NCBI GenBank assembly: GCA_965219685.1
Contig: CBDCOH010000002.1
Span: 2,400,001 to 2,464,000, forward strand
Source: Candidatus Spongiisociaceae bacterium
GTDB lineage: Bacteria; Actinomycetota; Acidimicrobiia; Spongiisociales; Spongiisociaceae
DNA length: 64,000 nt
Direction: 5' to 3'
The notes below the pieces were generated by a model, which worked only from the letters and a program-made list of their open reading frames with translations, ran no database searches and was not told the origin of the DNA. Of the stretch, positions 1 through 64,000 are shown piece after piece. How positions within the stretch are numbered: the stretch's first letter is position 1; every line of letters begins with the position of its first letter. The translations under genes were made by a program, and so were the position numbers.

Positions 1-602
1 CCCCCGACCCAGTCCCTCAACGCGCCGGCGTCCGTGGGCAGGGGGTCCGCGTCCAGCATTCGCCCGATCCGCGCCTGCTCGGCCACGAACCGGTCGGCTT
101 CCGAAGGCGCCAGGGACCTGGGACCGTATGCCTGGAAGGCGGCCAGGAACGAGTCGGTGAGCACGTTGTGGACCCAGGCCGAGAGGGCGGGCGCGCCTGC
201 CGAGTACGGCAGGCCCCGATGGGATCGCCCGACAACCATCTGGTGGGCGGCACGGACGAGATCGACGGCCCGGGAAACCTCGGGCATGGCGCCGAAAGTG
301 GTAGCGGTCACGTATGCCGAAGTGCGGGACAGACGGCCCAGTGGATCCTCCCTGAACAGCGAGTGGTCGGCCACGCCGGCCACGACCTCGGGATGGGCGC
401 TCTGGATCAGGAGCGCCCGGATGCCTCCCACGAAGGCCGCCACATCCCCTATCAGGGGCCACGAAGCAGATCCAGGGCCGCATACCCCCGGGTCGCCCGG
501 ATAGTCGAGGGTCCTCCGCAGCGGGTACTCGACATGACTGAACAGACCGGCCGTAGACGCTCGGATCCGCGTGCGCAGATAGCCCGGAGTCCCGGCCGCC
601 AC
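1..602 (-). CDS. Oxygenase MpaB/DUF2236 family protein (partial, runs off window start)
   Basis: Hand translation, absent from the ORF track because there is no stop in the window: ...DPGVCGPGSASWPLIGDVAAFVGGIRALLIQSAHPEVVAGVADHSLFREDPLGRLSRT...WVHNVLTDSFL; GTG start just after the anti-sigma stop. Confidence 0.8.
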   Translation of the reverse strand, partial: MAAGTPGYLRTRIRASTAGLFSHVEYPLRRTLDYPGDPGVCGPGSASWPLIGDVAAFVGGIRALLIQSAHPEVVAGVADHSLFREDPLGRLSRTSAYVTATTFGAMPEVSRAVDLVRAAHQMVVGRSHRGLPYSAGAPALSAWVHNVLTDSFLAAFQAYGPRSLAPSEADRFVAEQARIGRMLDADPLPTDAGALRDWVG

Positions 603-609
603 GATCAGA

Positions 610-849
610 TCAGCGGCGAGTCAGGTCGCGAATGGAGCGCCTTATGCGATCGACCATCTCGGGCGGCGCTTCGACTCTGGAATGGTCACGGATGAATCTG
701 AGGAGACGCTGTTCGAACTCGTAGGCCCGCTCGCAGTTCAGGCAACTGCGCAGGTGGAGCCGGATCCGCACTTTGCGGACCGCCCGAATCTCCCCGTCCA
801 GGTACGAGTAGACGCGGGACAACGCTCGGATACAACTCCCTCTATCCAT
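610..849 (-). CDS. rsrA: Zinc-binding anti-sigma factor (RsrA/RshA-like)
   Basis: YSYLDGE and HLRSCLNC (HxxxCxxC ZAS motif); ATG 849 overlaps the 3' end of the sigma gene. Confidence 0.88.
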
Positions 850-1426
850 GGTCGAAGTCACCCGTAGAGTCCACGATGCCCTGCTCCCTCGCCGTCTCCC
901 ACAATAACTTCTGCAGCGCCTTTCTTCCACGATGAAGGCGGGACATGACCGTACCGATGGGGATTTCGAGCATGGCGGCGATTTCCTTGTACGAAAAGCC
1001 CTGGATGTCAGCCATCAGGACCGGCATCCGGTAGGGTGCCGGCAGGGAGTCTATGGCGTTCCGCACATCGGCGCCTTCGAGCGCCTCGAACACTTGGTCC
1101 TCGGCCGACCGCGCCACCCTGTTGCCCTCCAGCGGCGCCAGCTTCCGGTAGAGGTACAGGTCTTGGACCTCGTCCAGTTCGACTTCGTGGGGACGGCGCT
1201 GCAGCTTCCGGTAGCGGTTGATAAAGGTATTGGTAAGGATCCTGTAGAGCCAAGCACGCAGGTTGGTGCCCTCGGTGAACCCCTCGTAACCGCGGTACGC
1301 CTTCAAGAACGTCTCCTGCACCAGGTCCTCGGCATCGGCCGGGTTGCGGGTCATCCGGAGCGCGGCCGAGTAGAGCCTGTGGGCGTGTTGGAGCGCATCC
1401 CGCTCGAAGTCTGCCGTATCCGCCAT
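842..1426 (-). CDS. sigH: ECF sigma factor, SigH/SigR-like
   Basis: [68 protein letters not shown]; the longer ORF start overlaps the tRNA, so ATG 1426 is chosen. Confidence 0.9.
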
Positions 1427-1528
1427 CGTCCCACGCCCTGCTCGACTGCCATCAGGCAGATGGCCTCCACACCCCCGCCGAATGATGCGGACCGGATGCC
1501 CGGTGGCAGGGGCGGTGGCGGTCCACCG

Positions 1529-1601
1529 AGCCGGAGAGGGGAATCGAACCCCTGACCTGCTCATTACGAGTGAGCCGCTCTGCCGACTGAGCTACTCCGG
1601 C
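1529..1601 (-). tRNA. tRNA-Thr (anticodon CGT), CCA not encoded
   Basis: GCCGGAG TAGCTCAGTCGGCAGAGC GCTCA-CTCGTAA-TGAGC ... GGTTCGATTCC ... CTCCGGC T folds into a cloverleaf. Confidence 0.95.
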
Positions 1602-1736
1602 GCGATCAATGATCCTAGCCGGAGCGGTCGGCCTACCCTACGGTGCGATCTCCGAGAGATGCGCCAGGTGACGGTCCACACCCCGACCCCGCCATGCCCA
1701 CCACAGGGACGGACCGGTCACCATCCCGGGAGCAGC

Positions 1737-2393
1737 TCAATCGGTGGAGAGCCCATCGGAGGACAGAGACCGTATCTCCCGGTCGAGAACCGAGAAGACC
1801 GCATCCGTGAGAGCTCTCACCCCGTCCGAACCTTCGAATCGGGACGGTTCGATCGGGCAGCCCACCACAACCCGGATGGGTGCCCGCCTGATCCTCATCC
1901 CGTCCAAGGGCATGGCGTGCTGTGTTCCCCACACCGCGACCGGCACGATCGGGACATCGGCGCGGGTCGCAAGCCAGGCCGCGCCCGAGGCGACCGGCGC
2001 CTCTCCCCAGTCACGCACCCGGCGGCCCTCCGGAAACACCCCGACGATCCCGCCCGCCTCGAGGTGGCGCAGAGCCGCCCTGAATGCCCCGACCGGATAG
2101 CGGCGTTCCCTGGGGAACGGGATCGCGCCGAACAGGTTGAAAACCCAGTCGAGGATCACCGCATTACCCCACAGCTCGTCGAGTGCCAGGAACCGGACGG
2201 GCCGACCAAGAGCGAGACCGGCGATCGGCGGATCGAGATGGGACAGGTGGTTGATGGCCGCCACATACGGCCCGGCCGGTGGTCTGCATCGTCTAACCGC
2301 TGAATACGGGAACCAGGCGGCCAGTACCCGGGCCGGCGGCCACGCGAGCCTCCAGAGCGCGCGGCGCGCTAACCCCTCCCAATAGCCGGGCAC
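1737..2393 (-). CDS. Lysophospholipid acyltransferase (PlsC family)
   Basis: NHLSHLD (NHxxxxD) and FPEG motifs, VPIVPV. Confidence 0.88.
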   Translation of the reverse strand: MPGYWEGLARRALWRLAWPPARVLAAWFPYSAVRRCRPPAGPYVAAINHLSHLDPPIAGLALGRPVRFLALDELWGNAVILDWVFNLFGAIPFPRERRYPVGAFRAALRHLEAGGIVGVFPEGRRVRDWGEAPVASGAAWLATRADVPIVPVAVWGTQHAMPLDGMRIRRAPIRVVVGCPIEPSRFEGSDGVRALTDAVFSVLDREIRSLSSDGLSTD

Positions 2394-2399
2394 GCGGCG

Positions 2400-3431
2400 T
2401 CACTCCTCCTGCGACCGCAGCCTCAGCGCTTCGAGTTGCTCGTCCGTCCCGAAGCAGATCAGCAGATCGTCCGCCTGGAATACCAAGTGCAGGGAGGGAT
2501 TCGTAATGAAGGAACCATCCCGGAGCACGGCCAGAACGGAGGCCCCGGTGGTGCTCCGGATTGCGCAGTCCGCCAGCGACCGATCTGCGAACACCGAACC
2601 GGCGGCTACCCTGATCTCGACGAGCCGTACCGCGAAATCGCCGTTGTTCATCACGACGTCCAGGAACTGAGCCACTTCCGGATGCGCGACCAGGGCCGCC
2701 ATTCGCGCCCCACCGATCTGGTCCGGATTGACCACGCGGTCTGCTCCCGCGTGCTGCAGCTTGGCGACCGTGGCGGACTCGTTGGCCCTGGCCACTATGA
2801 AAATGTCCGGGTTGATGTAGCGCGCAGTGAGCGTTATGAACAGGTTGTCGACATCGGAGTCGAGGGCGACGATCAGGGTCTTAGCCTGCCCGAGCCCGGC
2901 TCGGACAAGGACATCGTCGTCAGTGGCATCACCGACCACGACCCGGTGTTGGACACCATGCATGGCCGCCGGCTCATCGCGGTCGACGATTACCACTTCT
3001 TCGCCGGCCCGGATCAACTCGTCCTCGATTGCTTTTCCGACCTGGCCGAATCCGCACAGGACCACATGATCCCTCAACCGCTCGATCCTGCGTTGCATGC
3101 GTCGCCTCCGGAACCGGTCGTCGAGCCTACCTTCGAACATCGTCTCGATGAGGACGCCCAGCGTATACAGGCTGGTGCCAGTGCCGAACAGGATGAGGAA
3201 GACCGTGAAGACCTGGTAACGCTCGGCCACCGGACCTACCTCCCGGTACCCGACGGTGGAGATGGTGATCACGGTCTGGTAAACGGCGTCCAGGAAGTCG
3301 AGACCGAGCGCCACGTAGCCGCCGGTGCCCGCCAGCAGCACCAGAGCGATCACGCCTAGACCCGCTCGGAACCGTCGCCACGGATCCTCGAGAGCATGGG
3401 CGGCCGAAAGCCGCCGGGATATCAACTTCAC
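2400..3431 (-). CDS. Potassium channel with RCK (TrkA-N/TrkA-C) domains
   Basis: Pore motif TISTVGYRE between two TM helices; CGFGQVG Rossmann motif, GDATDD; start at GTG 3431 is uncertain. Confidence 0.85.
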   Translation of the reverse strand: MKLISRRLSAAHALEDPWRRFRAGLGVIALVLLAGTGGYVALGLDFLDAVYQTVITISTVGYREVGPVAERYQVFTVFLILFGTGTSLYTLGVLIETMFEGRLDDRFRRRRMQRRIERLRDHVVLCGFGQVGKAIEDELIRAGEEVVIVDRDEPAAMHGVQHRVVVGDATDDDVLVRAGLGQAKTLIVALDSDVDNLFITLTARYINPDIFIVARANESATVAKLQHAGADRVVNPDQIGGARMAALVAHPEVAQFLDVVMNNGDFAVRLVEIRVAAGSVFADRSLADCAIRSTTGASVLAVLRDGSFITNPSLHLVFQADDLLICFGTDEQLEALRLRSQEE

Positions 3432-3509
3432 GCCAGCGAAGGATAGATACAGTGGCTGGCGGTCACGGACCACAGGACACCGGGCGCGGACCACTCATCA
3501 CTCACCAGC

Positions 3510-4754
3510 TCAGAGTGCTGCGGTCAGTCCGCCGGCGGCTGCAGTGAAAGTCACGACCAACCATGGAGGGAGCTTCCAGAACGCGAGCATTAGGAATGCT
3601 ATGAGTGCCAACCCGAAGTCGGCAGGCCCGAGAATTGCGCTCGACCACAGCGGATCGTAGAGAGCCGACAGCAGAATCCCCACCACCACTGCGTTGACAC
3701 CTCGCAGGACTGCCTGTACACGCGGCCGGGAACGCATAGCCCCGAACGTGGGCAGGGTGGCTACCACGATCAGGAAGGACGGCAGGTAGATGGCGGACAA
3801 GGCGAGGGCGGCGCCCGCCACCCCGTTGGGCTCAGGACCCATGGCGAACCCGATATAGGCCGCGAACGTGAAGATCGGCCCGGGTATGGCCTGAGCTGCG
3901 CCGAAGCCGGCGAGGAACGTCTCCTCGTCGATCCAACCGGACTCCACCACCTCTCGCTCGAGCAACGGCAGGACCACCGGAGCGCCCCCGAACACGAGGG
4001 CGCCCGAACCGTAGAAGGCGTCGGCGGTATCGATGGCGTGAGAATCGAGCGCGGCGCGCACCACCGGCAGCGCCACCAGCAGGCCAACGAACAGCGCAAT
4101 GCTCACCACCGCCGCCCCCCGACCGGCGCCCAACTCACGGGAGCGGGCCACCGGCGTCTCCCGGCGCAGTAGGAACCATCCCAGGATCCCGCCGGCGACT
4201 ATGACCACCACGATGGTCGTGCGCGCCGAGGACGGGAACGCAAGGAGAGCAGCGGTGGCGAGGACGACCATCGAACTCCGCGTCTTGTCAGGAGCCAGTT
4301 GGCGCCACAGTTTCCATACGGCCAAAGCCACCACCGGCACCGCCACGACCACCAGCCCATGGATCCATCCCGCGAGCTGATCGGTCAGCCGTGAGGCCGT
4401 CCATGCGAACGCGGTGAGCAACACGGCAGATGGGAGGGCAAAACCGAGCCACGCCGCGAGGCCGCCCAGCATCCCGCGGCGCATGATGCCGATGGCGATG
4501 GCCAACTTGCTGCTTCCCGCTCCCGGGAACACCTGGGAGAGGGCGACCAGGTCCGCAAACGTCTTGGTGTCGAGCCACCCTCGTCGCTGCACGTACTCGT
4601 CCTCGAAGTACGCGAAGTGGGCCAGCGGACCCCCGAAGGCAACGCACCCCAGCCGAAGAGACACCAGAAAGATCCGGATGGCGGACTCCCGCTCCGGGGC
4701 CGGACCTCCCGCTGCGGATGTACCGACCGGTTCGCGGTCTTGCCTACCGGTCAC
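3510..4754 (-). CDS. chrA: Long-chain chromate efflux transporter (CHR family), copy 1
   Basis: AFGGPLAH, ALSQVFPGAGSS, FGGAPVVLPLL, AQAIPGPIF, YLPSFL. Confidence 0.9.
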   Translation of the reverse strand: MTGRQDREPVGTSAAGGPAPERESAIRIFLVSLRLGCVAFGGPLAHFAYFEDEYVQRRGWLDTKTFADLVALSQVFPGAGSSKLAIAIGIMRRGMLGGLAAWLGFALPSAVLLTAFAWTASRLTDQLAGWIHGLVVVAVPVVALAVWKLWRQLAPDKTRSSMVVLATAALLAFPSSARTTIVVVIVAGGILGWFLLRRETPVARSRELGAGRGAAVVSIALFVGLLVALPVVRAALDSHAIDTADAFYGSGALVFGGAPVVLPLLEREVVESGWIDEETFLAGFGAAQAIPGPIFTFAAYIGFAMGPEPNGVAGAALALSAIYLPSFLIVVATLPTFGAMRSRPRVQAVLRGVNAVVVGILLSALYDPLWSSAILGPADFGLALIAFLMLAFWKLPPWLVVTFTAAAGGLTAAL

Positions 4755-4814
4755 AGAGTCCCTCCGGTGAATGGTCAGTGATTCTCGACCGGGACGATAC
4801 CGACCTCGATGGTC

Positions 4815-5203
4815 TCAGCCGGGAGAAGCCACTCTCCCGCGACCCGGCGCGCCTATCACCTCTCCGCGCTCGTAAACCACCCGGCCCCGCAGGATCGTGC
4901 GATCGATGGCCCCGACAACCGGGCGCCCCGCGTCGGGCGTCCAACCGCACTTGCTGTGCACCAGGTCGTCGCTGATGACCTTCGGAACCCGTCCTCGAGG
5001 GACTCGGAGTGCGTCACATCGGCTTCGATACCGGCAGCAATGCCTCCCGAGTTCCGGAGCCGGGCGGCGGCTCGGGCCGCGGCCCCACCGTCGACGTCCA
5101 GGACAGCTACCCGCCCACCTTCCGCGATGATGTGCTCGGCCACGGCCATCCCGATACCGCCGACCGCTCCTGTGACGACGGTCGCCCTCTCCTCGAGCGT
5201 CAC
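4815..5203 (-). pseudogene. Chimeric remnant: SDR N-terminus fused out of frame to a dihydroorotase/allantoinase C-terminus
   Basis: VVTGAVGGIG...VAVLDVD...ADVT (SDR) stops resembling an SDR near 4985; another frame gives SKCGWTP...TILRGRVVYERGEVIGAPGRG*. Confidence 0.75.
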
Positions 5204-5339
5204 GGCAATCCCGCTCCGGATCCGGAAAGGCTGAGGAGGGCGTGCGGCAGAGGCGCATCGTGTGTGGGATGACCTTGGATCGTGGGCAGCAACCGGCCGT
5301 CTCCGGCAGGCATCTGGACCCTGCAACTACAGTCCACAA

Positions 5340-5373
5340 CGATATCGGATCACGATATCGAGTGTCGAGGGCC
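5340..5373. promoter_or_regulatory. CGATATCG-N5 operator array, site 1
   Basis: CGATATCG gatca CGATATCG agtgt CGAGGGCC in the divergent SDR-remnant/MmgE gap, just after a TACAGT -10-like hexamer. Confidence 0.8.
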
Positions 5374-5394
5374 TTGCGCGGAGGCAAGAACCGG

Positions 5395-6711
5395 ATGGAC
5401 CGCAACCCGCTGGATGTACTCGCCGACCACATACTCGAGCTCAGGTTCGAGGCGATACCCGACCAGGTGATAAGGCAGGCGAAGGCCGTCATACGCCACG
5501 ACCTGGCAGTCGGGATGCTCGGCAGCGGCACCGACGAGGCCCTTAGAGCAGTGGATTTCGCGACTTCGACGGGCAATTCGGGCTCGTCGACCGTAATCGG
5601 GCACCGGATGACACTGGCTCCGATCGACGCGGCGTTCGCCAACGCGGTGATCATGCGCTCGCTCCGGCAGGAGGATTCGATCCTCCCTTCGTTCATCCAC
5701 CCCGGTCCCATGGTCATACCCCCCGCCCTGGCGATCGCCGAAGCACGCGGGCTTGCCGGACACGAGGTGATCACCGCGGTGGTAGCGGCCTACAACGTGC
5801 TCGGAGTGTTGGCCGGATCGGAATGGACGTGGGAGAAGTGCGCCCGCACGCCTTCCCATGTATACGGCGCTTTCGGAGCGGCAGCCGTTTCGGCCCGGCT
5901 CCTGGGTCTGGACCCCGATCAGACGCGAACGGCGCTGGCTTACGCCGGTAACTACGGCGCGATGATCACCCACGGTTTCCACAACCACCAGTACGGCGTC
6001 CTGGCCCGTAACGGTATGACCGCGGCCGGACTCGGGCGAGCTAGGGCCCCTTACAGGGAAGATGCTCTCGAAGGGCCGCACGGCTTCTTCGAAGCCCAGG
6101 TCGGCGCAGTGCGGCCGAGCCTCCACGAGGACCTGCAAGGAGTCGGAAGGCGCTGGGAGATCATGACCGCCGTTCTCAAGCCCTACCCGTGCACGGCGAT
6201 CAACGTGGTACCGCTCACTCTGATTGAAGAGTTGTTGAGACGGGAAGGACTCTCCGCCGACGGGGTTGCCCGGCTGACGGTACGGAGATCGAGAGATTCG
6301 TTCCGCGTTCCCGGGATCAACGACCCTGATCCGCATGCGAAGGAGTTCGGACGGGTCAGTTCGCTGCAGTTCAACCTGGCGGTCATGCTGCTGCGAGGAT
6401 CGGTGACACCGGAGTCTCATAGGGATCCCGACCTCGCCGAACGTGCCGCCGGCCTGGCGGGCATCATCCGGATCGAGCCTTCCGCCTCGACGGACCTACT
6501 CCACCACGAGGTACTCCTGACCGCATCGGACGGACGCCGGTTCCGTGTCTCCGGAGGTGCGGAGGTCCTGGCCGCGCCCCGACCGGTGGCCATCGCGCGG
6601 ATGTATCCCGGGAGCGACTCGACGGCAGCCCGGATCGAACGGATGGTCTCCGAGGTCCATCAACTCGACTCGGCCGACCGCGTAACCGGGTTGATGCGAT
6701 GCGTCGCGTGA
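5395..6711 (+). CDS. MmgE/PrpD family protein (1)
   Basis: IPDQVIRQAK, DAAFANA, IHPGP..IPPALAIAE, LEGPHGFF, KPYPC. Confidence 0.88.
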   Translation: MDRNPLDVLADHILELRFEAIPDQVIRQAKAVIRHDLAVGMLGSGTDEALRAVDFATSTGNSGSSTVIGHRMTLAPIDAAFANAVIMRSLRQEDSILPSFIHPGPMVIPPALAIAEARGLAGHEVITAVVAAYNVLGVLAGSEWTWEKCARTPSHVYGAFGAAAVSARLLGLDPDQTRTALAYAGNYGAMITHGFHNHQYGVLARNGMTAAGLGRARAPYREDALEGPHGFFEAQVGAVRPSLHEDLQGVGRRWEIMTAVLKPYPCTAINVVPLTLIEELLRREGLSADGVARLTVRRSRDSFRVPGINDPDPHAKEFGRVSSLQFNLAVMLLRGSVTPESHRDPDLAERAAGLAGIIRIEPSASTDLLHHEVLLTASDGRRFRVSGGAEVLAAPRPVAIARMYPGSDSTAARIERMVSEVHQLDSADRVTGLMRCVA

Positions 6712-6811
6712 CCACCGGCGCAGCGGGGCCGGGTCGTAACGACCGGTCGGGAGTCACGGCCGCGCTGTTAGCGTGCCCCGAACCCGAACCCCGGCGCGGG
6801 GAGGAGCCGCC

Positions 6812-7180
6812 ATGATGGAAGACCTGATCGCGAATACCTACGACGTGATCGACGCCAACCCGGTCCTCGCGGGCGAGACCTTCCGGGTAACCCACCTTCA
6901 ACGAACCGAGAGATCCACGAGCGCGGTGTGCTCCATCGAGGCGGGCGGGGGCCTACGACCGCACATCCACCACCACCACGACGAGGTCATCGTCTTCCTG
7001 GAAGGCGAAGCCGACTTCCGCCTCGGCGACGAGATACGGCAGGTGAGAGCCGGTGATGTGGCGGTCGTACCGGCCGGAACCGCACACGCCACTATGAACG
7101 CCGCCACCCGTGTGGTCATAGCCGCGGTCTTCGCTCCCAACTTCGATCCCGAGAACGAGGACCGCGAGTACGTCGACTGA
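6812..7180 (+). CDS. Cupin domain protein
   Basis: PHIHHHHDEVIVFLEG and GDVAVVPAGTAH cupin motifs; GGAGGAG RBS. Confidence 0.88.
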   Translation: MMEDLIANTYDVIDANPVLAGETFRVTHLQRTERSTSAVCSIEAGGGLRPHIHHHHDEVIVFLEGEADFRLGDEIRQVRAGDVAVVPAGTAHATMNAATRVVIAAVFAPNFDPENEDREYVD

Positions 7181-7348
7181 CCGTCTGGGTGTCAGGTGAT
7201 TGTACGGATTCCTGACATCTTCGACTGCCGAAGTCGACCGGCATAACGAGCAAGGTGCGGTAGCCGTTTACGGCAACCGGCAACCCGCACCTGACTGCCG
7301 CCGCGGCCGGTTGGGAAGCGAGCCGGTGGGCCACGTAGTGTGGTGCCC

Positions 7349-8554
7349 ATGGCATCGACCGCGCCACCGGATAGGCCGCGCTCCGCCGACGTCTCCCCGG
7401 CAGATCCCGGGTTCCTGGAGCGGATCATCGGTCTGCGGCGAGAATTGCACCGCCATCCGGAACTCTCGGAGCAGGAGGAGCGGACTGCCGGTCTCATCTG
7501 CTCGTTTCTGGAGGAACTCGGAATCCCTTACCGGGCCGGGGTCGGAGGGAACGGTGTGGTGGCGCGTTTGAGCGGCCGCAAGGTCGGGCCCGTGGTGGCC
7601 CTTCGAGCCGATATCGATGCCTTGCCGATACGGGAGGAGACCGGGCTCCCGTTCGCTTCGGCGGTCGAAGGCGTGATGCACGCCTGCGGCCACGACGGCC
7701 ACACCGCCATGCTGATGGGCGCGGCGATTCTGCTCCGCGCAGAGCCTCCCCCTTACCCGGTCCGGCTCCTGTTCCAGCCGGCCGAGGAGCGCGGGAGCGG
7801 GGCGCGGATGATGATCGCGGACGGGGCTATCGACGGGGTATCCGCCGTCTTCGGCGGACACCTGGACATCAACTACCCGGTCGGAACGCTGGTGGTCAGC
7901 GATGGAGCGGTCAACGCAGCGTCCGACTACTTCACGATCCGTATCAAGGGCAGGACGGGACACGCCGCCAGGCCTCACCAAGCGGTGGACGCAGTGGTTG
8001 CCGGGGCGTCGCTGGTGAGCGCACTCCAGACGATCGTCGCTCGAGAGGTAGACCCAGCAGATCCGGCGGTGCTCACGGTGGGAAGTTTCACCGCCGGAAC
8101 CGCCGAGAACGTAATCGCCGGCGCCGCCAGGCTCACTGGGACCATCCGTACCCTCGACCCCGAGGTACGCCGGCATCTCTGTGACTCGGTGGTCCGGATG
8201 GCCACCGCGGTCGCGCAGTTGCATGGCTGCGCGGTGGAACCGGAGGTGCGAGAGGGTAACCCACCAGTCGTCAATGCCCCGGCTATTACGCGGTTGGCCC
8301 GGCAGGCCGCGTCGGCGGTCGTGGAGGACACCGGCTTGCTACAGATGCACACCGTCAACATGGGATCCGAGGACTTCGGGCGATACCTGGAGAGGGTTCC
8401 CGGCTGTTACATCCGGTACGGCGGTCTCACGCCCGGTCATGAACCGTCGCCAGCCCATTCGGGCCGTTTCGACTTCGATGAGCGGGCGCTCGGCATCGGG
8501 GCGCGATGGCTCGACAAGGTCGCACGGGTAGCGGGCGAGGAACTGGCCCGCTAG
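7349..8554 (+). CDS. M20D-family amidohydrolase
   Basis: LHRHPELS, LRADIDALPI, MHACGHDGH, FQPAEE, GSEDF. Confidence 0.93.
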   Translation: MASTAPPDRPRSADVSPADPGFLERIIGLRRELHRHPELSEQEERTAGLICSFLEELGIPYRAGVGGNGVVARLSGRKVGPVVALRADIDALPIREETGLPFASAVEGVMHACGHDGHTAMLMGAAILLRAEPPPYPVRLLFQPAEERGSGARMMIADGAIDGVSAVFGGHLDINYPVGTLVVSDGAVNAASDYFTIRIKGRTGHAARPHQAVDAVVAGASLVSALQTIVAREVDPADPAVLTVGSFTAGTAENVIAGAARLTGTIRTLDPEVRRHLCDSVVRMATAVAQLHGCAVEPEVREGNPPVVNAPAITRLARQAASAVVEDTGLLQMHTVNMGSEDFGRYLERVPGCYIRYGGLTPGHEPSPAHSGRFDFDERALGIGARWLDKVARVAGEELAR

Positions 8555-8558
8555 CTAC

Positions 8559-9671
8559 TCAACCCTCCAGTGCTCGCGTGACCGCCGCCATGAAACGGCG
8601 TCCCTCGGCGCCATCGATTATGCGATGATCGTAGGAGAGGCTGAGGGGAAACTGCCGGACGGCGGCAATGGCGCCATCCCGGACCACCGGACGCGGTTCG
8701 GCACGCCCGACCGAGAGGATGGCGGTGGTTCCGTAGGGGATGATCGGAGTCCCGCGTCCCCCACCGACCGCCCCGATGTTCGAGACGGTGAAGGTCTGGC
8801 CCCTTAGTTCATCAACCTGCAAGGTCCGTTCCTTCGCGCCAGAGGCCAGCCTGCGCACCTCTGCGCCCAGATCCTCGATCGAGAGGGTGTCGGCGTCATG
8901 GACTACCGCAACCATCAGCCCGTCGGGGGTGTCGACCGCGAATCCGATGTCGTAGAACCGGCGTTCGACGATGTCATTACCTTCCACCGCTGAGTTGAAT
9001 CCGGGAAACCGAACCAGCAAGGGGACGAGGCGGGCGATGAGGAGAGCCTCGACCGGTGGCTTGCCGAGACGTCTCCGTTCAGCCATGAGCCGGTCCGAAT
9101 CCGCGTGCCCGTAGGTGGTCACGTGGGGTATCTCCCGCCAGGACCGGGACAGGCTCTCTGCGATTGTCCTGCGGAGGCGGGCCATCGGTATCCGGACCGC
9201 AGGACGGGCGGAGGCGGCCGCCCGCACATCATCTTCGGTGATGCGTCCTAGCGGACCGGTTCCGCGAACCCCTGAGAGGTCCACCCCCAACTCGTCGGCC
9301 AGTTTCCTCACGTAGGGCAGGGCGAGCGGCCGGCGGGGTACTCCAGGATCCGCCTCCGGGAGAACACCTACCACAGGCGCTGACCGCCGCTCAGCGGGCG
9401 GCGGCGCTCCGGGTGCGTGGTCCCAACGCTCACCGGGCTCCCCGATCACCGCGAGGAGCGAATCGACCTCCACCGTTTCCCCGTCCTCCCCGCCTCGGTG
9501 CAACAGAACACCCGCGAACGGCGAAGGTATGTCGACGATCGCCTTGTCGGTCTCCACCTCGACCAGCGGTTCGTCGAGCCCGACCCGTGCGCCCACCTCC
9601 ACGTACCAGGAGACGATCGTCGCCTCCACGAGACCCTCGCCCACGTCGGGAAGGTGGAATTCTCGCGCCAT
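8559..9671 (-). CDS. pdhC: 2-oxoacid dehydrogenase E2 (dihydrolipoamide acyltransferase)
   Basis: Lipoyl domain EVETDKA, GTGPLGRITEDDV, SYDHRIIDG. Confidence 0.92.
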   Translation of the reverse strand: MAREFHLPDVGEGLVEATIVSWYVEVGARVGLDEPLVEVETDKAIVDIPSPFAGVLLHRGGEDGETVEVDSLLAVIGEPGERWDHAPGAPPPAERRSAPVVGVLPEADPGVPRRPLALPYVRKLADELGVDLSGVRGTGPLGRITEDDVRAAASARPAVRIPMARLRRTIAESLSRSWREIPHVTTYGHADSDRLMAERRRLGKPPVEALLIARLVPLLVRFPGFNSAVEGNDIVERRFYDIGFAVDTPDGLMVAVVHDADTLSIEDLGAEVRRLASGAKERTLQVDELRGQTFTVSNIGAVGGGRGTPIIPYGTTAILSVGRAEPRPVVRDGAIAAVRQFPLSLSYDHRIIDGAEGRRFMAAVTRALEG

Positions 9672-9672
9672 C

Positions 9673-10647
9673 TCAGCCCGCCAGAGCGTGCTCGGCAGCA
9701 GAAACGATCCGGGACACCGATGGCATGTAGTGACGTTCTGCGAGCCGCAGTGGAACCACGACATCCCACCCCGTCACTCTCTGCACCGGCGCTCGCAGCG
9801 AATAGAGGGCCCGTTCCTGTATCAGCGCCACGATCTCGGCGCCGTAACCGCCGGTCAGGGGTGCCTCGTGAACGATGACGGCGCGGCCGGTCTTCTCGAC
9901 CGACGAGACGATCAGATCCGCGTCGAGGGGCACGAGGGTTCTCACGTCGACCACCTCGGCGCTCACGCCCTCTTCAGCCAGCTTGGCAGCGGCCTCCCTC
10001 GTCTCGCGCATCATCGCGCCGTAGGAGACGAGTGATACATCGGAGCCCGGTTGCTCGACTACGGCCGAGCCGATGGCCGTCGTGTAGCGGCCACTCGGCA
10101 CCTCGCCCCGGGCCGCCCGGTACAGACGGATCGGCTCCATGAATATGACCGGATCCGGGTCGTCCACCGCCGCGAGGAGCAGACCCTTCGCGTTCTCGGG
10201 CGTGGAGGCAACCACGACCTTGAGGCCCGGAATGTGAGCGTAGATGGCTTCTGTCGACTCGCTGTGGTGCTCGGCGGCTCCTATCCCCGCTCCGAAGGGA
10301 AGCCGGATCACCATGGGGGCGGTGAATCGGTGCCGGGATCGGTTCCGGATCCTGGCAACGTGGTTGATCACCTGGTCGTAGGCCGGATAGGAGAAACCCA
10401 TGAACTGGATCTCGACTATGGGCCGGATTCCGGCAACCGCCATCCCGAAGGCAGCTCCGACTATCCCCGACTCCGCCACCGGGGTGTCGATGACCCGCTC
10501 CGTTCCATGCTTGCGGGCCAGCCCGTCGGTGATCCGGAACACGCCTCCGGTCGTCCCGATGTCCTCCCCCATCACCACCACCCGGGGATCCGACAGGGCG
10601 TGGTCGAGCGCCGAGTTGAGAGCCTGCGCCATGGTCATGACGCTCAT
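9673..10647 (-). CDS. pdhB: 2-oxoacid dehydrogenase E1 beta
   Basis: GEDIG..GGVFR, DTPVAESGI, EHHSES. Confidence 0.93.
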   Translation of the reverse strand: MSVMTMAQALNSALDHALSDPRVVVMGEDIGTTGGVFRITDGLARKHGTERVIDTPVAESGIVGAAFGMAVAGIRPIVEIQFMGFSYPAYDQVINHVARIRNRSRHRFTAPMVIRLPFGAGIGAAEHHSESTEAIYAHIPGLKVVVASTPENAKGLLLAAVDDPDPVIFMEPIRLYRAARGEVPSGRYTTAIGSAVVEQPGSDVSLVSYGAMMRETREAAAKLAEEGVSAEVVDVRTLVPLDADLIVSSVEKTGRAVIVHEAPLTGGYGAEIVALIQERALYSLRAPVQRVTGWDVVVPLRLAERHYMPSVSRIVSAAEHALAG

Positions 10648-11684
10648 CGCCAGCCCCTCTCCGCCAGGCAACGCTGGAGCAACAACGGCGCGGTCGGCTC
10701 CTGGTAGGTGGCGTCGAAGATTTCCCCGGCGCTGAACGACGCTAGTGACTCAGCCTCGGCAACGGCATCCTCGATCCGCTGTGATGCCCGATCCTGCAGG
10801 TCGGCCTGCCACCTGTCGTTCCAGGCTTCCCGCCGCTGCAGCCATAGGCGAACCCGCTCCAGGGGGTCCTTGCCGCGCCACGCGGTGACATCCTCCTGCT
10901 CCCGGTACCGTCGATGGTCGTCTGCAGTGGTGTGGCCGTGAATCCGGTACGTGAGGGCCTCGATCAGCGTCGGGCCCTCACCGGCGCGAGCCCTTGCGAC
11001 CGCCTCGCCGACAACTTCTTCGACGGCCAGGACATCGTTGCCATCGACCATGACTCCCGGAAAGCCGTAGGCCACGGCCTTCTGGGCGATGGTTTCGGAC
11101 GCCGTCTGCCGGGACCGGGGCATGGAGATGGCCCAACCGTTGTTCTGGCACAGGAACACCGTGGGGAGGCGGTAGACGCCCGCGAAGTTCATCGCCTCGT
11201 GGAAGTCCCCCTCCGAGGTGGCCCCGTCCCCGAACATCGTCAGGGCAACGGCATCGGTTCCCATCAGCTTCTCCGCCCAGGCGACCCCCACCGCATGGAT
11301 CATGTGCCCGCCCACCGTTATGGAGGGCGGGAGGACTTTGACACCCTCCGGTGGATGACCGCCCCGCTCGTCGCCCATTCTGGTTAGGAGCAGGTTCGTC
11401 CATGGGTAGCCGTGGAAGCGCATCGCGGCGGCATCCCGGTAGCTGGCCACCAGCCAGTCCCCCTTAGCCAGCGGTGCGACCGCCCCGACCTGGGCAGCCT
11501 CCTGGCCCTCGTAAGGTGCATAGGTGGCGAGGCGACCCTGGCGCTGGAGGGCCGACGCCTTGTGGTCGTAGAGTCGCGCCTCCACGAGCGCTGCGTACCG
11601 GGCGCGCACGGTGCGCACGTCGGGCGCTGTGCGGCCGGTCAGAACACCGTCCGGAGCGAGTATCTGGCGAGGCTTGAGGTGCAT
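10644..11684 (-). CDS. pdhA: 2-oxoacid dehydrogenase E1 alpha
   Basis: LQRQGR, GQEAAQVG, GDGATSEGDF...NN TPP motif, HTTADD. Confidence 0.93.
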   Translation of the reverse strand: MHLKPRQILAPDGVLTGRTAPDVRTVRARYAALVEARLYDHKASALQRQGRLATYAPYEGQEAAQVGAVAPLAKGDWLVASYRDAAAMRFHGYPWTNLLLTRMGDERGGHPPEGVKVLPPSITVGGHMIHAVGVAWAEKLMGTDAVALTMFGDGATSEGDFHEAMNFAGVYRLPTVFLCQNNGWAISMPRSRQTASETIAQKAVAYGFPGVMVDGNDVLAVEEVVGEAVARARAGEGPTLIEALTYRIHGHTTADDHRRYREQEDVTAWRGKDPLERVRLWLQRREAWNDRWQADLQDRASQRIEDAVAEAESLASFSAGEIFDATYQEPTAPLLLQRCLAERGWR

Positions 11685-11706
11685 GTTCGGGAAGGCTACA
11701 GTGTGT

Positions 11707-11740
11707 CGATAACGAATCACGATATCGGATGTCGAGACCA
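11707..11740. promoter_or_regulatory. CGATATCG-N5 operator array, site 2
   Basis: CGATAACG aatca CGATATCG gatgt CGAGACCA between divergent pdhA and ferredoxin; TACAGT at 11697. Confidence 0.8.
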
Positions 11741-11796
11741 TCGGTCGGGAGGGCAGGAATGCACCGCCGTCCCGTGCCGGGTCAGCGGGGATTCAA

Positions 11797-12045
11797 ATGG
11801 CGGACATCGTTGAGCGCAAGGTGGGTGACCTGACCCTCCGGATTGATCGCGACCTGTGCGTCGGATTCGAGCATTGCACGGACGAGTCGCCCACCGCCTT
11901 CCGGCTCGGTGACTACGACGTGGTCGAGTTCGCCGACCCCGAACAGGAGGACAGGTCACGCCTGATCACGGCATCCGAGGTCTGTCCCGTGGACGCACTT
12001 ACCGTGGTCGACTCGGAGGGCAACCAACTGGTTCCGCGAGCCTGA
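11797..12045 (+). CDS. Ferredoxin (probably 3Fe-4S type)
   Basis: IDRDLCVGFEHC...EVCPVDAL (CxxXxxC...CP). Confidence 0.85.
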   Translation: MADIVERKVGDLTLRIDRDLCVGFEHCTDESPTAFRLGDYDVVEFADPEQEDRSRLITASEVCPVDALTVVDSEGNQLVPRA

Positions 12046-12108
12046 GCCGGCCCCCGGGCGGGCGGGAAACGTCGTACGATTGTGAGCAGACCGACGGAAG
12101 GGACCGGG

Positions 12109-12435
12109 ATGAGCAGCGGATCGCTGGTGGAGTTGACGACGGCCGCGGCCGAGAAGGTGATCGAACTCGCCGACGGGGAGGCGGACCGCGCCTACCTGCA
12201 CGTCTATCCCGCGGGCCAGGGATGCTGCCGGACGGTCTACGGCCTCGCGTTCCTACCCCAGGTAGACGACGAGTTCGAGGTGTCCGAGACGCACGGCGTC
12301 AAGGTGGCGGTGGCCACCAAGTCCCGCGATACGGTCCAAGGCGTCGAGATCGACTTCGTGCAAACACCCCAAGGCGATGGGTTCACGGTCATCAACCAGA
12401 ACCCCACCGCAGGCGGTGGCTGCGCCTGCCACTGA
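12109..12435 (+). CDS. HesB/IscA family Fe-S carrier
   Basis: LTTAAAEKV, GQGCC, IDFV..PQGDGF, C-terminal CACH. Confidence 0.85.
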   Translation: MSSGSLVELTTAAAEKVIELADGEADRAYLHVYPAGQGCCRTVYGLAFLPQVDDEFEVSETHGVKVAVATKSRDTVQGVEIDFVQTPQGDGFTVINQNPTAGGGCACH

Positions 12436-12601
12436 AGCCGGGTGCCAGTTGAGTTGTACCCCTCCGAGGAGCGTCACAGGCTTCTCTAACCACTAAGCCA
12501 CCAGCCACCAGGGTGTTACCTCCGGTGAGCGCCCTGCCGGATGTACAAGGCGCTGATCTGGCCGGTCCGTGCATCCCGGTCGCCGATACTCCGAGCCGGC
12601 T

Positions 12602-12635
12602 CGGTATCGGGCTACGATATCGCCAATCAAGGTCG
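12602..12635. promoter_or_regulatory. CGATATCG-N5 operator array, site 3
   Basis: CGGTATCG ggcta CGATATCG ccaat CAAGGTCG upstream of the ABC operon. Confidence 0.78.
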
Positions 12636-12664
12636 CCGCCGGAGAGAACCAGAGGAGGCGGGCT

Positions 12665-13654
12665 ATGTGGGCTTACATCCTGCGACGAGCAGCCCTCGGC
12701 CTTCTCACGTTGTTCGTCATCTCGATCATCTCCTTCATCATCATCCAGCTACCGCCGGGCGATTTCGTGTCAACTGCACTCGCGGAGTTGGCTGAGAGCG
12801 GAACCGAGACCGCAGACGAGTTCGCGGCGCAACTCCGCGCGGAGTACGGGCTGGATCGCCCGCTCGTGGTCCAGTACGGCATCTGGATGAGCCGGGTGCT
12901 GAGGGGCAACCTCGGTACGTCGTTCTTCTACCAGAAACCCGTGGTGGAGGTGATCGGGGATCGGTTGCCGCTCAGCATGCTGGTGTCGATCTCGGCGCTC
13001 GTCTTCACCCTGCTGATCGCGATCCCCATCGGTATCTACTCCGCGGTCCGCCAGTACTCGGTCGGCGACCACATAGCCACGTTCTTCGGCTTCCTCGGCC
13101 TGGCCACGCCCAACTTCCTTCTCGCCCTGGTGCTGTTGTACGTGGGTTTCCTATGGCTCGACGTCTCCTTGGCAGGTCTGTTCTCGGCCGAATACGCGAC
13201 CGCGCCATGGAGCCTCGCCAAGATCGGAGACCTCCTGGTTCACCTTCCGATTCCGGCCATCGTGCTGGGGACCGCGGGAGCAGCGCAATTGATCCGGATC
13301 ACCCGGGCCAACCTGCTGGACGAGAAGCGCCAGCCCTACGTGACGACCGCCCGGGCGAAGGGCCTGTCGAACCGCCGGGCCATAGGCAAGTATCCGGTCA
13401 GGGTGACGATGAATCCGGTCGCGAGCTCGGTGGGCCTGCTGTTTCCCAGCATCGTCTCGGGTGCGGTGATCGTGTCGGTGGTGCTGAGCCTCCCCACGAT
13501 GGGTCCGGTCCTGCTGAGTTCTTTGCTCAGCCAGGACATGTACCTCGCCGGGGCCATCATCCTCCTGCTGGGCGCGTTCACGGTACTCGGGGTGTTCCTC
13601 TCCGACCTTGTCCTGATGTGGCTCGATCCCCGCATCCGCCATGGCCACTACTGA
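12665..13654 (+). CDS. Peptide/nickel ABC transporter permease (DppB-like)
   Basis: YILRR, LPPGD, YGLDRPL..QY, YVTTARAKGL, LDPRIR. Confidence 0.93.
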   Translation: MWAYILRRAALGLLTLFVISIISFIIIQLPPGDFVSTALAELAESGTETADEFAAQLRAEYGLDRPLVVQYGIWMSRVLRGNLGTSFFYQKPVVEVIGDRLPLSMLVSISALVFTLLIAIPIGIYSAVRQYSVGDHIATFFGFLGLATPNFLLALVLLYVGFLWLDVSLAGLFSAEYATAPWSLAKIGDLLVHLPIPAIVLGTAGAAQLIRITRANLLDEKRQPYVTTARAKGLSNRRAIGKYPVRVTMNPVASSVGLLFPSIVSGAVIVSVVLSLPTMGPVLLSSLLSQDMYLAGAIILLLGAFTVLGVFLSDLVLMWLDPRIRHGHY

Positions 13655-14819
13655 CGAGAGCCGCCAATCCGCCCCTACCGGAGCAGGGTTGCCAACCAAG
13701 CGCGGTTCGACGGCGGACAGCGATCGGGACGGCGTCTATGTCGCACCGCAGTGGAAGCTCATGTGGTGGAGGTTCCGCAAACACAGGGTCGCGGTGAGCG
13801 CCGGTGTGGTCGTGGGTGCCTTCTACCTGGTCGCGCTGCTCGCCAACTTCATCGCCTACTCGGATCCCGAGGACTCCCGAGCCGAGCAGTCATTCGTGCC
13901 GCCCAGCCCGATCCACTGGTTCCAGGATGACGGCTCCTTCTCCCCCCATGTCCACCCGCTGGTCGGCGAGCGCGATTTCGAGACCTTCAAGAAGGTCTGG
14001 ACAGCCGACGAATCTGTGTCCATCCCGATCCGTCTGTTCGCTCGCGGCTACGAGTACCGGTTGTTCGGTGTCTTCGACACCGACGTTCACCTGATCGGGG
14101 TCCCTGACGAGTACGAAGCGGAGTCCACGATCTTCCTACTCGGAAGCGACAACTTCGGCCGGGACATCTTCTCGCGGCTGGTCCTCGCCACCCGAACCTC
14201 CCTGACGATAGGACTGGTCGGAGTGTTCCTAAGTCTCGTTCTGGGCGTCACCCTCGGGGGGATCTCCGGCTATTACGGTGGCATCACCGACTCGCTGATC
14301 CAGCGGGTGATCGAGATACTGCGCTCGGTTCCCGTGATACCCCTCTGGCTGGGCATCGCGGCGGCGCTGCCACAGACTTGGAGTCCAACCCGGATCTACT
14401 TCTCGATCACCATCATCATCTCGCTCATCGGATGGACGGCCCTGGCCCGCGAAGTCCGGGGAAGGTTCCTGCAGCTACGCCATGAAGACTTCATAATGGC
14501 CGCTCAACTGTGCGGGGCCGGCGACCGGCGCATCATCCGGGTCCACATGGTCCCCCTCATGACCAGCCACATCATCGCCGCCACCACCCTGGCGGTGCCG
14601 CTCATGATCATCGCTGAGACGTCACTCAGTTTCCTGGGTCTCGGACTGCGACCGCCCGCCATATCCTGGGGGGTCATGCTTCAGGACGCCCAGAATGTCC
14701 AGACTGTCGCCCAAGCGATCTGGATGCTCATACCCGTGGCACCGGTGATCCTGGCCGTGCTGACCTTCAACTTCCTCGGCGACGGTGTCCGGGACGCGGC
14801 CGATCCCTATGCAGCCTGA
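13641..14819 (+). CDS. Peptide/nickel ABC transporter permease (DppC-like)
   Basis: WWRFRKH, LGSDNFGRDIFSR, ETSLSFLGLG, NFLGDGVRDAADP. Confidence 0.93.
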   Translation: MATTDESRQSAPTGAGLPTKRGSTADSDRDGVYVAPQWKLMWWRFRKHRVAVSAGVVVGAFYLVALLANFIAYSDPEDSRAEQSFVPPSPIHWFQDDGSFSPHVHPLVGERDFETFKKVWTADESVSIPIRLFARGYEYRLFGVFDTDVHLIGVPDEYEAESTIFLLGSDNFGRDIFSRLVLATRTSLTIGLVGVFLSLVLGVTLGGISGYYGGITDSLIQRVIEILRSVPVIPLWLGIAAALPQTWSPTRIYFSITIIISLIGWTALAREVRGRFLQLRHEDFIMAAQLCGAGDRRIIRVHMVPLMTSHIIAATTLAVPLMIIAETSLSFLGLGLRPPAISWGVMLQDAQNVQTVAQAIWMLIPVAPVILAVLTFNFLGDGVRDAADPYAA

Positions 14820-15858
14820 CGTGCGGACCGACCCCCCGCTGCTCTCGGTGCGGAACCTCAGAACGTACTTCCTGGCCGACGAGGGAACCACCAAGGCGGT
14901 CGATGGCGTGAGCTTCGACGTGTTGGCAGGCCGGACGCTCGGGATCGTCGGAGAGAGCGGCTGCGGGAAGAGTGTCACCGCGCAGTCGATTCTGCGAATC
15001 GTCGACGACCCGGGCCGGATCGTCGACGGCGAGATCCTCTTGTCCCGCAACGGTGGGAGGCCGGTCGATCTGGTGAAGCAGCGCAAGAACGGGAAGTTCA
15101 TGCGTTCGGTGCGCGGAGGTGAGATCGGGCTGGTGTTCCAGGAACCGATGACGTCGTTCAGCCCGGTCCATACCATCGGCAACCAACTCGTCGAAGCCAT
15201 TCGCCTCCACGACAGCCTGACGAAGAGACAGGCCAGGGACAAGGCGACCGATCTGCTCACCATGGTGGGAATCCCCCGACCCGCCTCGACCCTGGACCAG
15301 TACAGCTGGGAACTCTCCGGGGGTCTTCGCCAGCGTGCCATGATCGCCCACGCTCTCGCACCGGACCCCAGACTGCTGATCGCAGATGAGCCGACCACTG
15401 CGCTGGACGTCACGACCCAGGCCCAGATCCTCGACCTCATGATGTCCCTCCAGGACGAACGGTCGATGGCCGTGATGCTCATCACCCATGACCTCGGAGT
15501 CATCGCCGAGACCGCCGACGAGGTGGTGGTCATGTATCTGGGTCGCGAGGTAGAGAAGGGTTCGGTGGAGGACATCTTCTACGATCCCCAGCATCCCTAC
15601 ACGCGGGCGTTGTTGCGTTCCATACCTTCCCTGGACGCGGCGCCGAAACTCAAGCTTCCCGCCATTACCGGATCTGTCCCCCATCCGTTCGACCGCCCGT
15701 CCGGGTGCGGCTTCCATCCCAGGTGCCCGGAAGCCATGGAAGGCTTGTGCGACATCGTAGAGCCGGCGACCTGGACACCTGCCGATGGCCGGGAGGTGGC
15801 ATGCCATCTCTTCGGCGATCACCAGACGGTCGTATCCCTCGAGGGGAGGCGGTCATGA
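14809..15858 (+). CDS. ABC transporter ATPase (DppD-like)
   Basis: [25 protein letters not shown]-terminal GCGFHPRC. Confidence 0.94.
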
Positions 15859-16907
15859 CCCCGGTTGGCGGCGCCGGCCCGGATCCCGACCACCAGCGCG
15901 AGAACATCCTCGAGGTCCGCGATCTCAAGAAACACTTTCCGATCAGGGTCGGCTTCACTAATCGGGTAGCGGGTCACGTACGGGCCGTCGATGGGATCAG
16001 CTTCGATGTGCGCCGGGGAGAGACCCTGGCCCTGGTGGGTGAGAGCGGGTCGGGCAAGACCACCACCGTCCGATGCATCGTGCGGGCTCTCGAGCCGACC
16101 GCCGGCCAGATACGGTTCCGGACCGATTCCGGCTCATGGATCGAACTCGGCGATCTCTCCAGGCGGGAACTCCGCCCGCTGCGTCCCCAGATGCAGATGG
16201 TGTTCCAGGACCCTCGTTCTTCCCTGAACCCCAGGATGACCGTGCTCGACATCATCGGCGAACCGTTGCTGCTCAACGGGATGGAGAACCGTCGCGACCG
16301 CATCGATCGGGTCGAGGAGTTGCTCCGGTTGGTAAGGCTGCGTCCGGAGTACATGCGGAGATTCCCGCACGCATTCAGCGGTGGTCAGCGGCAGAGGATC
16401 GGAATCGCCCGGGCGTTGGCGTTGAACCCGCGCCTGGTGATAGCCGACGAGCCCGTGTCGGCTCTCGATGTCTCCGTTCAGGCACAAACGCTCAACCTGC
16501 TACTCGAGCTTCAGGAGCAGCTGGGTCTCACCTACATATTCGTCGCCCACGACCTGAGCGTGGTCAAGCACATCAGTGACCGCGTGGCGGTCATGTACGT
16601 GGGGAAGATCGTGGAGATCGGAGAACGCGATGACGTCTTCTTCGATCCCAAGCATCCCTACACAGCAGCTCTCCTGAACTCGGTACCGCGCACTGATCCC
16701 AGAGTGCGCCGGACGAGGATCCCTCTGCGGGGAGAGGTTGCCGATCCGGCCAACCCTCCCCCGGGCTGCCACTTCCATCCGAGGTGTGCTCACGCCATCG
16801 ACCGGTGCCGTACCGAGACTCCTGCCGCCGAGGTTCTGGAGGGGGCACGGCGCGTCGAGTGCCTTCGGGTAGCCGAGTTGGACCTGCCAGGTATCGGTAC
16901 CGGCTGA
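15855..16907 (+). CDS. ABC transporter ATPase (DppF-like)
   Basis: [32 protein letters not shown]. Confidence 0.94.
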
Positions 16908-17000
16908 CCCGATCTGCAACCCTCGATACAACCCCGATCCGGCGGCCTCCCCAGCAACCTTGCGAACCCCCGAAACCAGTTGACACTCCGGCTGGCGCGC

Positions 17001-17034
17001 GGATATCGTGAGTCGTTATCGGGATGTGATACCA
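17001..17034. promoter_or_regulatory. CGATATCG-N5 operator array, site 4
   Basis: GGATATCG tgagt CGTTATCG ggatg TGATACCA upstream of the substrate-binding protein gene. Confidence 0.78.
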
Positions 17035-17102
17035 ACAGGACTAGGCCTACCGATGGAAGGGCTGCCCCGACCCGTTAAGGCGTAGGCGGAGGAGGTTCTT
17101 CG

Positions 17103-19352
17103 ATGGCGGCAGACAACACCCGAGGTAACGACGGTCTTTCGAGACGCCGTTTCCTGAAGCTGGCAGGTGGAAGCGTAGGGGGCGCCATCGTGATCGCTGC
17201 CTGCGGAGCGGACGAGACGGATCCGGCGCCCCAGACCACCGCCGCCGCCACGCCCACGAGCGCGGCCCCGGAGACGACCCAGGCGGCCACCACGGAGACA
17301 ACCGCAGCCGCCGCCGCGGACGGAACCACCACCACGGCCGCTGCCGGCGAGGCACCCGCGACCACAGCCGCGGCAGTCGTAGAGGAAACGACTACCACTA
17401 CCCGCGCTATCGAGCGGGGTTTGCCCGAGATCGAGGGTCACATCGTGATCACCGATCCTGCCCGGTATCCCACGAGCTTCAACGAGTCGCCGGAGATGGC
17501 GGCCCGGGTGGCGGCGGGCGAGCTCCCACCGGTTGGCGAGCGTGTGCCCAAGAATCCCTTGGTGGTCGAGCCGGTTCACGAGATCGGCAGCTACGGAGGG
17601 CGTGAGTTGCGCCGCGGCTACATATCCACGGTCAACGACCGCCAGAACGCCAACCGGTTCAACGGTGGCCCCGACAACCTCATCTACTGGGACTACCTGC
17701 ACAAGGAGCTCATCCCCAATGTCGCGGCCGGCTTCGAGGTCAACGCCGATGCCACCGTCCTTACGATCTACCTGCGCGAAGGGATGAAGTGGTCCGACGG
17801 GGCGTCGTTCACGGCCGACGACATCGTCTGGTGGCGGGACCACATGAGCCTGAACTCCAATGTGACCAACCCCCCTGGCCAGTTGCGCGTCGGTGGAGAG
17901 CATATGGCCGTGGAGAAGGTAGACGACTACACGGTCACGTTTACGTCGGTCGCGCCGTATCCGCTGCTTCCCCAAATTATGGCTGGGTGGGGATCCATCA
18001 ACGGTCAGAGCATCACCGGCCAGTTCGGACTCGGAGGGTACGCACCGGCCCACTACCTGCAGCAGTTCCACGCCGACTTCAATGCTGACGCCGACCAGAT
18101 GGCCAAGGACGCCGGCCAGGAGAACTGGGGCGCCTACCTCAAGAACCGCAACACCTGGCAGTTGAATCCAGAACTCCCGACCGTGACGCCCTGGGTGATG
18201 ACCCGGCCCATCAACGACCCGCCATGGGAGTTCGAGGCCAACCCGTACAGCATCTGGGTGGACACGGCCGGCAACCAGCTGCCCTACATCCACAAGATAA
18301 GCATGGCCGGCGCCGAGGACCGGGAAGTACTGGTGCTCAACGCGGTCGCCGGAGAGTACGACTTCCAGGACCGCCATCTACAGGTGGCGAGCCTTCCGGT
18401 GTTGCTCGAGAACCAGGAGCGGAGCGGGTACACCATCCACCGGACCCCCGGTGAGGAATCCGACTTCGGGGTGCGGATCAACCTTGCCTACAACACGGAC
18501 CCGGTCATCGGCGAGTTGATCCGGACCGCCGACTTCAGAAGAGCCCTGTCGATGGGAATCGACCGGGACGAAATCAACGAGGCGATCTTCCTGGGGACGA
18601 GCCAGCCCACCTCACCGGCTCCCTCACCCAACAACGCGTACTATCCCGGCCCCGAGTGGACCACCAGGTGGGCGACCCTGGATGTCGGTGCGGCCAACGC
18701 GTTGCTGGACGGGATCGGCTTGACGGAGAAGGACGGCGACGGCTTCCGGCTGCGTCCCGATGGGAGCGGCGACCGGCTCGTGCTGGTGTACGAGGCTCCG
18801 GCGAGCTTCGCCGACTTCCCCGCAGCCGGCCAGTTGATCCGTGAGCATTGGAAGGAAATCGGTATCGACCTGAGTGCCGGCCCCGCCGTCACGGGCGGTC
18901 TGCTGGTGGAGAAGGCCGAGGCCAACGAGATCATGCTCTCCGGTCACGTGGTCTCGTCCCCCGATCCGTTCCGGCAGCAGGACCTGATCATGCCGACCCG
19001 GACCAACAACTATCCGGGCCTCATCGGGATCCCCTACGCCAGGTGGCGTGCCACCGACGGCGCCGAAGGTGCCGAACCGCCCGATCAACTGATGATCAAG
19101 GAGGGTTGGGCCCTGCTCGATGAGGGTCTGGTGGCCACGGACGAGGCGGAGCGGATCCGTATCGGCCAGGAGATCTACAAGCTCCACGTCGATCAGGTCT
19201 GGTCCATCGGCGTGGTCGGCTTCGGCATGGCGATCTACGGGATGTACCTGTCCAACAACAACCTGGGCAACGTCCCGAACCGGATCCTCAACACGCTGGA
19301 CCAGCGCTCCCCTTCCAACGCCCTCCCACCCGGCTTCTACTGGAAGTCCTGA
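17103..19352 (+). CDS. ABC substrate-binding lipoprotein, family 5, Tat-exported
   Basis: SRRRFLK Tat motif, IAAC lipobox, Thr/Ala-rich linker, GELPPVGERVP, LREGMKWSDG..FTADD. Confidence 0.92.
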   Translation: MAADNTRGNDGLSRRRFLKLAGGSVGGAIVIAACGADETDPAPQTTAAATPTSAAPETTQAATTETTAAAAADGTTTTAAAGEAPATTAAAVVEETTTTTRAIERGLPEIEGHIVITDPARYPTSFNESPEMAARVAAGELPPVGERVPKNPLVVEPVHEIGSYGGRELRRGYISTVNDRQNANRFNGGPDNLIYWDYLHKELIPNVAAGFEVNADATVLTIYLREGMKWSDGASFTADDIVWWRDHMSLNSNVTNPPGQLRVGGEHMAVEKVDDYTVTFTSVAPYPLLPQIMAGWGSINGQSITGQFGLGGYAPAHYLQQFHADFNADADQMAKDAGQENWGAYLKNRNTWQLNPELPTVTPWVMTRPINDPPWEFEANPYSIWVDTAGNQLPYIHKISMAGAEDREVLVLNAVAGEYDFQDRHLQVASLPVLLENQERSGYTIHRTPGEESDFGVRINLAYNTDPVIGELIRTADFRRALSMGIDRDEINEAIFLGTSQPTSPAPSPNNAYYPGPEWTTRWATLDVGAANALLDGIGLTEKDGDGFRLRPDGSGDRLVLVYEAPASFADFPAAGQLIREHWKEIGIDLSAGPAVTGGLLVEKAEANEIMLSGHVVSSPDPFRQQDLIMPTRTNNYPGLIGIPYARWRATDGAEGAEPPDQLMIKEGWALLDEGLVATDEAERIRIGQEIYKLHVDQVWSIGVVGFGMAIYGMYLSNNNLGNVPNRILNTLDQRSPSNALPPGFYWKS

Positions 19353-19361
19353 CACCGACAA

Positions 19362-19401
19362 CGCAGGCGAGGGTGGCCCGCTCGGGCCACCCTCGCCTGC
19401 G
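19362..19401. terminator. Perfect 18-bp hairpin after the SBP gene (terminator or mRNA stabiliser)
   Basis: CGCAGGCGAGGGTGGCCC-GCTC-GGGCCACCCTCGCCTGCG, no U-tract. Confidence 0.7.
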
Positions 19402-19479
19402 CACCGGATCCAACCACCATCCCGACGCCGACGCCTCATCCCACCACGAACACGAACCGGCGGCCACCAACCACCCGAA

Positions 19480-19536
19480 CTGACACCAACTACCAATCAC
19501 TAACTATCGTCTACCAACTACCGACTAGGAACTAGT
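19480..19536 (-). repeat. Degenerate heptamer array (GGTAGTT-like)
   Basis: Minus strand after the stop: ACTAGTT CCTAGTC GGTAGTT GGTAGAC GATAGTT AGTGATT GGTAGTT. Confidence 0.65.
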
Positions 19537-19539
19537 CCC

Positions 19540-19725
19540 CTAGGAGGGAAGAGGGCGCCGGCGGCGCTCGATGCGCCCGATGACGGCCATCCACAATCCC
19601 GATCCGATGACCAGCGCGGCGCCGAACGCGGCTTGGCCCCAGGTGCGCCAGATGAGCGCGAAGAACAGCAACACGATACCCAGTCCCATCGGTAGCAGGG
19701 CTATCAACTTGACCAGCTTCAGCAC
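19540..19725 (-). CDS. Small two-TM membrane protein
   Basis: Two hydrophobic helices; GAGGAGG RBS; directly follows the upstream gene. Confidence 0.6.
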   Translation of the reverse strand: MLKLVKLIALLPMGLGIVLLFFALIWRTWGQAAFGAALVIGSGLWMAVIGRIERRRRPLPS

Positions 19726-19726
19726 G

Positions 19727-20362
19727 CTACCTCCTCCTCAACACGAGGTCACCCTTCTGAACCGCCGCGTAGTCAGGCACGCGGCTCGTCCCCATGGAAT
19801 AGCCCCGCATGCCGGCTCTCAGAAACCTCTGCGCCCGTACCACGCCACGAGCGGGCGCGCCGGGATCTCTCAGCAGGAACTTGCTGAACGGAACGCAGGG
19901 GTTGAGAACATCGGGAGGATCCAGTTCCAGTTCTCCGCCAGAGGTGCGGATGACAAAGCCTTTGGAGACATCCTCGTGATACAAGCGCTCCTCGGTGTCG
20001 ACGACGATGTTCTCACCCGCCGCGCCCAAGGGAGCCCATCCGAACTCGCCCTCGATCAGCTTGTAGTGCCTCGTGAAGCCGATGCTCAGGATCCGGCGAG
20101 GACGATGCTCGTGCACCTCCGCGGGATGCCCCGAGTGATGGCGATCGAGCACCCAGCCGCCGTCGACCTCGGCGATGACCCCGGCCCTACCTACCTTCAA
20201 GGACTCCACCGGGATCAACGAGGTGGTCCTGTAGACCTTGCCCTCGTGGGTGACCACGTTGAGCTTCTGCTTCTGGATCTGGAGAAGGACCACCAGCCCG
20301 ACCGGGACCAGCCGACTATCCGGGGTCGGGTCCGCTTCCGGACCCTCGGTTACGTTGCTCAA
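19727..20362 (-). CDS. MOSC-like domain protein
   Basis: GAAGENIVV, LNPC, GMRGY, VQKGDLV resemble MOSC motifs; TTGA overlap with the opine dehydrogenase stop. Confidence 0.55.
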   Translation of the reverse strand: MSNVTEGPEADPTPDSRLVPVGLVVLLQIQKQKLNVVTHEGKVYRTTSLIPVESLKVGRAGVIAEVDGGWVLDRHHSGHPAEVHEHRPRRILSIGFTRHYKLIEGEFGWAPLGAAGENIVVDTEERLYHEDVSKGFVIRTSGGELELDPPDVLNPCVPFSKFLLRDPGAPARGVVRAQRFLRAGMRGYSMGTSRVPDYAAVQKGDLVLRRR

Positions 20363-21429
20363 GCCACCGCCTCCCGGATTTCCTCAGGGGTCATACCATC
20401 AATCCCCATGTCCTCCAGCGAGCGACCTTCACTCCGGTAGTCCCTTCCCGTGGCGGCCCCCGCCAGAGTGATGACCGCGTCGATCACCGGAGTGCGGACA
20501 CCGACCAGCCGGGCCATCCGGGTCATCGGAACCAAGCCCAGCGGCACGTCCTCGGTGACGTAACGGCCCCGCATCCCGTCCGGGACGGAGATACCCCTCA
20601 TGATGTTCGATGCCAACTTCCTCTCCACCTCCATGGCGTCGGACCCGACGATACCGTAGGAGCGCTGCAGCCAGGCCTGATGGCTCCTCACCGGGACCCC
20701 GAGCGCCAGGCCGGCCTCCATCCTCTCGGCATCCAACGCCTCCATGGCACGGACGACCGACGGCGTCAACCCGTCGGCGTAGAAGTCGAAGAGGCCCCCG
20801 TCCATGGAACCGGCGTTGAGCACCGCCACGACCGGGTGCGCCACCGGGTTCATGTTGTCGAAGCTCGTCTCCAGGACGGAGCCGGCCGCCTCGACATCCG
20901 GGAAGGCATGAGCGAGCAGTTCGAGCACTTCCGGGGTCTTCGAGGCACCCAAGGCCGCGACCGAGAAGACCTTCTTGACCCCGCCCACATGCACCGTCCC
21001 CGGCTCCACCACCCGGCACGCGTAGGCGAGGGTGTTGGTCTCGGCCAGGCGAACGCTGGACGGAACTCCGATGTCCGACCAGGTCCTCCCCACCTCCAAG
21101 GCTCCTCCGAATCCGCCCGGGTGGAGCACCACCGTCTCGCCTCCGTCGAGGACCGCCGCCAGTTCGGTCGCTATGTACCGGTGCGCGAAGCCGGGGACAG
21201 ACACGAGGATCAGGTCGGCGCCCGAGATGGCCCTGCCCATGTCGGTGGTGGCCATCTCGATGGGACCGGTCTCCTCGATCGCTCCGCTCGCCCGGACCCT
21301 GCCCAGCGAGGAGAGCGGCCCGACTACGTCGGAGAAACGATCGTAAAGCCTCACCGAGTGACCGGCGTATCCGAGGCGTGCGGCAGTGGACTGGCCACCG
21401 TTACCGGATCCGAGAATCGCTACCCGCAT
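20359..21429 (-). CDS. NAD/NADP octopine/nopaline (opine) dehydrogenase family
   Basis: ILGSGNGG, LAETNTLAYACR, NMNPVAHP, RYVTEDVPLGLVP. Confidence 0.9.
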   Translation of the reverse strand: MRVAILGSGNGGQSTAARLGYAGHSVRLYDRFSDVVGPLSSLGRVRASGAIEETGPIEMATTDMGRAISGADLILVSVPGFAHRYIATELAAVLDGGETVVLHPGGFGGALEVGRTWSDIGVPSSVRLAETNTLAYACRVVEPGTVHVGGVKKVFSVAALGASKTPEVLELLAHAFPDVEAAGSVLETSFDNMNPVAHPVVAVLNAGSMDGGLFDFYADGLTPSVVRAMEALDAERMEAGLALGVPVRSHQAWLQRSYGIVGSDAMEVERKLASNIMRGISVPDGMRGRYVTEDVPLGLVPMTRMARLVGVRTPVIDAVITLAGAATGRDYRSEGRSLEDMGIDGMTPEEIREAVA

Positions 21430-24161
21430 ACGTCCACCATAACTTTCAGGAGGGTCGAGGCATCGTGCACCGTTTCCAGCCTGTCGACCAGATCCAGAAC
21501 CTCCGCGACCCGACCCCGGGAACCGGCAGGCAAGGCGGCCTCCAACGAGACTCGCCGGCTCGCGCGATATGTCGGCAGGACCGAGAGCCCCCCTTGAAGT
21601 CTCTCAACCCGGCCGGAACTCGTGGTCACCGTCACCCTGGCGGAATATGGATCGTCGAAGTGCCGGTAGTTAAGTCTTACACCCGCCGGCAGAGGCGACC
21701 TCGCGGCGGCCGAACCCGGCCCCATAACCACTTCTGCCGGTTGCCTCCCCTCCATCAGCCGCGCGACCTTCAGGCGCAGCACGTCGGCCTGGGACATCCG
21801 GCGATCGAAGCCCGGGAGGCTGCACCGGGCGGAGGCGTCCCAGCGCCTGCGAATCTCGGGGAGCGAGACCTCCGCCGCAACGGGTCTCTCCTTCTCGGTC
21901 GCCAGCATGGCCGACAAGCGGCCGGCCAGTTCGATGGGGACGAGGTGGTTGTGATCGACGGAGTGCCGGCTGACGATGGCCTCGTCGAGTCCGAACCTGG
22001 CGCCCAGTCGCGACAGCGCCTCGTCCAGGCCTGCCGGAACCGAACCCAGAGTCGACCTGTACAAGCCGAACTCACCCTCGATCATCAGGTCGGCGGCCGG
22101 GAACCCCGCCTCGGCGAGGAGCGCAGCGAAGACACCGTTGCGAGCCAGTTGTGCATTGACGACTGCTTCCTCCTCGACTCCCTCGATCAGTCCCATGGTC
22201 AGGTGACAGGCCTGTCCCATGGCGTCGGCTGTGAGTTTCTCGTCCAGTCCGAGCAGGCGGGCCGCCATACAGGCAACCGCTACTGGCCCGAACACGCAAT
22301 CAGCCCGGCGGGCCGTCGCGGTCCCCCACGCCCAGGTGCCGGCGGACAGCGCGAGGGCGACGTCGTAGCCGATGGCGATGGCCACCAGCAGTTCCCTCCC
22401 CGGGACGTTCCGGTCCTCGCTCAGTGCCAGCGCGACTGGAATGGTCATGGCCCCCGGACGGAGACCCCCGGCCATACTGTCCTGCCAACCCCGGGCCTGC
22501 ATGCTCAGCGAATTCGCAAACACCGCGTCCAGGAGGCGGAGAGTGGGACGCTGGCCTATGAAGGAATACCTGCCGGGTCTCCCGGTCCGTGGATCAGCCG
22601 CGGACGACCGACCCTGCAACGCCAGCGCGAGATGGTGGACGAGTAGATCCTTGCCCCGGTCAATGACCGCAGGAGGGAAATCCCGGTACCTGGCTCCGGC
22701 CGTGTAGGCGGCTATCCGCTGGGAAGCCGTCCGGCCCGGGACACGATCAAGACCCCAGAAGACCCCTGGCGCCGGATCGGCTCGGGTGGCGAACCGGTCA
22801 AGCGCAGTCCACAGGCCGGCGGCACCGTGCGACTCCTCGAGCCCCTCAACCGAGGTCACCAGGTGTTCGATCGCGGGCGAAGGGGCTGCCGGGAGGAGAT
22901 CGGCCAACCATTCCCTGTGGTCCATGGGAGGGGTCGGGGAAGCGGCATGACTCTCCCGGACATGCCGCCGGCCGTTGGTGGTGACAACCGTTAGGCGAGC
23001 CGAGCGTAGAGGCAACCCGTGCACGTAGTCCAAGGATGTCCGATCGACCAGATCCAGGAATCCCGCGGGCATGTCCTCGCGGTACCGGGCCGGATTCAGT
23101 TCCCCATCCCACAGCCACGCGGCCACCAGGAACCGGGGAGACGCGTAACGGCTGATATACCGGCGTTCACCGGCGTCCCGGTACCGGCGGAAGTTGCGGT
23201 CGAAGTCCTCCTCGCGAGGCCGACGCTCTTCGGGAAGCGTGAGGTGGATCAAGGCGACGTCGGGCACGGTTATCCCAGTGGTCCGGATCAGGTCGTCCAT
23301 CAACTCGACCGGCACGACGTTGAAACCGCTGCACCGGTAACGCTTCCGGAATGCGTGCGAGATCCCGAAGTCCGTTCCCAACCCGTCCATTGCCGAGACG
23401 ACCTCTCCGGGAACCTCTCCCAGGTAGGTCTCGTACAGACCGAAAGGACCCTCGAGAATCGATGGAGTGGATCGGACCCCGGCCGAAGCCAGCAGAGCAG
23501 CCTCAACCCCGTTGCGCGTGATCTGCGGATAGAGGACCCGAGCGAACGGAGTCCCCTCGATGAGGCCGACCGCACCGTTGGCCGCCAGTCCCAGCGCGTG
23601 AGCCGTCCGATCCGCACCGAACCCCAGTAGGCGCGACGCTACCGCCGCCACGCCCACCGGACCCACCACGCAACCGGAACGGCGGGGCGTGCTAACCCCC
23701 CAGGTCCAGGTGCCCCGGGCAAGGGCCACAAGGAGGTCATACCCGACCGCCACGGCTGACAGAAACTCCCGACCGGTGATGGGTCTCGTCTCGGCGAGCG
23801 CCAGGACGGTGGGGAAGACCAGCACGCCCGGGTGGGTGCCCCCCAGGGCCGCGTCGTCCAACGCATCCTCGCCCATGAGCAACGAATTGACGAACACCGC
23901 CTCGAGCAACCCGTACCTGCCCCTTGCGCCCAGAACCCTGTGTCGCCCCCCTCCATCCGATAGCCTTCCGGCCAGAGACCGTGCCCTCCCCGCGCTCGGG
24001 TTTCCGGTGGCGGCCAGAGCAAGACCGACATGGTGCACCAGGTGATCCTTGGCGAGCCCGACCACGTCGGGGGGGATCGCCTCGAACGGGAGTCCCGACA
24101 CGTGGCTCGCCAACCTTCGGGTTAGAGAGACGGCTGGTTCACCGGCGGTCGGCATCGACAT
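21420..24161 (-). CDS. Tandem double-domain MmgE/PrpD protein
   Basis: Two full repeats (AKDHLVHHVGL...THPG...LEGPFGLY; GKDLLVHHLAL...LRPG...IEGEFGLY); start ATG 24161 or 24155. Confidence 0.85.
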   Translation of the reverse strand: MSMPTAGEPAVSLTRRLASHVSGLPFEAIPPDVVGLAKDHLVHHVGLALAATGNPSAGRARSLAGRLSDGGGRHRVLGARGRYGLLEAVFVNSLLMGEDALDDAALGGTHPGVLVFPTVLALAETRPITGREFLSAVAVGYDLLVALARGTWTWGVSTPRRSGCVVGPVGVAAVASRLLGFGADRTAHALGLAANGAVGLIEGTPFARVLYPQITRNGVEAALLASAGVRSTPSILEGPFGLYETYLGEVPGEVVSAMDGLGTDFGISHAFRKRYRCSGFNVVPVELMDDLIRTTGITVPDVALIHLTLPEERRPREEDFDRNFRRYRDAGERRYISRYASPRFLVAAWLWDGELNPARYREDMPAGFLDLVDRTSLDYVHGLPLRSARLTVVTTNGRRHVRESHAASPTPPMDHREWLADLLPAAPSPAIEHLVTSVEGLEESHGAAGLWTALDRFATRADPAPGVFWGLDRVPGRTASQRIAAYTAGARYRDFPPAVIDRGKDLLVHHLALALQGRSSAADPRTGRPGRYSFIGQRPTLRLLDAVFANSLSMQARGWQDSMAGGLRPGAMTIPVALALSEDRNVPGRELLVAIAIGYDVALALSAGTWAWGTATARRADCVFGPVAVACMAARLLGLDEKLTADAMGQACHLTMGLIEGVEEEAVVNAQLARNGVFAALLAEAGFPAADLMIEGEFGLYRSTLGSVPAGLDEALSRLGARFGLDEAIVSRHSVDHNHLVPIELAGRLSAMLATEKERPVAAEVSLPEIRRRWDASARCSLPGFDRRMSQADVLRLKVARLMEGRQPAEVVMGPGSAAARSPLPAGVRLNYRHFDDPYSARVTVTTSSGRVERLQGGLSVLPTYRASRRVSLEAALPAGSRGRVAEVLDLVDRLETVHDASTLLKVMVDVCG

Positions 24162-24189
24162 CGGACTACGATATCGGTTGCCGAGATCA
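24156..24189. promoter_or_regulatory. CGATATCG-N5 operator array, site 5
   Basis: CGACATCG gacta CGATATCG gttgc CGAGATCA between divergent MmgE genes. Confidence 0.8.
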
Positions 24190-24237
24190 CGGTCAATCGA
24201 CCCGAGTCGTCGCCATCGGCAAGGAGGCCGGCCAAGC

Positions 24238-25584
24238 ATGCCCTCAAGCGGTCCATCGGTAAGCGAGAGACTGGCCCGCCATGTCGTCTCGCTGCGTTTC
24301 GATGATCTGCCCACCGAGATCGTGGAACGCGCCAAGGACCACCTGGTGCACCATGTGGGTCTCGGAATACAGGGCCGGAACAGTGAGTACGGGAAGAAGG
24401 CGCGCCGAAACGCGGCCCGGCTCAGCGCGACCGGCGGGCGGTTCTCGGCCATCGGCGAGAAGCCGGCCCTAGGACTGCTCGACGCGGTGTTCGTGAACTG
24501 CCTCTACATGCACCACAGCGGCCAGGACGATTCGGAGTCTGCCGGCACCCATCCCGGGGTCCTCGTGTACCCGGCGGCTCTGAACCTCTCGCAGGACCGC
24601 ACCGTCAGCGGGAAGGAGTTCCTGGTGGCTTGCGTGATCGGCTACGACGTGTCGATGGTCCTGAGCGCCGGAACTTGGGCATGGACCGCCCCCGCGCCCA
24701 GGAGAAGCAATGCGATCTTCGGGCCGGTCGCGGTCGCCGCCACCGCCGCCCGCCTGCTCGGCCTTTCCGAGTCACAGACCGTGGATGCGCTGGGCCAGGC
24801 CTGCCATGGAGCGCTGGGTCTGATCGAAGGAACCCGGTTCATATGGGTGGTGTATCCGTGGGAGTGCCGGGCGGGAGTGTTCGCCGCCACCCTCGCCGAG
24901 TCGGGCCTCCGGGCCGCGCCGAGCATGATCGAAGGCGACTTCGGCCTTTACCGGACGCTGCTCCAGGAGGTCCCGTCCGGCATCGACGAGAACCTCGCCA
25001 CTCTGGGCTCCTACTTCCGCATCGTGGAAGCGCGAGTCAAGAAGTACAGCGCCAGCAACCTGAACGCTGGCATCCTCGACGCGACGAAGAGGGTGTGCGA
25101 GGCGAAGTCGATCCGGCCGGAGCATGTGGAGTCGATCCTGATCGAACTGCCCGACAGCCGCAGGATACGGGAGAAGCGCATGGAGGAGAACTTCTCCAGG
25201 TACGTGGATCTCGCCTCGCGGTGCGGCTCGCTGCGCTTCCTGACGGCGTTGATCCTCCGCGACGGCGACCTCGACAGCCGGATCTACACCGACCCCATCC
25301 CCGAGGACCTCCGGGCGCTGATCGACTCGATCTCCCTGCGCTTCCTGGACGAGGCACCGTCCAATTACTACGGGAGGGTCACCATACGGACCACCGACGG
25401 CGGGGCGGAAAGGGTCGAGTACGGGCGCGACGGCGTCGACTATCCGGAAGTGGACCGGGAGGGATGGATGTCCAGGTGCGTGGGCGACGATCCCTCGGTC
25501 GACGTTGATCGTCTCCTGCAGATCGTCAGCGAACTGGAGCAGCTACCCGACGCATCGGTCCTCCTCGAAGCCCTCTCGGGCTGA
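24238..25584 (+). CDS. MmgE/PrpD family protein (3)
   Basis: AKDHLVHHVGL, DAVFVN, GTHPG, IEGDFGLY; AGGAGG RBS. Confidence 0.88.
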   Translation: MPSSGPSVSERLARHVVSLRFDDLPTEIVERAKDHLVHHVGLGIQGRNSEYGKKARRNAARLSATGGRFSAIGEKPALGLLDAVFVNCLYMHHSGQDDSESAGTHPGVLVYPAALNLSQDRTVSGKEFLVACVIGYDVSMVLSAGTWAWTAPAPRRSNAIFGPVAVAATAARLLGLSESQTVDALGQACHGALGLIEGTRFIWVVYPWECRAGVFAATLAESGLRAAPSMIEGDFGLYRTLLQEVPSGIDENLATLGSYFRIVEARVKKYSASNLNAGILDATKRVCEAKSIRPEHVESILIELPDSRRIREKRMEENFSRYVDLASRCGSLRFLTALILRDGDLDSRIYTDPIPEDLRALIDSISLRFLDEAPSNYYGRVTIRTTDGGAERVEYGRDGVDYPEVDREGWMSRCVGDDPSVDVDRLLQIVSELEQLPDASVLLEALSG

Positions 25585-25708
25585 TGGTGCGTACGAGGAT
25601 GGTCCTGCATGCCTGGGAGAGCGTTCCGAAAGGAACCGGGATGGATCGAACGGGACTCTTGATCCGGGTTACGACCGGCGCCACGGCCCCGGTGACAGGA
25701 CGGACATC

Positions 25709-26440
25709 ATGACCGGCGCCCGAGGTGGAAGGACCGTCTACGGGCTGGCGCTCGGCGTCATCATGCTCGACACCAAGTTCCCGCGCCTCCGGGGCGATGT
25801 CGGCAATGCCCGCACCTGGCCCTTCCCCGTTCGTTACCGGATCGTGGAGGGGGCCATCCCCGAGCGTATGGCCCAGGCCGATCCCGATCCCGAGTTACTG
25901 GCTCCCTTCTTGGATGCCGCCCGTGCGCTGGAGTCGGAAGGCGTGCGAGCCATCTGCACCAGCTGCGGGTTCCTGGCGGTCAACCAGCCGGAGTTGGCGT
26001 CGGCCGTGGAGGTACCGGTCTTCTCGTCGCCGCTCCTCCAGGTTCCGATGGCGGCCGCCGCGGCGGGGGGCAGGAAGGTGGTGATCCTGACCGCCCGGAC
26101 CGTGCTCACCGAACAGCACTACCGGGGAGCGGGCTGGTCCTCGCAGGATTTGTCCGTGGTCCAGATGGCGCCCCCCGAGGACAGCCACTTCTACACCACC
26201 TTCGTGGGTAACTCGCCCGAGGCGGACAGCCGGATACTCGAGCGGGAACTTGCCGACCTGGCCAGGAGGGTCGTCTCCGAACACCCCGACGCCGGGGCGA
26301 TCGTGATGGAGTGCGCCAACTTCCCGCCGTTCGGCCAGATCGTCCGGTCGATCACCGGCCTGCCGGTCTTCGACCTGTACACGATGGGGATGTACGCCTA
26401 CCTGGCGAGTTCCGGGACCGAGTTCCCGCGAACCCTGTAA
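25709..26440 (+). CDS. Asp/Glu racemase-family protein (1)
   Basis: GVIMLDTKFPR..GDVGNA.TWPFPV; two catalytic-type Cys in TSCGF and ECANF. Confidence 0.85.
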   Translation: MTGARGGRTVYGLALGVIMLDTKFPRLRGDVGNARTWPFPVRYRIVEGAIPERMAQADPDPELLAPFLDAARALESEGVRAICTSCGFLAVNQPELASAVEVPVFSSPLLQVPMAAAAAGGRKVVILTARTVLTEQHYRGAGWSSQDLSVVQMAPPEDSHFYTTFVGNSPEADSRILERELADLARRVVSEHPDAGAIVMECANFPPFGQIVRSITGLPVFDLYTMGMYAYLASSGTEFPRTL

Positions 26441-26444
26441 CCCG

Positions 26445-27044
26445 GTGAACGCACCTAAGGAGGGATCGACCGAACCGCGGCGGGACCGGCTGGGGATCGG
26501 CGCCATCGCCACGGTCTTCTTCAGGATGGGGATCGTGGCGTTCGGAGGGCTTCTCCTGCTGCTCGTATTGATCGAGCGGGAGTTGGTGGACAAGCGCCCG
26601 GCGCTGACCAAGCGGCAGATCACCGAAGCCGTCACCTACACGCGCCTCCTTCCCGGTTCGGGTGGCCCTCTCGTGGTCTCCTACCTCGGCTACGTGCTGA
26701 GGGGGGTCGGCGGGTCGGGGGTCGCCACCCTGATGTATCTCCTTCCCGGGATACTCGTCATGACCGGGTTGGCGGTGGGTTTCGTCGCCATCTCCACCCT
26801 GCCCTTGCTCAGCCCCGCCATCGAAGGCCTCCTGGCTGCCGTCGTCGGCATCCAGTCGGTATACCTCTACCGGTTCGCCCGGAAGGCGATCATCGACGCG
26901 GTCACGGCCACCATCCTCGTAGCCGGGCTGTGCGCGACGCTCCTCCTGGATGTCAGCGCGCCGCTCGTCGTCCTGCTGGCCGGAATGGTGGGGATCGTCC
27001 TGTTCACCAAGAGCCTCGGTGCGGAAGTTGCGGATGATGGCTGA
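26445..27044 (+). CDS. Short-chain chromate transporter, N-half
   Basis: FFRMGIVAFGG, LLPGSGG, YLLPG. Confidence 0.8.
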   Translation: MNAPKEGSTEPRRDRLGIGAIATVFFRMGIVAFGGLLLLLVLIERELVDKRPALTKRQITEAVTYTRLLPGSGGPLVVSYLGYVLRGVGGSGVATLMYLLPGILVMTGLAVGFVAISTLPLLSPAIEGLLAAVVGIQSVYLYRFARKAIIDAVTATILVAGLCATLLLDVSAPLVVLLAGMVGIVLFTKSLGAEVADDG

Positions 27045-27597
27045 ACTGCTCGACCTGTTCTGGCAGTTCATGCTGTTCAGCCTTCTCGCCTTCGGTGGAG
27101 GGGGAACCGTATTGGGCCTGGTGGACCGGGTGGCCGTGGCGGACAAGGGATGGATCACGCCGGCGGAGTTCTCGGCGGCGGTCGGCTTCACTTTCATCAC
27201 TCCGGGACCGATCCTCGTTCTGGCGCCCTTCGTCGGCTATCTCGTGGCGGGAGCGCCGGGCGCGGTGGTCGCCACCTTCGGCGTATTCCTGGCCCCTTGG
27301 ACACTGGCCATGGGATCGGCCCACCGGCTCCGGCAGTACCTCCACCATCCCCGGCTCCGGGCCTTCGGCAAGGGCGCGGGACCGGCCATCGTCGGCCTGT
27401 TCAGCCTCGCCGTGCTCACCATCGCCAGATCCAGCATCTCCAACGTGGCCATGGTCGCCGTGGCGCTGGTAGCAGGGGTCCTGATGACGAGGACGAAGCT
27501 CCATCCGATCCTCATCCTGGTGGGCGGAGCGTTGGCGGGCCTGGTGCTTGGCCTCACCGGCCTCGGCGACGCGATACCGGAGGTCCGGATCCCCTAG
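27037..27597 (+). CDS. Short-chain chromate transporter, C-half
   Basis: LLAFGGG, KGWITPAEF, ITPGPI, FVGYLVAG..GA. Confidence 0.85.
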   Translation: MAELLDLFWQFMLFSLLAFGGGGTVLGLVDRVAVADKGWITPAEFSAAVGFTFITPGPILVLAPFVGYLVAGAPGAVVATFGVFLAPWTLAMGSAHRLRQYLHHPRLRAFGKGAGPAIVGLFSLAVLTIARSSISNVAMVAVALVAGVLMTRTKLHPILILVGGALAGLVLGLTGLGDAIPEVRIP

Positions 27598-27649
27598 TTG
27601 GTAGTTGGGGTTAGATCGGGTCGCTTTCCATCAACAAAGGGATCCAGCC

Positions 27650-28918
27650 CTACCTGCGGTCGAGGATCCGGAAGCGGGAAGGGCGGAAGGGGGCCATGTC
27701 CACGGATGGATCCTCGTTCGATACGAGTTGGCCGATGATCTCGCCGGTGATCGCGGCCAGGGTGAACCCGATGTGGCCGTGGCCGTAGGCGAGGAAGACG
27801 TTGGCATGGCGGGGCGCCCGGCCGATGACCGGAAGGGAGTCGGGGTGCGACGGGCGGTAGCTCATCCATCTCCTCGCCCCGTCCGTCCGCAACTCAGGAA
27901 ACACCAGCCTGGTGGCCTCGATCAGGCGGTCGGCGCGCCGGTAGTCGGGCGGGGCTTCGAGTCCGGCCAACTCGTCGGTGCCGGCCAGGCGGAGGCCGTC
28001 GGGAAGGGGGGTCATCGCGAAGTGATGGTCCATCGAGACGATGGGAAAGGGGAGTTCGACCCCCGGATGCGGCAGGTCAACCCCGTAACCGCGCTCCGTG
28101 TCGAGGGGGGTCGCGAAGCCGAGCATCCTCGTGAGGTGCTTGGACCAGGCCCCGGCAGCGATCACCACCAGGTCGGCGGGAAGCGCCCCGCTCGTCGTCT
28201 CGACGGCGACTATCCGATCTCCCGACCGGACGAACCCCGAGACCTCCCCCGCCACGCGACGACCCCCCGCGGCGACCATGCGGTCCGTAAGCACCGTGCA
28301 CAGTCGTAGCGGGTCGGCCCAAGGGGCCTTGGGAATGTAGACGCCGTGGCTGAAACGGCCCGCCAGCACCTCGGACAGTCCCGCCACTCCGTCCGCGTCA
28401 AGGACCCGCATGTCGATGCCCCGCCTCCGCCTCGTCTCGATGGCGAAGGCCGCCTTGGCGAACACCGCGTCGGTCCCATAACCCAGTAGATGCCCGCCTT
28501 CGATGAGAGCGCCGCCGGAGTCATGCACGGGTAGCACCTCCTCCCACGCCCGGAGTGCCTGCTTGACCAGACGAGCGAGCGCGATGGAGGCGCGCTCGAC
28601 ACGCGCCGGCCTCGCCGAGGCGATGAACCGAAGCAGCCATGGCACCATCCGCGGTAGGTAGCGCCACCGGATCGCGAGGGGTGAGTACGGGTCGAGCAGC
28701 ATCCGGGGCACCGACCGGATGACCCCGGGAGTCGCCGTCGGGAGGCAGTTTCCCACCGAGAACAGACCGGCGTTGTGACCTGAGGCTCCGTCGCCGGGAG
28801 CGCCCCTGTCCACGACGGTCACCTCGTAGCCACGCCGGAGCAGATGCATCGCGCAGCAGAGTCCCACCGTTCCACCGCCTACTACGACAGCAAGCCTTGG
28901 ATCCCCGGACGATGTCAT
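27650..28918 (-). CDS. FAD-dependent D-amino acid dehydrogenase (DadA/DAO family)
   Basis: VVGGGTVG, ASGHNAG, ERGY, RPSHPDSLPVIG, GHGHIGFT. Confidence 0.9.
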   Translation of the reverse strand: MTSSGDPRLAVVVGGGTVGLCCAMHLLRRGYEVTVVDRGAPGDGASGHNAGLFSVGNCLPTATPGVIRSVPRMLLDPYSPLAIRWRYLPRMVPWLLRFIASARPARVERASIALARLVKQALRAWEEVLPVHDSGGALIEGGHLLGYGTDAVFAKAAFAIETRRRRGIDMRVLDADGVAGLSEVLAGRFSHGVYIPKAPWADPLRLCTVLTDRMVAAGGRRVAGEVSGFVRSGDRIVAVETTSGALPADLVVIAAGAWSKHLTRMLGFATPLDTERGYGVDLPHPGVELPFPIVSMDHHFAMTPLPDGLRLAGTDELAGLEAPPDYRRADRLIEATRLVFPELRTDGARRWMSYRPSHPDSLPVIGRAPRHANVFLAYGHGHIGFTLAAITGEIIGQLVSNEDPSVDMAPFRPSRFRILDRR

Positions 28919-28926
28919 CGGCCCTC

Positions 28927-28960
28927 CGATATTGGGATGCGATATCGAACTTCGAGCATT
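28927..28960. promoter_or_regulatory. CGATATCG-N5 operator array, site 6
   Basis: CGATATTG ggatg CGATATCG aactt CGAGCATT in a divergent gap. Confidence 0.78.
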
Positions 28961-29000
28961 ATGGTACGTCCCGACCGAGGCACGGTGGATCGGAGGATCT

Positions 29001-30134
29001 ATGGGTTCCGGGTTCTCCCCCAAAGAGTTCTATGGGGGCATGGCGAACAGCCTCGCCATGCAGGTGGCACGGGACGAGGTGGCATGGACGGATCGCCACC
29101 GGACGCCCGACGGCCCCGTGGACACGCTGCTCGCGTTCGGATGCGCCGTCCAGCACACACCGCACCTGATGCGCGCCGCAACGAGGGTCTTCGACGTGCT
29201 CGGGATCGAGCACCGGGCAGTCGCCGGGCGCCAGTACTGCTGCGGCCGGCCCTTCCGGCGGACCGGGAAGGTCAAGGCCGCCGACAACATAGTGGCCAGT
29301 TCCTACGCACGCTTCGCGTCCTACCGTCCGCAAACGATGGTGCAGTGGTGCGGGGCGTGCATGATCACCTATATCGACGTCGCCAGCCGCCGCATGACCA
29401 CCCCGTTCGAGGTGATCCACGTCTCCACTTACATGGCCCGTGTGCTGCGCGAGCGGGCGGGCAGCCTCCCGTGGCGGGAGACCGACCGGCTAACCGTCCT
29501 CGTCCACCGCCATGTCCAGCCCAAGGTCCCCAACGATCGCTCATCCGAACACCGCGGAAAGCCGGGCCGTGACCAGGTCACCGACGCCACGATCGAGGCG
29601 GTCGACGAGATCCTCTCGCGCATCCCGGGAGTCGAGAACCTGGGGGTCGTCGAACCGCCATCGAGCGGCGCTCCCTGTGATCTCAAGAAGGTCAACGACC
29701 GGTTCGTGGGCTTGGGTGATATCAGTTCCGACGCCCATCGGGCGATCCTTGGGCATCTGGCGGAGCAGGCCGATCGCACCGGGGCAGAGATCGTCGTGAC
29801 CCCTTACCACGCCTGCCAGAAGCAATGGTCCAAGCTGGCGAGCCACAAGCTGGGCGTGCGCCACTGGATGTCCGTACTCGCCGATGCCCTCGGGGTCGGC
29901 GTCGAGGACCGCTACCAGGCCTACTGGCGCCTGGCCGATCCGGAGGCCATCGTGAAGTCATCCAGCCCCGCTTGGAGTTCGTGGGGGATCAGTTCCGAAG
30001 ATGCCTACGAGCACGCTCGGACCCACTTCACCGCAGCCTTCTCGGACAGCATCCACGACTGCGAGTGCGGCGGCTCAGGCTGCGGAGCGCCCACTCCGGA
30101 GTTGGTCTGGCCACTGGTAAGCGGAGCCCGTTAG
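29001..30134 (+). CDS. Stand-alone CCG-domain (HdrB/GlpC-related) Fe-S protein (1)
   Basis: FGCAVQHTPHL, YCCGRPF, WCGAC, PYHAC, C-terminal CECGGSGC. Confidence 0.7.
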   Translation: MGSGFSPKEFYGGMANSLAMQVARDEVAWTDRHRTPDGPVDTLLAFGCAVQHTPHLMRAATRVFDVLGIEHRAVAGRQYCCGRPFRRTGKVKAADNIVASSYARFASYRPQTMVQWCGACMITYIDVASRRMTTPFEVIHVSTYMARVLRERAGSLPWRETDRLTVLVHRHVQPKVPNDRSSEHRGKPGRDQVTDATIEAVDEILSRIPGVENLGVVEPPSSGAPCDLKKVNDRFVGLGDISSDAHRAILGHLAEQADRTGAEIVVTPYHACQKQWSKLASHKLGVRHWMSVLADALGVGVEDRYQAYWRLADPEAIVKSSSPAWSSWGISSEDAYEHARTHFTAAFSDSIHDCECGGSGCGAPTPELVWPLVSGAR

Positions 30135-30151
30135 GCCCTACACGGTAGGTT

Positions 30152-31366
30152 TCAGACCAGGTCGAGGACGGGGAGTTCCATACCGGCCTCCAAGGTGGCC
30201 TTCCAGGAGGTGTCGCAAGCCGCCCCTGCTCCGGCGGAGCGCGCACCGGCGACCGCCTCGACGCAGTTGCCCTCGCAGGGACAGCGCTGGACCCGGGACG
30301 CGTACTCGGGCATGAAGTGATGCTTCACGATGTGTCGAGCCTCCTTCTCATCCATCCCCCACGACTCCCAGTGGCGCCTCGTCTGCTCGAAGATCATGTC
30401 CGGATCCCCCAGCTTCCAGAGGGTCTGGAACCGGTCGGGAATCCTGATCCCCAGCGCTTCTGCGAGCAGCGACTGGTAGTGGAGAACGGGAAGACGGTCG
30501 CTCCCGAACTTGCACCACTCCCGGTGACACATGTGGTGGTGGGTCAGGATGGCATCGGCCCCGACCGCATCGGCCTGGGCCTGAAGATCCTGCTGGACTT
30601 CCAGGTATTGCTCCGGGGTGATGTCGTTGAGAACGCTTGGTTCTCCCGGACCCTTGGTCGCGCACGGCTGGCCGAGTGCGGGACTCTCCACGATACCCAC
30701 GTACTCGATCCCCGGGATCAACTCGAGCGTCCTGATCACCGCCGACTTGGCTGCTTCCTTGGTGGGATGGACCTCGGCGCCCTCGGCATGGAGCATCACC
30801 CGGCGGGGTATGGACTTGCGCCACGGTATGCCGTCGCCCATCTCGACCAGGAGGTCGGCCAGGTAGTCCGTTATATGGATCACCTCGAAAGGGGCCTGGC
30901 CGCGCTGGTCCGAGATGACCTTCACGTGGTAGTCGAACTCGATGAGGCACGAACCGCAGCACTGCACGTTGACCTCCGGCTGCCACGAAGCGAACCTGTC
31001 GATGGCCCGCGCCGCCATCGCGTCGCCGACTTGGCCCTTGCCGAAGCGTTGGAAGGGCCTGCCGCAGCAGTACTTGTTACCGGCTACCGCGACGAAGTCG
31101 ACCCGGAGCGCCTCGAACAGGGCGACCTGGGTGAGCATCAGGTGCGGCGTGTTCTGGACGCCGCAACTCAGGTTCAGGACCACCTCCGCCCCTTCGGCCG
31201 GTTTCGAGTACCGCTCCAGCCAGGTGACCTCGTCTCGCGAGATCTGGAGGCGTTCCGAGTTGAGGTGATCACGATAGAAGCGGGTGAAGCTGAACTCCTT
31301 GGCCCGCGAGAGATCGAAGTCCTCCCCTGCCGCGTTCTTCGTGACCATCCGGTCGTCAACCACCAT
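30152..31366 (-). CDS. Stand-alone CCG-domain Fe-S protein (2)
   Basis: LSCGVQNTPHL, YCCGRPF, CCGSC, HHMC, CPCEGNC. Confidence 0.7.
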   Translation of the reverse strand: MVVDDRMVTKNAAGEDFDLSRAKEFSFTRFYRDHLNSERLQISRDEVTWLERYSKPAEGAEVVLNLSCGVQNTPHLMLTQVALFEALRVDFVAVAGNKYCCGRPFQRFGKGQVGDAMAARAIDRFASWQPEVNVQCCGSCLIEFDYHVKVISDQRGQAPFEVIHITDYLADLLVEMGDGIPWRKSIPRRVMLHAEGAEVHPTKEAAKSAVIRTLELIPGIEYVGIVESPALGQPCATKGPGEPSVLNDITPEQYLEVQQDLQAQADAVGADAILTHHHMCHREWCKFGSDRLPVLHYQSLLAEALGIRIPDRFQTLWKLGDPDMIFEQTRRHWESWGMDEKEARHIVKHHFMPEYASRVQRCPCEGNCVEAVAGARSAGAGAACDTSWKATLEAGMELPVLDLV

Positions 31367-31426
31367 CGATCCGTTCCTTTTCGTCTCGCTTCAATCTAGT
31401 AGGGAGCTCGCTCCGACGCCCGGCCA

Positions 31427-32407
31427 TCAGCGGGGCGCCGGGCCCTTCGAGAGCTGCTCCAAACCCCTGCGTATGGCCGCACGCTCCGCACTGGCGCCGA
31501 CCCTTCCCAGCGCCAGGCCGTGCCGTTCCCGCACCAACTCGATCCGCTCGTCCAATGGAAGCAACGGGCAGTTCTGACACAGCCGACCCCGGCGATCGTC
31601 CAACCGGTAGGTGAGACAGCACGCATGGCGGCGGTGGATGCCGTGGGGGAACATCGGGTCGTCGATCTCATCCCACACCACGAGGCCTCGCAGGGGGTTG
31701 GGTCCCGGTACCCCCGGTATGGCCGGAGCGCCCAGCAGGGCTCGGCGGTCCTCCACGTAGGGTCGGCCGGCCCCGCCTAGGTACTCGTCGGCCGAGTCCG
31801 AGACCATCCCCACCCATTCGGCCGCGTTGGTCCACAGCAGACGTTCCGAGACCCGCGTCAGGCTCCGGACAACCTCGAAGAAGGGCGCCAGGTGCCGGCC
31901 GTACAGGGTCTCCCAGGCATGCGCCCTGACCTCGGCCAGAGTTGCAGCGGCTTGGGCGTCCACCTTCCACGGCGTGAGCCGCTCGCCGGTCACCACTGCT
32001 CCCTCTCCGAGATCGTCCAGCACCAGTGCGAACGGGAGGGACACACGGGTGAGGATCCTGCAATGGCGCGGCGAAAGGTCCAGGGCCACTCCGTTGGCCA
32101 GGGCACATAATGCCGCAACGGTTAGGCAACCGGTGTAATGGCGGGTCAGCCGTGAGACGGCGATCCGCAGATCGATGTCCACCTCTGAGCGGTCATCCAG
32201 ATGATCCGCCGGATCCGCGAACAGCAACTCGCGGTCCACCGTATGGGACGCGGCGATCGCCCGTCGCAGGAAGTCCGGTTCGAAGTAGCGAGTGGCCGGA
32301 ACGGCCTCTGGAGACGCCGGGTCGTCGAGTAGGTAACGCCCCTCGAACCAACGCCCGAGCCGTCCGATGCCGTCCGCCAGGGACCGCTTCCAATCCTCGG
32401 TCGGCAT
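31427..32407 (-). CDS. FhuF-like (2Fe-2S) ferric-chelate reductase domain protein
   Basis: ERLLWTNAA and C-terminal RRHACCLTYR...LCQNCP (CC-x-C-x2-C); ATGA overlap with the chrA stop. Confidence 0.75.
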   Translation of the reverse strand: MPTEDWKRSLADGIGRLGRWFEGRYLLDDPASPEAVPATRYFEPDFLRRAIAASHTVDRELLFADPADHLDDRSEVDIDLRIAVSRLTRHYTGCLTVAALCALANGVALDLSPRHCRILTRVSLPFALVLDDLGEGAVVTGERLTPWKVDAQAAATLAEVRAHAWETLYGRHLAPFFEVVRSLTRVSERLLWTNAAEWVGMVSDSADEYLGGAGRPYVEDRRALLGAPAIPGVPGPNPLRGLVVWDEIDDPMFPHGIHRRHACCLTYRLDDRRGRLCQNCPLLPLDERIELVRERHGLALGRVGASAERAAIRRGLEQLSKGPAPR

Positions 32408-33654
32408 CAGAGCGTAGCGAGCAGGCCACCGCCGGCCGCGGTCAGGATGACGACCAGCCAAGGGGGAAGTTTCCAGAAAGCCAGGAGCCCCAGCGCGACG
32501 AGCGCGAGCCCGAAGTCCTCGGGACCGAGGATGGCGCTCGACCAGAGAGGATCGTACAGGGCGGCCAGCAGGACCCCCACCACTGCTGCGTTGACCCCGC
32601 GCAGGACTGCCTGCACCTCGGGGCGTGCGCGGAGGGCCCCGAAGGTGGGGAGGGTGGCGACCACTATGAGGAAGGAGGGCAGGAAGATGGCCAGGAGGGC
32701 CAGGAGAGCACCACCGACCCCGTTCGGCTCGGTACCAAGGGAGGCGCCGAGATAGGCCGAGAACGTGAATATGGGCCCCGGCACAGCTTGGGCCGCACCG
32801 AATCCGGCGATGAAGGTCTCATCGTCGACCCAACCCGGTCCGACCACCTCGCTCTCGAGCAAGGGCAGGACGACAGGGCCTCCGCCGAACACCAGTGCCC
32901 CGGAACCGTAGAAGGCGTCAGCCGTCCCGATGGCCGGAGCGTCGAACGCCGCCCTGGCCACCGGCAGCAGGGCCAACAGCGCGAAGAACAGGACCGCGCT
33001 GACAATCGCAGCCCGGCGTCCTGATCCGAGTTGGTACGAGCGGGCAGCAGCGGCTTCCCGGCGCAGGAAGAACCAGCCCACGATCCCGCCCAGGATGATG
33101 ACGACCACGATCGTGGTCCGCGCCGACGAGGGAAAGGCGATCACCGCCAGCGTTGCCAGGACCGCCATCGAACTGCGGAACCGGTCCGGCGCCAGCTGGC
33201 GCCACAGCTTCCACACCGCCAGGCCGACCACGGGAACGGCCACCACCACCAGCCCGTGGATCCACCCGGCCGCCTCCTCGGTGAGACGCGAAGCCGTCAG
33301 GCCCAGCACCGTCATGATCACGGCCGAGGGCAAGGTGAACCCGAGCCAGGCGATGACCCCGCCCCACAGACCACCCCGAGCCATCCCGATGGCCATGCCC
33401 AGCTTGCTGCTACCGGCGCCCGGGAACGCCTGCGAGAGGGCAACGAGGTCGGCGAAGGTCTCCTCATCGACCCAGCGGCGCCGCTGGACGTACTCGTCCT
33501 GGAAGTAGCCGATGTGGGCGATTGGGCCACCGAAGGAGGTGAGCCCGAGGCGCAGAGCCACCCAGAAGATCTCGACCAGCGGCCCTCGTTCCGGGATGAA
33601 AGTAGCCGGGGCAGGGCCGGCGTGGTGGTCGTTCGGGTTGCTATCGTCCGTCAC
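32407..33654 (-). CDS. chrA: Long-chain chromate efflux transporter, copy 2
   Basis: LGLTSFGGPIAHIGYF, FGGGPVVLPLL, AQAVPGPIF; visibly close paralog of 3510..4754. Confidence 0.92.
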   Translation of the reverse strand: MTDDSNPNDHHAGPAPATFIPERGPLVEIFWVALRLGLTSFGGPIAHIGYFQDEYVQRRRWVDEETFADLVALSQAFPGAGSSKLGMAIGMARGGLWGGVIAWLGFTLPSAVIMTVLGLTASRLTEEAAGWIHGLVVVAVPVVGLAVWKLWRQLAPDRFRSSMAVLATLAVIAFPSSARTTIVVVIILGGIVGWFFLRREAAAARSYQLGSGRRAAIVSAVLFFALLALLPVARAAFDAPAIGTADAFYGSGALVFGGGPVVLPLLESEVVGPGWVDDETFIAGFGAAQAVPGPIFTFSAYLGASLGTEPNGVGGALLALLAIFLPSFLIVVATLPTFGALRARPEVQAVLRGVNAAVVGVLLAALYDPLWSSAILGPEDFGLALVALGLLAFWKLPPWLVVILTAAGGGLLATL

Positions 33655-33682
33655 CGGTATCCCCTAGTCATGCATCGCGGGC

Positions 33683-33703
33683 CAATATCGGGCTACGATA
33701 CCA
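33683..33703. promoter_or_regulatory. CGATATCG-N5 operator array, site 7
   Basis: CAATATCG ggcta CGATACCA between divergent chrA and padR. Confidence 0.72.
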
Positions 33704-33752
33704 GGCATCCGAATGGCGAACCGCGACGGACCAGCGACGAACAGGCGGCCAG

Positions 33753-34130
33753 ATGAGCAGGACCGACCGAATCGAGGGCCATCCCACCTTCGAGGCCCAT
33801 AGCAGGCTCTTCCGCGACATCCTGCTGGGTTTCGTTAGGGTGCATGTGCTCCACTGCGCCAGTAGAGGTCCCGTCTACGGGGTGGCGCTCAACGAGGAAC
33901 TCGCGGTCCACGGCTACAACCTGTCGCCGGGAACCCTCTATCCACTCCTCCACGGACTCGAGGACATCGGGTTTCTCGAGCGGACTCCGGAAGTCGTCGG
34001 CGGCAAGGTACGGAAGTACTACTCGCTGACCGACCGGGGACACCAGGCGCTTGAGGATCTCCGTTACAAGATTCGCGAGTTGGTCAGCGATGTGCTGGAT
34101 GGCGAGACCGTACCGGCGGGCTCCCGGTAG
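33753..34130 (+). CDS. PadR-family transcriptional regulator
   Basis: LGFVRVHVLH, VYG...EEL..HGYNLSPGTLYPLLH.LE, RKYYSLT..G. Confidence 0.92.
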   Translation: MSRTDRIEGHPTFEAHSRLFRDILLGFVRVHVLHCASRGPVYGVALNEELAVHGYNLSPGTLYPLLHGLEDIGFLERTPEVVGGKVRKYYSLTDRGHQALEDLRYKIRELVSDVLDGETVPAGSR

Positions 34131-34193
34131 CCCTACCGGACCGGGGCAGCGCCCGATGGGGAGCGGTCGGCTTCCCGAACGCCGGAGTCTCCT

Positions 34194-35132
34194 ATGAGGA
34201 TCGGGCTGATGGCATCGATCTCTGCTGCCGGCGAGCCGACCCTCGAGAACATCACGGCAACCATCGTCCGGGCTGAAGCAACCGGGTTCGACACCGTTTG
34301 GACTTCGGGACGGATGGACGCCCTGACGCAACTGGCTCTCGCCTCGGTACGCACTAACCGTGTCGAGCTTGGCACGGCCATCGTGCCCACCTATCCCCGC
34401 CATCCGCACGCCTTGGTCCAGCAGGCCCTGACAGTCCAGATCGCCTGCGGCGGCAGACTGGCGCTCGGCGTTGGGGTGAGCCATGACACTTCGATGTCAT
34501 CCCTTGGTTTCGACTGGTCTGCGCCGGTCCGCCACGCCCGCGAGTACCTGAGCGGTCTGAATGGGTTGCTGGCAGGAGCGGAGGTTACGTTCGAAGGGAC
34601 CGACTTCTCCCTCTCGAATGCAACCGCGCCGCTCGCCCACCTGACGGCCGTCCCCCCGGTTCTCCTGGCTGCGCTGGGTCCGCAGATGCTGCGGGTGGCC
34701 GGAACGCTTTCCGACGGGACCGTCCTCTGGCTCAGCGGCGCGCGCTATGTGAGAACGGTGGCGGTGCCGGAGATCGCGGCCGCGGCGAAACGAGCCGGCA
34801 AACCCCCGCCGCGGGTGGTGGCAGGAGGTCCGGTGTGCGTGACCGACGATGCGAAGGCATCCTACGAACGCGCCGAACGCGTCCTGCACGCCATCGGGAA
34901 CAGGCCGGTCTACCGGTCGGTACTGGACCTCGACGGTTCGGCCAGCCCGGCCCAGGTAGCCCTGATCGGCGACGAAGCCCTCGTCGGTGAACGTCTTGAC
35001 GAGTTGGCCGAGGCAGGCGCCACCGACTTCGCCGCCCAGATCCTCGCCGCCTCTCCCGAGGAGTACGAGCGGACCCATGCCTTCCTGGCGGGCCGCGCCG
35101 GGACTGGTCACCGTGCCGGCACGGGTCGGTGA
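34194..35132 (+). CDS. LLM-class (F420-dependent-like) oxidoreductase
   Basis: ELGTAIVPTYPRHP, RLALGVGVSH, LAALGPQMLRVAG. Confidence 0.88.
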   Translation: MRIGLMASISAAGEPTLENITATIVRAEATGFDTVWTSGRMDALTQLALASVRTNRVELGTAIVPTYPRHPHALVQQALTVQIACGGRLALGVGVSHDTSMSSLGFDWSAPVRHAREYLSGLNGLLAGAEVTFEGTDFSLSNATAPLAHLTAVPPVLLAALGPQMLRVAGTLSDGTVLWLSGARYVRTVAVPEIAAAAKRAGKPPPRVVAGGPVCVTDDAKASYERAERVLHAIGNRPVYRSVLDLDGSASPAQVALIGDEALVGERLDELAEAGATDFAAQILAASPEEYERTHAFLAGRAGTGHRAGTGR

Positions 35133-35139
35133 CAGCTGC

Positions 35140-35160
35140 CGATATCGGGCTACGATAACG
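35140..35160. promoter_or_regulatory. CGATATCG-N5 operator array, site 8
   Basis: CGATATCG ggcta CGATAACG upstream of the membrane protein gene. Confidence 0.8.
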
Positions 35161-35202
35161 GTTGGACGGCAGTCAAGGTGAGAGAAAGCGAGGAGGCCGG
35201 TT

Positions 35203-35616
35203 GTGGATTGGGATCTGTTCGTGGTGCATTGGCTTCACGTCGCCTTCGGGATCTTCTGGGCCGGGTCGATCGCGTTCACGAGGGTGACCCTGTTCCCGGC
35301 CCTGGCCACGCTTCCCAAGGAACAGGCAGTGGCGGCGAGGAACACCCTGTTGACGGGGAATGCGAAGCGGATCACGTTGATCACGGCCGCCGGGACGGTG
35401 ACAACCGGGATCCTGCGGGGCCTCATGACCGGTGTATTGGATCAGTTGGACACGTCCTACGGATGGATCTACATACTGTCGGGCGTCATCGCGATCCTGA
35501 TGTTCCTCTTCCTGCTCGACTGGTCACCCAAACCGGCCGTCCTACGGCACATCTACCTCGCAGCCTTTCCGGTGCTCTTCACGATGATGGTGCTGATGCG
35601 TTTCGGAGGGTTCTAG
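35203..35616 (+). CDS. Four-TM membrane protein (CopD/DUF2269-like N-terminus)
   Basis: HWLHVAFGIFWAG, TTGILRG; GAGGAGG RBS. Confidence 0.65.
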   Translation: MDWDLFVVHWLHVAFGIFWAGSIAFTRVTLFPALATLPKEQAVAARNTLLTGNAKRITLITAAGTVTTGILRGLMTGVLDQLDTSYGWIYILSGVIAILMFLFLLDWSPKPAVLRHIYLAAFPVLFTMMVLMRFGGF

Positions 35617-36854
35617 GAGGCTGGTGGCCGGTCGAGCGTTTCCTCCTCCACCCGGCCGGCCATCAGGCACAAGGGGAGGGCGACCGCCGACGCTACCAAG
35701 AAGCCGAGCGACAGGAATGTCACCGTACCGTCATAGGCGCGGTCGATCAGCGATCCCAGTAGCGCCCCTCCTCCGGTCGATGTTGCCCCGATGATCGACC
35801 CGGCGGTTCCTGCCTGCCCGGCCATCGGATCGAGGGCCAGGCTGTTCAGGTTGGCGACAACCAGGCCGTGCATGGCGGCGAGCACCGATAGACATACCAG
35901 GAAAAGTGCGAACGTCGGCCTTCCCTCCCCTACCCAGGTTGCGGTCGTCAATGTGAGCGCGGCCGCCAAGTAGATCACGAGGATCCCGACAACCACCCGC
36001 TCGGTCGTAAGCGTCTCGACCAACGCCGCGTTGGCGATCATGGCCGTGGCCATGATCGCGGTAATCCCCCCGTATATCCAGGGGAACTGCTGGGCGCGAC
36101 CGAAGATGTCGGAGAAGATCAGTTCGGAACTCGCCATGTACGAGAAGAAGGCGCCGAAGCTGAACGCCATAGCGACCGTGTAGAAGACCGTGTTGCGGTT
36201 GCGGAGAACCCGCAGGACGGAATTGCCTAGACGGGACACCGACCACCCGACGGCTGGCCGGACCGCCCGCGTCTCGCCGAGCCGGGTCGCCCAAACAGCC
36301 ACCACCGCCGCGAGCCCCACGGCCAACCAGAACACTCCGTGCCAGGAGGTGACATCCGCGATGGTGGCGCCCGCAACGGGAGCGAAGACAGGAACGATGG
36401 TGAAGACGGCGAACACCGACGACATGATCCTCGCCAGGCGATCCCCGTCGAACAGGTCCCTCACGATGGCCAGCGCCACGATCCGGGGCCCGGCCGCCCC
36501 CACACCCCAGAGAGCCTGAGTCGCCAGGAGCAGCGAGAGAGAACCTACGCTCCCCGCGAGTACCGACCCGGCAGCCCCGAGCGCATAGATCGAGAAGCCG
36601 ATCCTCAGCGCCGGCTTCCTCCCCAAAGCATCCGACAACGGCCCGTAGACCAGCCCGCCGACGGACAGACCGACGATGTAGGCCGTGATCGCCCCTGCGA
36701 GGCGGTTCGAGTCCTCGGCCAGCCCGAGAACCTGGCGCATCTCCCCGAACGCAGGCAGGATGAGCCCCACGAGCGCTGAAAGCGCCATCGCAGAGGACAG
36801 GAGCACGATCAGTTCCCCTTCGCGCATGCTCCTTGCGGGTGGGGTCAGGGTCAC
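35613..36854 (-). CDS. Bcr/CflA-family MFS efflux transporter
   Basis: YGPLSDALGRKP, AIVRDLFDG, APVAG, AGTAGS. Confidence 0.88.
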   Translation of the reverse strand: MTLTPPARSMREGELIVLLSSAMALSALVGLILPAFGEMRQVLGLAEDSNRLAGAITAYIVGLSVGGLVYGPLSDALGRKPALRIGFSIYALGAAGSVLAGSVGSLSLLLATQALWGVGAAGPRIVALAIVRDLFDGDRLARIMSSVFAVFTIVPVFAPVAGATIADVTSWHGVFWLAVGLAAVVAVWATRLGETRAVRPAVGWSVSRLGNSVLRVLRNRNTVFYTVAMAFSFGAFFSYMASSELIFSDIFGRAQQFPWIYGGITAIMATAMIANAALVETLTTERVVVGILVIYLAAALTLTTATWVGEGRPTFALFLVCLSVLAAMHGLVVANLNSLALDPMAGQAGTAGSIIGATSTGGGALLGSLIDRAYDGTVTFLSLGFLVASAVALPLCLMAGRVEEETLDRPPAS

Positions 36855-36921
36855 GGCTCCTCCCGGCGGTCCGTCGCCAGAAGGCGGGGCACTCAGGCCT
36901 GGCCAGGATGACCGTTTCAGG

Positions 36922-36942
36922 CGAAGTCGGCTACCGATATCG
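36922..36942. promoter_or_regulatory. CGATATCG-N5 operator array, site 9
   Basis: CGAAGTCG gctac CGATATCG followed by TAATAT, in a divergent gap. Confidence 0.7.
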
Positions 36943-36979
36943 GATAATATAAGGGTGGCCTGCCGGATGGAGAGACCTC

Positions 36980-38077
36980 GTGATCGACAAGACGAAGTTC
37001 GATGTAAAGGGCTACTACACGGCCATGGCCGAGAGCAAGTCGCTTCTGATCGCCCGCGACGACCTCAAGTGGACCGAGCGGTGGGTGGAGCCCGACCGTC
37101 CCTACGACGCACTGCTCGCCTACGGTTGCGCGGTCCAGCATACGCCACACCTGATGCAGGAGGCCGCCAACGTCCTCGACGTGCTGGGCGTCGACTACTT
37201 CGCGGTCACCGGCCGACAGTTCTGCTGCGGCCGGCCGTTCGAGAAGATGGGCAAGGACGGCGCGGTCGCCGACCGCATCTCCGACAAGTCCTACCGGCGG
37301 TTCATGTCCTACCGCCCCAAAGTCGCGGTGCAGTGGTGCGGCGCCTGCATGCGCCAATACCTCGACACGATCAGCGCCCAGCAGGATCCCCCGTTCGCGG
37401 TGGTCCACGTCACCAAGTTCCTTGCCGACCTGCTCGAGGCGAGAGCCGCCGAGGTCCCCTGGGTTAGAGAGGTGAAGACGCGGGTCCTGCTGGAGGCCCA
37501 CCACGACCATGCCCAAGCCGACATAGACACCGCCTCGATTCTCCGCATCTTCGAGATGGTTCCCGGTGTCGACTTCGCCGGGTTCGTCGAGCCGCCGTCC
37601 GCCGGCACCCCGTGCGACCTCGAGGGTCCCAAGGCTGTGGGGGTACTCAACAAGGTCGACACCGAGACCTTCCAGCGCGCCATCACGGAACTGGAGGACC
37701 AGTTGGAGAAGGCAGGGGCAGACACCTTGGTGACCCCCTACCACAAGTGCCAGATGGAGTGGTCGAAGCTCTCCACGAAGAAGCTGGCTATCCGCGAGTG
37801 GATCTCACTGGTTGCGGAAGCGATGGGGGTGGGCGTCCAGGACCGCTACACCATGTACTGGCATCTGGGCGATCCCGAGAGAATCGCCGAGGAGGCTCGG
37901 CCGCAGTGGGAGACCTGGGGCTGGTCCGAGGAGCAGGCGATCGAGGCCGCCCGGCGGCACTTTGTTCCAGAATACGCTATCGACGTGCACCACTGCGACT
38001 GCGGCGGCAGCGGCTGCGGGAGCGAGGGAGCCGACCTGCTCTGGCCGGGACTCGTCGACGTGGCCTCCCTAGTCTGA
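36980..38077 (+). CDS. Stand-alone CCG-domain Fe-S protein (3)
   Basis: YGCAVQHTPHL, FCCGRPF, WCGAC, PYHKC, CDCGGSGC. Confidence 0.7.
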   Translation: MIDKTKFDVKGYYTAMAESKSLLIARDDLKWTERWVEPDRPYDALLAYGCAVQHTPHLMQEAANVLDVLGVDYFAVTGRQFCCGRPFEKMGKDGAVADRISDKSYRRFMSYRPKVAVQWCGACMRQYLDTISAQQDPPFAVVHVTKFLADLLEARAAEVPWVREVKTRVLLEAHHDHAQADIDTASILRIFEMVPGVDFAGFVEPPSAGTPCDLEGPKAVGVLNKVDTETFQRAITELEDQLEKAGADTLVTPYHKCQMEWSKLSTKKLAIREWISLVAEAMGVGVQDRYTMYWHLGDPERIAEEARPQWETWGWSEEQAIEAARRHFVPEYAIDVHHCDCGGSGCGSEGADLLWPGLVDVASLV

Positions 38078-38105
38078 GCCCAGGGCCCTATCGATCGAAT
38101 CGGGT

Positions 38106-38464
38106 TCACAGCCGCACCGAGGGCAGCCGCCTCAACTCGCGGTTGACGGGATCGACATGGATTCCAGCAGACTCCAGCGCAGTGGCGCCCAACAGCGGCT
38201 CGGAGTGGGGTTTGCCGAAGATCACGGTCGCGCCGACCGTCTCTCCCATGATCTCGAACTCGGCAACCGTGACATCGAACCGGACTCTGTACCGTCGGCA
38301 AGCTCGTACCCGCGAGTGCTCCGTGGCGTCAGGCCTATGGATTCGAGCCACGGTCCGGGAACCGACGAGTCGATGGCTCCCGTGTCGACCAGAAACCGAC
38401 CTCGCCACTCCTGCTCCGGCGCGCCAGGATTCCGTACGATGATGTTTGCGTAGGTCATGCCCAT
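38106..38464 (-). pseudogene. Clan AA aspartic protease (AF_0612-like), frameshifted
   Basis: MGMTYA...LVDTGA...YELADGT in one frame continues RVRFDV...EPLLGATALES in another; one base missing near 38289. Confidence 0.8.
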
Positions 38465-38703
38465 GGACTCTCCTTTGGGGTAGCGACTATAATGCAGTTA
38501 ATCAGATATCAACAATTGCAGAATACTGTTACAACCGGGTCGTAAGGCTCGATTACTCAAACGACAACCAGCAATGACCCCCGGGCGCTGTTGCTCGTGC
38601 TGCCCTATCGATGCGGGTTCGAGCGCGCCGTCCGGTCGGCGACCGGACGGCCTCGCGTACCGGGATAGGCGCCGCCCCGCTATCGAACTCGGTATGGGGC
38701 CGG

Positions 38704-39528
38704 CTACAGAGCGAAGCCGAAGTCGCGGGCGGCCTCCATCAACTCCAGCTTGTCGTCGTGCGCGCCGGAGCGCCTACCGATGATGAGAGCGCAGTTCACC
38801 TCGAATGTTCCACCGGGGAACTCCCGCGTCCGGCTGCCCGGTATCACGATCGATCGCGGCGGGACCTCCCCTTTGTGGGTGACAACGGGGTTCTGAGTCA
38901 CATCGATCACATGGGTGGATCCCGTGATCGAGTTCTGGGCGGCGATGACCGCTCCTTCGCCGACGATGACTCCCTCCACGATGATCGAGCGGGATCCGAT
39001 GAAGGCGTCATCCTCAACGATCACCGGCCTCGCCCCGGCGGGCTCCAGCACGCCCCCGATACCGACCCCGCCCGAGAGGTGCACCCTGCGGCCGATCTGC
39101 GCGCCGCTGCCGACCGTTGCCCAGGTGTCCACCAGCGTGCCCGTGCCCACGTAGGCGCCGATGTTGACGAAGCTGGGCATCATCACCACGCCGGGCTCCA
39201 GGTGGCTCCCGTAGCGGGCGATACCGCCGGCCACCACCCGGTTGCCCCGGGCCTCGTAGTCGTGCTTGAGGGGAAGTCGGTCGTAGAACTCGAGCGGCCC
39301 GGCGTGCAGGGTCTCCATCTCGGTGACTCGGAAGTAGAGGTTGATGGCCTGCTGGATCCAGGCGTGAACGATCCAATCGCCGTCGACCTTCTCCGCCAGC
39401 CTGAGCGCACCCTGGTCGAGGAGAGCCACGGTCTGCTCGACGGCATCGACTTCGTGGTCCTCCATGGCAGACGGGTGCCGCGCGGCCGCGCCGATGGTCC
39501 GCTCGAGGTGGGTGACGGTCGTGCTCAT
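38704..39528 (-). CDS. dapD: Tetrahydrodipicolinate N-succinyltransferase
   Basis: MPSFVNIGAYVG.GTLVDTWATVGSGAQIG..VHLSGGVGIGGVLEP. Confidence 0.95.
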   Translation of the reverse strand: MSTTVTHLERTIGAAARHPSAMEDHEVDAVEQTVALLDQGALRLAEKVDGDWIVHAWIQQAINLYFRVTEMETLHAGPLEFYDRLPLKHDYEARGNRVVAGGIARYGSHLEPGVVMMPSFVNIGAYVGTGTLVDTWATVGSGAQIGRRVHLSGGVGIGGVLEPAGARPVIVEDDAFIGSRSIIVEGVIVGEGAVIAAQNSITGSTHVIDVTQNPVVTHKGEVPPRSIVIPGSRTREFPGGTFEVNCALIIGRRSGAHDDKLELMEAARDFGFAL

Positions 39529-39546
39529 CGGTCCTCCTTCCGTGCT

Positions 39547-41256
39547 TTACTCGGCGTTCACCGGCGGAGCCCCACGAGTGGGTTGGTCGAGAACGACATC
39601 GACGACGTAGGGCGTCGCGGCGTCCATCCCCCGCCGGATGGCCGACCCTAGGTCTCTCGCCGTATCCACCCTCTCGCCCGGCACTCCCAAGGAACCGGCA
39701 AGGGCGACGAAGTCCACCCCCGGCCCTTCGATGTCGATACCCGGTAGGTCCGACCCGCCTTCGCTCCAAGGTCCACCCATGCGGTTGACGATCAGTTCGA
39801 GAACCCGGTAGCCGCCGTTGTTGAGGATGACCGCGAGTACCGGTAGCCCGCGGTTCGCTAGGTTCCAGAGAGCGTGGGGATAGTAGAGAAAGGACCCGTC
39901 TCCCACTGCGACCACGATCTTGCGATCGGGCAGCCCGAGTTGAAGCCCGGCCGCGACGCCCACGGAGAATCCGAGCGATATCCCGTTCGCTCCCATGTAG
40001 GAGAGAGGATCGGCGAACTCGAGCACGTTCACGAACCAGGGCCGGTTCGAAATCGTCTCATCGACGAAGACCCCTCCGGCCGGGAGCGTATCCCGGATCG
40101 CCTTCGCCACCGCGCCCGTGGTCGGCCTCCGCTCGCGGGCCACTTGATCGACTCTCCGATCCCACGCCGCGCGGCGGGTATCAGCATCCGCGCGCACCAT
40201 CCTGGTTCTGGCAGCAACGGATCCGGGAACTCCCGGCCTCCTCTGGAGTGCGGTACAGAGGCGGCGCAGGTTCGATCCGACATCACCGAGCAGGGCTACC
40301 GACGCAGGGTGGTTCTTACCGAGTTCGCCGGGATGGTCGTCGACAGCCACCGTTCGCACATCGAATGGGATCAAGGGTCCGCCGCCGTCGTAGCGTGAGA
40401 CCGGCGCCGCCGCGGTGACACCGCACAGGAGCACGACGTCGGATCGGGCAAATCTGTCCCGCATCTCGGCCGCCAGGTTGGGCATCGGTCCCAGGTACAA
40501 GGGGTGGCGGGAGGGATAGTTCCAGAGCGTCGCATAGCCTTCGGTGTAGACGCGGGCCCCCAGGGCCTCGGCTATGGTCACGACCTTGTCCCATGCGCGG
40601 GCGTGGCCCACCCCGTCGCCGGCCACGATCATCGGCCTCTCGGCCGAGGCGAGCAAGTCGGCAGCTTCCCGGATCCCCGCTTCGTCCGCCATCGAAGCGG
40701 TCGGCGTGGTGACCCTCGCCTGGCCGAGACCGTCGTGCTTCTCCAGAAGGACGTTGGGCGGGACCGACACGAAGACCGGTGCGAACGGTGGGGTGACCAA
40801 CTCCTTGAAGGCCCGCTGCATGACCATCGGCAACTCCTCGAGGAAACGAACCTCGTAGGACCATTTGGTGAACTGCCCGACGATGGCGCGAAGGTCCGAG
40901 GTCAGGATGGGATCCTGGACCAGTAGACCGGTGTGATGCTGGCCGGCGGCTACCAGGAGAGGGACGCGGGCTCGATGGGCGTTGTAGAGGTTGCCGAGAC
41001 CATGAGCGACACCTGGGGTGACGTGGAGGTTCACCACGCCGACCTTGCCCGACGCTCGCGCATACCCGATGGCTTGGGCGACTGCGACGTCCTCGTGAAG
41101 GGAGAGGACGTACTCAATCGACGGGTAGTCGTTGCATCCGTCCACGAGGGGCAATTCCGTGGTGCCCGGGTTGCCGAAGATGTAGCGGACATCCTGGCAG
41201 ACCAGGTATTCGAAGAAGATATCCCGTCCGAGGGCTGTAGGCCGGCTACCCGTCAC
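39547..41256 (-). CDS. TPP-dependent enzyme (benzoylformate decarboxylase-like)
   Basis: FGNPGTTELP, LHEDVAV, GDGSFLY...NN. Confidence 0.9.
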   Translation of the reverse strand: MTGSRPTALGRDIFFEYLVCQDVRYIFGNPGTTELPLVDGCNDYPSIEYVLSLHEDVAVAQAIGYARASGKVGVVNLHVTPGVAHGLGNLYNAHRARVPLLVAAGQHHTGLLVQDPILTSDLRAIVGQFTKWSYEVRFLEELPMVMQRAFKELVTPPFAPVFVSVPPNVLLEKHDGLGQARVTTPTASMADEAGIREAADLLASAERPMIVAGDGVGHARAWDKVVTIAEALGARVYTEGYATLWNYPSRHPLYLGPMPNLAAEMRDRFARSDVVLLCGVTAAAPVSRYDGGGPLIPFDVRTVAVDDHPGELGKNHPASVALLGDVGSNLRRLCTALQRRPGVPGSVAARTRMVRADADTRRAAWDRRVDQVARERRPTTGAVAKAIRDTLPAGGVFVDETISNRPWFVNVLEFADPLSYMGANGISLGFSVGVAAGLQLGLPDRKIVVAVGDGSFLYYPHALWNLANRGLPVLAVILNNGGYRVLELIVNRMGGPWSEGGSDLPGIDIEGPGVDFVALAGSLGVPGERVDTARDLGSAIRRGMDAATPYVVDVVLDQPTRGAPPVNAE

Positions 41257-41271
41257 CGGAGGGTGTCTCCT

Positions 41272-41305
41272 TGAACTCGCGAACCGATATCGGAGGACGT
41301 TACCG
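41272..41305. promoter_or_regulatory. CGATATCG-N5 operator array, site 10
   Basis: TGAACTCG cgaac CGATATCG gagga CGTTACCG in a divergent gap. Confidence 0.75.
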
Positions 41306-41371
41306 ATGCACTAGGGTGGTGTCAATCGGCGTCCGCCGGGCACGATCATCGCCGAACCAAAGGGTAGGACC

Positions 41372-42556
41372 ATGGAAGCATCGCGACGCGCCGGCCCCTT
41401 CGAGCTCACCGATGAACAGCAACAACTTCGAGCCCTGGCAGGCGACCTAGCGCGGACGATCTATGCGCCCCGCGCACGGGAATGGGATGCGGCCGAGGCC
41501 CACCTGCCCGATGAGGAGCGGCGGCGACTCGGCGAACTCGGATTGCTCGGTATCACGCTTCCCGAAGAGCACGGAGGGATGGGACGGCCGCTGATCGACG
41601 CCCTGATCGTGATCGAAGAACTGGCCAAGGCCACCCAGGTGGCCGCCTGGCCGGTGTTCGAAGCCACCACCGGACCCGCCCGCGTCATAGACCTGTTCGG
41701 CACCGAAGAGCAGAAGCGCCGCTGGCTCCCTCCGGTCTGTCGAGGAGAGAAGACGATCGCGGTTTCCATCTCCGAGCCGGATGCCGGTTCGGCCGCCACC
41801 GACATGTCCACCCGGGCGCGGGTCGACGGCGACGAGATCGTGATCGACGGCATGAAGCGATGGTGCTCCGGGGCCGGCTACTCCGAACAGTACCTCGTAT
41901 ACGTACGACTCGGGGAGGAACTCGGCTCCCGTGGCATCGGCGCCGTCGTCGTCGATCAGGACACACCCGGTCTCGAGTTCGGACCGCAGGAACGGCTGAT
42001 GGGGTTCCGGGGTATCGGATCGGCCGACATGTTCTTCAACGGGGTGCGGATTCCTCGTGAGGACCTGCTGGTCGCCAAGGGCGGATTCTCGAAGCTGTTC
42101 ACCGCGTTCTCCATCGAGCGTCTCGGCAACGCCACGATGGCCCTCGCGATCGGGCAGACGGCTTTGGACCGATCCGCCCGCTACGTACAGGAGCGACGCC
42201 AATTCGGACGGCCCGTCGCCGAGTTCCAACTCGTGCAGGCGGCCATCGCCGACATGGTCATGCAGGTCGAGGCGGCGCGGCTGCTCATCCATCGGGCTGC
42301 GATCTCGGCCGGGAGGGGAGCACCTCCGGCCTTGGAGGCGTCGGTGGCCAAGTGCTACGCCAACGAGATGGCCAAGCGGGTCTCCGATCTCGGCATCCAG
42401 CTACACGGCGGCTACGGCTACTCAGTCGAGTTCGACATGGAGCGCCTCCACCGGGATGCGCACGGTTGGGCTCTCGCCGGCGGTACCACCAACATCCAGC
42501 GGGTGAGGATCGCGTCGGAGTACCTGGGACGCCGCTTCGGCCAACGCAGGAACTGA
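41372..42556 (+). CDS. Acyl-CoA dehydrogenase
   Basis: SEPDAGS, DGMKRW, RRQFGRP, QLHGGYGY, GGTTNIQR. Confidence 0.93.
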   Translation: MEASRRAGPFELTDEQQQLRALAGDLARTIYAPRAREWDAAEAHLPDEERRRLGELGLLGITLPEEHGGMGRPLIDALIVIEELAKATQVAAWPVFEATTGPARVIDLFGTEEQKRRWLPPVCRGEKTIAVSISEPDAGSAATDMSTRARVDGDEIVIDGMKRWCSGAGYSEQYLVYVRLGEELGSRGIGAVVVDQDTPGLEFGPQERLMGFRGIGSADMFFNGVRIPREDLLVAKGGFSKLFTAFSIERLGNATMALAIGQTALDRSARYVQERRQFGRPVAEFQLVQAAIADMVMQVEAARLLIHRAAISAGRGAPPALEASVAKCYANEMAKRVSDLGIQLHGGYGYSVEFDMERLHRDAHGWALAGGTTNIQRVRIASEYLGRRFGQRRN

Positions 42557-42562
42557 CGCTGG

Positions 42563-43747
42563 TCAGGGAAGGAGCGCGTCGGCGGCCGCTTCGATACGTT
42601 CCATCGCCTCGTCGAGGCGGGCATCGGGAATGGTGAGGGAGAACCTGACGTAACCCTCGCCGTAGCGGCCGTAGCCGATTCCCGGGATCGCCACCACCGC
42701 GGTGTGCTCGAGTAACCGGGTGAAGAAGTCCATGCTGCCGATCCCTGTGGGGAGGGGCGCCCACACGTAGAAGGTTCCGGGAGGCGGATCCACCTCCAGG
42801 CCGATCCGGCGCAGGGTGGCCACCACCCTGTCGCGTCTCCGCCGGTAGATAGTCATCTTGGCCCGTAACACGGAGTCGGGAGTCCCGAGGGCGACGATAG
42901 AAGCCTGCTGGACGGCGCCGAACACGCCGGCGTCCGTGTTCAGCTTCATGCTCCGGATCATGCCGACGATCTCGGGATTGCCGACCGCCATCCCGCTGCG
43001 CCACCCGGTCATGTTGTAGGACTTGGACAGGCTGTTGAACTCGACGGCGACGTCCTTGGCCCCGTCGACGGACAGGACACTGGGCGCCGGAACGCTTCCG
43101 AACGTGATATCTGCGTAGGGGTTGTCGCTCACCAGGATGGTGCCCGTCCGGCGGGCGAACTCCACCGCTTTCGCGAAGAACTCGAGCGAGGCGACCGCCG
43201 CAGTCGGATTGTTCGGATAGGAGATCCAGATGGCCCTTGCGCTGGTCGCGAGGTCCCGGGGAATCGAGTCGAAATCGATGAGGAATCCGTTCTCGGCCAG
43301 GAGCGGCACCTTTCGCACCTCGGCCCCCGCCAGGATGGCGGCCGCCTCGTAGGCGGGGAAGGCAGGATCGGGAACAAGGACCACATCCCCCGGGTTGAGG
43401 GCACCCATACAGAAGTGGAGGTTTGCCTCCTTGCTGCCCATCAAAGGCAGCACATCGGTTTCGGGATCGACGGCGACATCGAACCGGCGCTCGTACCAGG
43501 CGGAGATCGCGGAGCGGAACTCCGGCAACCCGCGGGCCAGGCCATGGGGATACTGGTGGTTCACCGGATCCTGGGCCGCTTCCAGGAGAGCCTCCACCAC
43601 ATGCGGCGGGGTCGGGAGGTCGGGGTCGCCCTTCCCCAGGTCTATCACATCCCGACCCGCCTGGAGGGCCTCCGACACCCGGCGATGTATCTCCACGTAG
43701 ACATAAGGCGGTAGGGATTCGAGGCGCTGAGATCTGGCCAGGTCCAT
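42563..43747 (-). CDS. Class I aminotransferase, LL-diaminopimelate aminotransferase-like
   Basis: LPPYVY, IDLGKGDPD.PTP, GSKE, YPNNPT, SLSKSYNMTGWR. Confidence 0.85.
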   Translation of the reverse strand: MDLARSQRLESLPPYVYVEIHRRVSEALQAGRDVIDLGKGDPDLPTPPHVVEALLEAAQDPVNHQYPHGLARGLPEFRSAISAWYERRFDVAVDPETDVLPLMGSKEANLHFCMGALNPGDVVLVPDPAFPAYEAAAILAGAEVRKVPLLAENGFLIDFDSIPRDLATSARAIWISYPNNPTAAVASLEFFAKAVEFARRTGTILVSDNPYADITFGSVPAPSVLSVDGAKDVAVEFNSLSKSYNMTGWRSGMAVGNPEIVGMIRSMKLNTDAGVFGAVQQASIVALGTPDSVLRAKMTIYRRRRDRVVATLRRIGLEVDPPPGTFYVWAPLPTGIGSMDFFTRLLEHTAVVAIPGIGYGRYGEGYVRFSLTIPDARLDEAMERIEAAADALLP

Positions 43748-43782
43748 CGGCAGGTCCACGGAGTCGGCGGTCCCGGTGAGGC

Positions 43783-43816
43783 TAGCATCGAGACCCGATA
43801 TCGGTACACGAAACCG
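43783..43816. promoter_or_regulatory. CGATATCG-N5 operator array, site 11
   Basis: TAGCATCG agacc CGATATCG gtaca CGAAACCG in a divergent gap. Confidence 0.75.
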
Positions 43817-43830
43817 GGTGAGGAGCGGCG

Positions 43831-45225
43831 ATGGGGACGGGTGGGGTAGGCCATGGACAGCTGGAGCGAAGCGGCCGCGACTTCGCCCCGGTGCCTTACC
43901 CGACCCAGACCGAACGGCTCGCCGCACATGTGGTGGGGCTCCGTTACGACGACATCCCGCGACCCGCCGTGGACAAGATGAAGGACCACATCGTCCATCA
44001 CCTCGGACTGGCCCTGCGGGGTCTCGGCACCGGAGAAGGCCGCCAAGCCATCCGGATCGCCGAGTCCTTCCGCCATGGGGGATCTGCCACCATCGTCGGC
44101 AGGCGAACCCGGACGGCTCCCCTGGAGGCCACCTTCGCCAACACGACCCTCATGCGTTCCGACTTCCTCGACGATGTGCTCTTTCCCGCCGGTGTCCACG
44201 CCGCTCTCGTGACCCTCCCACCTGCGCTGGCCGTCGCAGAGGAACGCCATCGGTCCGGAAAGGAGTTGCTCACCGCCCTGGTCGCCGCCTACGACGTGAT
44301 CGGCAAGCTGGGAAACGCGGCCGGAATACGCTCGGCGAGGGCGCCGAGAAGACCGACAATTCCCTTCGGACCCTTCGGCGGCGCGGCGGCGGTCGCCCGC
44401 CTGCTCGGCTTGTCGAAACACCCGACCGCCCACGCCCTGGGCTACGCGGCGCACTCGGGCATGGGCCTCAGCGAGGGTGATTTCGTCACTCACTACTACA
44501 GCCTGGTGGCCAGGAACGGCCTGATGGCAGCGCTGGCGGCCGACCATGGGGGGCAAGCGGCCCTGGCGGTGATGGAGGGTCGGTTCGGCTTCTGGAACAC
44601 ATTCTTCACGGGAGTTCCCCCGACCCTGGACGACTCGCTCGCCACCTTGGGTAAGGAGTTCGAGATCATGAACGCCACGACCAAGCGTTACCCGGGTACG
44701 GGGCTGAATATCGTCCCGATCGAACTCACCACCCACTTGGTGGAGGACCATTCCCTGACCGTTGCGAATACCCGCTCGGTGACCGTGTTCCTGCCCGCCG
44801 AGCGGGAGAGCTTCGTCACGGGCCACATGCAGCCCCCCTTCGAAAGCGAAGCGGCGGCCCGCAGCTCGCTGGTTCTGGCCATCGCCACCATCCTCGCGAC
44901 CGGCCGGATCGACCCGGCGCTTGTCAAGCAGTACGCCCGTCCGGATCTGGTGGAACTCTGCAGCCGGATCCGCGTGGTCCTGGAGGAGGGCCATCCCATC
45001 CGCTACGCCCGGATCGAGATCGCCACCCGCGACGGACGCTCGCTAGCCGCCCAGGGACATGACCACTCCTTCGATCCGGCGGAGTGGCTCCGCTGGATCT
45101 CCATCGGCGGAACCGATGTCCTCGGACGCGATGCGCTCGCCGCGCTGGTGGAGACAATGGATCGCCTCGAAGACCTTGACGACGTAGCCGACTTGACAAC
45201 CTTGCTCCGACCTCCCGATAGTTGA
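43831..45225 (+). CDS. MmgE/PrpD family protein (4)
   Basis: MKDHIVHHLGL, EATFAN, DFLDD..PAGVH, MEGRFGF, KRYPG. Confidence 0.88.
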   Translation: MGTGGVGHGQLERSGRDFAPVPYPTQTERLAAHVVGLRYDDIPRPAVDKMKDHIVHHLGLALRGLGTGEGRQAIRIAESFRHGGSATIVGRRTRTAPLEATFANTTLMRSDFLDDVLFPAGVHAALVTLPPALAVAEERHRSGKELLTALVAAYDVIGKLGNAAGIRSARAPRRPTIPFGPFGGAAAVARLLGLSKHPTAHALGYAAHSGMGLSEGDFVTHYYSLVARNGLMAALAADHGGQAALAVMEGRFGFWNTFFTGVPPTLDDSLATLGKEFEIMNATTKRYPGTGLNIVPIELTTHLVEDHSLTVANTRSVTVFLPAERESFVTGHMQPPFESEAAARSSLVLAIATILATGRIDPALVKQYARPDLVELCSRIRVVLEEGHPIRYARIEIATRDGRSLAAQGHDHSFDPAEWLRWISIGGTDVLGRDALAALVETMDRLEDLDDVADLTTLLRPPDS

Positions 45226-45361
45226 TAGATGATAGTTGATAATTGATAGTTTCCGTTAGATCGGATCATTCACCATCCTCAATAGCAAGGCACTATCCAT
45301 CGATGAGCCACCAGCCATTAGCAAAACTCACAACTACTAACTAATAACTACCAACTATTAA
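45217..45361. repeat. Two facing heptamer arrays between convergent genes
   Basis: + strand GATAGTT GATAGAT GATAGTT GATAATT GATAGTT (45217-45251); CTCACAA CTACTAA CTAATAA CTACCAA CTATTAA (45327-45361). Confidence 0.8.
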
Positions 45362-46082
45362 GTAGCTCCCGTCCGAACAGTGACTGATGGGTCGACGTCA
45401 CCAGGGAGTAGAGATCGAAGATGGGGAGGCCGGTCGCGCGCCGCATCGCGTTGCCCCAAGGAACGAAGTTCGTGCACTCGAGGACGATCGCGCCCACATC
45501 AGGATGCTCCTCGACCTGGCGGCGAGCCAGCGCCACCAGCTCTGCCTCCAGCACGGCGGTGTCGGCGACAACCGTCTGGTCGATGTACACCTGTGGGAAG
45601 ACGGCATCCCTCGGCATGGATGTGACGACCGTGTCGACTTCCCCCGGTTGCCAGCCCATGCCGACGAAGTGGCGGTCGGTGAGGTGCGGGCGTTCGGTCA
45701 GGATCCCGACCTTCCGTCCCGGCCCGACGAGCCGGCCCGCCAACGGGACCTGGAGCAGGGCGGAGGTGAGCATCGGGACGCCGACGCTCGCCTGCATCGC
45801 CCGGTGGAAGACCGATAGGAAACCACAGCTGGTGGTGATCGCCCTCACTCCCTTCGCCTCCAACTCTCTCGCGCCTTCGATGAAGGGGGCGAGCAGCGTC
45901 GGGTCGGGCTCCGAACCCATGATCCTGCTCGTGTCGGCCCCCTTCACGACCTTGTAGAGAACCGGGAACGGCCACGTCAGGGCGTTTCCCACGTCGCCGG
46001 GTGGTCTGGGACAGGTCGTGTCGAGCATGAGGATCCCGATGTCGTGGCCGTAAACGGTACGGCCGCCTTTCACTATCGCCAT
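45348..46082 (-). CDS. Asp/Glu racemase-family protein (2)
   Basis: GGRTVYG, GILMLDT, TSCGF, ECTNF. Confidence 0.85.
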   Translation of the reverse strand: MAIVKGGRTVYGHDIGILMLDTTCPRPPGDVGNALTWPFPVLYKVVKGADTSRIMGSEPDPTLLAPFIEGARELEAKGVRAITTSCGFLSVFHRAMQASVGVPMLTSALLQVPLAGRLVGPGRKVGILTERPHLTDRHFVGMGWQPGEVDTVVTSMPRDAVFPQVYIDQTVVADTAVLEAELVALARRQVEEHPDVGAIVLECTNFVPWGNAMRRATGLPIFDLYSLVTSTHQSLFGRELLNSW

Positions 46083-46139
46083 CGCCCTCCTTCAGCCACG
46101 GGCGCCAGACCCCCACTCGGGAGCCCGAGACTATCAACC

Positions 46140-46173
46140 TGATTACGAACCCCGATATCATGATCCGAGTTCG
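46140..46173. promoter_or_regulatory. CGATATCG-N5 operator array, site 12
   Basis: TGATTACG aaccc CGATATCA tgatc CGAGTTCG in a divergent gap. Confidence 0.72.
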
Positions 46174-46198
46174 AGTTTCGTCACCGGAACGGAGCGCG

Positions 46199-47476
46199 AT
46201 GAGGCTCACATACGAAGACCTCGAGATGCTGGACGGCAAGCAGGGAGAGGCCCGGCGCCGGGCGATGGAGGGACTCGTCCAGTTGGGCGCGGCCTTCGGG
46301 GCGGAAGACCTGGTGTCGATCGGGTACGCCCACGTGCATCCGGGCATGGCCATGTACGCCCAGGATGTGGAGTTGCTCGAGGAATTGGTGGATCTCGGCG
46401 GGCAGGTTGTGGTCCCGACCACGGCCAACGTCACCAACGTCGACACGGAGAACTGGAGGCAGACGGGAGCCCCCGAATCGCTGGCCCGGCTCCACATGCG
46501 GGGGGTACGAGCCCACAAGGCTCTCGGCTGCGTGAGCGCCATGACCTGTACACCCTATTGGGCCGGGCATTGGCCGACGTGGAACATGCACATGACCTCG
46601 ATCGAGTCCGGGGTCACGGTGTTCTGCAACTCGGTGCTCGGCGCCCGCTCGAACCGGGACGGTTTCTTCAGCGTCTACGCGGCATTGACCGGCCGCTATC
46701 CCCGCTTCGGCTACCACCTCGACGAGAACCGGGCGGGCACGCATCTGGTTACGGTGGAGACCCCCCTGGACAACACGACCGACTTCAGTTGCCTGGGCTA
46801 CCACCTGGGACCGCTGGTCGGGACCGGCGTACCGGTCTTCACCGGCTTCTCCAGGCGTCCCTCACTCGACGAACTGGACGCTTTGGGAGCGGGTCTCGCC
46901 ACAACCGGAGGCGTATCCATGTTCATCGTCCCCGGCATCACACCCCCGTACCAGTCGAAGAGCCAGGCCATGGCGGGCAATCGGGCTCCGGTGGAGATCC
47001 GCGTAGGGCCTCCCGACATCGACCGGGTATACGACTCCTTCTCCTCGTCTCCAGCCGGATCCCGGATCGACTTCGTCCATATCGGATGTCCCCATGCCTC
47101 CTTCCAGGAGATGAAGGAGTACACTGCGCTGCTCTCCGGACGGACCGTCCACCCCGACGTGGAACTGTGGATCACCACCAGCGGCGCCGTCAAGGCCCTG
47201 TGCGCACGGGAAGGATTGATCGACACGCTCACCGATGCAGGCGCCAAGGTCATAACCGACACCTGCCCGATGTCATGCCATTTCGCGCGGACAACCTCGC
47301 CGGATCCCGGGATCGTGCTTCCCGAGCCCCACATCCGCCGGATGGTCGTGGACTCCGCCAAACAGGCCAAGTACAGCCGCGACATGATCATGTGCGAGAC
47401 CCTCCTGGCAACGACCACCTCCGCAGTCGCGACCGCAATCTCCGGGCGGCTCGTGACAGGGAGGGCCCACCCGTGA
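46199..47476 (+). CDS. Aconitase X catalytic (large) subunit
   Basis: MLDGKQGEA, MTCTPY, ESG...NSVLGARSNR, IGCPHAS, DTCP, DSAKQAKY. Confidence 0.9.
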   Translation: MRLTYEDLEMLDGKQGEARRRAMEGLVQLGAAFGAEDLVSIGYAHVHPGMAMYAQDVELLEELVDLGGQVVVPTTANVTNVDTENWRQTGAPESLARLHMRGVRAHKALGCVSAMTCTPYWAGHWPTWNMHMTSIESGVTVFCNSVLGARSNRDGFFSVYAALTGRYPRFGYHLDENRAGTHLVTVETPLDNTTDFSCLGYHLGPLVGTGVPVFTGFSRRPSLDELDALGAGLATTGGVSMFIVPGITPPYQSKSQAMAGNRAPVEIRVGPPDIDRVYDSFSSSPAGSRIDFVHIGCPHASFQEMKEYTALLSGRTVHPDVELWITTSGAVKALCAREGLIDTLTDAGAKVITDTCPMSCHFARTTSPDPGIVLPEPHIRRMVVDSAKQAKYSRDMIMCETLLATTTSAVATAISGRLVTGRAHP

Positions 47477-47910
47477 ACGGTCGGTACCGGATCGCGGCGC
47501 GTGGCATCGTCCCCGGCAAGGCGTCGGGCCCCGCCCTCGTCTCGACCGAAGGCCTCTCCTTCCTGGGGGATCTCGACATCAGGAGCGGCCGGGTCGTGAA
47601 CAGGACGCACGAGATGCGGGGCCGCAGCGTGACCGGGACGGTTCTGGTGCTCCCGCACAGCGTGGGTTCGGCGGGGGCATGGCGTTTCCTCTACCAGTTG
47701 CAGGTACACGGCACGCACCCGGTGGCAATCGTCCAGAACGCTCTGCCCGACTCCTCGCTCGTCCAGGGCGCCATCCTCGGCGGTATACCGGTGGTATGCG
47801 AGCCCGAAGTGGACGTGACCACCGCGATCCGTTCGGGGGACACAGTCGAGGTAGACGGCGGGACGGGCGTCGTGAGCATATGGCCGGGACTATCGGGGGT
47901 ACCGGCATGA
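47473..47910 (+). CDS. Aconitase X swivel (small, DUF126) subunit
   Basis: GKASGPALVS..GLSFLG...GSAG...GDTVEVDG..G; GTGA overlap with the large subunit. Confidence 0.88.
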   Translation: MNGRYRIAARGIVPGKASGPALVSTEGLSFLGDLDIRSGRVVNRTHEMRGRSVTGTVLVLPHSVGSAGAWRFLYQLQVHGTHPVAIVQNALPDSSLVQGAILGGIPVVCEPEVDVTTAIRSGDTVEVDGGTGVVSIWPGLSGVPA

Positions 47911-48635
47911 TCGACGGAGGACGAACGGTCTACGGCTTCGAACTCGGAGTCCTGATGCTGGACACCGTATTCCCACGGCTGGTCGGGGATGTGGGGAATG
48001 CCGGCACCTGGCCCTTTCCGGTCCGGTACCGGGTCGTACGGGGGGCGACCTCCCGCCGGGTCGTCCAGGAACCGGACGACGCGCTACTCGGCCTGTTCAT
48101 AGACGGCGCCAGGGATCTCGAGCGGGACGGAGTGCGGATGATCACCACCAGTTGCGGATTCCTCGCCCTTTACCAGAAGGAACTAGCGGCAGCCGTCTCC
48201 GTCCCGTTCCTCTCCTCTTCCCTGCTCCAGGTACCCGATGCCGCCCGGCTCATCGGGCCCGATCGCAAGGTCGGCATCCTGACCATGAGCCGGGACGACC
48301 TCACCGAGGCACACTATGCGGCGCTCGGGTGGTCATCGACCGACCTACCGGTGATCGTGTCGTCCTCCGCCCCCGGGGCACTGTTCTGGGAGACCTATCT
48401 GGTGGGCCGCCCGAGTGTCGATCCCGCGGCCCTCGAGGGGGAACTGGTCGACCTCTGTGGCGACCTCGTGGCCGGCAATCCCGAGGTGGGGGCTCTGGTT
48501 CTGGAGTGCACCAACTTCGGCCCGTTCGCTCCGGCTCTCCGCAAGGAGTTCGGTCTTCCGGTCTATGACCTGGCAACGCTCGTACTCCAGACCCGCATGG
48601 CGATATCGGGCGCCGGATTCGAGGCCATCCGATGA
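47907..48635 (+). CDS. Asp/Glu racemase-family protein (3)
   Basis: GGRTVYG, GVLMLDTVFPR, TSCGF, ECTNF; ATGA overlap. Confidence 0.87.
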   Translation: MIDGGRTVYGFELGVLMLDTVFPRLVGDVGNAGTWPFPVRYRVVRGATSRRVVQEPDDALLGLFIDGARDLERDGVRMITTSCGFLALYQKELAAAVSVPFLSSSLLQVPDAARLIGPDRKVGILTMSRDDLTEAHYAALGWSSTDLPVIVSSSAPGALFWETYLVGRPSVDPAALEGELVDLCGDLVAGNPEVGALVLECTNFGPFAPALRKEFGLPVYDLATLVLQTRMAISGAGFEAIR

Positions 48636-49705
48636 TCCCTGGACCTGATCAGACGCCCGACGGCATGGTCCTCGTCGCCGCGTCCCATCTGGAGGGATTC
48701 GCCTCGCGGGTCTTCCGGTCGCTGGGCATGGACAGCGACCATGCCGCGTTGATGGCGGAGCAGATCACCTGGGCCCATGCGCGGGGGCACTCCTGGCTGG
48801 GCGCACCCAAGATCATCCAGTACGGATCCAGGATCCGTACTGGGGCCACCTCACCGGTGGGCGAACCCCGGGTGATCTCGGAGACGGGTGCGTTCACGCT
48901 GCTCGACGCAGGCAACACGTTCAGCCAGATCTCCGGGGTCCGGGCCATGGACCTCGCCATCCGCAAGGCCGGGGAGATGGGCGCCGCCGTCTCGGTGCTG
49001 CGCAACACCACGTCAGCCGGAGCGCTCGGTTACTTCGCCATGCGTGCTGCCGACCGGAGGATGATCGGCATGGCCAACAACAACGCTCCTGCCCTGATGC
49101 CTCCGTGGGGGGGCACCACCAAGCTCATCGGCAACCAGGCCTTCGCCATCGCCAGCCCGGCCGGGAGGCACCAACCGGTCCTGCTCGACATGGCCCTGTC
49201 GGAGATGACCCTGGTCCGGTACCACGAGTACGAGGAACGCGGGGAGCAGCTTCCGGCAGGAGTCGCCCTCGATGCGTCGGGCCTGCCCACGACCGATCCG
49301 GCCGAGGCCCTCAAGGGCATGATGGTTCCGATGGGAGACCACCGCGGCTACGGGCTGGCGGTCATGTGGGAAGTGATCACGGGGGTGCTCTCGGGTTCGT
49401 TGCGATTCCTCGACGAGGTGACGATGCCGGACGTGTTCGACCGCCCGCAGGCGGTGAGCATGTTCTTTCTCGCGCTCAACCCGGAGATGTCGATGCCGTT
49501 CGAAGAATTCGCCGGGCGGGTCGACGGGCTCGTCGACGCCATGCACGGTTCCCCGCCGGCGCCCGGCGTGGAGCGCGTCTACGTCCCGGGAGAGCGGAGC
49601 GCCGAACTCGCCGGGGAACGCATGCGCAGCGGCATACCCATGCCCAGGGCTCTCATCGGCCGGTTGGAGGGCTTCGGTAACGAGGTGGGAGTGCCATGGG
49701 CCTGA
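48632..49705 (+). CDS. Ldh_2 (malate/L-lactate, DpkA/AllD/ComC) family oxidoreductase (1)
   Basis: ARGHSWLG, GALGYFA, LIGNQAFAIA, LLDMA, GDHRGYGL, VYVPGE. Confidence 0.88.
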   Translation: MIPGPDQTPDGMVLVAASHLEGFASRVFRSLGMDSDHAALMAEQITWAHARGHSWLGAPKIIQYGSRIRTGATSPVGEPRVISETGAFTLLDAGNTFSQISGVRAMDLAIRKAGEMGAAVSVLRNTTSAGALGYFAMRAADRRMIGMANNNAPALMPPWGGTTKLIGNQAFAIASPAGRHQPVLLDMALSEMTLVRYHEYEERGEQLPAGVALDASGLPTTDPAEALKGMMVPMGDHRGYGLAVMWEVITGVLSGSLRFLDEVTMPDVFDRPQAVSMFFLALNPEMSMPFEEFAGRVDGLVDAMHGSPPAPGVERVYVPGERSAELAGERMRSGIPMPRALIGRLEGFGNEVGVPWA

Positions 49706-49781
49706 GACCGGCGCTGGTGGGCCCTTGGCACGGCACCCTTTGTCCACCATCCTTGCACGCCGGTGCCGGCCGGAGGCCGGT

Positions 49782-50837
49782 ATGAGCCCGCCGCCGGTCC
49801 GGATTCCGGCTGAACAGCTCCACGGCCTGGGCCTGGCACTCCTCGAGGCCATCGGTATGCCGCCCGCCGATGCCGCCATCGCGGCCGGGGCGATGGTATG
49901 GAACGAGTTGCGGGGGGCGGCCGGGCACGGCCTGGGGCGGATCCTCCAGATTCAGGAAAGGTCGGGAGCGGGCGGTCTGAATCTCGAAGTGGATTGGACG
50001 CCCATTCGCGAGTCACCTGCCACGGCGCTGATCGACGCGCAGAACGGATGGGGGGTGGTCGCGGGCACGAGGGCCATGCGGATCGCAATCGACAAGGCTC
50101 GGCTGAACGGGGTCGGGACCGTGGTGGTGCGCAACAGCGACGTCACATCCGCCATGGGCTACTACCCCTACGTGGCGACGGAGGCCGAGATGGTCGGGCT
50201 CGCCGTCACCAACTCGGTGCCGCTGATGCCGCCCTGGGGTGGTAGCGAAGTCCTGCTGGGAAACCAGGCCTTCGCGATCGGGGTCCCGGCAAGGATCCAC
50301 CCGCCTCTGATCTTCGACTCGTCGACTAGCGCCTACAACATGGGAAAGATGCGCCAAGCGGCTGTCTCGGGCGAGAGGCTGCCTCCCGGCGTAGCCCTCG
50401 ACGAAACCGGAGAGGAGACGGACGATGCAGAAGCCGCGCTCGCCGCGTTGCGCCTCCTGCCGATGGGCGGTCACCGCGGGGGAGGTCTGGCGATCATGTG
50501 GGAGGTCTTCACCGGCATCCTCGCCGGTGGGAGGTCCACAACCGAGGTCGTGGGCATGCAGCACCTGGACAGGACCCAGGGTCTGAGCCTCTACGTGCAG
50601 GCTCTCGATCCGCGCAGCTTCCTGCCATACGAGGAGTTCCTGTCCAGAGTTGACCGGTTGATCGGCCAGATCCACTCCAACCCGCCCCGAGAGGGCTTCG
50701 GCCAGGTGCGGGTACCGGGCGAGCGCAAGGCCGGGTTCGAAGCCGAGTACCGGACGCGGGGCGTGCCGTTCCCCACCGAGAACCTCGAACGCCTCCGGGC
50801 ACTGTGCCTGGATCGCGGGGTGGTATGGCCGTGGTGA
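49782..50837 (+). CDS. Ldh_2 family oxidoreductase (2)
   Basis: ELRG..GHG, LLGNQAFAIG, GGHRGGGL, VRVPGE. Confidence 0.88.
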   Translation: MSPPPVRIPAEQLHGLGLALLEAIGMPPADAAIAAGAMVWNELRGAAGHGLGRILQIQERSGAGGLNLEVDWTPIRESPATALIDAQNGWGVVAGTRAMRIAIDKARLNGVGTVVVRNSDVTSAMGYYPYVATEAEMVGLAVTNSVPLMPPWGGSEVLLGNQAFAIGVPARIHPPLIFDSSTSAYNMGKMRQAAVSGERLPPGVALDETGEETDDAEAALAALRLLPMGGHRGGGLAIMWEVFTGILAGGRSTTEVVGMQHLDRTQGLSLYVQALDPRSFLPYEEFLSRVDRLIGQIHSNPPREGFGQVRVPGERKAGFEAEYRTRGVPFPTENLERLRALCLDRGVVWPW

Positions 50838-51925
50838 GGTCGCAGCCGGGCAACCGGCCACCGGACGACCAGACTCTTCCGACCGTCGACGCCGGCGACC
50901 TGCGGCGGTTCGCGGCCGCGGTCCTGCAGGCCCAGGGAGTGGCGCCTGCGGACGCGGCCCTCGCTGCCGATGCCATGGTCTGGGCCGACCTCAGGGGAAG
51001 GTACGCTCACGGAACGAGCAGCAAGCTTCCCCAATGTGTATCCCGGATCCGGGCCGGTGGGACATCCACATCTGGCGAGTTGCCCTTCGTCTCGGAGACT
51101 GCTGCGACCTTCGTGCTCGACGGGCGCCACTCTTGGGGTCAGATCGCAGCTTCGAAGGCGATGATGGCGGCCGTGGAGAAGGCTCGGTCCGTTGGCGTGT
51201 CCGTCGGCGTCGTGCGCGACTGCAGTTCCGCAGCCGCGATGGGTTACTACCCCCTGCTGGCAGTGGCCGAGGGCATGATCGGCCTCGCCGTCACCAACGG
51301 ACCTCCCCTCATCGCTCCTTCCGGGGGTTCCACCAGACTGTTGGGAAACCAGGCCCACGCGATAGGCTGCCCGGCCAACCGCCACCATCCGATCGTGTTC
51401 GACGCGGCGACCACCGCCATGTCCACCTCCGAGATGGATCTCGTCCACGAGCGCGGCGAGCTACTCCCGGAAGGAGTCCTGTACACCGCCGACGGAACAC
51501 CGACCAGAGATCCCTCGCTCTGGGTTGACGGCCTCCTGGCCCCGGCGGGAGGTCACCGTGGCTACGGGTTGTCGCTGATGTTCGAGATTCTCACGGGTGT
51601 GCTGGCGGGAGGCGCGAGGCTCGCTCCTGATGTAGGGCATCCGTTCGACAGCCGGGAACCCCAGGGCGTATCCCTGTTCGTGGTGGCGATCGACCCCGAG
51701 CACTCGATCGGATACGGAGAGTTGACGCGGCGGGTCGACTCGCTGATCGACCGGCTGCACGCCTCTGGGACCGCCCCCGGCATCGAGAGGATCTACGTAC
51801 CCGGTGAACGGAGCTTCATCCTGGCCGAGAGGCGGGAACGGGACGGAATTCCGATGCCGGTGGAGCGGCTGGAGGCCCTCCGCCGGATCGGTTCGGAGTC
51901 GGGCCTGACGCTTGCTAGTTGGTAG
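50825..51925 (+). CDS. Ldh_2 family oxidoreductase (3)
   Basis: ADLRGRYAHG, LLGNQAHAIG, GGHRGYGL, IYVPGE. Confidence 0.88.
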   Translation: MAVVRSQPGNRPPDDQTLPTVDAGDLRRFAAAVLQAQGVAPADAALAADAMVWADLRGRYAHGTSSKLPQCVSRIRAGGTSTSGELPFVSETAATFVLDGRHSWGQIAASKAMMAAVEKARSVGVSVGVVRDCSSAAAMGYYPLLAVAEGMIGLAVTNGPPLIAPSGGSTRLLGNQAHAIGCPANRHHPIVFDAATTAMSTSEMDLVHERGELLPEGVLYTADGTPTRDPSLWVDGLLAPAGGHRGYGLSLMFEILTGVLAGGARLAPDVGHPFDSREPQGVSLFVVAIDPEHSIGYGELTRRVDSLIDRLHASGTAPGIERIYVPGERSFILAERRERDGIPMPVERLEALRRIGSESGLTLASW

Positions 51926-51964
51926 TTTGTAGTAGTGCCCACTGACCACTGACCGCAACCCCTC

Positions 51965-52663
51965 CTAGCTGGTTGCGTCTTCCTCCTGGTTGACCGACCG
52001 GATCAGGTCTACAACGGCGCGCATGCCCAGGACAGCCACCACATTCGTGTCCACCGCGGGGTCGCGGTCATCCTCCGGTGAAAGGATTCCCACCGCCCCC
52101 TTGGTCTTGATCGGTTGGCGGCCAAGGACCACACCGGCCAGCGTCGGCACATCGCCCGCGGTGGCAGACAGCACGGGCCCTCCCACCATTCCGGGGTTGA
52201 ACGAACCATCGATGTAGAACGTCGGGTCGTCCTCTCCCGATACCGCGGCCACCGAACCCCCGAGAACGAAGGGAACGTTGCCAGCTCCGCCGAGACCCCG
52301 GATCCCCCGCAGGTACCCGAGCGAGAAGACCGGCTGGGAAGCCGCCGGCAACCAGTCCAGAGGGGGGATGTCGAGAGAGGGGATGAAGTTTGCGGATGTG
52401 ACCCCGCAGACAACGGCCCGGCCCGCTCCGACAACTCCGAGGCGGGCGACGTCGAGAATACGGTTCGCCTGTTCGAAGGTCACCAGTAGCCGCTGGGTAC
52501 TCTTCCCCACTACCTCGGCCGCGGTCAACAGGAACGGGGTTTCTCCCACTTCGACGACGAAGCCGCTGGCCTGCGCGCTCGGGCTTGTTGTCCTCACCAC
52601 CCGAGCGAGGAACTCCCCCGGAACGGTAGGACCGAAGCGGTCCTGCGCTCGACCGGGTGTCAA
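51965..52663 (-). CDS. Trypsin-like fold protein lacking canonical catalytic residues
   Basis: ASGFVV, LLTAAEV, IDGSFNPGMVGGPV. Confidence 0.65.
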   Translation of the reverse strand: MTPGRAQDRFGPTVPGEFLARVVRTTSPSAQASGFVVEVGETPFLLTAAEVVGKSTQRLLVTFEQANRILDVARLGVVGAGRAVVCGVTSANFIPSLDIPPLDWLPAASQPVFSLGYLRGIRGLGGAGNVPFVLGGSVAAVSGEDDPTFYIDGSFNPGMVGGPVLSATAGDVPTLAGVVLGRQPIKTKGAVGILSPEDDRDPAVDTNVVAVLGMRAVVDLIRSVNQEEDATS

Positions 52664-52699
52664 CGTGGCCTCTTCGCGGTCAGGAGCCGGCGGGGAGGC

Positions 52700-53362
52700 T
52701 CAAACCTTGCGGGCGAACAGAACCCCGTCTCCGATCGGGAGCAGCGACACGTCGACCCGGGGATCCCGCGCGGCCCTCCCGTTGAGTGCACGCAAAGTGG
52801 CGGTGATGTCATCGGTGCGCTCCTGATTCGCTACATGGCCTCCCCAGAGAGCATTGTCAACGAGCAGCAGGCCCCCGCTCCTCAGGAGTTGCAGGCAGCG
52901 GTCGTAGTAACGGGGGTAATTCAGCTTGTCGGCGTCGATGAAGGCGAAGTCGAAGGTCCCGGTCTGGCCCTGCCCGATCATCCTGTCGAGGGTTTCCATC
53001 GCCGGACCTATCCGTAGATCGATCTTGGCGGCCACGCCCGCCCGTTCCCAGTAGCGGCGGGCGATGTCGGTGTACTCGACGCTGATGTCACAAGCCACCA
53101 GCAAGCCGTCCTCGGGGAGCGCCCGGGCCACGCACAGGCTGCTGTATCCGGTGAACACACCGACCTCGATGGCGCGGGATGCGCCGGCCAACCTCACGAG
53201 CATGCCCATGAACTGGCCCTGATCGGATGAGATCTGCATCCTTCCCTCCGACATGCGGGCCGTCTCCTCCCGCAGGTCGGAGAGCACCGGATCATCCCGG
53301 AGAGTGGTGGACAGGATGTACTCGTAGAGATCGGGGTCGATGAACGCGTTGTCTCTGCTCAT
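52700..53362 (-). CDS. SAM-dependent O-methyltransferase (CCoAOMT-like)
   Basis: EVGVFTGYS, FDFAFIDADK, DNALWGG, PIGDG. Confidence 0.93.
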   Translation of the reverse strand: MSRDNAFIDPDLYEYILSTTLRDDPVLSDLREETARMSEGRMQISSDQGQFMGMLVRLAGASRAIEVGVFTGYSSLCVARALPEDGLLVACDISVEYTDIARRYWERAGVAAKIDLRIGPAMETLDRMIGQGQTGTFDFAFIDADKLNYPRYYDRCLQLLRSGGLLLVDNALWGGHVANQERTDDITATLRALNGRAARDPRVDVSLLPIGDGVLFARKV

Positions 53363-53482
53363 GGCTGAATAACCACCTCCCCCACGGATGATCGCGCGGC
53401 GCGGATCGCTGTCGTTACCCGCTCTCCCCGCCCGCACCGCCGTTGCGTCCGGTCGTAGACGAGTATACGTCCCCGGTTGCTG

Positions 53483-54559
53483 TCAGGTCTCCGCGTCCAG
53501 ACTGGTGAACAGCCAGGCGAGGACAAGCCTGGGTCGTTGGTTCCGGCGTAGCTGGACGGCTGCGTCCAGAACGAGTTCCGCACACCGGACAGCCCGCCCG
53601 GGGGCGGTGCGGGTCAATTCGGTCGGTCTGAGGTCCGGATTGCGGAGCGGCCCACCGTACTGGGCCGAGGCAGAGTCGAGATACCACGACGCCAGCATCT
53701 CGAGACCCGTCACCACCAGAGCGTTCCCGGTTCGCTTGAGGGCTCGATCATGGCGGTCCACCAAGGCTTTCGGGACCGGATAGCCGCGCGCCTTGATCTC
53801 GTCGATCTCCTTCTGCCTCCGCTCCTTGACCGCATCAAGCAGGGGACGGTGCGCCGCCAGCATCTCATCAGCGAGGCGGAACCCGTCGCCGGGCCTGGAG
53901 GAGACCTTGGTAGGAACTCCCAGCCAGCGTCGCCGGAAGTCCCCTACCCCGCGATCGGCCACGAGATCGAGCGCCAGGCCCGGGCTGCCGGCGGCGATCC
54001 GGGCGGTCATCGCAGCGCGCTCGACTTCCACACCCATGGCTACCAGCGCGGTCGAGACTTCGGTCTCGGGAACGCGCCCGAACCGTATCACCCGGCACCT
54101 GCTCACCACCGTGGCGGGAAGATCGTCCTCGGACTCGGCCACGAGGACGAACACTGTACGCGCCGGGGGCTCCTCGAGGGTCTTGAGCAGGGCATTGGCC
54201 GCTGCCTCGGTCATCAGCGAGGCGTCGTCGAAGATAGTCACCTTGCGGTCGCTCTCGACCGGCCGAAGGCTGGCGCCGGAGATGGCCCGGCGAGCCTGGT
54301 CGACACCGAGCATCGCCCTGCCCTCCGGCCCGACGACGGATACGTCCGGGTGAACGTGACGCATCACCCTGGACCGGCCGCCTTCCGAGATGGCGACAAG
54401 CGCGGCCGCGAAGATCAGGGCCACCGTGGCTTTGCCCACGTTGGACGGGCCCACGAACAGGTAGCTGTGGGAGGGCTCTCGGACCTCTCGTTCCAGGGAC
54501 GCCAGGACGGACCCGTGGCCGATGATCCCATCCGCGGACATCCCGGTCATCCCGCTCAT
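53483..54559 (-). CDS. holB: DNA polymerase III delta' subunit
   Basis: HSYLFVGP..VGK, HPDV, AANALLKTLEEP, TVVSRC; ATGA overlap with tmk. Confidence 0.9.
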   Translation of the reverse strand: MSGMTGMSADGIIGHGSVLASLEREVREPSHSYLFVGPSNVGKATVALIFAAALVAISEGGRSRVMRHVHPDVSVVGPEGRAMLGVDQARRAISGASLRPVESDRKVTIFDDASLMTEAAANALLKTLEEPPARTVFVLVAESEDDLPATVVSRCRVIRFGRVPETEVSTALVAMGVEVERAAMTARIAAGSPGLALDLVADRGVGDFRRRWLGVPTKVSSRPGDGFRLADEMLAAHRPLLDAVKERRQKEIDEIKARGYPVPKALVDRHDRALKRTGNALVVTGLEMLASWYLDSASAQYGGPLRNPDLRPTELTRTAPGRAVRCAELVLDAAVQLRRNQRPRLVLAWLFTSLDAET

Positions 54560-55149
54560 CGCTGGACGGCCGCCCATGCTTGATCCACAACCAGTCCCAG
54601 CGGTTGTTCCGCGTCGATGACCACGAACCGGTCAGGTTCTTGGGAGGCCAGACGCTCGAAGGCCTCCGCCACCGATGCGAGAAGTGCGCTCCCCTCCGAT
54701 CCGATGCGATCCGCCTTCTCCTGGCGGGCCAACCCTGCCTCCGGCGCAACTACCAGAAGCATCACCAGGTCGGGCCACGTACCCGATAGACCAGGCTCGT
54801 TTATCTGACGGACCCGGCCAACCCCCAAGCCCCGTCCGGCGCCCTGATAGGCGAGCGAGGAGTAGACGGAGCGGTCGCTCAATACCCAGGCGGATCTTGC
54901 CAGCGCCGGACGCACCACCTCCTCGACCAACTGCGCCCGGTCCGCGGCGAACATGAGAGCTTCAGCCCAGGCGGACATGGGCGGCCCCTCCAGCAGGAGA
55001 GCACGGAGGGACCCGCCGACGGCCGTGCCTCCCGGTTCCCGCACGCACACCACCTCATGTCCGGCGGCCTCGAGCCGTTCCGCCAGTGCAACCAGCACAC
55101 TCGTCTTGCCGGCGCCGTCGATACCTTCCAAGGCTACGTAGCGACTCAT
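54556..55149 (-). CDS. tmk: Thymidylate kinase
   Basis: EGIDGAGKT, REPGGT, ADRAQ, DRSVYSSLAYQG. Confidence 0.96.
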   Translation of the reverse strand: MSRYVALEGIDGAGKTSVLVALAERLEAAGHEVVCVREPGGTAVGGSLRALLLEGPPMSAWAEALMFAADRAQLVEEVVRPALARSAWVLSDRSVYSSLAYQGAGRGLGVGRVRQINEPGLSGTWPDLVMLLVVAPEAGLARQEKADRIGSEGSALLASVAEAFERLASQEPDRFVVIDAEQPLGLVVDQAWAAVQR

Positions 55150-55172
55150 CCCTTTGACCGTACCGGCGGCCG

Positions 55173-56567
55173 TCAGCCGTCACTGTCGCGTTTCGCGACC
55201 CGGCGCTTCTCGTTGATCCAGCCCACCGCACGCGAAGCGTCCCTGATCGAGCGCCGGACCTGCGGCGGTATCTCGTGGTGGATCAGAGCCGAGCGGATAG
55301 CCACCACCGAGAGCAGGCCCGTTCCCAGGATCAGGACCCCGGCCAGGGCGAACAGGTTCCTTATACCGTTGTCAAGGGGCGGGGGGAACAGGCCGTCGAG
55401 CGTGGAGGCGGCCAGCACCGCCAGCGTGAAGGAAACCAGCATGGCCGTTCTCACCAGCGCGAAGAGCGCCGCGAAGGTGCGACCCCGCAACGTGTCGTCG
55501 ACGGCGCCGTGCAGATGCGTGAATCCCATCACGTAGGCGAAGCCGGTGCCGACGCCGGCTACCAGCACCCAACCAGCCGCTCCGGTCACCGTCCCCGCGA
55601 AGGCTGCAAGGCCGATCGACAGACCGGCCACACCGAGGCTCAGGGCGTAGGTCAGGTCGTAGCGGGTGCGCTCGGTGCTGAAGGCCGCCACTCCCAGCAT
55701 TCCGAGTCCCACCCCGACTCCCAGAGCGGTGACCAGGACACCGAAGCCCGTGTCGCCGCCGCCGAGCACGTCCCGGGCGAAGGACTGGCCAAGGGGCAGC
55801 AACGCGCTCCCGCCGAACAAGGCTACCGCCATCCCCAGGACCACTCTCCGGACCGGGCGGGTCCTCGTGACGAAGACGAAGCCCTCCACCAGATCACGGA
55901 AGGGCTGGCGCCAGTCTCCCTGAGCAACCGGGTCATGAGCGGCCCGGTCGGCGAGGGTGGGTTTGGGCACGGCGATGGTCGCCACGATCGCTCCGGAGAC
56001 CACGAAGGTGACCGCGTCCAGGGCGAAGGCCAGGTCGGGCCCGCGGTCGATGGGACCGAGGACACCGACAACGGAGAAGAGGGCTGCCAGTCCGGCCCAC
56101 GCAGCGGCTCCCAGAGGAGCGGTGCCGTATGCGGCCGCAGCCGAGAAGCTGTTGGCCCGCACCAGTTCGTCCCCTTTCACGAGGGTTGGAACCGCCGCCT
56201 CCCTTGCCGGCTGGCGGATCATGGTGAGGATCTCGAGGACCGAGGAGATCACCGCGATCTCCACGAGGTCGTCGGCGAACACGAGCCCGAGCACCACGAC
56301 CCCCCGACCCACGTCGGAGAGCACCATCACCCACTTGCGGTCGAGGCGGTCGGCGACCACCCCAGCCAGCGAACCGAGCAGCAACCCTGGGACGATCCTG
56401 CTCATCAGGGGGACCAGGGCCGCGCTGCTGCCGCCGATGTGGCTGGCGAGGGCCAGCGTTGCGAAGAAGGTTATCCAGTCACCCCAGGAAGACGCGGCAC
56501 TCGCCCACCACAGCCTCGAAAAGGGCCCTCTGCGTAAGAGTTCGATCTACAACCCCCGCCCGGTCAT
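55173..56567 (-). CDS. MFS transporter upstream of tmk, with an in-frame TAG at codon 7 (56547-56549)
   Basis: The frame extends upstream of the ORF-track start: MTGRGL*IELLRRGPFSRLWWASAASSWGDW...; ADRLDRK motif. Confidence 0.8.
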
Positions 56568-56682
56568 CCGGCGACACTCTCGGAGCCTCACGGGCCCGAA
56601 CCGCCCCGGAAGAGGATGTCGGGCCTGTCCGTCAGACCCGCTCATCTTGACAGGCTCGCCCCCCCTAGGGTAATCATGCATC

Positions 56683-59277
56683 ATGCCTAGACCTCTCATC
56701 ATCGTCGAGTCGGCGACCAAGGCACGCACGATCGCCGGCTATCTGGGGCGCGGATACCGTGTGGAGTCCTCCCAGGGCCACATCCGTGATCTACCCAACA
56801 ACGCCAAACAGATCCCGGCCAAGTTCAAGGACCAACGTTGGGCCAGGGACTGGGGCGTGAACGTGGATCGTGACTTCAAGCCCCTGTACGTCGTTCCGCC
56901 TGAGAGCCGCAAGACGGTCCAGACCCTCAAGCGCCTGGTCAAGGAGGCCTCCGAGTTGTACCTCGCAACTGACGAGGACCGAGAGGGCGAGGCGATCGCG
57001 TGGCACCTCAAGAAGGTGCTCAAACCAAACGTGCCGATGCACCGGATGGTGTTCCACGAGATAACCCGCGCGGCGATCCGAACAGCGCTCGAGAATCCGA
57101 GAGAAATCAACAGCGATCTGGTCGACGCCCAGGAAGCCCGCCGCACCCTAGACCGCCTGGTCGGCTACGGCCTGTCGCCCGTGCTCTGGAGGAAGGTGAA
57201 GCGCGGCCTGTCCGCGGGACGCGTGCAGAGCGTCGCGGTCAGGCTGATCGTGGAACGGGAGCGACGACGCATCGCCTTCCGCTCGGCGGGCTTCTGGAGC
57301 ATCGAGGGACTGTTCGCCACAGAACGTGGTGAGACGTTCACCGCCTCTCTCACAGCAATCGACGGGACGCGCCCGGCCGGGAGCAGGGACTTCAATGAAC
57401 GCGGCGAACTCACGACCTCGAAGGTCGTACGGCTCGACGAGACCCGCGCACGCGATGTCTCAGCCGGGATCGAAGGCTGCCATCTCGCGGTGCGGTCCGT
57501 CGTTGCCAAGCCGTACAGCAGGAATCCCTACGCCCCGTTCCGTACCTCGACACTCCAGCAGGAAGCGTCCCGGAAGCTGCGGTTCGCCGCGTCCAGGACG
57601 ATGAACGCCGCGCAGCGGTTGTACGAGCGCGGTCACATCACCTACATGCGTACAGACAGCACCAACCTCTCGGAAACGGCGCTGAAGACGGCCCGGGCGG
57701 AGATCCTCAAGCGCTACGGATCCCGGTACCTGGCCGCCAAGCCGCGGCGCTACGCCAACAAGGTCAAGAACGCCCAGGAGGCGCACGAGGCGATCCGCCC
57801 GGCCGGCGACTCGTGGCGAACACCCCAGCAGCTGTCGAAGCTCGTCAACGACCGGGACCAGCAACGCGTCTACCGCCTGATCTGGACCCGCACCCTGGCG
57901 TCGCAGATGGCCCCCGCTCGGGGCGAGAGCACCCGGGTCCGGCTCGGTGGGACGATCCAAGGAGGGACCGATGTGGAATTCGGGGCCACCGGCAGGACGG
58001 TCACCTTCGCAGGGTTTCTCCGGGTCTACGTGGAAGGGCAGGACGACCCCGACAGGGAAGTCGACGACCGCGAGCGCCATCTCCCGGCCTTGGCCGTCGA
58101 TGATCGGGTCCTGGCCCGGGATGTCACGGCGAAAGGGCGCCAGACGCAGCCCCCGCACCGTTTCACCGAGGCCTCGCTCATCAAGCAACTGGAGGACATG
58201 GGTATCGGCCGGCCCTCGACCTACGCCTCGATAATCGCAACGGTGATCGGGCGCGGCTACGTGTTCAAGAAGGGGAACGCCCTCATCCCCTCGATCACCG
58301 GGTTCGCCACCACCCAGCTGCTCGAACGCCACTTCGAGGACCTGGTTGACTTCGGCTTCACCGCACGGATGGAGGACGACCTCGACAAGATCGCCAGGGG
58401 TGAGACGGAGAAGGTTCCCTGGCTCCGACGCTTCTTCCACGGCAACGGGGCTCCGGGCCTGTACCGCCTGGTGTCGGGCGAGCATGTCGACGGCATCGAC
58501 CCGCGCCAGATCTTCCTTGATCTGGGGAAGGACGAGCAGGGCGAGCCGGTGATGGTACGGGTCGGCAGGTACGGTCCCTACGTCGCCAGGGGTGACGATC
58601 GGGCATCGGTGCCGGAGGACATCCCGCCCGACGAGTTGTCCGTGGAGCGGGCCGTGGAGATGTTGGAAGCGCCGCAGGGGGACAAGATCCTGGGCACGGA
58701 TCCCGACTCGGGTCTCACCGTGCTGGCTCGAATCGGTCGATACGGACCGTACGTGCAACTGGGCGAGGACGCGAAGGGAGCAGGAAAGCCCAAGCGTGCC
58801 TCCCTTCTCCGCAACATGGTCATCGATGAGTTGGCGCTTGACGACGCCCTGAAGCTGCTCTCCCTTCCCCGCCAGGTCGGCGCTCATCCGGAGACGGGCG
58901 AGATGATCGTGGCGGGTAACGGACGCTACGGCCCATATCTCAAGATGGGCAAGGCCTACCGGAACCTCGACAACCCGCAACGCCTGTTCGACATCACGCT
59001 CGGGGAGGCCGTCAAGGTGATGAACGCCCCCAAGCAGACCAGACGCCGGGGAGCCGCCCCCCCACTGAAGGAACTCGGGAAGGATCCGGTATCGGGAGGC
59101 ACGGTCCTACTCAGGACCGGACGCTACGGACCCTACGTGACCGACGGCGCCGTCAACGCCTCCGTGCGCGAGGATGCCATCCCGGACCTCAGCCTCGAAC
59201 AGGCCGCCGTCCTGCTGGCACGCCGGAGAGAGAAGCTCAAGGAGCAAGGCAAGTGGCCTCCCAAGAAGAGACGTTAG
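56683..59277 (+). CDS. topA: DNA topoisomerase I
   Basis: IVES..KA, GHIRDL, ATDEDREGE, SAGRVQ, ITYMRTD, GIGRPSTY; GRYGPY C-terminal repeats. Confidence 0.97.
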   Translation: MPRPLIIVESATKARTIAGYLGRGYRVESSQGHIRDLPNNAKQIPAKFKDQRWARDWGVNVDRDFKPLYVVPPESRKTVQTLKRLVKEASELYLATDEDREGEAIAWHLKKVLKPNVPMHRMVFHEITRAAIRTALENPREINSDLVDAQEARRTLDRLVGYGLSPVLWRKVKRGLSAGRVQSVAVRLIVERERRRIAFRSAGFWSIEGLFATERGETFTASLTAIDGTRPAGSRDFNERGELTTSKVVRLDETRARDVSAGIEGCHLAVRSVVAKPYSRNPYAPFRTSTLQQEASRKLRFAASRTMNAAQRLYERGHITYMRTDSTNLSETALKTARAEILKRYGSRYLAAKPRRYANKVKNAQEAHEAIRPAGDSWRTPQQLSKLVNDRDQQRVYRLIWTRTLASQMAPARGESTRVRLGGTIQGGTDVEFGATGRTVTFAGFLRVYVEGQDDPDREVDDRERHLPALAVDDRVLARDVTAKGRQTQPPHRFTEASLIKQLEDMGIGRPSTYASIIATVIGRGYVFKKGNALIPSITGFATTQLLERHFEDLVDFGFTARMEDDLDKIARGETEKVPWLRRFFHGNGAPGLYRLVSGEHVDGIDPRQIFLDLGKDEQGEPVMVRVGRYGPYVARGDDRASVPEDIPPDELSVERAVEMLEAPQGDKILGTDPDSGLTVLARIGRYGPYVQLGEDAKGAGKPKRASLLRNMVIDELALDDALKLLSLPRQVGAHPETGEMIVAGNGRYGPYLKMGKAYRNLDNPQRLFDITLGEAVKVMNAPKQTRRRGAAPPLKELGKDPVSGGTVLLRTGRYGPYVTDGAVNASVREDAIPDLSLEQAAVLLARRREKLKEQGKWPPKKRR

Positions 59278-59400
59278 GTGTTTGGTATTAGGTGTTAGGT
59301 GTTGGGCGGCTTCTACCACGTTGTAATATGTCACCATTCACCATTCACCATTCACCATTCACCATTCACCATTCACCACTCACCACTCACCACTCACCAC
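59273..59400. repeat. Facing heptamer arrays: GTTAGGT-like x4-5 and (TCACCAT)6(TCACCAC)4
   Basis: GTTAGGT GTTTGGT ATTAGGT GTTAGGT across the topA stop; 70-bp array at 59331-59400. Confidence 0.92.
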
Positions 59401-59402
59401 TC

Positions 59403-60578
59403 CTAACCCCCAGCCACCATCAAACGCCACAGATTCCTTCCCCTCCTCGCGCGGGCGCCCGCCCCCATCGCTAGCACTACCAGACCGACTGCCGCCCCTA
59501 CGGAGGGGAACAGAAGGATGAGCAACTCCAAGGGAAGCAGCGGCAGGACGAATGCTCCGTAGACACCCAACCGGTTACGGCTCGCGAAGCGCCCCAGGAA
59601 GACCAGGACGGGTAGCGGCGCCGTCGCTATCAGTAACAGCAGGGCCACCAGCAGCACCGGGATCGCCGCCAGGCCGACAAGCGTCAGACCCGCCGCCATC
59701 CTCGGCGATCCCCAAACCACCCCCGCGATCGGAACGGCGACCGGTAGAGCCAGCATGGCCAGGCGGACCAGACCTATGCCGAAACATTTGACCGGGTGGC
59801 TCCGCAGGTTGGCGACCGAACGTTCCAACTGCTCGGGGGCATACCAGATCCGGAGAAGACCGTAGGCGAGTAGAAGCAGGAACGCGACGACTCCGTACAT
59901 CAGGGCGCCAGCTTTGAAGCGGAAGTCGGGAGCCAGGGGAAGCCGCCGAACCGCGGTGCCGCCGATGACGGCCTCCGGGTGGACGGTCGCCGCTCGGGCG
60001 CTGCGGTAGCCGAGATCCTCTACAACGTGCGCACCGTCGAGAACCACCATGCTCCCGACGGTCATCTCCACATCCCTTCCGACCGTCCCGGAGATGACCG
60101 TACGGCCGAAGGTGCGCCCTCCCATGTCGTGACCTACGTCGCCGCCCATGATCAGCGATCGGGACCAGACGAGGCTATCCACGCCGATCGACCCTCCGAG
60201 GTAGACATCACGCCCCAGCCCGACCACATCGCGCCCCACCTCGCCGCCAATGTCGAGGTCGACACCCACCAGCCGGACCGATCCGGTCACCACACCGGTG
60301 ACGCTGGCGGTGGTGGCGACCCCGATGATGTCGCCCTCCACCCGGCCCGACACGTCCAGATGCTCCCCTGCCAGGACGACGAGATCCCCCTCGATCGTCC
60401 CCGCCATCCTCACGACAGACGCCGCCACGTAGAGGCTCTCCTCCACCACCTCCCCCTCGCGGATCAGGAAGATGCCGGCCGACGCTGTCCGGAGGGCTTG
60501 CGGTGCGTCGGCGGCGACGAGGAGAACCATCGCCAAACCCAGTCCGACAAGACCGGCAAGGCGCTTGGGCTCAACCAC
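59403..60578 (-). CDS. Secreted beta-helix (bactofilin-like repeats) plus multi-TM membrane protein
   Basis: Signal peptide, GxVxGD/GxIxGD repeats, C-terminal hydrophobic helices. Confidence 0.7.
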   Translation of the reverse strand: MVEPKRLAGLVGLGLAMVLLVAADAPQALRTASAGIFLIREGEVVEESLYVAASVVRMAGTIEGDLVVLAGEHLDVSGRVEGDIIGVATTASVTGVVTGSVRLVGVDLDIGGEVGRDVVGLGRDVYLGGSIGVDSLVWSRSLIMGGDVGHDMGGRTFGRTVISGTVGRDVEMTVGSMVVLDGAHVVEDLGYRSARAATVHPEAVIGGTAVRRLPLAPDFRFKAGALMYGVVAFLLLLAYGLLRIWYAPEQLERSVANLRSHPVKCFGIGLVRLAMLALPVAVPIAGVVWGSPRMAAGLTLVGLAAIPVLLVALLLLIATAPLPVLVFLGRFASRNRLGVYGAFVLPLLPLELLILLFPSVGAAVGLVVLAMGAGARARRGRNLWRLMVAGG

Positions 60579-62013
60579 CAGCCCGGGTCAGCAAGTCCAT
60601 GAGCGGACCGGGAAAGACCCCGAACGCGATCGTGATGGCGGTCGAGGCGAGCAGTACGCCCCGTACGTGCAAGGCGGGAGACACCTCGGCCCCGCTCCCG
60701 TCGCCGGAACGGAAGTACATCAGCACCACCAGGCGAAGGTAGAAGAAGAAAGCGGCCACCGACGAGAGCAGACCGACGATCACCAGCCACCCGTACCCTC
60801 CGTCCCATGCCGCGCTGAACACCTGGAACTTGCCGATGAAACCGGTGGTGAGGGGCATCCCGGACATGGCGATCATCAGGGTGGCCAGCACGGCTGCCAC
60901 GACCGGGGACCGGCTGCCCAGACCTCGGTAGTCGTCGAACGCGCTGCCGGACGAGGCGGGACCGCTCACCGCGGTAACAGCTGCGAAGGCCCCGACAAGC
61001 ATCACAGAGTAGGTGGCCAGATAGAACAGCACGCCATCGGTCCCGGCCAGGCCGGCCGTGATCCCGGTGAGTATGAAACCTGCGTGCGCCACACCCGAGT
61101 AGGCCAGCATGCGCCGGACGTCGGACTGCTGGATCGCCAGCAGGGTCCCGAACACCACCGAGACAGCTGCGAGCACCGCCAAGCCGTCCGCCCATGCCCT
61201 CTGGTACCTGTCGAAGCCGATGATCAGGATGTTGATGAGGGCCGCGAACCCGCCCACCTTGGCCGCGGCCGCCATGAAACCTACGACGCCGGCCGGCGCC
61301 CCTTGGTAGACATCCGGCGCCCAGGAGTGGAACGGAGCAGCCGTGACCTTGAATCCCATCCCGACAACCAGCAACGCCATGCCTATCAGGAGCACCGCCG
61401 GGCGCGCCACGTGGTAGGCGCCCAGCACACCGCCTGTCTCCACCAGGTTGGTGGTTCCGGTTCCCGCATAGGCAAGCGCGCCACCGTAGATGAAGATCGC
61501 GGATGCGAAGGCCCCCAGGAGGAAGTACTTCATGGCCGCCTCGTCACCTGCAGTGGAGTTGCGCACTATCCCGGCCAGCACGTAGAGGGCTATGGAACCG
61601 ACCTCCAGCGCCACGAACACCATGACGAGGTCCGCCGACGCCCCCATCAGCATGAAACCGGCGGTCGAGACGAGGACCAGGCTGATGCCCTCAGCCATCC
61701 TGCGCCCGAGCCCGACGAGCATCTCCCAGGCGGTGACCGTGCCCAGCACGGCCACGACCAGCAGCACGATACGGGCGGACACGGAGAGGTTGTGCAGGAA
61801 GAGGGTCCCTCCGAAGGAGGTTCCCACACCGTCGATCCCGACCCGGTGCCATTGCCCTCCGATCGCCACAGCCACTGCCACGAACGTGACCGCGGCGATC
61901 CACCCGTGCACTCGTGGCCGCGGGTGGACGAACACATCCACCATGAGTACCGCCACCGCCCCCACCAGCAGGAGGAGTTCGGGAGCGATGGCGAGGTACG
62001 AGACGTCTATCAC
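60571..62013 (-). CDS. nuoN: NADH-quinone oxidoreductase subunit N
   Basis: EAAMKYFLLG, GFKVTAAPFHSWAPDVYQGAP, RMLAYSGVAHAG; GTGA overlap with nuoM. Confidence 0.95.
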   Translation of the reverse strand: MIDVSYLAIAPELLLLVGAVAVLMVDVFVHPRPRVHGWIAAVTFVAVAVAIGGQWHRVGIDGVGTSFGGTLFLHNLSVSARIVLLVVAVLGTVTAWEMLVGLGRRMAEGISLVLVSTAGFMLMGASADLVMVFVALEVGSIALYVLAGIVRNSTAGDEAAMKYFLLGAFASAIFIYGGALAYAGTGTTNLVETGGVLGAYHVARPAVLLIGMALLVVGMGFKVTAAPFHSWAPDVYQGAPAGVVGFMAAAAKVGGFAALINILIIGFDRYQRAWADGLAVLAAVSVVFGTLLAIQQSDVRRMLAYSGVAHAGFILTGITAGLAGTDGVLFYLATYSVMLVGAFAAVTAVSGPASSGSAFDDYRGLGSRSPVVAAVLATLMIAMSGMPLTTGFIGKFQVFSAAWDGGYGWLVIVGLLSSVAAFFFYLRLVVLMYFRSGDGSGAEVSPALHVRGVLLASTAITIAFGVFPGPLMDLLTRAGG

Positions 62014-63554
62014 TCGCCGCCTCCGGAGAGGATCAACCCGGGTCCGCCGGGGTCGGGCGCTTCGTAGCCGGTGGTGGCTTCGATCCTGGCAAGCACCGCG
62101 TCGGTGGACGGCCCGATCACGTCCAGCGCCACCTTCGGGTATACCCCGAGCAGGATGATCAGGGCCACCAGTGGGACGAACACCAGAGTCTCGCCGATCG
62201 AGAGATCCGCCACCCCGTGGTTGGCGGGATCGGTCGGCTTCCCGGTGAAGACCCGCTCGTACGCCCACAGGAGATAGACCGCGGCGAGGATCACGCCGAC
62301 CGCGGCGATGACCGTGTAGACCGGCAGGGTGGGGTAACTACCCATCAGGATGAGGAACTCTCCGACGAAGCCGTTGAGGCCGGGAAGGCCGATGGAGGCG
62401 AAGGCTATGAACAGGAACATCCCCGCGAACACCGGCATCGACGAGGCCAGTCCTCCGAAGTCGGCGATCAGCTTGGTGTGGCGGCGCTCGTAGATGATCC
62501 CCACCAGGAGGAACAGAGCGCCCGTGGTGAGCCCGTGGTTGATCATCTGCACGACTCCGCCCTGGAGGCTCTGGGAGGTCAGGGCGAAGGTGCCGAGCAC
62601 GATGAAGCCCAAGTGGCTGACCGATGAGTAGGCGACCAGTTTCTTCAGATCGGGCTGGACGATCGCCACCACCGCCCCGTAGATCACCCCCACCACGGCC
62701 AGGGTGGCCAGCAGGGGGACGAAGTCGAGCGTGGCTTCGGGGAACAGCGGCAGGTTGAAGCGGAGCAGCCCGTAGGTGCCGAGCTTCAGCAACACCCCCG
62801 CCAGGAGGACCGAGCCCGCAGTGGGCGCCTCGACGTGGGCGTCGGGCAGCCAGGTGTGGAACGGGAAGACGGGCACCTTGATGGCGAAGGCCAGGGCGAA
62901 AGCCCCGAACAGCCATCTCTGCGTTGTGACGCCCAGATCGAGATCGAGCATCGCCAGGTACGAGAATCCGAACTCGCCGGTCTGGTCCCTATGGATGAAT
63001 GCCAGCGCGATGATGCCGGCCAGCATCAACGCCGAACCGAACGCCGTGTAGAGGAAGAACTTGATCGCCGCGTAGATGCGGTTCTCGCTTCCCCATATGC
63101 CGATGATGAAGGCCATGGGGATCAGGATCACCTCGAAGAACACGAAGAAGAGGAACAGGTCGAGCGAGAGGAACACCCCGATGAGGCCGGCTTCGAGGAG
63201 CAGGTTCATAGCCACGAAGAGCCTCACCCTGTGATCCACGCCCATGGATGCCCCGAGGGCCACCGGAACCAGCACGGTGGTGAGCACCACGAGCAGGAGG
63301 GATATGCCGTCCACGCCCAGATGCCAGGCCACGCCGAGTTGTTCGATCCAGACCACCCGCTCGACGAACTGGAATCCGGCCCGGCCCCGCTCGAACTCGA
63401 GGAACAGGACCCCGGCCGGCGCAACCGGTAGAAGGCTCAGGATCACCCCCAACGGGCGAACCAACTCGCGACGCCGCTCGGGGATCAGCATGACCACCAC
63501 CGCCGCCAGCGCGGGAACCAGGATCAGTGCGCTGAGCGTCGAGAAGCCGCTCAT
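62010..63554 (-). CDS. nuoM: NADH-quinone oxidoreductase subunit M
   Basis: LGVDGISL, KVPVFPFHTWLPDAHVEAP, AYSSVSHLG. Confidence 0.96.
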   Translation of the reverse strand: MSGFSTLSALILVPALAAVVVMLIPERRRELVRPLGVILSLLPVAPAGVLFLEFERGRAGFQFVERVVWIEQLGVAWHLGVDGISLLLVVLTTVLVPVALGASMGVDHRVRLFVAMNLLLEAGLIGVFLSLDLFLFFVFFEVILIPMAFIIGIWGSENRIYAAIKFFLYTAFGSALMLAGIIALAFIHRDQTGEFGFSYLAMLDLDLGVTTQRWLFGAFALAFAIKVPVFPFHTWLPDAHVEAPTAGSVLLAGVLLKLGTYGLLRFNLPLFPEATLDFVPLLATLAVVGVIYGAVVAIVQPDLKKLVAYSSVSHLGFIVLGTFALTSQSLQGGVVQMINHGLTTGALFLLVGIIYERRHTKLIADFGGLASSMPVFAGMFLFIAFASIGLPGLNGFVGEFLILMGSYPTLPVYTVIAAVGVILAAVYLLWAYERVFTGKPTDPANHGVADLSIGETLVFVPLVALIILLGVYPKVALDVIGPSTDAVLARIEATTGYEAPDPGGPGLILSGGGE

Positions 63555-63596
63555 GGTCCACCGGTCCACACGGTGCGATCCCTACGGGTGCCCATC

Positions 63597-64000
63597 TCAA
63601 AGACCCCGGGCGACTATCCAGGCCACGATCCCGACCGCGCCCGCCGCCAGCACCGCACCGTACGACCGCACGAATCCTGACTGCAGGGGGCGTAGCCGCC
63701 GGCCCAGTCGCCGGACGGCCGCCCCGACCCCGTTCACGAGACCGTCGATGGTTCTCTGATCGACGGCCCCTGCGCTCCACAGGGCGATCCTCATACCCGG
63801 CTTGACGATCAGGGTGCCGTAGACATCGTCCACCCAGTAACCGTTCTCCCACGCCATGAGCGGTCGCCGCACCTTGCCCAGGAGGCGCTCCCGTGTCTCC
63901 TCGGAGGCATGGCGATAGAGAAGGAAGGCGATGGCGATGCCCACCACCCCGGCGGCGACCGAGACCAGGGCCAGCGCGCCGAGCAGGAACCCGTCCTCCG
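63597..64000 (-). CDS. nuoL: NADH-quinone oxidoreductase subunit L (C-terminal part)
   Basis: NGYWVDDVY, DQRTIDGLVNG, LQSGFVRSY; upstream of nuoM. Confidence 0.9.
   Translation of the reverse strand, partial: EDGFLLGALALVSVAAGVVGIAIAFLLYRHASEETRERLLGKVRRPLMAWENGYWVDDVYGTLIVKPGMRIALWSAGAVDQRTIDGLVNGVGAAVRRLGRRLRPLQSGFVRSYGAVLAAGAVGIVAWIVARGL

Follow-up and report, generated by a model that had tools for sequence, protein, structure and literature searches.

A roughly 46-gene island with one repeated operator in an uncultured actinobacterium, probably devoted to import and breakdown of carboxylate-rich amino-acid-like compounds

Every characterised MmgE/PrpD enzyme uses a substrate with a C4 1,4-dicarboxylate backbone; of the four, two are stereo-isomerases, IDS epimerase among them (PMC12290011; PDB matches). 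Flavin opine dehydrogenases are known to carry a [2Fe-2S] cluster (PMC4575208). EDTA is imported by a cluster C binding protein from an operon that also encodes the degrading enzymes (PMC7312458). A literature search found no published description of a system such as the one reported here, in which about 46 adjoining genes of an uncultured actinobacterium have one repeated DNA switch in common.

The window, i.e., the whole 64-kb stretch of DNA that was analysed, contains these genes at positions 3510–51925. Genes were called with a GC3 heuristic, and start codons are approximate. All families that an earlier note had named in this region were found by Pfam and/or NCBIfam. That inventory had missed a PadR regulator, an F420-class LLM oxidoreductase, a DapD-like succinyltransferase, a DapL-like aminotransferase, a cupin, the AcnX swivel subunit, a weak MOSC-like ORF and two small membrane ORFs. 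The paralogs are old, with identities of 27–40% (MmgE), 50–55% (racemases), 35–45% (CCG) and 39–44% (Ldh_2), and recent duplication is rejected. The island probably serves the import and breakdown of carboxylate-rich amino-acid-like compounds with the help of unusual Fe-S proteins, and the imported compounds are possibly natural metal chelators. It is best read as a substrate-inducible catabolic regulon in which a metal system is not the primary role. More specifically, a PadR-type regulator would control the catabolism of imported amino or imino acids bearing a C4 dicarboxylate (opine- or iminodisuccinate-like), a reading to which we assign a probability of about 0.45.

The claim that the genes are co-regulated has a physical basis in a shared 21-bp operator, CGATATCG-N5-CGATATCG, found in 12–13 promoter regions from 5.3 to 48.6 kb and in neither flank of the island within the scanned 64-kb window. 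With at most one mismatch, ACGATATCG gave 48 matches against 13.1 ± 5.1 expected, a count reached in none of 100 shuffles. Scanning with a position-weight matrix (PWM) gave leave-one-out scores of 16–30 bits, and the 16 sites with 10 bits or more all fell within 5339–48600 (shuffle mean 1.26 per 64 kb). We also compared 20 loci (L001–L020) from Actinomycetota and Chloroflexota MAGs, picked via homologs of the single-CCG Fe-S protein; 12 of these are distant, lying outside Acidimicrobiia. At least one operator site was present in 19 of the 20, against no more than 0.15 matches per locus on average in shuffles, and the 36 sites of the distant loci have an identical consensus. These data support a single regulon for the genes, with the common operator as its mark.

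Site 1 (5340–5360, CGATATCG-gatca-CGATATCG, 33.9 bits) lies between CHR1 and MmgE1 and is overlapped by a sigma70-like −35/−10 pair serving the leftward gene. Sites 2 (11707–11727, between E1alpha and ferredoxin) and 3 (12602–12622, upstream of the permease operon) each scored 30.8 bits, and site 4 (17001–17021, 26.1 bits), upstream of the solute-binding protein gene, is overlapped by TTGACA-18-TATCGT. Between the divergent MmgE genes lies site 5 (24156–24176, 33.4 bits), kept in L001 and L002; site 6 (28927–28947, 31.6 bits), in the middle of the 82-bp divergent DAO/CCG1 region, is kept in L001, L002, L007, and L008. Site 7 (33683–33703, 30.4 bits), between CHR2 and PadR, is kept in L001, L006–L008, and L011 and is a candidate PadR autoregulation site. 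Site 8 (35140–35160, 34.1 bits) precedes h137, site 10 (41285–41305, 29.5 bits) separates the TPP enzyme from ACAD and shows TTGACA-17-TAACGT for the leftward operon, and site 11 (43796–43816, 29.1 bits) lies between the aminotransferase and MmgE4. Two sites stem from outside the training set: the weaker site 9 (36922–36942, 14.3 bits), between MFS and CCG3, whose counterpart is stronger in L001 and L005–L008, and site 12 (46140–46160, − strand, 19.1 bits), between racemase 2 and AcnX. A possible site 13 (48601–48621), upstream of the Ldh_2 genes, is weak and doubtful at only 10.2 bits. Five of the 13 sites contain −10-like hexamers.

The operator would be bound by a dimeric repressor, most likely the island's own PadR-family protein (33753–34130, +; PF03551, 67.1 bits). 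A site precedes PadR in the window as well as in L001, L003, L006–L008, L011, and L020; against this reading, six motif-bearing loci lack PadR within ±10 kb. Since each promoter region has one site, in many cases flanked by divergent operons and overlapping −10-like hexamers, about 22 transcription units would switch together. The regulatory evidence also bears on a metal-chelate model that follows the earlier note and that we regard as possible but unlikely: an aminopolycarboxylate, opine-type or polycarboxylate metallophore would be imported with its metal, CCG proteins and ferredoxin would feed the FhuF-like protein, which would reduce and free the metal, the ligand would be epimerised, cleaved and burnt, and CHR, MFS and h137 would remove an unwanted ion or fragment. 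The single regulon and the fitting chemistry of that model are supported; a metal-complex cargo, its de-metalation by FhuF and the export of a toxic ion by CHR are putative. Against the metal part, no Fur/DtxR/Zur/ArsR/MerR/CsoR-type regulator and no nicotianamine-synthase-like gene were found among 58 proteins. No IdeR-like box was found at up to five mismatches, and up to seven mismatches gave 9 matches versus 18 in shuffles.

In the catabolic regulon, a Tat-exported family-5 lipoprotein and an Opp-type ABC importer would bring in a carboxylate-rich compound or stereoisomer family; their family membership (SBP family 5, Opp-type) is established at the sequence level. The importer (12665–16907, +; BPD_transp_1, OppC_N, ABC_tran, oligo_HPY) comprises permeases at 12665–13654 and 13641–14819 and ATPases at about 14809–15858 and at 15855–16907, and none of its genes attained an NCBIfam equivalog cutoff. 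The 749-aa cluster C binding protein (17103–19352, +; SBP_bac_5, PF00496, 158.7 bits) carries a twin-arginine signal (RRRF) and a linker rich in Thr and Ala. Its best PDB relatives are 5ipw and SPH1118, its closest characterised relative binds trigalacturonate, an acidic oligosaccharide, and its plasmid homologs lie in sugar-acid gene contexts, not in opine clusters. These ties to acidic oligosaccharide or sugar-acid clusters count against the catabolic regulon. The binding protein argues against metal-chelate uptake as well: it scored 36.8 bits for CntA (cutoff 800) and 34.1 for NikA (cutoff 393), and EppA is missing from its 27 PDB matches. EDTA uptake offers a precedent for such a model, but the EppA paper reports that free EDTA is transported and metal-EDTA complexes are not.

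There are three chromate-ion-transporter (CHR) systems, namely two proteins of two domains each, with 72% identity to one another, and one split pair. CHR1 lies at 3510–4754 (−; PF02417, 249 bits; TIGR00937, 303.6 vs cutoff 171.7), CHR2 (32407–33654, −) shares the operon 30152–33654 with FhuF-like and CCG2, and the split pair (26445–27044 and 26950–27597, +) shares an operon with MmgE/PrpD 3 and racemase 1. CHR proteins are known for carrying oxyanions and are not known to carry metal cations, which again speaks against a metal system. A Bcr/CflA-like MFS transporter (35613–36854, −; PF07690, 106 bits) remained below the TIGR00710 cutoff (166 vs 200.9 bits). The hydrophobic, likely membrane-bound 137-aa protein h137 (35203–35616, +) has no family and no Pfam match; its HWLH..W.G motif is conserved, it is kept in L004, L010, and L012, and it has only nine close homologs. 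Beyond a putative membrane step in which CHR, MFS and h137 would move some anion or product, the catabolic regulon leaves the three CHR systems without a function, which counts against it.

Five MmgE/PrpD domains are spread over four ORFs: paralog 1 (5395–6711, +; PF03972, 136.6 bits; start refined), a two-domain fusion (21420 to about 24113, −; two stretches matching PF03972; operon 19540–24113) that is also fused in L001, MmgE/PrpD 3 (24238–25584, +; operon 24238–27597), and paralog 4 (43831–45225, +; 164.9 bits), with homologs in L004, L012, and L014, which is the type kept in distant loci. Three racemases, each with two conserved Cys, lie at 25709–26440 (+; PRK07475, 256 bits vs cutoff 231), 45348–46082 (−; PRK07475 type) and 47907–48635 (+; in an operon with the AcnX subunits). 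Together these enzymes may form a stereochemical funnel that interconverts C2-substituted succinate/aspartate-type stereoisomers. C–N cleavage would then fall to an opine dehydrogenase that depends on NAD and a flavoprotein resembling DadA. The former (20359–21429, −; Octopine_DH family, PF02317, 138.8 bits) aligns over its full length with 1bg6, an N-(1-D-carboxyethyl)-L-norvaline dehydrogenase (6e-65), with His/Arg/Asp in place. This alignment and the C4 dicarboxylate substrates of MmgE/PrpD enzymes fit the amino/imino polycarboxylate chemistry proposed earlier; the presence of IDS epimerase in that family also suits metal-chelate breakdown. Downstream in the same operon are a MOSC-like ORF (19727–20362, −; weak match, E 0.0033) and, as the last gene, a 61-aa membrane ORF (19540–19725, −).

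The DadA-like FAD amine/D-amino-acid dehydrogenase (DAO; 27650–28918, −; PF01266, 214.5 bits; NF001933, 205 bits, below the cutoff of 383), whose start an upstream stop codon in L001 confirms, may pass its electrons to the single-CCG proteins, the FhuF-like 2Fe-2S protein and the ferredoxin (11797–12045, +; Fer4_15, 30.9 bits). IscA (12082–12435, +; TIGR00049, 60.1 bits vs cutoff 58.8) would supply their Fe-S load. CCG1 (29001–30134, +; PF02754; Cx31CCGx35CxxC invariant) and CCG3 (36980–38077, +; Pfam, motif) belong to clade I in the tree and CCG2 (30152–31366, −) to group II. Members of the CCG family share homology along their length with the GlcF/GlpC-like Fe-S subunits found in flavoprotein dehydrogenases, and weakly with HdrB. 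In other loci, CCG homologs have amino-acid genes beside them, for class IV aminotransferases, racemases, DapB, DHDPS, Orn/DAP decarboxylases, arginases and RidA, which favours the catabolic regulon. The FhuF-like protein (31427–32407, −) exceeds the Pfam cutoff (PF06276, 38 vs 25.2 bits), and its CC-x12-C-x2-C motif is conserved in 8–9 of 9 homologs. It is 31% identical to a 'ferric iron reductase' within a Nostoc siderophore ABC/TonB/NRPS locus and is true kin of this siderophore-uptake-operon reductase. Given this kinship and its place in the importer operon of L014, ferric-chelate release fits the protein better than a mere electron carrier, which counts against the catabolic regulon. These features, the link to the importer in L014 and L012, and ferredoxin and IscA under the same operator all favour metal-chelate release, but the protein stays below the TIGR03951 FhuF cutoff (53.8 vs 63.85).

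In the catabolic regulon, imines and 2-oxoacids would go on to three Ldh_2 enzymes, AcnX, a DapD-like/aminotransferase/M20 route, a TPP enzyme, a PDH-like complex and an acyl-CoA dehydrogenase. The Ldh_2 genes are in tandem (48632–49705, 49725–50837 and 50834–51925, +; PF02615, 312–315 bits each), and none reached an equivalog cutoff. AcnX consists of a large subunit (46160–47476, +; PF04412, 370.9 bits; PDB 7cnr, 7d2r) and a swivel subunit (47473–47910, +; PF01989, 72.7 bits). A small cupin (6773–7180, +; PF07883, 47.7 bits) precedes the M20 amidohydrolase (7340–8554, +; PF01546/PF07687; TIGR01891, 369.7 bits vs cutoff 153.75). The 2-oxoacid dehydrogenase set at 8559–11684 (−; Pfam) has E2 (8559–9671), E1beta (9673–10647) and E1alpha (10644–11684; TIGR03181, 422.4 bits vs cutoff 411.35), and E3 is missing from it. 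The operon 38704–41256 encodes the DapD-like N-succinyltransferase (38704–39528, −; NCBI equivalog NF008808, 303.3 bits vs cutoff 204) and the TPP enzyme (39547–41256, −). ACAD (41372–42556, +) has four ACAD Pfam domains and reached no NCBIfam equivalog cutoff; the DapL-like class I/II aminotransferase is at 42563–43759 (−; PF00155, 209 bits; NF006756, 508.4 vs cutoff 507) and the F420-class LLM oxidoreductase at 34194–35132 (+; TIGR03564, 270.2 bits vs cutoff 234.25).

Alternatively, some of these enzymes might serve to salvage and catabolise free D-/diamino acids or peptides from the cell wall, taken up through an Opp/MppA-like importer, with D-Ala, D-Glu and meso-diaminopimelate peptides passing to racemases, DAO, the DapD/aminotransferase/M20 set and decarboxylases. 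The family-5 importer, M20 hydrolase, three Asp/Glu-type racemases, DadA-like DAO, equivalog-level DapD and DapL-like aminotransferase suit this idea, as do the DapB, DHDPS, Orn/DAP decarboxylase and class IV aminotransferase genes beside CCG homologs in other loci. We nevertheless consider it improbable: no muropeptide amidase or carboxypeptidase was found, OppA/MppA are not the best relatives of the binding protein, and the five MmgE/PrpD domains, opine dehydrogenase, AcnX, CHR and FhuF-like protein are left without a role. Very improbable is the reverse direction, in which opine dehydrogenase/Ldh_2 and DAP-like enzymes build an opine-type metallophore, MFS/CHR export it, and the importer and FhuF recover the metal. 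Exporters, importer and FhuF-like reductase do stand together in siderophore-locus style, with four candidate imine-reducing enzymes. However, the PDH-like complex, ACAD, TPP decarboxylase and DAO belong to catabolic types, the 58 proteins include neither a nicotianamine-synthase-like one nor an NRPS or a NIS synthetase, no metal regulator was found, and the candidate synthases are absent from the conserved core.

Outside Acidimicrobiia, just a core of the listed genes is kept. Among the 12 distant loci, the family-5 ABC importer is present in six, SBP5 and CHR in four each, and FhuF-like, h137, PadR, MmgE/PrpD and DAO in three each, with Pfam adding DAO in L015, L016, and L017. None of the 12 yielded an opine dehydrogenase, AcnX, M20, PDH-like complex, ferredoxin or IscA; a large part of the proposed pathway is thus specific to the lineage, which counts against the catabolic regulon. 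Because homologs do co-occur in these CCG-anchored loci, the earlier note's first ground for refutation, a lack of such co-occurrence, falls away. The narrow core, the old and divergent paralogs, the restriction of DapD among close relatives to the window and L001, and the widely differing gene sets of motif-bearing loci (L016 has nine operator sites and no ABC importer, L017 has arginases) would all suit an accretion of small separate pathways, for D-amino acids, diaminopimelate-like compounds, hydroxy-/imino acids and opines, with only a wider amino-acid/organic-acid scavenging regulator in common. We think this rather unlikely, since a single importer and repeated sets (three CCG, three racemases, three Ldh_2, three CHR, five MmgE) suggest one chemistry; moreover, operator sites were seen solely beside CCG homologs, though the loci were chosen by CCG. 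Under the preferred catabolic regulon, the importer with CCG, MmgE, DAO, FhuF-like and CHR would be the ancestral core, and the remaining genes would have been added under the same operator in the Acidimicrobiia island. A compact unit of this kind is present in L014, where DAO is followed divergently by FhuF, which is first in the importer operon, then ABC, SBP, CCG, CCG and MmgE. In L012, the FhuF-like gene is divergent from the importer, and the run of TPP/CoA-transferase/DapD/racemase genes is present.

Genes were called by third-position G+C (window G+C, 66%), and 58 ORFs were scanned against Pfam and 44 island ORFs additionally against NCBIfam. All gene families that the earlier note had listed were found in the island at 3510-51925. 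Pfam recognized an ABC importer of the Opp type, whose family-5 binding lipoprotein (17103-19352) is 749 aa long, and four ORFs exceeded the MmgE_PrpD cutoff (PF03972), giving five domains overall since a fusion ORF contains two matched stretches. An FhuF-like protein, a ferredoxin, IscA, and three CCG proteins were identified by Pfam and NCBIfam. The remaining members are two full-length CHR proteins and one split pair, one MFS transporter, three PRK07475-type racemases with two conserved cysteines each, an Octopine_DH enzyme, a DadA-like flavoprotein (DAO), AcnX, three Ldh_2 enzymes, an M20 hydrolase, a TPP enzyme, E1alpha, E1beta, and E2 of a 2-oxoacid dehydrogenase, and an acyl-CoA dehydrogenase (ACAD). 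The island also contains genes absent from that list, namely a PadR regulator (33753-34130), an F420-class LLM oxidoreductase, a cupin, a DapD-like succinyltransferase (303 bits, cutoff 204), a DapL-like aminotransferase, the AcnX swivel subunit, a weakly matched MOSC-like ORF (E 0.0033), and two small membrane ORFs. Paralogs within the island are ancient, with mutual identities of 27-55%; only CHR1 and CHR2 are close (72%).

The flanks carry housekeeping genes (ECF sigma factor, tRNA-Thr, K+ channel, holB, topA, and Mrp antiporter subunits), and the only RNA element detected in the window, tRNA-Thr, lies outside the island. This tRNA-Thr(CGT) at 1528-1601 (minus strand) lies approximately 2 kb outside the island on its left side. 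It and the longest ORF for the ECF sigma factor (842-1564) overlap at the 5' end of the latter, which means that the sigma-factor gene must begin further downstream. Adjoining the Mrp antiporter genes is a 391-aa ORF (59403-60578, minus strand) with coding-like composition and without a Pfam match.

A repeat search revealed CGATATCG-containing blocks in several promoter regions (families D8 and D10). Allowing up to one mismatch, ACGATATCG occurs 48 times, compared with 13.1 ± 5.1 in shuffled sequences, and none of 100 shuffles reached 48. The complete 21-bp operator element is CGATATCG-N5-CGATATCG. Using a matrix built on ten sites (leave-one-out scores of 16-30 bits), we detected 16 distinct sites at ≥10 bits, all within 5339-48600, against a shuffle mean of 1.26 per 64 kb. 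Sites not used for training mark further promoter regions at 36921, 46139, and 48600 (weak), and three weak matches are intragenic, at chance level. One operator each is found in the divergent regions CHR1/MmgE1, E1alpha/ferredoxin, MmgE fusion/MmgE3, DAO/CCG1, CHR2/PadR, MFS/CCG3, TPP enzyme/ACAD, aminotransferase/MmgE4, and racemase 2/AcnX. Operators are also present upstream of the permease operon, the binding-protein gene, the gene for a hydrophobic 137-aa protein (h137), and possibly the Ldh_2 genes. This distribution therefore ties about 22 transcription units to 12-13 sites. That the island genes are co-regulated, as first proposed from the sequence, is thus borne out by a common operator that is enriched and, within the window, confined to the island.

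In 5 of the 13 operators, a TAnnnT hexamer within the element is spaced 16-18 nt from a sigma-70-like -35 hexamer, and TGTCGAG, conserved as a third block, can be read as the -35 box of the leftward promoter. Such an overlap would fit repression by promoter occlusion; promoter matches overall occur at chance frequency. A good sigma-70-like promoter match is located at 38464-38493. The DAO start codon at 28918 is preceded by a GGAGG-like ribosome-binding sequence (around 28924-28928, minus strand), which directly adjoins or overlaps one half-site of the operator (28927-28934).

The CCG family is rare: when 5.8 billion proteins were searched by indexed words, 63 of the 8000 candidates scored were matches. 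With HMMER run in full on 1.84 billion representatives, 111 proteins were retrieved at E ≤ 1e-30, rising to 485 at ≤ 1e-10 and to 2012 at ≤ 1e-3, and those 111 already take in more distant GlcF/GlpC-like relatives. An alignment of 17 CCG members led us to 20 loci from species-representative genomes (L001-L020), all of them MAGs. Seven loci belong to MAGs of Acidimicrobiia or to unclassified bacterial ones; they share the gene order of the window, and their best CCG protein is 75-92% identical to a window paralog, so the window itself probably derives from Acidimicrobiia. The remaining 13 loci, 12 of them distinct, come from other Actinomycetota and from Chloroflexota. The earlier note had named a failure of homologs to co-occur elsewhere as a finding that would count against it; we found that a core recurs in the 12 distant loci (tblastn, coverage of at least 50%). 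Its importer permeases and ATPases are present in 6 of 12, the binding protein and CHR in 4 each, and FhuF-like, h137, PadR, MmgE/PrpD, DAO, Ldh_2, and TPP enzyme in 3 each, followed by racemase (2/12) and DapD (1/12). By the same measure, opine dehydrogenase, AcnX, M20, E1/E2, ferredoxin, IscA, cupin, and aminotransferase were detected in none of the 12. Pfam additionally finds DAO-family genes in L015, L016, and L017. The most compact unit, L014, consists of DAO and, divergently, FhuF-like, permeases, ATPases, binding protein, CCG, CCG, and MmgE. Accretion of separate pathways under a single regulator is distinctly unlikely.

The window-trained matrix detected, at ≥14 bits, at least one operator in 19 of the 20 loci, with 0-0.15 raw matches per locus in shuffles. 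The 12 distant loci contain 36 sites in 195 kb with the consensus nCGATATCGGnnnaCGATATCGn, and all operators of L003 (5 sites) and L016 (9 sites) are intergenic. These two loci also encode an operator-bearing 800-aa molybdopterin oxidoreductase with an N-terminal 4Fe-4S domain (L003:2955-5354 and L016:4302-6698); the sole molybdopterin link in the window is the weak MOSC-like ORF (19727-20362). Because PadR is the sole recurring regulator, we assigned the operator to it. The protein has a winged-helix domain (PF03551, 67.1 bits, cutoff 27) and scores below the Rv3488-family equivalog (95.1, cutoff 140). A padR gene with an upstream operator site is present in the window, L001, L003, L006-L008, L011, and L020, and from this co-location we infer that PadR binds CGATATCG-N5-CGATATCG. 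Six operator-bearing loci have no PadR gene within 10 kb. In open-access papers we found no description of this gene combination or operator.

In the distant loci, CCG genes are mainly surrounded by amino-acid genes, encoding class IV aminotransferases, racemases, DapB, DHDPS, Orn/DAP decarboxylases, arginases, 2,4-diaminopentanoate dehydrogenase, RidA, and amidases. Salvage of cell-wall peptides or D-amino acids we regard as improbable. We tentatively read the island, at a probability of roughly 45%, as an inducible regulon by which imported carboxylate-rich amino or imino acids of the opine or iminodisuccinate kind would be catabolized with the help of an Fe-S-linked flavoprotein dehydrogenase. 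The proposal from which we started had combined catabolism with uptake and de-metalation of a metal chelate. It is partly supported: its regulon part by the operator and by co-occurrence. Against its metal-chelate part stand the lack of a metal-responsive regulator among the 58 proteins and a binding protein far below the CntA and NikA cutoffs and without an EppA match.

A few features distinguish individual loci. The DapD-like gene and a short ORF at 38106-38408 with a weak retropepsin-like match (27 bits, cutoff 57) are confined to the window and L001 and are not found in L006-L008, where the TPP gene directly follows CCG3. In L006, the DAO, LLM, and MFS homologs are each in two pieces (approximately 2075-3285, 8428-9320, and 10047-11199), and the DAO stretch, the one that was translated, contains in-frame stops; the split genes are either pseudogenes or assembly indel errors.

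The CCG motif Cx31CCGx35CxxC is invariant in 17 sequences (C48, C80-C81-G82, C117, and C120), with PF02754 above cutoff and an extra invariant C-terminal CxC. There is no intact second CCG domain in these proteins; the near-invariant C226 and C272, the only such residues in the remainder, may be what is left of a second motif. No Fer4 match indicating an N-terminal 2x[4Fe-4S] domain was obtained in CCG1-CCG3, whereas more distant relatives have this domain. The CCG profile matches HdrB weakly (1.6e-4) and covers most of the length of 415-450-aa proteins with N-terminal 2x[4Fe-4S] and one or two CCG domains, which are GlcF/GlpC-like Fe-S subunits of flavoprotein dehydrogenases. The island proteins thus share with GlcF, GlpC, LutA, and HdrB the motif and, for GlcF/GlpC-like proteins, a near-full-length profile match. 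They differ in having a single intact motif where those have two, in lacking the N-terminal 2x[4Fe-4S] domain, and in showing an extra C-x-C, frequent pairing, and a sister clade fused to an XRE HTH. The CCG tree resolves into four groups. In the window and in L004/L020, a group II gene (CCG2 type) accompanies one of clade I, whereas in L014 and L016 it accompanies one of clade III, and this co-occurrence suggests a two-protein unit. Clade IV comprises the L018 and L019 members, which have one weak operator or none, and the XRE-HTH fusions. A plasmid search with CCG1 yielded a single 23%-identical Ilyobacter protein in an unrelated context, and the CCG1 homolog P0002 belongs to small CCG clusters of 52-69 members that gave no functional lead. 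The N-terminal XRE-HTH fusions of the sister clade account for 9 of 51 long representatives (XRE-HTH/CCG members are L015:6061-7617, P0061, P0068, P0070, P0072, and P0074-P0078); because of this fusion, transcription factors may also use the CCG-like domain to sense redox state or a ligand.

DAO and CCG1 are divergent neighbors with an operator between them in the window and in four close relatives, an arrangement reminiscent of GlpA and GlpC. Flavin opine dehydrogenases that are already known contain FAD, FMN, and [2Fe-2S], as described in an excerpt of PMC4575208. By the same excerpt, the opine-oxidizing flavoproteins OdhABC and Oox-Nox need Fe-S ([2Fe-2S]) partners encoded alongside, as would apply here, but the candidate partners in the island are the single-CCG and FhuF-like proteins, not OdhA/OdhC, and DAO is DadA-like.

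The candidate opine dehydrogenase scores 138.8 bits against PF02317 (cutoff 30) and 30.7 bits against NAD_Gly3P_dh_N. It aligns over its full length (residues 3-355, 6e-65) with N-(1-D-carboxyethyl)-L-norvaline dehydrogenase (1bg6) and has identical residues at His202, Arg292, and Asp297, which we take to be catalytic. Unlike 1bg6, it is co-transcribed with the double MmgE/PrpD fusion and the MOSC-like ORF. The MmgE/PrpD paralogs reach at most 45.8 bits against the PrpD equivalog NF042438 (cutoff 950), and MmgE3 has no match at all. Degradation of iminodisuccinate (IDS) proceeds by an IDS epimerase and a C-N lyase. MmgE4, the one paralog compared, matches IDS epimerase (2hp0/2hp3) at 60 bits and cis-aconitate decarboxylase at 76 bits, so it is no nearer to the former, and Pfam detected no aspartase/fumarase-type lyase in the island. 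C-N cleavage in the island would be oxidative, unlike the lyase step of that pathway. The likeness lies in an MmgE/PrpD-family epimerase for an imino-diacid with a C4 dicarboxylate backbone; according to an excerpt of PMC12290011, characterized family members all act on a C4 1,4-dicarboxylate backbone, and two of the four are stereo-isomerases.

AcnX matches PF04412 in its large domain (370.9 bits) and PF01989 in its swivel domain (72.7 bits), and is equally near to PDB 7cnr (a DUF521 entry) and 7d2r. It falls below the cis-3-hydroxy-L-proline dehydratase model NF051439 (266 bits, cutoff 700), and no proline-racemase-type epimerase was found among the 58 ORFs with Pfam. A pure hydroxyproline pathway, which AcnX and Ldh_2 would fit, is at most a side possibility, with no equivalog cutoff reached. 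An organosulfonate/disulfide pathway with CHR as sulfite/sulfate exporter is likewise unsupported by equivalog scores: ACAD, whose best match is 3-sulfinopropanoyl-CoA desulfinase, reaches 336.7 bits (cutoff 600), Ldh_2 172-200 bits against sulfolactate dehydrogenase (cutoff 500), and the CuyB racemase match 25.8 bits, while for the TPP enzyme Xsc lies far below benzoylformate decarboxylase. ACAD (41372-42556) has AGG at the YEG position, the Glu of which presumably marks the MCAD-type catalytic position, and keeps the Glu in SIERL, presumably the IVD/LCAD-type position.

The binding protein is far below the CntA (36.8 bits, cutoff 800) and NikA cutoffs, and EppA (6WM6/6WM7), although of the same structural class, is absent from its 27 PDB matches at E ≤ 1e-3. 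Among solved structures it is best matched by T. maritima 5IPW and by SPH1118, whose positively charged cleft binds unsaturated trigalacturonate. Plasmids encode 501 homologs, about 33% identical and mainly rhizobial, and both contexts examined lie beside sugar or sugar-acid genes. These properties argue against import of a metal chelate. Permease and ATPase match the CntC/D/F models of the likewise Opp-type staphylopine importer moderately, far below cutoffs. CntM belongs to another dehydrogenase family, and no CntL-like nicotianamine-synthase gene exists among the 58 proteins. Metallophore biosynthesis is very improbable. The island enzymes DAO and LLM are, as we assume, of the same types as IdaA and EmoA, respectively, of the Chelativorans EDTA operon. 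In Chelativorans sp. BNC1 (EppABCD, EmoA/EmoB, IdaA), a cluster C binding protein imports EDTA, and its NikA/DppA/OppA-like ABC importer shares one operon with the degrading enzymes, according to an excerpt of PMC7312458; this is a precedent in favor of chelate uptake. The island LLM is, by comparison, F420-class, regulation differs, the binding protein has no detectable EppA similarity, and, relative to the operon as that excerpt describes it, MmgE, CCG, FhuF-like, CHR, racemase, and Ldh_2 are added.

Canonical FhuF proteins have the C-terminal 2Fe-2S motif C-C-x10-C-x2-C. The FhuF-like protein exceeds the PF06276 cutoff (38 bits, cutoff 25.2) and keeps CC-x12-C-x2-C; all 9 homologs share three of these cysteines, and 8 of them also have the fourth. 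Also in favor of a metal chelate as substrate, it is encoded by the first importer-operon gene in L014, and the one relative detected on plasmids, a 'ferric iron reductase' at 31% identity, lies in a siderophore ABC/TonB/NRPS locus of Nostoc sp. NIES-3756 (L024), in which ABC importer and FhuF-type protein are likewise encoded together. However, it falls short of TIGR03951 (53.8, cutoff 63.85) and FhuF_C (PF11575, 12 bits, cutoff 20.5), and the island, in contrast to the Nostoc operon, has a family-5 instead of an iron-siderophore-type binding protein, lacks a TonB receptor and synthetase, and contains a large catabolic gene set. Moreover, Pfam recognized no metal-responsive regulator among the 58 proteins, and no IdeR-like iron box was found in a consensus search. 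We therefore consider a metal-chelate substrate unlikely, yet because of the FhuF kinship it is still a live rival.

The role of the CHR proteins is the main unexplained point of the catabolic reading. CHR1 and CHR2 exceed TIGR00937 (303.6 and 307.8 bits, cutoff 171.7), the split pair passes by Pfam alone, and no ChrB-like partner was matched by Pfam among the 58 proteins. Since the CHR gene shares an operon with MmgE and CCG genes in L004 and adjoins the importer in L003, L010, and L012, we count these candidate transporters as part of the core. It is rather unlikely that we have here the first dedicated system, conserved in Actinomycetota and Chloroflexota and under one 21-bp operator, by which natural metal chelators of the aminopolycarboxylate or opine type are pirated and destroyed. 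In such a system, the family-5 importer would admit a ferric or other metal chelate, the FhuF-like reductase, fed by a new single-CCG Fe-S pair, would release the metal, MmgE/PrpD epimerases and the flavoprotein would cleave the ligand, and CHR-family transporters would have a physiological role beyond chromate resistance. If metal chelates are indeed the substrates, bacteria would be seen to strip and consume such chelators. Should the preferred reading of a catabolic regulon be true, it would provide a testable regulon of about 46 genes with a defined operator in lineages known from metagenomes alone, a functional role and a genomic setting for the rare family of single-CCG Fe-S proteins, a non-chromate setting of CHR transporters, and candidate enzymes for stereoisomer-rich imino and amino polycarboxylates, a class including the biodegradable chelators IDS and EDDS.

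AT-rich runs of an AACTA/TAGTT-like pentamer (repeat families D11 and D19) occupy 3' gaps between convergent operons at 19488-19534 (plus), 27595-27637 (reverse), 45240-45282 (reverse), and 45325-45357 (plus). The stretch 45230-45360 forms a long imperfect hairpin (z = -2.15). These runs may represent bidirectional terminators or a small repeat element.

Follow-up and report, generated by a model that had tools for sequence, protein, structure and literature searches.

The DNA analysed here, a 64-kb stretch that we call the window, carries a gene for a PadR-family regulator of 125 amino acids (33753..34130, plus strand; Pfam PadR 67.1 bits, cutoff 27), our proposed repressor. Divergent from it lies a gene of the chromate-ion-transporter (CHR) family (32407..33654, minus strand; Pfam Chromate_transp 245 bits, TIGR00937 307.8 bits). 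The PadR gene is probably co-transcribed with an F420/LLM oxidoreductase gene (34194-35132). No further transcription factor gene turned up in domain and family annotation of the region from 5 to 47 kb. Gene calls were GC3-based, and start codons were refined afterwards.

Both genes belong to a probable regulon island (3510..51925, unstranded) of ~43 genes in ~21 transcription units, which adjoin 12 putative operators. The transporter genes beside these operators are four of the CHR family, one MFS efflux pump and one Opp-type importer, and the enzyme genes include five of the MmgE/PrpD family and three racemase-like ones. Further members are three CCG-domain and three Ldh_2-family genes, AcnX, opine-dehydrogenase-like and D-amino-acid-dehydrogenase-like genes, a 2-oxoacid dehydrogenase E1/E2 set and others. 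Metabolic enzymes make up most of this content, whereas the operons that the PadR subfamily guards elsewhere are single-exporter ones. The initial annotation had described a single regulon of ~47 kb. We retain the single island and move its end from 46.2 kb to ~51.9 kb, since the operon starting at site 12 ends there. The left end is uncertain, being either a CHR gene at 3510-4754 or site 1; the regulon likely runs from ~3.5 (or 5.4) to ~51.9 kb.

Nine of the sites (1, 2, 5, 6, 7, 9, 10, 11 and 12) stand in divergent gaps and fill all nine such gaps between 4.7 and 47 kb, as had been claimed. The remaining three stand in co-directional gaps, before Opp permease genes (site 3), an Opp binding-protein gene (site 4) and a small membrane-protein gene (site 8). 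Site 1 (5340..5373; 35.5 bits in a weight-matrix scan) has units at 5340, 5353 and 5366 and lies 21 nt upstream of the ATG (5395) of an MmgE/PrpD-family gene, with the hexamer TACAGT 6 nt upstream of the site. Site 2 (11707..11740; 32.2 bits) separates a 2-oxoacid dehydrogenase E1-alpha gene on the minus strand from ferredoxin/HesB genes on the plus strand. Site 3 (12602..12635; 18.2 bits) precedes an Opp-type permease operon (ATG 12665), and site 4 (17001..17034; 20.7 bits), with TTGACA 16-21 nt upstream, precedes the gene of a 749-aa family-5 solute-binding protein (ATG 17103). Site 5 (24156..24189; 26.0 bits) lies between a double MmgE/PrpD gene (minus) and an MmgE/PrpD-racemase-CHR operon (plus, ATG 24238). 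Site 6 (28927..28960; 22.1 bits) occupies an 82-bp gap between a D-amino-acid-dehydrogenase-like gene (minus, ATG 28918) and a CCG-domain gene (plus, ATG 29001).

Site 7 (33670..33716; 16.7 bits) lies directly upstream of the PadR gene, in the 98-bp gap that separates it from the CHR-family transporter gene, and its conserved block reads GCATCG-N5-CAATATCG-N5-CGATACCA. Site 8 (35140..35173; 17.3 bits) starts 8 bp past the F420/LLM oxidoreductase stop and ends 29 nt upstream of the GTG (35203) of a gene for a 137-aa membrane protein. Site 9 (36922..36955; 15.6 bits) separates a Bcr/CflA-type MFS efflux gene (minus) from a CCG-domain gene (plus), and site 10 (41272..41305; 26.5 bits; alignment A4) a ThDP-dependent enzyme gene (minus) from an acyl-CoA dehydrogenase gene (plus). 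Site 11 (43783..43816; 21.8 bits) lies between an aminotransferase gene (minus) and an MmgE/PrpD gene (plus, ATG 43831). Likewise, site 12 (46140..46173; 19.9 bits) parts a racemase-like gene (minus) from an operon encoding AcnX, a racemase and three Ldh_2-family proteins (plus, ATG 46199, to 51925).

The motif was searched for in the 64-kb window and in 20-kb homologue loci. The window holds 12 exact copies of CGATATCG against a shuffle expectation of 1.47, and none of 100 shuffles reached 12. Ten of these copies fall within the 12 sites; the two isolated ones lie within an M20 amidohydrolase gene (7609) and at the end of a racemase-like gene (48601). Allowing up to 3 mismatches, CGATATCG-N5-CGATATCG gave 17 matches (0.41 expected; 0/100 shuffles reached 17), of which 16 are inside the sites and the 17th is the copy at 48601. 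TATCG-N5-CGATA with at most one mismatch matched 14 times against 0.90 expected, always inside the sites and in 10 of the 12. A weight matrix built solely from other phyla, with 49 sites upstream of PadR genes and with Acidimicrobiia and L006 left out of the training, ranked exactly the 12 sites on top (15.6-35.5 bits); the next match in the window scored 3.0 bits and the maximum over 20 shuffles was 13.6 bits. Its training sites were chosen with the consensus of the initial annotation, so that the 16 specified positions carry an inflated information content. Together these results place all 12 sites, far above chance, at the starts first given (33683 for site 7), with two to three units each in a strict 13-bp register of 8 bp plus a 5-bp spacer; the spacer GGCTA recurs three times, at sites 3, 7 and 8. 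The housekeeping flanks, said to be free of sites, hold no position above 3.0 bits with this independent matrix, and the sole divergent gap of the flank (MFS | topA, 56.4-56.7 kb) is without a site.

A dimer on each palindrome, in tandem, had been proposed as the mode of binding. Judged by conservation, the core is the inverted repeat TATCG-N5-CGATA spanning two neighbouring units, not each 8-bp palindrome. The inner halves of the units are ~90% conserved and the outer halves variable, and flanking units retain only their inward-facing halves, so that one dimer per palindrome is probably the wrong register. The 13-bp pitch is a chain of overlapping TATCG-N5-CGATA inverted repeats, and two to three palindromic units 13 bp apart thus amount to two overlapping copies. 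A PadR dimer would bind TATCG-N5-CGATA, with half-sites that are here extended to the 8-bp palindromes CGATATCG. Each 34-bp operator might hold two dimers, or a single one in either of the registers; adjacent repeats overlap by 2 bp, and steric hindrance may make it difficult for two dimers to bind together.

Paired palindromes could instead function at the RNA level, folding within 5' leaders into an 8-bp hairpin (5-nt loop) that serves as attenuator or processing site. Two self-complementary 8-mers can indeed pair, and 80.9% of cells form standard pairs. That figure, however, equals the shuffled expectation (81.6%); it is the sequence that is conserved and not the pairing. There was no covariation (score 0.102 against a shuffled mean of 0.112, with 413/500 shuffles at least as high), mismatches are uncompensated (e.g. 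at sites 2, 4 and 5), and sites in divergent gaps serve both strands. We give an RNA element next to no chance of being the explanation.

The PadR regulator is best read as a small winged-helix member of the ChrI/Rv3488-like subfamily. Its recognition helix and wing (HGYxLSPGTLYP...GGKVRKYY) hardly vary among 24 PadR homologues, which accounts for a shared DNA specificity. Homologues were collected from 74 loci outside six close Acidimicrobiia relatives, covering many phyla and both domains. In 50 of the 74, a motif pair (at most 3 mismatches) lies within -300..+60 of the PadR homologue. Pair clusters numbered 52 in 26,161 bp near the PadR gene and 21 in 976,468 bp elsewhere (1.99/kb vs 0.0215/kb), a 93-fold enrichment. 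Eight of the 21 distant clusters stand 0.9-1.25 kb upstream of the PadR gene, which at those loci likely comes second in an operon. Exact TATCG-N5-CGATA occurred 38 times in 17,561 bp upstream of PadR genes versus 8 times in 985,068 bp. Across TATCG/CGATA spacings of 0-15 upstream of PadR genes, a scan free of the consensus-selection bias of the matrix, none was found besides N5, except N11 (4 times). The motif accompanies the PadR homologue in bacterial phyla, archaeal bins and plasmids whose neighbouring genes are otherwise unrelated. By this distribution it is not private to the present genome and is a family-wide putative operator of the PadR subfamily.

The remaining 24 of 74 loci have no pair (at most 3 mismatches) within -300..+60; in L012, L013, L018, L044 and L079 the best match has at least 6 mismatches and no site is nearby. 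The link between motif and PadR gene is accordingly strong and not universal. These loci would suit a motif that is the operator of another transcription factor, encoded outside the window, with the PadR gene as just another target. Such a factor, however, would need to co-migrate everywhere with the PadR gene, which the motif follows across phyla, archaeal bins and plasmids with the enrichment and exact spacing described above, and annotation of the 5-47 kb region gave no transcription factor gene besides PadR. We consider an outside factor very unlikely.

We compared the promoter gaps with those of six related Acidimicrobiia genomes. Sites are kept at the same gaps while the surrounding intergenic DNA has diverged, in line with the footprinting proposed for orthologous promoters. 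At coverable orthologous gaps a site is kept in 6/6 cases in L001, L002 and L003 and in 6/7 in L004. Sites 6 and 8 are kept in all four of these genomes, site 5 in L001 and L004, and site 11 in L002 and L003. L025 has only a ~10-kb version of the island, flanked by the same genes, and keeps site 2 in the corresponding gap. In the CHR-PadR gap of seven genomes (alignment A1) the site 7 motif is the only long invariant block, and likewise the site 9 motif in the MFS-CCG gap (alignment A5). The core is retained in other phyla, and also in orthologous gaps that have otherwise diverged, which points to selection on the core itself.

This pattern also bears on whether the sites are a short dispersed repeat or promoter cassette, spread by paralogue duplication and served by no dedicated binding protein. 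Paralogue families make up the island, ~45 nt with TACAGT and spacer letters included are common to sites 1 and 2, and three sites have the GGCTA spacer, all as duplication would leave them. Yet the paralogues are old (27-55% identity, one pair 72%), and the sites differ in spacers and flanks but have a near-perfect core; it is also the core that persists in other phyla and in diverged orthologous gaps. A spreading repeat thus has only a very slight probability.

Sites stand at or just downstream of -10-like hexamers, which abut or overlap them. The hexamers named in the initial annotation were all found at sites: TACAGT at 5328-5333 and 11697-11702 (sites 1 and 2), TAGCAT at 43783-43788 and TAATAT at 36945-36950. 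Site 5 had been said to abut a start codon; an in-frame minus-strand ATG (24153-24155) does abut it, whereas an alternative GTG at 24101 has the better ribosome-binding site. The distance from operator end to plus-strand start codon is 14-68 nt. Eight of the nine divergent gaps are 72-136 bp long, with operators mid-gap. At low-GC homologue loci with clear promoters, the site directly follows the -10 or covers the start codon of the regulator's own operon, as expected of a repressor.

PadR might bind the sites and yet, at some of the 12 promoters, be an activator or play a dual role, for instance where a site is centred upstream of the -10 of a minus-strand gene. One site in a divergent gap serves two promoters and so may stand upstream of one core promoter, and the E1-alpha gene (ATG 11684), 22 nt from site 2, has no ribosome-binding site. 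To our knowledge, characterised PadR-family proteins are repressors, and the low-GC loci show the repressor position. Moreover, chromate induces the B. cereus chrI-chrA1 operon and does not shut it off (PMC2936356). Activation is thus improbable.

We consider it likely that the motif is the operator of the PadR regulator (33753-34130), which would repress 12 operators, ~21 transcription units and ~43 genes. Binding, the dimer register, repression rather than activation, co-expression and the effector we infer from sequence. With operators that overlie or closely follow -10-like hexamers midway in short gaps, the bound protein would block RNA polymerase in both directions and keep the ~21 transcription units (~43 genes) switched off until it is released by an effector. 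PadR would also repress its own gene through site 7, a weaker operator variant kept at this promoter by all compared relatives. The proposal that one operator unites ~40 genes is supported, since the motif travels with the PadR gene and is kept at orthologous promoters beside ~43 genes; the PadR protein probably switches these ~40 transport and metabolic genes. If this reading is true, a regulator type that guards a single transporter operon in other organisms has 12 operators under its control here. CHR is the commonest partner gene of the PadR subfamily elsewhere, adjoining the homologue in 17/80 loci. Given the usual partners (CHR, MFS, ABC and TauE exporters) and the chromate induction of ChrI, the effector may be a toxic oxyanion or else a small molecule that is exported.

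Canonical PadR/LmrR-type operators read ATGT-N8-ACAT, a pattern with 0 matches in the window. Like them, the present putative operator is an inverted repeat for a winged-helix dimer over the promoter of its own or a neighbouring operon, with probable autoregulation. In contrast, half-site and spacing here are TATCG-N5-CGATA, each half-site is half of a palindrome in a chain with 13-bp steps, and the proposed regulon greatly exceeds the usual size in the family, one or two operons. The nearest solved-structure relative by sequence is Rv3488 of Mycobacterium tuberculosis (PadR subfamily 2; PDB 5zhc, 5zhv, 5zi8, 7wh4), with 5zhc matched at E 2.4e-21 and 79.3 bits over residues 20-124. Rv3488 reportedly binds its own promoter, and Cd/Zn. 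Its NCBIfam family (NF053635) is the best NCBIfam model for the window protein, which at 95.1 bits stays under the equivalog cutoff of 140.

ChrI of Bacillus cereus SJ1 is a PadR-family protein whose gene is co-transcribed with chrA1, both being induced by chromate; the paper reports neither an operator nor binding data, with 0 occurrences of the terms 'operator' and 'binding site' (PMC2936356). The window PadR resembles ChrI as a small PadR-family protein beside a CHR-family gene (here divergent), but ChrI belongs to one operon and the window PadR to 12 putative operators. From gene context we infer that the two share one subfamily. A Bacillota padR-CHR operon (L040) encodes a PadR 51% identical to that of the window.

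Literature text searches found no published description of the motif and no paper on the regulation of the chrA-padR module of Enterobacterales resistance plasmids. The PadR of this module shares 41% identity with the window PadR over 83% of the latter's length, and the query matched 1906 plasmid records. On an E. coli plasmid (L081, ~1228-1261), three 13-bp-phased units, TTATATCG-N5-CGTTATCG-N5-CGCTTATT, stand directly before chrA. The module differs from the island in its order (chrA, then padR), single operator, AT-rich sequence and degenerate third unit. In a Hydrogenophaga plasmid padR-chrA arrangement, three units lie over the padR start.

The initial annotation had described twelve sites in promoter regions (sites 1 to 12, between 5340 and 46173) that carry two or three copies of an 8-bp palindrome at a 13-bp pitch, and these sites are real. 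In the 64-kb window there are 12 copies of the palindrome CGATATCG, against a mean of 1.47 in dinucleotide-preserving shuffles, and 12 or more copies were reached in none of 100 shuffles. Pairs of the form CGATATCG-N5-CGATATCG, with up to three mismatches, number 17 against 0.41 expected; 16 of the 17 fall inside the twelve sites, and again no shuffle of 100 held at least 17. Set in register, the sites align as three units phased at 13 bp, and their consensus is cGAtATCGgg..a / CGATATCGg.... / CgAGa.cg. The spacer GGCTA does recur three times, at sites 3, 7 and 8. The exact 8-mers at 7609 and 48601 stand alone, without a phased partner, and were rejected as sites.

Because the G+C content of the window is 65-68%, genes were called by third-position G+C; starts beside the sites were refined with the help of ribosome-binding sites, and annotation relied on Pfam and NCBIfam. 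With starts placed in this way all 12 sites are intergenic. Nine occupy divergent gaps, which are all nine such gaps between 4.7 and 47 kb, just as had been claimed, and the remaining three lie in co-directional gaps. All but one of the nine divergent gaps measure just 72-136 bp. The distance from the end of a 34-bp operator to the plus-strand start codon is 14-68 nt, and from its beginning to the minus-strand start 8-67 nt. When the operons flanking each of the 12 sites are counted in both directions, they come to about 21 transcription units with about 43 genes. To the left of site 1, a 640-bp gap contains an ORF (4856-5326, minus strand) whose match to short-chain dehydrogenase models is confined to their first ~70 positions. 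This ORF is probably what remains of a gene, so that site 1 has only an uncertain divergent partner.

The sites lie in an island that extends from about 3.5 to 51.9 kb. On its left stand an ECF sigma factor gene, a tRNA-Thr gene, an acyltransferase gene and a TrkA-type channel gene; on its right a trypsin-like peptidase gene (51965-52663) is followed by an O-methyltransferase gene, holB, tmk, an MFS gene, topA and Mrp antiporter genes. The ORF call for the sigma factor (842-1564, minus strand) overlaps tRNA-Thr(CGT) at 1528-1601, and its true start must therefore be further downstream. An Rfam scan of the window returned a single tRNA and nothing else. Transport functions of the island comprise four genes of the CHR (chromate-ion-transporter) family, one Bcr/CflA-type MFS pump and one Opp-type ABC importer. 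Its other genes include five MmgE/PrpD genes, one of them of double length, three genes each of the Asp/Glu-racemase superfamily, the CCG-domain type and the Ldh_2 family, the large and small subunits of AcnX, and opine-dehydrogenase-like and D-amino-acid-dehydrogenase-like proteins. The island also encodes 2-oxoacid dehydrogenase E1-alpha, E1-beta and E2, a ferredoxin, a HesB-like and a FhuF-like protein, and further genes encode a ThDP enzyme, a DapD-like acyltransferase, an aminotransferase, an acyl-CoA dehydrogenase, an M20 amidohydrolase, a cupin and an F420/LLM oxidoreductase. The double-length protein (21420-24155, minus strand) holds two MmgE/PrpD domains and is followed by the opine-dehydrogenase-like gene and a weakly MOSC-like gene.

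Paralogue families make up the island (3510-51925). Two of the CHR proteins, CHR1 and CHR2, are 72% identical, the racemase-like proteins 50-55%, the CCG proteins 35-45%, the Ldh_2 proteins 39-44% and the MmgE/PrpD proteins 27-40%. NCBIfam assigned the island enzymes sub-threshold or family-level names only, among them likenesses to sulfolactate dehydrogenase, 3-sulfinopropanoyl-CoA desulfinase, cis-3-hydroxyproline dehydratase, D-amino-acid dehydrogenase and LL-DAP aminotransferase. Imino-acid/opine-type and organosulfonate-type catabolism are both candidate themes, and we claim neither.

The sole transcription factor gene identified in the island is a padR gene at 33753-34130 (plus strand). 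The unassigned island ORFs were considered as further regulators (a 137-aa membrane protein and the weakly MOSC-like, retropepsin-like and short-chain dehydrogenase fragment ORFs), and none resembles a DNA-binding protein. The PadR protein carries the winged helix-turn-helix domain of its family (Pfam PF03551, residues 32-101, 67.1 bits against a cutoff of 27). It is a relative of Rv3488 of M. tuberculosis, its closest solved structure, and no equivalog of it, as the score against the Rv3488 family (NCBIfam NF053635, an equivalog model) is 95.1 bits (E 2.2e-27) with a cutoff of 140. A CHR gene (32407-33654, minus strand) is divergent from the padR gene, in the manner of ChrI-type pairs; the 98-bp gap between them holds site 7, which lies 36 nt upstream of the padR start codon.

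We then searched genome contigs with the PadR protein, which yielded 80 loci. One homologue is 99% identical (L001) and five are orthologues of 75-89% identity (L002-L005 and L025); four of the latter come from records titled Acidimicrobiia, and L025, like L001, is titled only 'bacterium'. The other 74 homologues are 45-64% identical and by record title belong to Chloroflexota, Betaproteobacteria, Bacillota, Bacteroidota, Synergistota, Nitrospirota, Armatimonadota and two archaeal bins, among others. At 50 of these 74 loci the paired motif (up to three mismatches) lies within -300 to +60 of the padR gene. Clusters of the motif number 52 in 26,161 bp near the padR gene (1.99 per kb) and 21 in 976,468 bp elsewhere (0.0215 per kb). 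Eight of the 21 distant clusters lie 0.9-1.25 kb upstream of a padR gene that seems to stand second in an operon, and some of the others adjoin a neighbouring transporter gene. The gene beside the padR homologue encodes a CHR transporter at 17 of the 80 loci, an MFS protein at 16, an ABC ATPase at 5 and a TauE-type exporter at 2. A plasmid chrA-padR module, which matches 1906 plasmid records, bears the same three-unit array before chrA. The operator is conserved across phyla. It could in principle belong to a different, unseen transcription factor, which would then have to accompany the padR gene in all these phyla and on plasmids. The PadR protein itself has a recognition helix and wing (HGYxLSPGTLYPxLHxLE ... 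GGKVRKYY) that are almost invariant in 24 homologues, which fits a common DNA specificity.

A weight matrix trained on 49 of the sites upstream of padR genes, with Acidimicrobiia and a Jatrophihabitans bin (L006) left out, was run over the window. Its top 12 matches are the twelve sites (15.6-35.5 bits); the 13th match scores 3.0 bits, and the maximum over 20 shuffles was 13.6. By the same matrix the region of the isolated 8-mer at 48601 scores 0.7 bits (at 48588), and that at 7609 falls outside the top 32. Where an MmgE/PrpD gene and a racemase-like gene converge, the AT-rich gap that separates them contains a tandem heptamer, GATAGTT, five times (45217-45251) and a 14-mer repeated 2.1 times (45332-45361). 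This repeat region (45217-45361) has weak matrix matches only, up to 3 bits, and was not accepted as a site.

The cross-phylum alignment also revises the binding unit. Conservation is about 90% in columns 4-8 (TATCG) and 14-18 (CGATA), with variable positions on the outside (columns 1-3 and 19-21). Of the flanking units, the one 13 bp upstream has retained just the TCG at its 3' end, and the one 13 bp downstream mainly the CGATA at its 5' end. The inner halves being kept, the outer ones variable and the flanking units half kept, the selected element is the inverted repeat TATCG-N5-CGATA. We scanned the spacing of the two half-sites from 0 to 15, independently of the consensus of the initial annotation. 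In 17,561 bp of PadR-upstream DNA there are 38 exact copies of TATCG-Nx-CGATA at x=5, 4 at x=11 and 0 at the other spacings; the remaining 985,068 bp hold 8 exact copies of TATCG-N5-CGATA. In the window this element occurs 14 times with up to one mismatch (0.90 expected), always within 10 of the 12 sites, and sites 2, 4, 5 and 11 have two overlapping copies each. The 13-bp phasing therefore stands and the 8-bp palindrome as the selected unit does not: the pitch is that of a chain of TATCG-N5-CGATA elements whose neighbours overlap by 2 bp. The half-site centres are about 10 bp apart, which is a normal target for a winged-helix dimer, and dimers would be seated in this register, with two of them on a 3-unit operator perhaps at the same time, perhaps in turn. 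The canonical PadR operator is the dyad ATGT-N8-ACAT. It has 0 matches in the window, where the conserved dyad is instead TATCG-N5-CGATA.

Footprinting of orthologous promoters, which had been suggested as a check, shows that the sites are kept in the same gaps. Gene order, established by tblastn of the window proteins, is the same in L001-L005, L025 and L006. At the orthologous gaps that could be covered, the site is present in 6 of 6 in each of L001, L002 and L003 and in 6 of 7 in L004. The motif is the conserved block in alignments of the CHR-PadR gap (site 7), the MFS-CCG gap (site 9) and the gap between the ThDP enzyme and acyl-CoA dehydrogenase genes (site 10), and in the first two, substitutions and indels abound in the rest of the DNA between the genes. 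The sites might alternatively be a passive promoter cassette spread through gene duplication. Such a cassette leaves unexplained a near-perfect core beside diverged flanks, the paralogues being 27-55% identical, as well as the conservation across phyla. At its own promoter the regulator has a weaker operator variant, CAATATCG-GGCTA-CGATACCA. This variant is nearly invariant over all 7 genomes (2 substitutions in both 8-mers together), which suggests that the padR gene may be under tuned autoregulation. A small retropepsin-like ORF (38106-38468, minus strand; TIGR03698, 27 bits, cutoff 57) lies beside an AT-rich stretch (38480-38560). By tblastn the DapD-like gene was not found in L002 and L003, where the ThDP-enzyme gene comes directly after the CCG gene, leaving no room for either the retropepsin-like or the DapD-like ORF.

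The regulon differs in size within Actinomycetota. L025 (1-20373) has a mini-island of about 10 kb with 2 sites (cupin, M20, E2/E1, ferredoxin, HesB, D-amino-acid-dehydrogenase-like, CHR and PadR genes) between the same flanking genes as in the window, the TrkA-type channel and O-methyltransferase/holB/tmk/topA. The island of the window looks like an expanded form of this core. L006, whose PadR protein is 58% identical, has five sites (2983, 9802, 13000, 14984 and 19422) among D-amino-acid-dehydrogenase-like, ferredoxin, CHR, Opp and CCG genes, so that a multi-operator regulon exists outside Acidimicrobiia too. With one operator in most lineages, 2 in L025, 5 in L006 and 12 here, the system offers an example of regulon growth.

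The placement of the sites points to a repressor. TACAGT precedes sites 1 and 2, and a conserved TAATAT lies after site 9, in line with the -10-like hexamers noticed earlier; TACGAT, made of the spacer GGCTA or GACTA and the next unit, occurs inside sites 3, 5, 7 and 8. Low-GC homologues have a clear -10 (TATAAT, TATACT) immediately ahead of the first unit, or else have units that overlap with the start codon of the regulator's own operon. Relative to -10s and start codons these would be repressor positions. An RNA hairpin formed by the paired palindromes is not supported: covariation scored 0.102, below the mean of the shuffles (0.112), and a score at least as high came from 413 of the 500 shuffles. 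The motif exceeds chance, is confined to promoters and is conserved at orthologous promoters, as the regulon of a single regulator should be. Together the data support the view that the 12 operators tie the 47-kb island to one PadR-type switch, and the proposed regulon of about 40 genes under one repressor agrees with the ~43 genes adjoining the sites and with a motif that follows the padR gene across phyla. The system would be of an ordinary kind, with a repressor, an operator and a regulon.

The gene context of the window's padR gene matches that of chrI of Bacillus cereus SJ1, a gene of the PadR family that is transcribed together with chrA1 and is reported to be chromate-inducible (PMC2936356). 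The paper gives no operator, and chromate induction is reported for strain SJ1 only. No description of the operator was found in literature on Rv3488, on PadR with chromate, chrA or chrI, or on 13-bp repeats, in a search limited to sources other than subscription journals and preprint supplements. Among the matches listed for the motif string no title concerned the motif, and PMC6624303 holds the string in cloning primers. The TATCG-N5-CGATA operator appears to be previously undescribed.

A more specific scenario, which we consider rather improbable, is that a PadR regulator that elsewhere guards a single oxyanion or drug exporter here took over a whole 47-kb metabolic island as its master switch. 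The design of its operator would be new to the family: with 8-bp palindromes chained at 13 bp, neighbouring dimers would share the central palindrome, load cooperatively on different helix faces and silence two divergent promoters together. If this were true, TATCG-N5-CGATA would be a near-universal portable operator of the PadR subfamily in bacteria, archaea and resistance plasmids. The present comparison proposes a putative DNA target for a widespread PadR subfamily that is little characterised in the accessible papers, including the plasmid chrA-padR module, and gives one testable handle on a 47-kb, ~43-gene island in an uncultured Acidimicrobiia lineage; the ligand of the putative repressor should reveal the purpose of the island. 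Given its effector, the compact operator between two divergent promoters could be a part for biosensors or synthetic circuits.

On a Hydrogenophaga plasmid (L082, 276-4076) a padR-chrA module adjoins annotated selenoneine biosynthesis (senB) and SUMF1/EgtB/PvdO-family enzyme genes. In the window, the gap after topA contains the heptamer arrays GTTAGGT (4.4 copies, 59273-59303) and TCACCAT (9.9 copies with 98% matches, 59331-59399).

Follow-up and report, generated by a model that had tools for sequence, protein, structure and literature searches.

Three stand-alone CCG proteins with a cysteine tail in an Acidimicrobiia island: a predicted Fe-S subfamily behind an operator-like motif

Introduction

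CCG domains carry unusual clusters, the noncubane [4Fe-4S] type in heterodisulfide reductase and the linear [3Fe-4S] type in EtfD, and little is known about their diversification. In the available excerpt of PMC2754724, the CCG motif is given as CXnCCGXmCXXC. The window analyzed here (the whole stretch of DNA, 64,000 nucleotides) holds a large paralog-rich uptake and catabolism island with PrpD, DAO, luciferase-like, Opp-type, and respiratory-complex genes, and it encodes three CCG proteins.

Results

Three CCG paralogs in one window

The three ORFs, their motifs, and the Cys tail described in a preceding sequence-only reading were all recovered in the ORF list and in the alignment:

29001..30134, plus strand: CCG paralog 1, 377 aa, clade I; Pfam CCG E 7.2e-10, 39.3 bits
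30152..31366, minus strand: CCG paralog 2, 404 aa, clade III; Pfam CCG E 1.8e-7, 31.6 bits
36980..38077, plus strand: CCG paralog 3, 365 aa, clade I; Pfam CCG E 2.7e-9, 37.4 bits

All three passed the gathering cut-off of Pfam CCG (PF02754; 20.6 bits), each with a single match confined to the N-terminal half. Paralogs 1 and 2 start with ATG, at 29001 (preceded by a GGAGGA box) and at 31366 (minus strand), and paralog 3 starts with GTG at 36980. In the full-length alignment the proteins were 37–46% identical (37% and 46% relative to paralog 1), and with paralog 3 as the query P0034, identical to paralog 1 over the tree columns, was retrieved with E=6.5e-105. Common to all of them were C-x-VQ(H/N)TPHLM, (Y/F)CCGRPF, CG(A/S)C, and PC...HxC, and the C-terminal tails aligned as CECGGSGC, CPCEGNC, and CDCGGSGC in paralogs 1, 2, and 3 (pattern CxCxG(x1-2)C). 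A profile of the three paralogs found no fourth copy among the six-frame ORFs of at least 60 aa in the window. Six copies were counted in a Jatrophihabitans MAG.

The proposed lack of an N-terminal ferredoxin domain was borne out, as no Pfam ferredoxin or Fer4 domain was found on any of the paralogs; the CxxCxxCxxxC ferredoxin motif was likewise absent from all window ORFs of at least 50 aa. No transmembrane segment was found in the three proteins.

Fold and family placement

The AF2 model of paralog 3 (pLDDT 88.6, pTM 0.88, tail unresolved) was compared with the PDB by Foldseek. The best structural match was EtfD (9ojn, E 2.6e-8), followed by a LutA model (9a6l_A, E 2.3e-6, TM 0.66 on the target) and HdrB (5odc_B, E 8.5e-6 over 317 columns), the last being the likeness for which the sequence-only reading had advised looking by this route. 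At the profile level HdrB matches ranged from 0.0012 to 0.033, with HdrB2 9sfi_C at E=0.0012, and a profile built from the three sequences gave 0 matches in the PDB at E <=1. An hhalign comparison of lobe 1 with lobe 2 was non-significant (probability 1.35%), so the two-lobe reading is based on the secondary structure of the model and the fold matches, not on a sequence repeat.

None of the NCBIfam models of GlpC/GlcF/TfrB/LdhH type reached its cut-off (15–29 bits vs 278–800). Because no curated family model does so, the proteins are placed in an uncharacterised CCG subfamily, in agreement with the sequence-only reading; the best NCBIfam scores were 20–29 bits against cut-offs of 278–800, and the relatives are named only generically. 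Altogether, the paralogs are predicted from sequence and model to be soluble two-lobed Fe-S proteins of the CCG (HdrB/LutA/EtfD-type) fold. A search of proteins of 708–2020 aa with the family alignment for longer fusions found none, which is weak evidence. P0073 (779 aa, with EamA, HTH, and a CCG body) may be a merged gene call.

Ligand sites and the Cys tail

Lobe 1 of paralog 3 has the complete CXnCCGXmCXXC motif, C50-x31-C82C83G84-x36-C120-x2-C123. Its CCG positions were invariant in the 43-sequence alignment, and among 173 sequences C50, C82, and C83 were kept in 172–173, C120 in 170, and C123 in 169. In lobe 2, which has the same predicted fold, the C, CC, and CxxC elements are replaced by (H/E)172-x-H174, C212, and H255-x-C257 (paralog 3 numbering). 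The second domain had been called degenerate: its CCG motif is indeed altered, but a conserved (H/E)xH...C...HxC site is kept. H/E172, H174, C212, H255, and C257 were present in 60, 54, 59, 55, and 60 of 60 tail-bearing sequences and in 59, 53, 59, 50, and 57 of 62 tail-less ones, respectively, and the residue census showed the His/Cys site to be shared by ferredoxin-fused relatives. According to the accessible part of PMC13083937, the CCG domains of EtfD hold a linear [3Fe-4S] cluster on four Cys and a noncubane [4Fe-4S] cluster on five Cys together with a His that the other domain contributes; altered CCG ligand sets can thus still bind clusters.

The Cys tail lies outside the Pfam CCG model and marks one clade in the tree. 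It is predicted to be disordered or flexible, pLDDT falling from 57 to 32 over residues 331–365 of the paralog 3 model. Such an arm would suit self-contained, cluster-driven thiol/disulfide reductases, in which the noncubane cluster of lobe 1 would reduce a disulfide of the tail CxC...C and the tail would hand the reducing equivalents on to a substrate or partner, for instance the FhuF-like protein encoded nearby, a ferric chelate, or an imported disulfide. C-terminal tails serve as swinging arms in high-Mr thioredoxin reductase and MerA, and ferredoxin:thioredoxin reductase shares the HdrB-type cluster chemistry. HTH-clade proteins that have lost both C212 and C257 keep the tail CxC, so it goes with the lobe 1 cluster and is independent of the lobe 2 site; in locus L011 the family gene is followed by a gamma-glutamyl transpeptidase gene; and the excerpt of PMC13083937 describes noncubane clusters of HdrB that cleave a disulfide. 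The same excerpt, however, presents the equivalent EtfD clusters as shielded and non-catalytic, the redox activity of the tail is putative, and the core function does not require the tail, since both lobes persist in the 62 tail-less sequences. We hold the reductase reading to be improbable.

Gene neighborhood in the window

The paralogs are interspersed with the following genes:

27650..29023, minus strand: DAO-family FAD oxidoreductase, divergent from paralog 1; Pfam DAO 4e-63
31427..32404, minus strand: FhuF-like protein, 326 aa (P0206), co-oriented with paralog 2 and immediately upstream of it; Pfam FhuF 2.9e-9
32407..33654, minus strand: chromate-transporter-family (CHR) membrane protein, chrA, first in its string; Pfam Chromate_transp 4.7e-73
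33753..34130, plus strand: PadR-family regulator; Pfam PadR 1.4e-18
34194..35132, plus strand: luciferase-like monooxygenase family protein; Pfam Bac_luciferase 1.3e-45
35203..35616, plus strand: small four-helix membrane protein (cluster 22), conserved in 9/59 sources
35613..36854, minus strand: MFS transporter, divergent from paralog 3; Pfam MFS_1 2.4e-30

The gene string runs chrA, fhuF-like, CCG2, with paralog 2 last. The DAO gene likely starts, judging from its sequence, at the ATG at 28918, and its product was closest in NCBIfam to D-amino acid dehydrogenase (205 bits, below the 383 cut-off). The FhuF-like protein scored 53.8 bits with TIGR03951 (cut-off 63.85), and the Cys residues of its C-terminal CC-x12-C-x2-C were invariant or nearly so across 54 homologues. 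A Pfam scan of 56 window ORFs revealed no HdrA/HdrC or LutB/C (LUD) domains. The earlier claim that partner genes are missing nearby holds for these subunits but is too strong as a whole, because two candidate redox partners, the DAO flavoprotein and the FhuF-like 2Fe-2S protein, adjoin paralogs 1 and 2.

The small membrane protein had no Pfam match. Its model (pLDDT 82.9, from only 8 sequences) gave no Foldseek match at E <=1, the best being Dcytb at E 1.5; a role as a heme-b anchor is conjectural. An Rfam scan of the whole window returned a tRNA only, hence no riboswitch hint at the island's substrate.

A bipartite DNA motif ahead of the paralogs

A bipartite motif, CGATATCG-N5-CGATATCG, stands ahead of all three paralog genes, and 17 sites were found for it in the window vs 0.41 expected. 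Four of them flank the genes listed above:

28927..28947: CGATATTG-N5-CGATATCG, 1 mismatch, between the DAO and paralog 1 starts, ending 54 bp before paralog 1
33683..33703: 3 mismatches, between the chrA string (to paralog 2) and PadR, about 50 bp upstream of PadR
35140..35160: 1 mismatch, ahead of the small membrane protein
36922..36942: 2 mismatches, between MFS and paralog 3, ending 38 bp before paralog 3

All 21 sources of the tail-bearing kind, which span two phyla, contain the motif, and none of the 38 other loci does. This distribution gives the suggestion that the CCG genes could be the signature of a system more support than the sequence-only reading could draw on. We propose that the motif is a shared operator-like element and a co-regulation signal for three modules. 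The PadR regulator, with homologues in 7/58 loci, is a candidate binder. In the matches listed from open papers, nothing related to the motif appeared in the titles or the beginnings of the abstracts.

XRE-fused relatives nested in the tail-bearing clade

Clades I and III were supported in the tree at 100/99 and 100/97. Eleven XRE HTH-fused proteins form one clade inside the tail-bearing clade (100/99 with 5 representatives), and the group is of single origin as judged from this tree. Pfam placed an N-terminal HTH_31/HTH_3 domain on 10 deep-search relatives (9 of the 10 checked proteins with N-terminal extensions of about 85–95 aa, plus P0090) and on the product of 6061-7617 in locus L013. The lobe 2 site decays in the HTH clade: H255 is replaced by Q in 10/12 members, and C212 and C257 are each kept in 9/12. 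The tail CxC is retained in the members without both C212 and C257 (3/12, plus L013_5956).

The fusion brings forward the possibility that the paralogs are sensors or co-regulators, with a CCG cluster that would read redox, iron, or a ligand and control the CGATATCG-motif regulon, e.g., via a PadR-type repressor. In the XRE-fused relatives this device would be condensed into one component. Consistent with this, a motif site lies at most about 100 bp upstream of the family gene in 15/21 sources, family genes often point away from a neighboring transporter operon and lie close to PadR, AsnC, MarR, or RpiR regulators, and the XRE-fused gene of L013 is two genes away from a stand-alone copy with the motif 53 bp upstream. 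The three window proteins themselves, however, have no HTH_31/HTH_3 DNA-binding domain detectable by Pfam, and copy numbers of three, or six as in the Jatrophihabitans MAG, are more typical of enzymes. Moreover, the lobe 2 site is strongly kept in the stand-alone forms and decays in the HTH clade, which suggests that the stand-alone forms do something that sensors no longer need. We regard a sensor role as unlikely, if worth keeping in view. Its broader form, in which the tail-bearing proteins would be the signalling core of a two-phylum regulon, their cluster and CxC...C tail acting as a redox/ligand switch on CGATATCG-N5-CGATATCG operators (stand-alone forms via a partner repressor, XRE-fused forms directly), seems to us doubtful. 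Among the matches listed from open papers, no HTH-CCG regulator was described.

Neighborhoods across the relatives

In the window and in L006, L008, L016, and L052 a family member has a DAO flavoprotein gene next to it, and the loci of the window lineage, L006, L010, L014, and L015 include an FhuF-like gene. Opp-type ABC importer genes run in one orientation with a family member in L010 and L012, and SdhA/B-like genes were noted near family genes in L013 and L015 only. The scan excluded L039, L040, and one L052 ORF. The acyl-CoA dehydrogenase neighbor seen in 35/59 sources was discarded as an artefact of antisense shadow ORFs over the CCG gene, joined by single-linkage clustering. The matches listed from open papers held no link of PF02754 to FhuF, CHR, or PrpD.

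Counted by lineage, Opp-type ABC importers surround family genes in about 7/10, CHR in about 6/10, and FhuF-like proteins in about 4/10. This profile would fit metal handling, in which the tail and/or the lobe 2 site would bind an ion from an imported chelate and pass it on. An Opp/Nik-type importer, the CHR transporters, and the FhuF-like protein as a ferric reductase would cooperate in this. Soft metals are typically ligated by CxC...C tails and HxH motifs, and the PrpD, DAO, luciferase-like, and Opp-type families include degraders of aminopolycarboxylate chelators. But invariance in these proteins is confined to the Fe-S CCG motif and does not extend to the tail, and neither a metal-dependent regulator nor a known metallochaperone partner was found in these neighborhoods. 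We consider metal handling very unlikely.

Discussion

The reading that we tentatively favor, at close to but still short of an even chance, is that each paralog is the Fe-S electron-transfer partner of its module's redox enzyme. The three modules would be the DAO flavoprotein with CCG1, the CHR transporter and FhuF-like protein with CCG2, and the MFS transporter with CCG3. As to cluster types, direction of electron flow, and identity of the partners, we infer that lobe 1 most likely holds a noncubane-type [4Fe-4S] cluster, to which H255 may contribute a ligand like the His in EtfD, and that the center in lobe 2 is probably of another, smaller kind, either metal or Fe-S. Electrons would reach a paralog from the flavoprotein, or the paralog would supply them to the FhuF-like 2Fe-2S reductase, by analogy with GlpC, TcuB, LutA, and the CCG part of EtfD, which serve their flavoenzymes in this way. 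Several observations count against electron transfer. To our knowledge, a ferredoxin-type relay partners every characterised stand-alone CCG protein, and no such relay (HdrC/LutB) is encoded in the window. Of the roughly 10 independent lineages, only about 4 have a flavoprotein neighbor and only about 4 an FhuF-like one, and paralog 3 has no obvious redox neighbor, the luciferase-like protein being three genes off. Finally, the DNA-binding fusion of the sister clade fits a sensor at least as well.

Comparison with known systems places these candidate electron carriers near several families. Like HdrB, they stand alone, lack a ferredoxin domain, and have a predicted CCG fold of two lobes; the lobe 1 motif is the same. 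Unlike HdrB, which has two complete CCG motifs and partners HdrC and HdrA, they have one complete motif and an altered lobe 2, no HdrA/C genes in the window, an additional C-terminal helical region with the Cys tail, and a catabolic setting. EtfD and, by extension, Fe-S partners of the GlpC/TcuB/DgcB type are electron acceptors of flavoprotein dehydrogenases. EtfD also combines one canonical and one altered CCG domain with a His that helps to ligate a cluster (excerpt of PMC13083937), but the order of the two domains is reversed in the window paralogs, and the five TM helices, heme b, and two cubane [4Fe-4S] domains that the same excerpt lists for EtfD have no counterpart in them. Membrane complexes of the EtfD and HdrD type have a transmembrane heme-b part or partner. 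The paralogs have no TM segment, and for the conserved, co-regulated four-helix membrane protein at 35203-35616 neither a family nor a fold match was obtained. NCBIfam GlpC itself gave only 28.7 bits against a cut-off of 278. TcuB appears in the accessible part of PMC10468695 as the FADH2:quinone oxidoreductase partner of TcuA.

Another small, soluble CCG protein that stands alone is LutA (YkgE) of aerobes, but it is shorter (238 residues in 9a6l_A, two CCG domains in about 240 aa vs 365–404 aa with one CCG match) and works with LutB and the LUD-domain protein LutC, whereas no LUD domain was seen in the scanned window ORFs. SdhE, the subunit of type E succinate:quinone reductase, is a stand-alone CCG protein on a flavoprotein/Fe-S dehydrogenase with two copies of the motif (excerpt of PMC2754724), whereas the window paralogs have no SdhA/B beside them. 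The XRE-HTH-fused sister clade differs in its N-terminal HTH, absent from the three window paralogs.

The subfamily offers a small, soluble, stand-alone scaffold from organisms whose neighboring genes look aerobic. It pairs one canonical site with a conserved His/Cys putative metal site and adds a clade-specific Cys tail, and in some relatives nature has fused it to a DNA-binding domain. In uncultured Acidimicrobiia, other Actinomycetota, and Chloroflexota, the operator-like motif provides a concrete experimental handle on the island. If the paralogs are ordinary electron carriers of flavoproteins, the result would be a useful annotation and no surprise; if they form the signalling core of the regulon, the CCG cluster would be a new kind of transcription-factor sensor module.

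The Three Copies and Their Predicted Fold

The sequence-only reading had proposed three paralogous stand-alone CCG Fe-S proteins in the window, and all three ORFs are present, each with a plausible start codon:

29001-30134 (+), copy 1
30152-31366 (-), copy 2
36980-38077 (+), copy 3

The GC content by codon position marked them as coding (GC3 0.81-0.87), and all the motifs ascribed to them, among them the C-terminal CxCxG(x1-2)C (the tail), were seen in a three-way alignment, in which copy 1 shared 37% identity with copy 2 and 46% with copy 3. The only domain that Pfam assigned to each protein was one CCG (PF02754), located in its N-terminal half (lobe 1). The absence of a ferredoxin domain, claimed in the same reading, held, and CxxCxxCxxxC occurred in none of the window ORFs of at least 50 aa. 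No transmembrane segment was detected in the three copies, and a profile built from them found no fourth copy in the window.

In the numbering of copy 3, lobe 1 reads C50-x31-C82C83G84-x36-C120-x2-C123. These residues match CXnCCGXmCXXC, given as the CCG-domain motif in the abstract of PMC2754724, and they were invariant in the 43-sequence family alignment and nearly so among 173 relatives. The AlphaFold model of copy 3 (pLDDT 88.6, pTM 0.88) comprised two strand-helix lobes of like pattern (strands 42-47, 73-76 and 113-118; 167-172, 197-203 and 249-252), followed by a helical region (274-328). The tail was not resolved in this model, the pLDDT falling from 57 to 32 across residues 331-365. 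According to the secondary-structure register, the counterparts of the three lobe 1 ligand positions in the second domain (lobe 2) are (H/E)172-x-H174, C212, and H255-x-C257. A short hhalign match placed C123 on C257 and G121 on H255, in a comparison of the lobes that overall was not significant (probability 1.35%).

The sequence-only reading had suggested comparing a model with HdrB; Foldseek retrieved EtfD (9ojn, 2.6e-8) and, with less significance, a model of LutA (9a6l_A, 2.3e-6) as well as HdrB in several chains (5odc_B, 8.5e-6). Sequence-based structure matches consisted of HdrB chains only and were weak (E 0.0012-0.19). By all sequence and predicted-fold tests applied, copies 1-3 are members of the CCG-domain superfamily, but they differ from its known systems. 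HdrB has two motifs and HdrA/C partners, and the copies have one motif and no such partner genes in the window; GlpC, GlcF, and TfrB carry a ferredoxin domain and reach the curated score, whereas the copies do not; genes for the LutB/C partners of LutA were likewise missing from the window ORFs scanned, and the copies themselves lack the membrane and heme part of EtfD.

Relatives, Architectures, and Phylogeny

A word-based search yielded 56 relatives, nearly all metagenomic and, where their sources name them, mostly named in generic terms ('Fe-S oxidoreductase', 'heterodisulfide reductase-related'). When 1.84 billion representatives were searched exhaustively with a profile, 2414 matched at E <=0.001, 635 at 1e-10, and 138 at 1e-30. 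From both searches 205 proteins were stored, and the 173 of at least 280 aa were classified by architecture: 60 stand-alone with the tail, 62 stand-alone without it, 39 with an N-terminal ferredoxin domain, and 12 with a long N-terminal extension. The curated NCBIfam cut-off was reached by no family member tested.

Of 10 extensions of about 85-95 aa that were checked, 9 were recognized by Pfam as an XRE-type HTH (HTH_31/HTH_3), as was that of P0090. The fused relatives are the stored proteins P0068-P0071, P0073, P0075, P0076, P0078-P0080, and P0090, and the gene at 6061-7614 of the homologue locus L013. The latter has SdhA/B-like genes on one side and an MFS gene on the other, with a stand-alone copy two genes away. 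In two other loci the family gene is broken into a pair of overlapping ORFs, through a frameshift or an assembly error (L052, 9986-10363 and 10305-11000; L049, 9944-10735 and 10633-11010).

In a family tree of 88 rows with the ferredoxin-fused forms as the outgroup, the tail-less forms branched first, nearly all tail-bearing proteins fell into one clade (73 of 88 rows, SH-aLRT 100), and the HTH-fused proteins formed a single clade nested within it. In a careful tree of 48 rows, four groups had support of at least 100/97: copies 1 and 3 belong to clade I and copy 2 to clade III, the other two groups being clade II and the HTH clade.

Each position of the lobe 2 His/Cys site was kept in 50-60 of the 60-62 stand-alone sequences. 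In the HTH clade this site has decayed, H255 being replaced by Q in 10 of 12 proteins and C212 and C257 jointly lost in 3 of 12, with the lobe 1 motif retained in all 12 and the tail CxC, judged by alignment column, in 9. The HTH-fused gene of L013, read by eye, showed the same decay and retention. This pattern of conservation across forms suggests a functional tie between the tail and the cluster of lobe 1, and a task for the lobe 2 site that the DNA-binding relatives seem to have dispensed with. A role of the copies as sensors or co-regulators would fit the existence of the HTH-fused sister clade, and also the tight link between the family and the operator-like motif described below; we nevertheless regard it as unlikely. 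Searches of open-access text yielded no published account of the XRE fusion, of the operator, or of the His/Cys site in lobe 2.

Modules within a Paralog-Rich Island

All three copies lie in a paralog-rich island (3510-51925), in which Pfam recognized the following genes (positions):

5242, 21420 (double), 24049, 43831: several MmgE/PrpD-family genes
25505, 45348, 47679, and others: four Asp/Glu-racemase-family genes
3510, 32407 among them: three full-length CHR transporters, and a split pair at 26445/26950
48632, 49725, 50804: three Ldh_2 genes

An Opp-type ABC importer, AcnX, an octopine-dehydrogenase-family protein, a 2-oxoacid dehydrogenase E1/E2 set, a TPP enzyme, an acyl-CoA dehydrogenase (ACAD), and an aminotransferase are also encoded there. 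The genes closest to the copies are:

27650-29023 (-), FAD oxidoreductase (DAO)
31427-32404 (-), FhuF-like protein
32407-33654 (-), CHR transporter (chrA)
33753-34130 (+), PadR
34194-35132 (+), luciferase-like protein
35203-35616 (+), small four-helix membrane protein
35613-36854 (-), MFS transporter

Copy 1 is divergent from the DAO flavoprotein gene. The CHR transporter gene, the FhuF-like gene, and copy 2 follow one another on the same strand, separated by 2 and 60 bp. Copy 3 is divergent from the MFS gene, with the PadR, luciferase-like, and small membrane protein genes upstream. A further Acidimicrobiia MAG carries the orthologues of copies 1, 2, and 3 on three different contigs (L003, L008, and L015), each with its own module, hence the modules are separable. 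The small membrane protein belongs to no known family and its predicted model gave no fold match; it has an invariant W-L-H-V motif and is kept alongside CCG genes in 9 of 59 sources.

Several further features of the window were noted. Two short overlapping ORFs (38106-38464, (-)) lie between copy 3 and a DapD-like gene, and the VDTGA motif in one of them gives it, by eye, the look of a retropepsin-type aspartic protease, possibly frameshifted. The octopine/nopaline-dehydrogenase-family gene (20359-21603, (-)) adjoins an ORF of 218 aa (19727-20383, (-)) with a weak, below-cut-off MOSC match (E 0.0036), both beside the Opp-type importer. A tRNA-Thr (CGT) gene (1528-1601, (-)), the sole Rfam or ARAGORN match in the window, overlaps the called 5' end of a sigma-70-like ORF (842-1564).

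A Shared Operator-Like Motif

A palindromic box, CGATATCG, recurs in the intergenic regions with a 13-bp period, three boxes being present at some sites. With up to three mismatches, CGATATCG-N5-CGATATCG occurred at 17 window sites versus 0.41 expected, the maximum among 100 shuffles being 2. The sites extend from 5340 to 48621 (e.g., 5340, 11707, 12602, 17001, 24156, 28927, 33683, 35140, 36922, 41285, 43796, 46153, and 48601) and are placed as follows:

28927, between DAO and copy 1
33683, preceding both PadR and the string chrA - fhuF-like - copy 2
35140, ahead of the small membrane protein gene
36922, between MFS and copy 3
remaining sites, about 5 kb to 49 kb, before Opp genes, PrpD genes, the TPP/ACAD pair, AcnX, and Ldh_2

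Since site 24156 falls inside the called 5' end of the ORF at 21420-24452 (-), this ORF probably begins further downstream than called. It measures 1010 aa and has two PrpD_N stretches, reflecting either a fusion in tandem or a read-through across two genes.

Beyond the window, 98 sites were counted in 320 kb of 20 loci of the tail-bearing kind (L001-L018, L050, and L052, the last adjoining L017 on the same contig and holding a split, apparently tail-less copy whose profile match ends at 328), versus none in 632 kb of 38 other loci, five of which have tail-less copies and belong, by their record titles, to Actinomycetota (L021, L033, L040, L046, and L054). At least one site was present in all 21 sources (the window and the 20 loci), and in 15 of them a site ended within about 100 bp upstream of the start of a family gene, the starts in the loci being those of our own ORF calls. 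The motif-bearing lineages span Actinomycetota and Chloroflexota. In the window, the candidate regulator of this bipartite, operator-like motif is PadR, homologues of which were found in 7 of 58 loci.

Neighbours in Other Lineages and Possible Function

The neighbours were tallied by hand over about ten independent lineages.

Recurrent neighbours of the family genes (approximate number of about 10 lineages)
Opp-type ABC importer: 7
CHR transporter: 6
FhuF-like protein: 4
PrpD: 4
DAO: 4

Further neighbours were Ldh_2, aminotransferases, arginase-family enzymes, Rieske oxygenases, and amidases. These recurrent associations suggest that nitrogen-containing organic acids or chelator-like compounds are taken up and degraded. 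A clade III gene stands beside a clade I or II gene in the window (copies 2 and 1), in L010 (8791-9903 and 9926-11086, in tandem with a 22-bp gap), and in L017 (7977-9200 and 9965-11074), the partner of the clade III gene being of clade II in both loci. Such pairs could encode a hetero-oligomer, but the separable modules of the three copies argue against this as a rule.

The analysis shows a CCG fold in which one motif is intact and a second site is conserved, and a clade-specific flexible Cys tail, together with a co-regulation signal shared with an uptake/catabolism island and the adjacency of a flavoprotein and a 2Fe-2S FhuF-like protein. In EtfD, as described in PMC13083937, altered CCG ligand sets hold clusters, a linear [3Fe-4S] on four Cys and a noncubane [4Fe-4S] on five Cys and a His of the neighbouring domain, and such cluster pairs carry electrons from the flavoprotein system. 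By analogy with these clusters, the best reading, held tentatively at somewhat less than an even chance, is that each copy would act as the Fe-S electron-transfer partner of the redox enzyme of its own module. That the tail is a cluster-driven dithiol working as a swinging reductant seems rather improbable, and metal handling by the copies, the other role considered, very unlikely. Electron transfer, sensing, a dithiol tail, and metal handling are not mutually exclusive; PutA combines the roles of enzyme and repressor in one protein.
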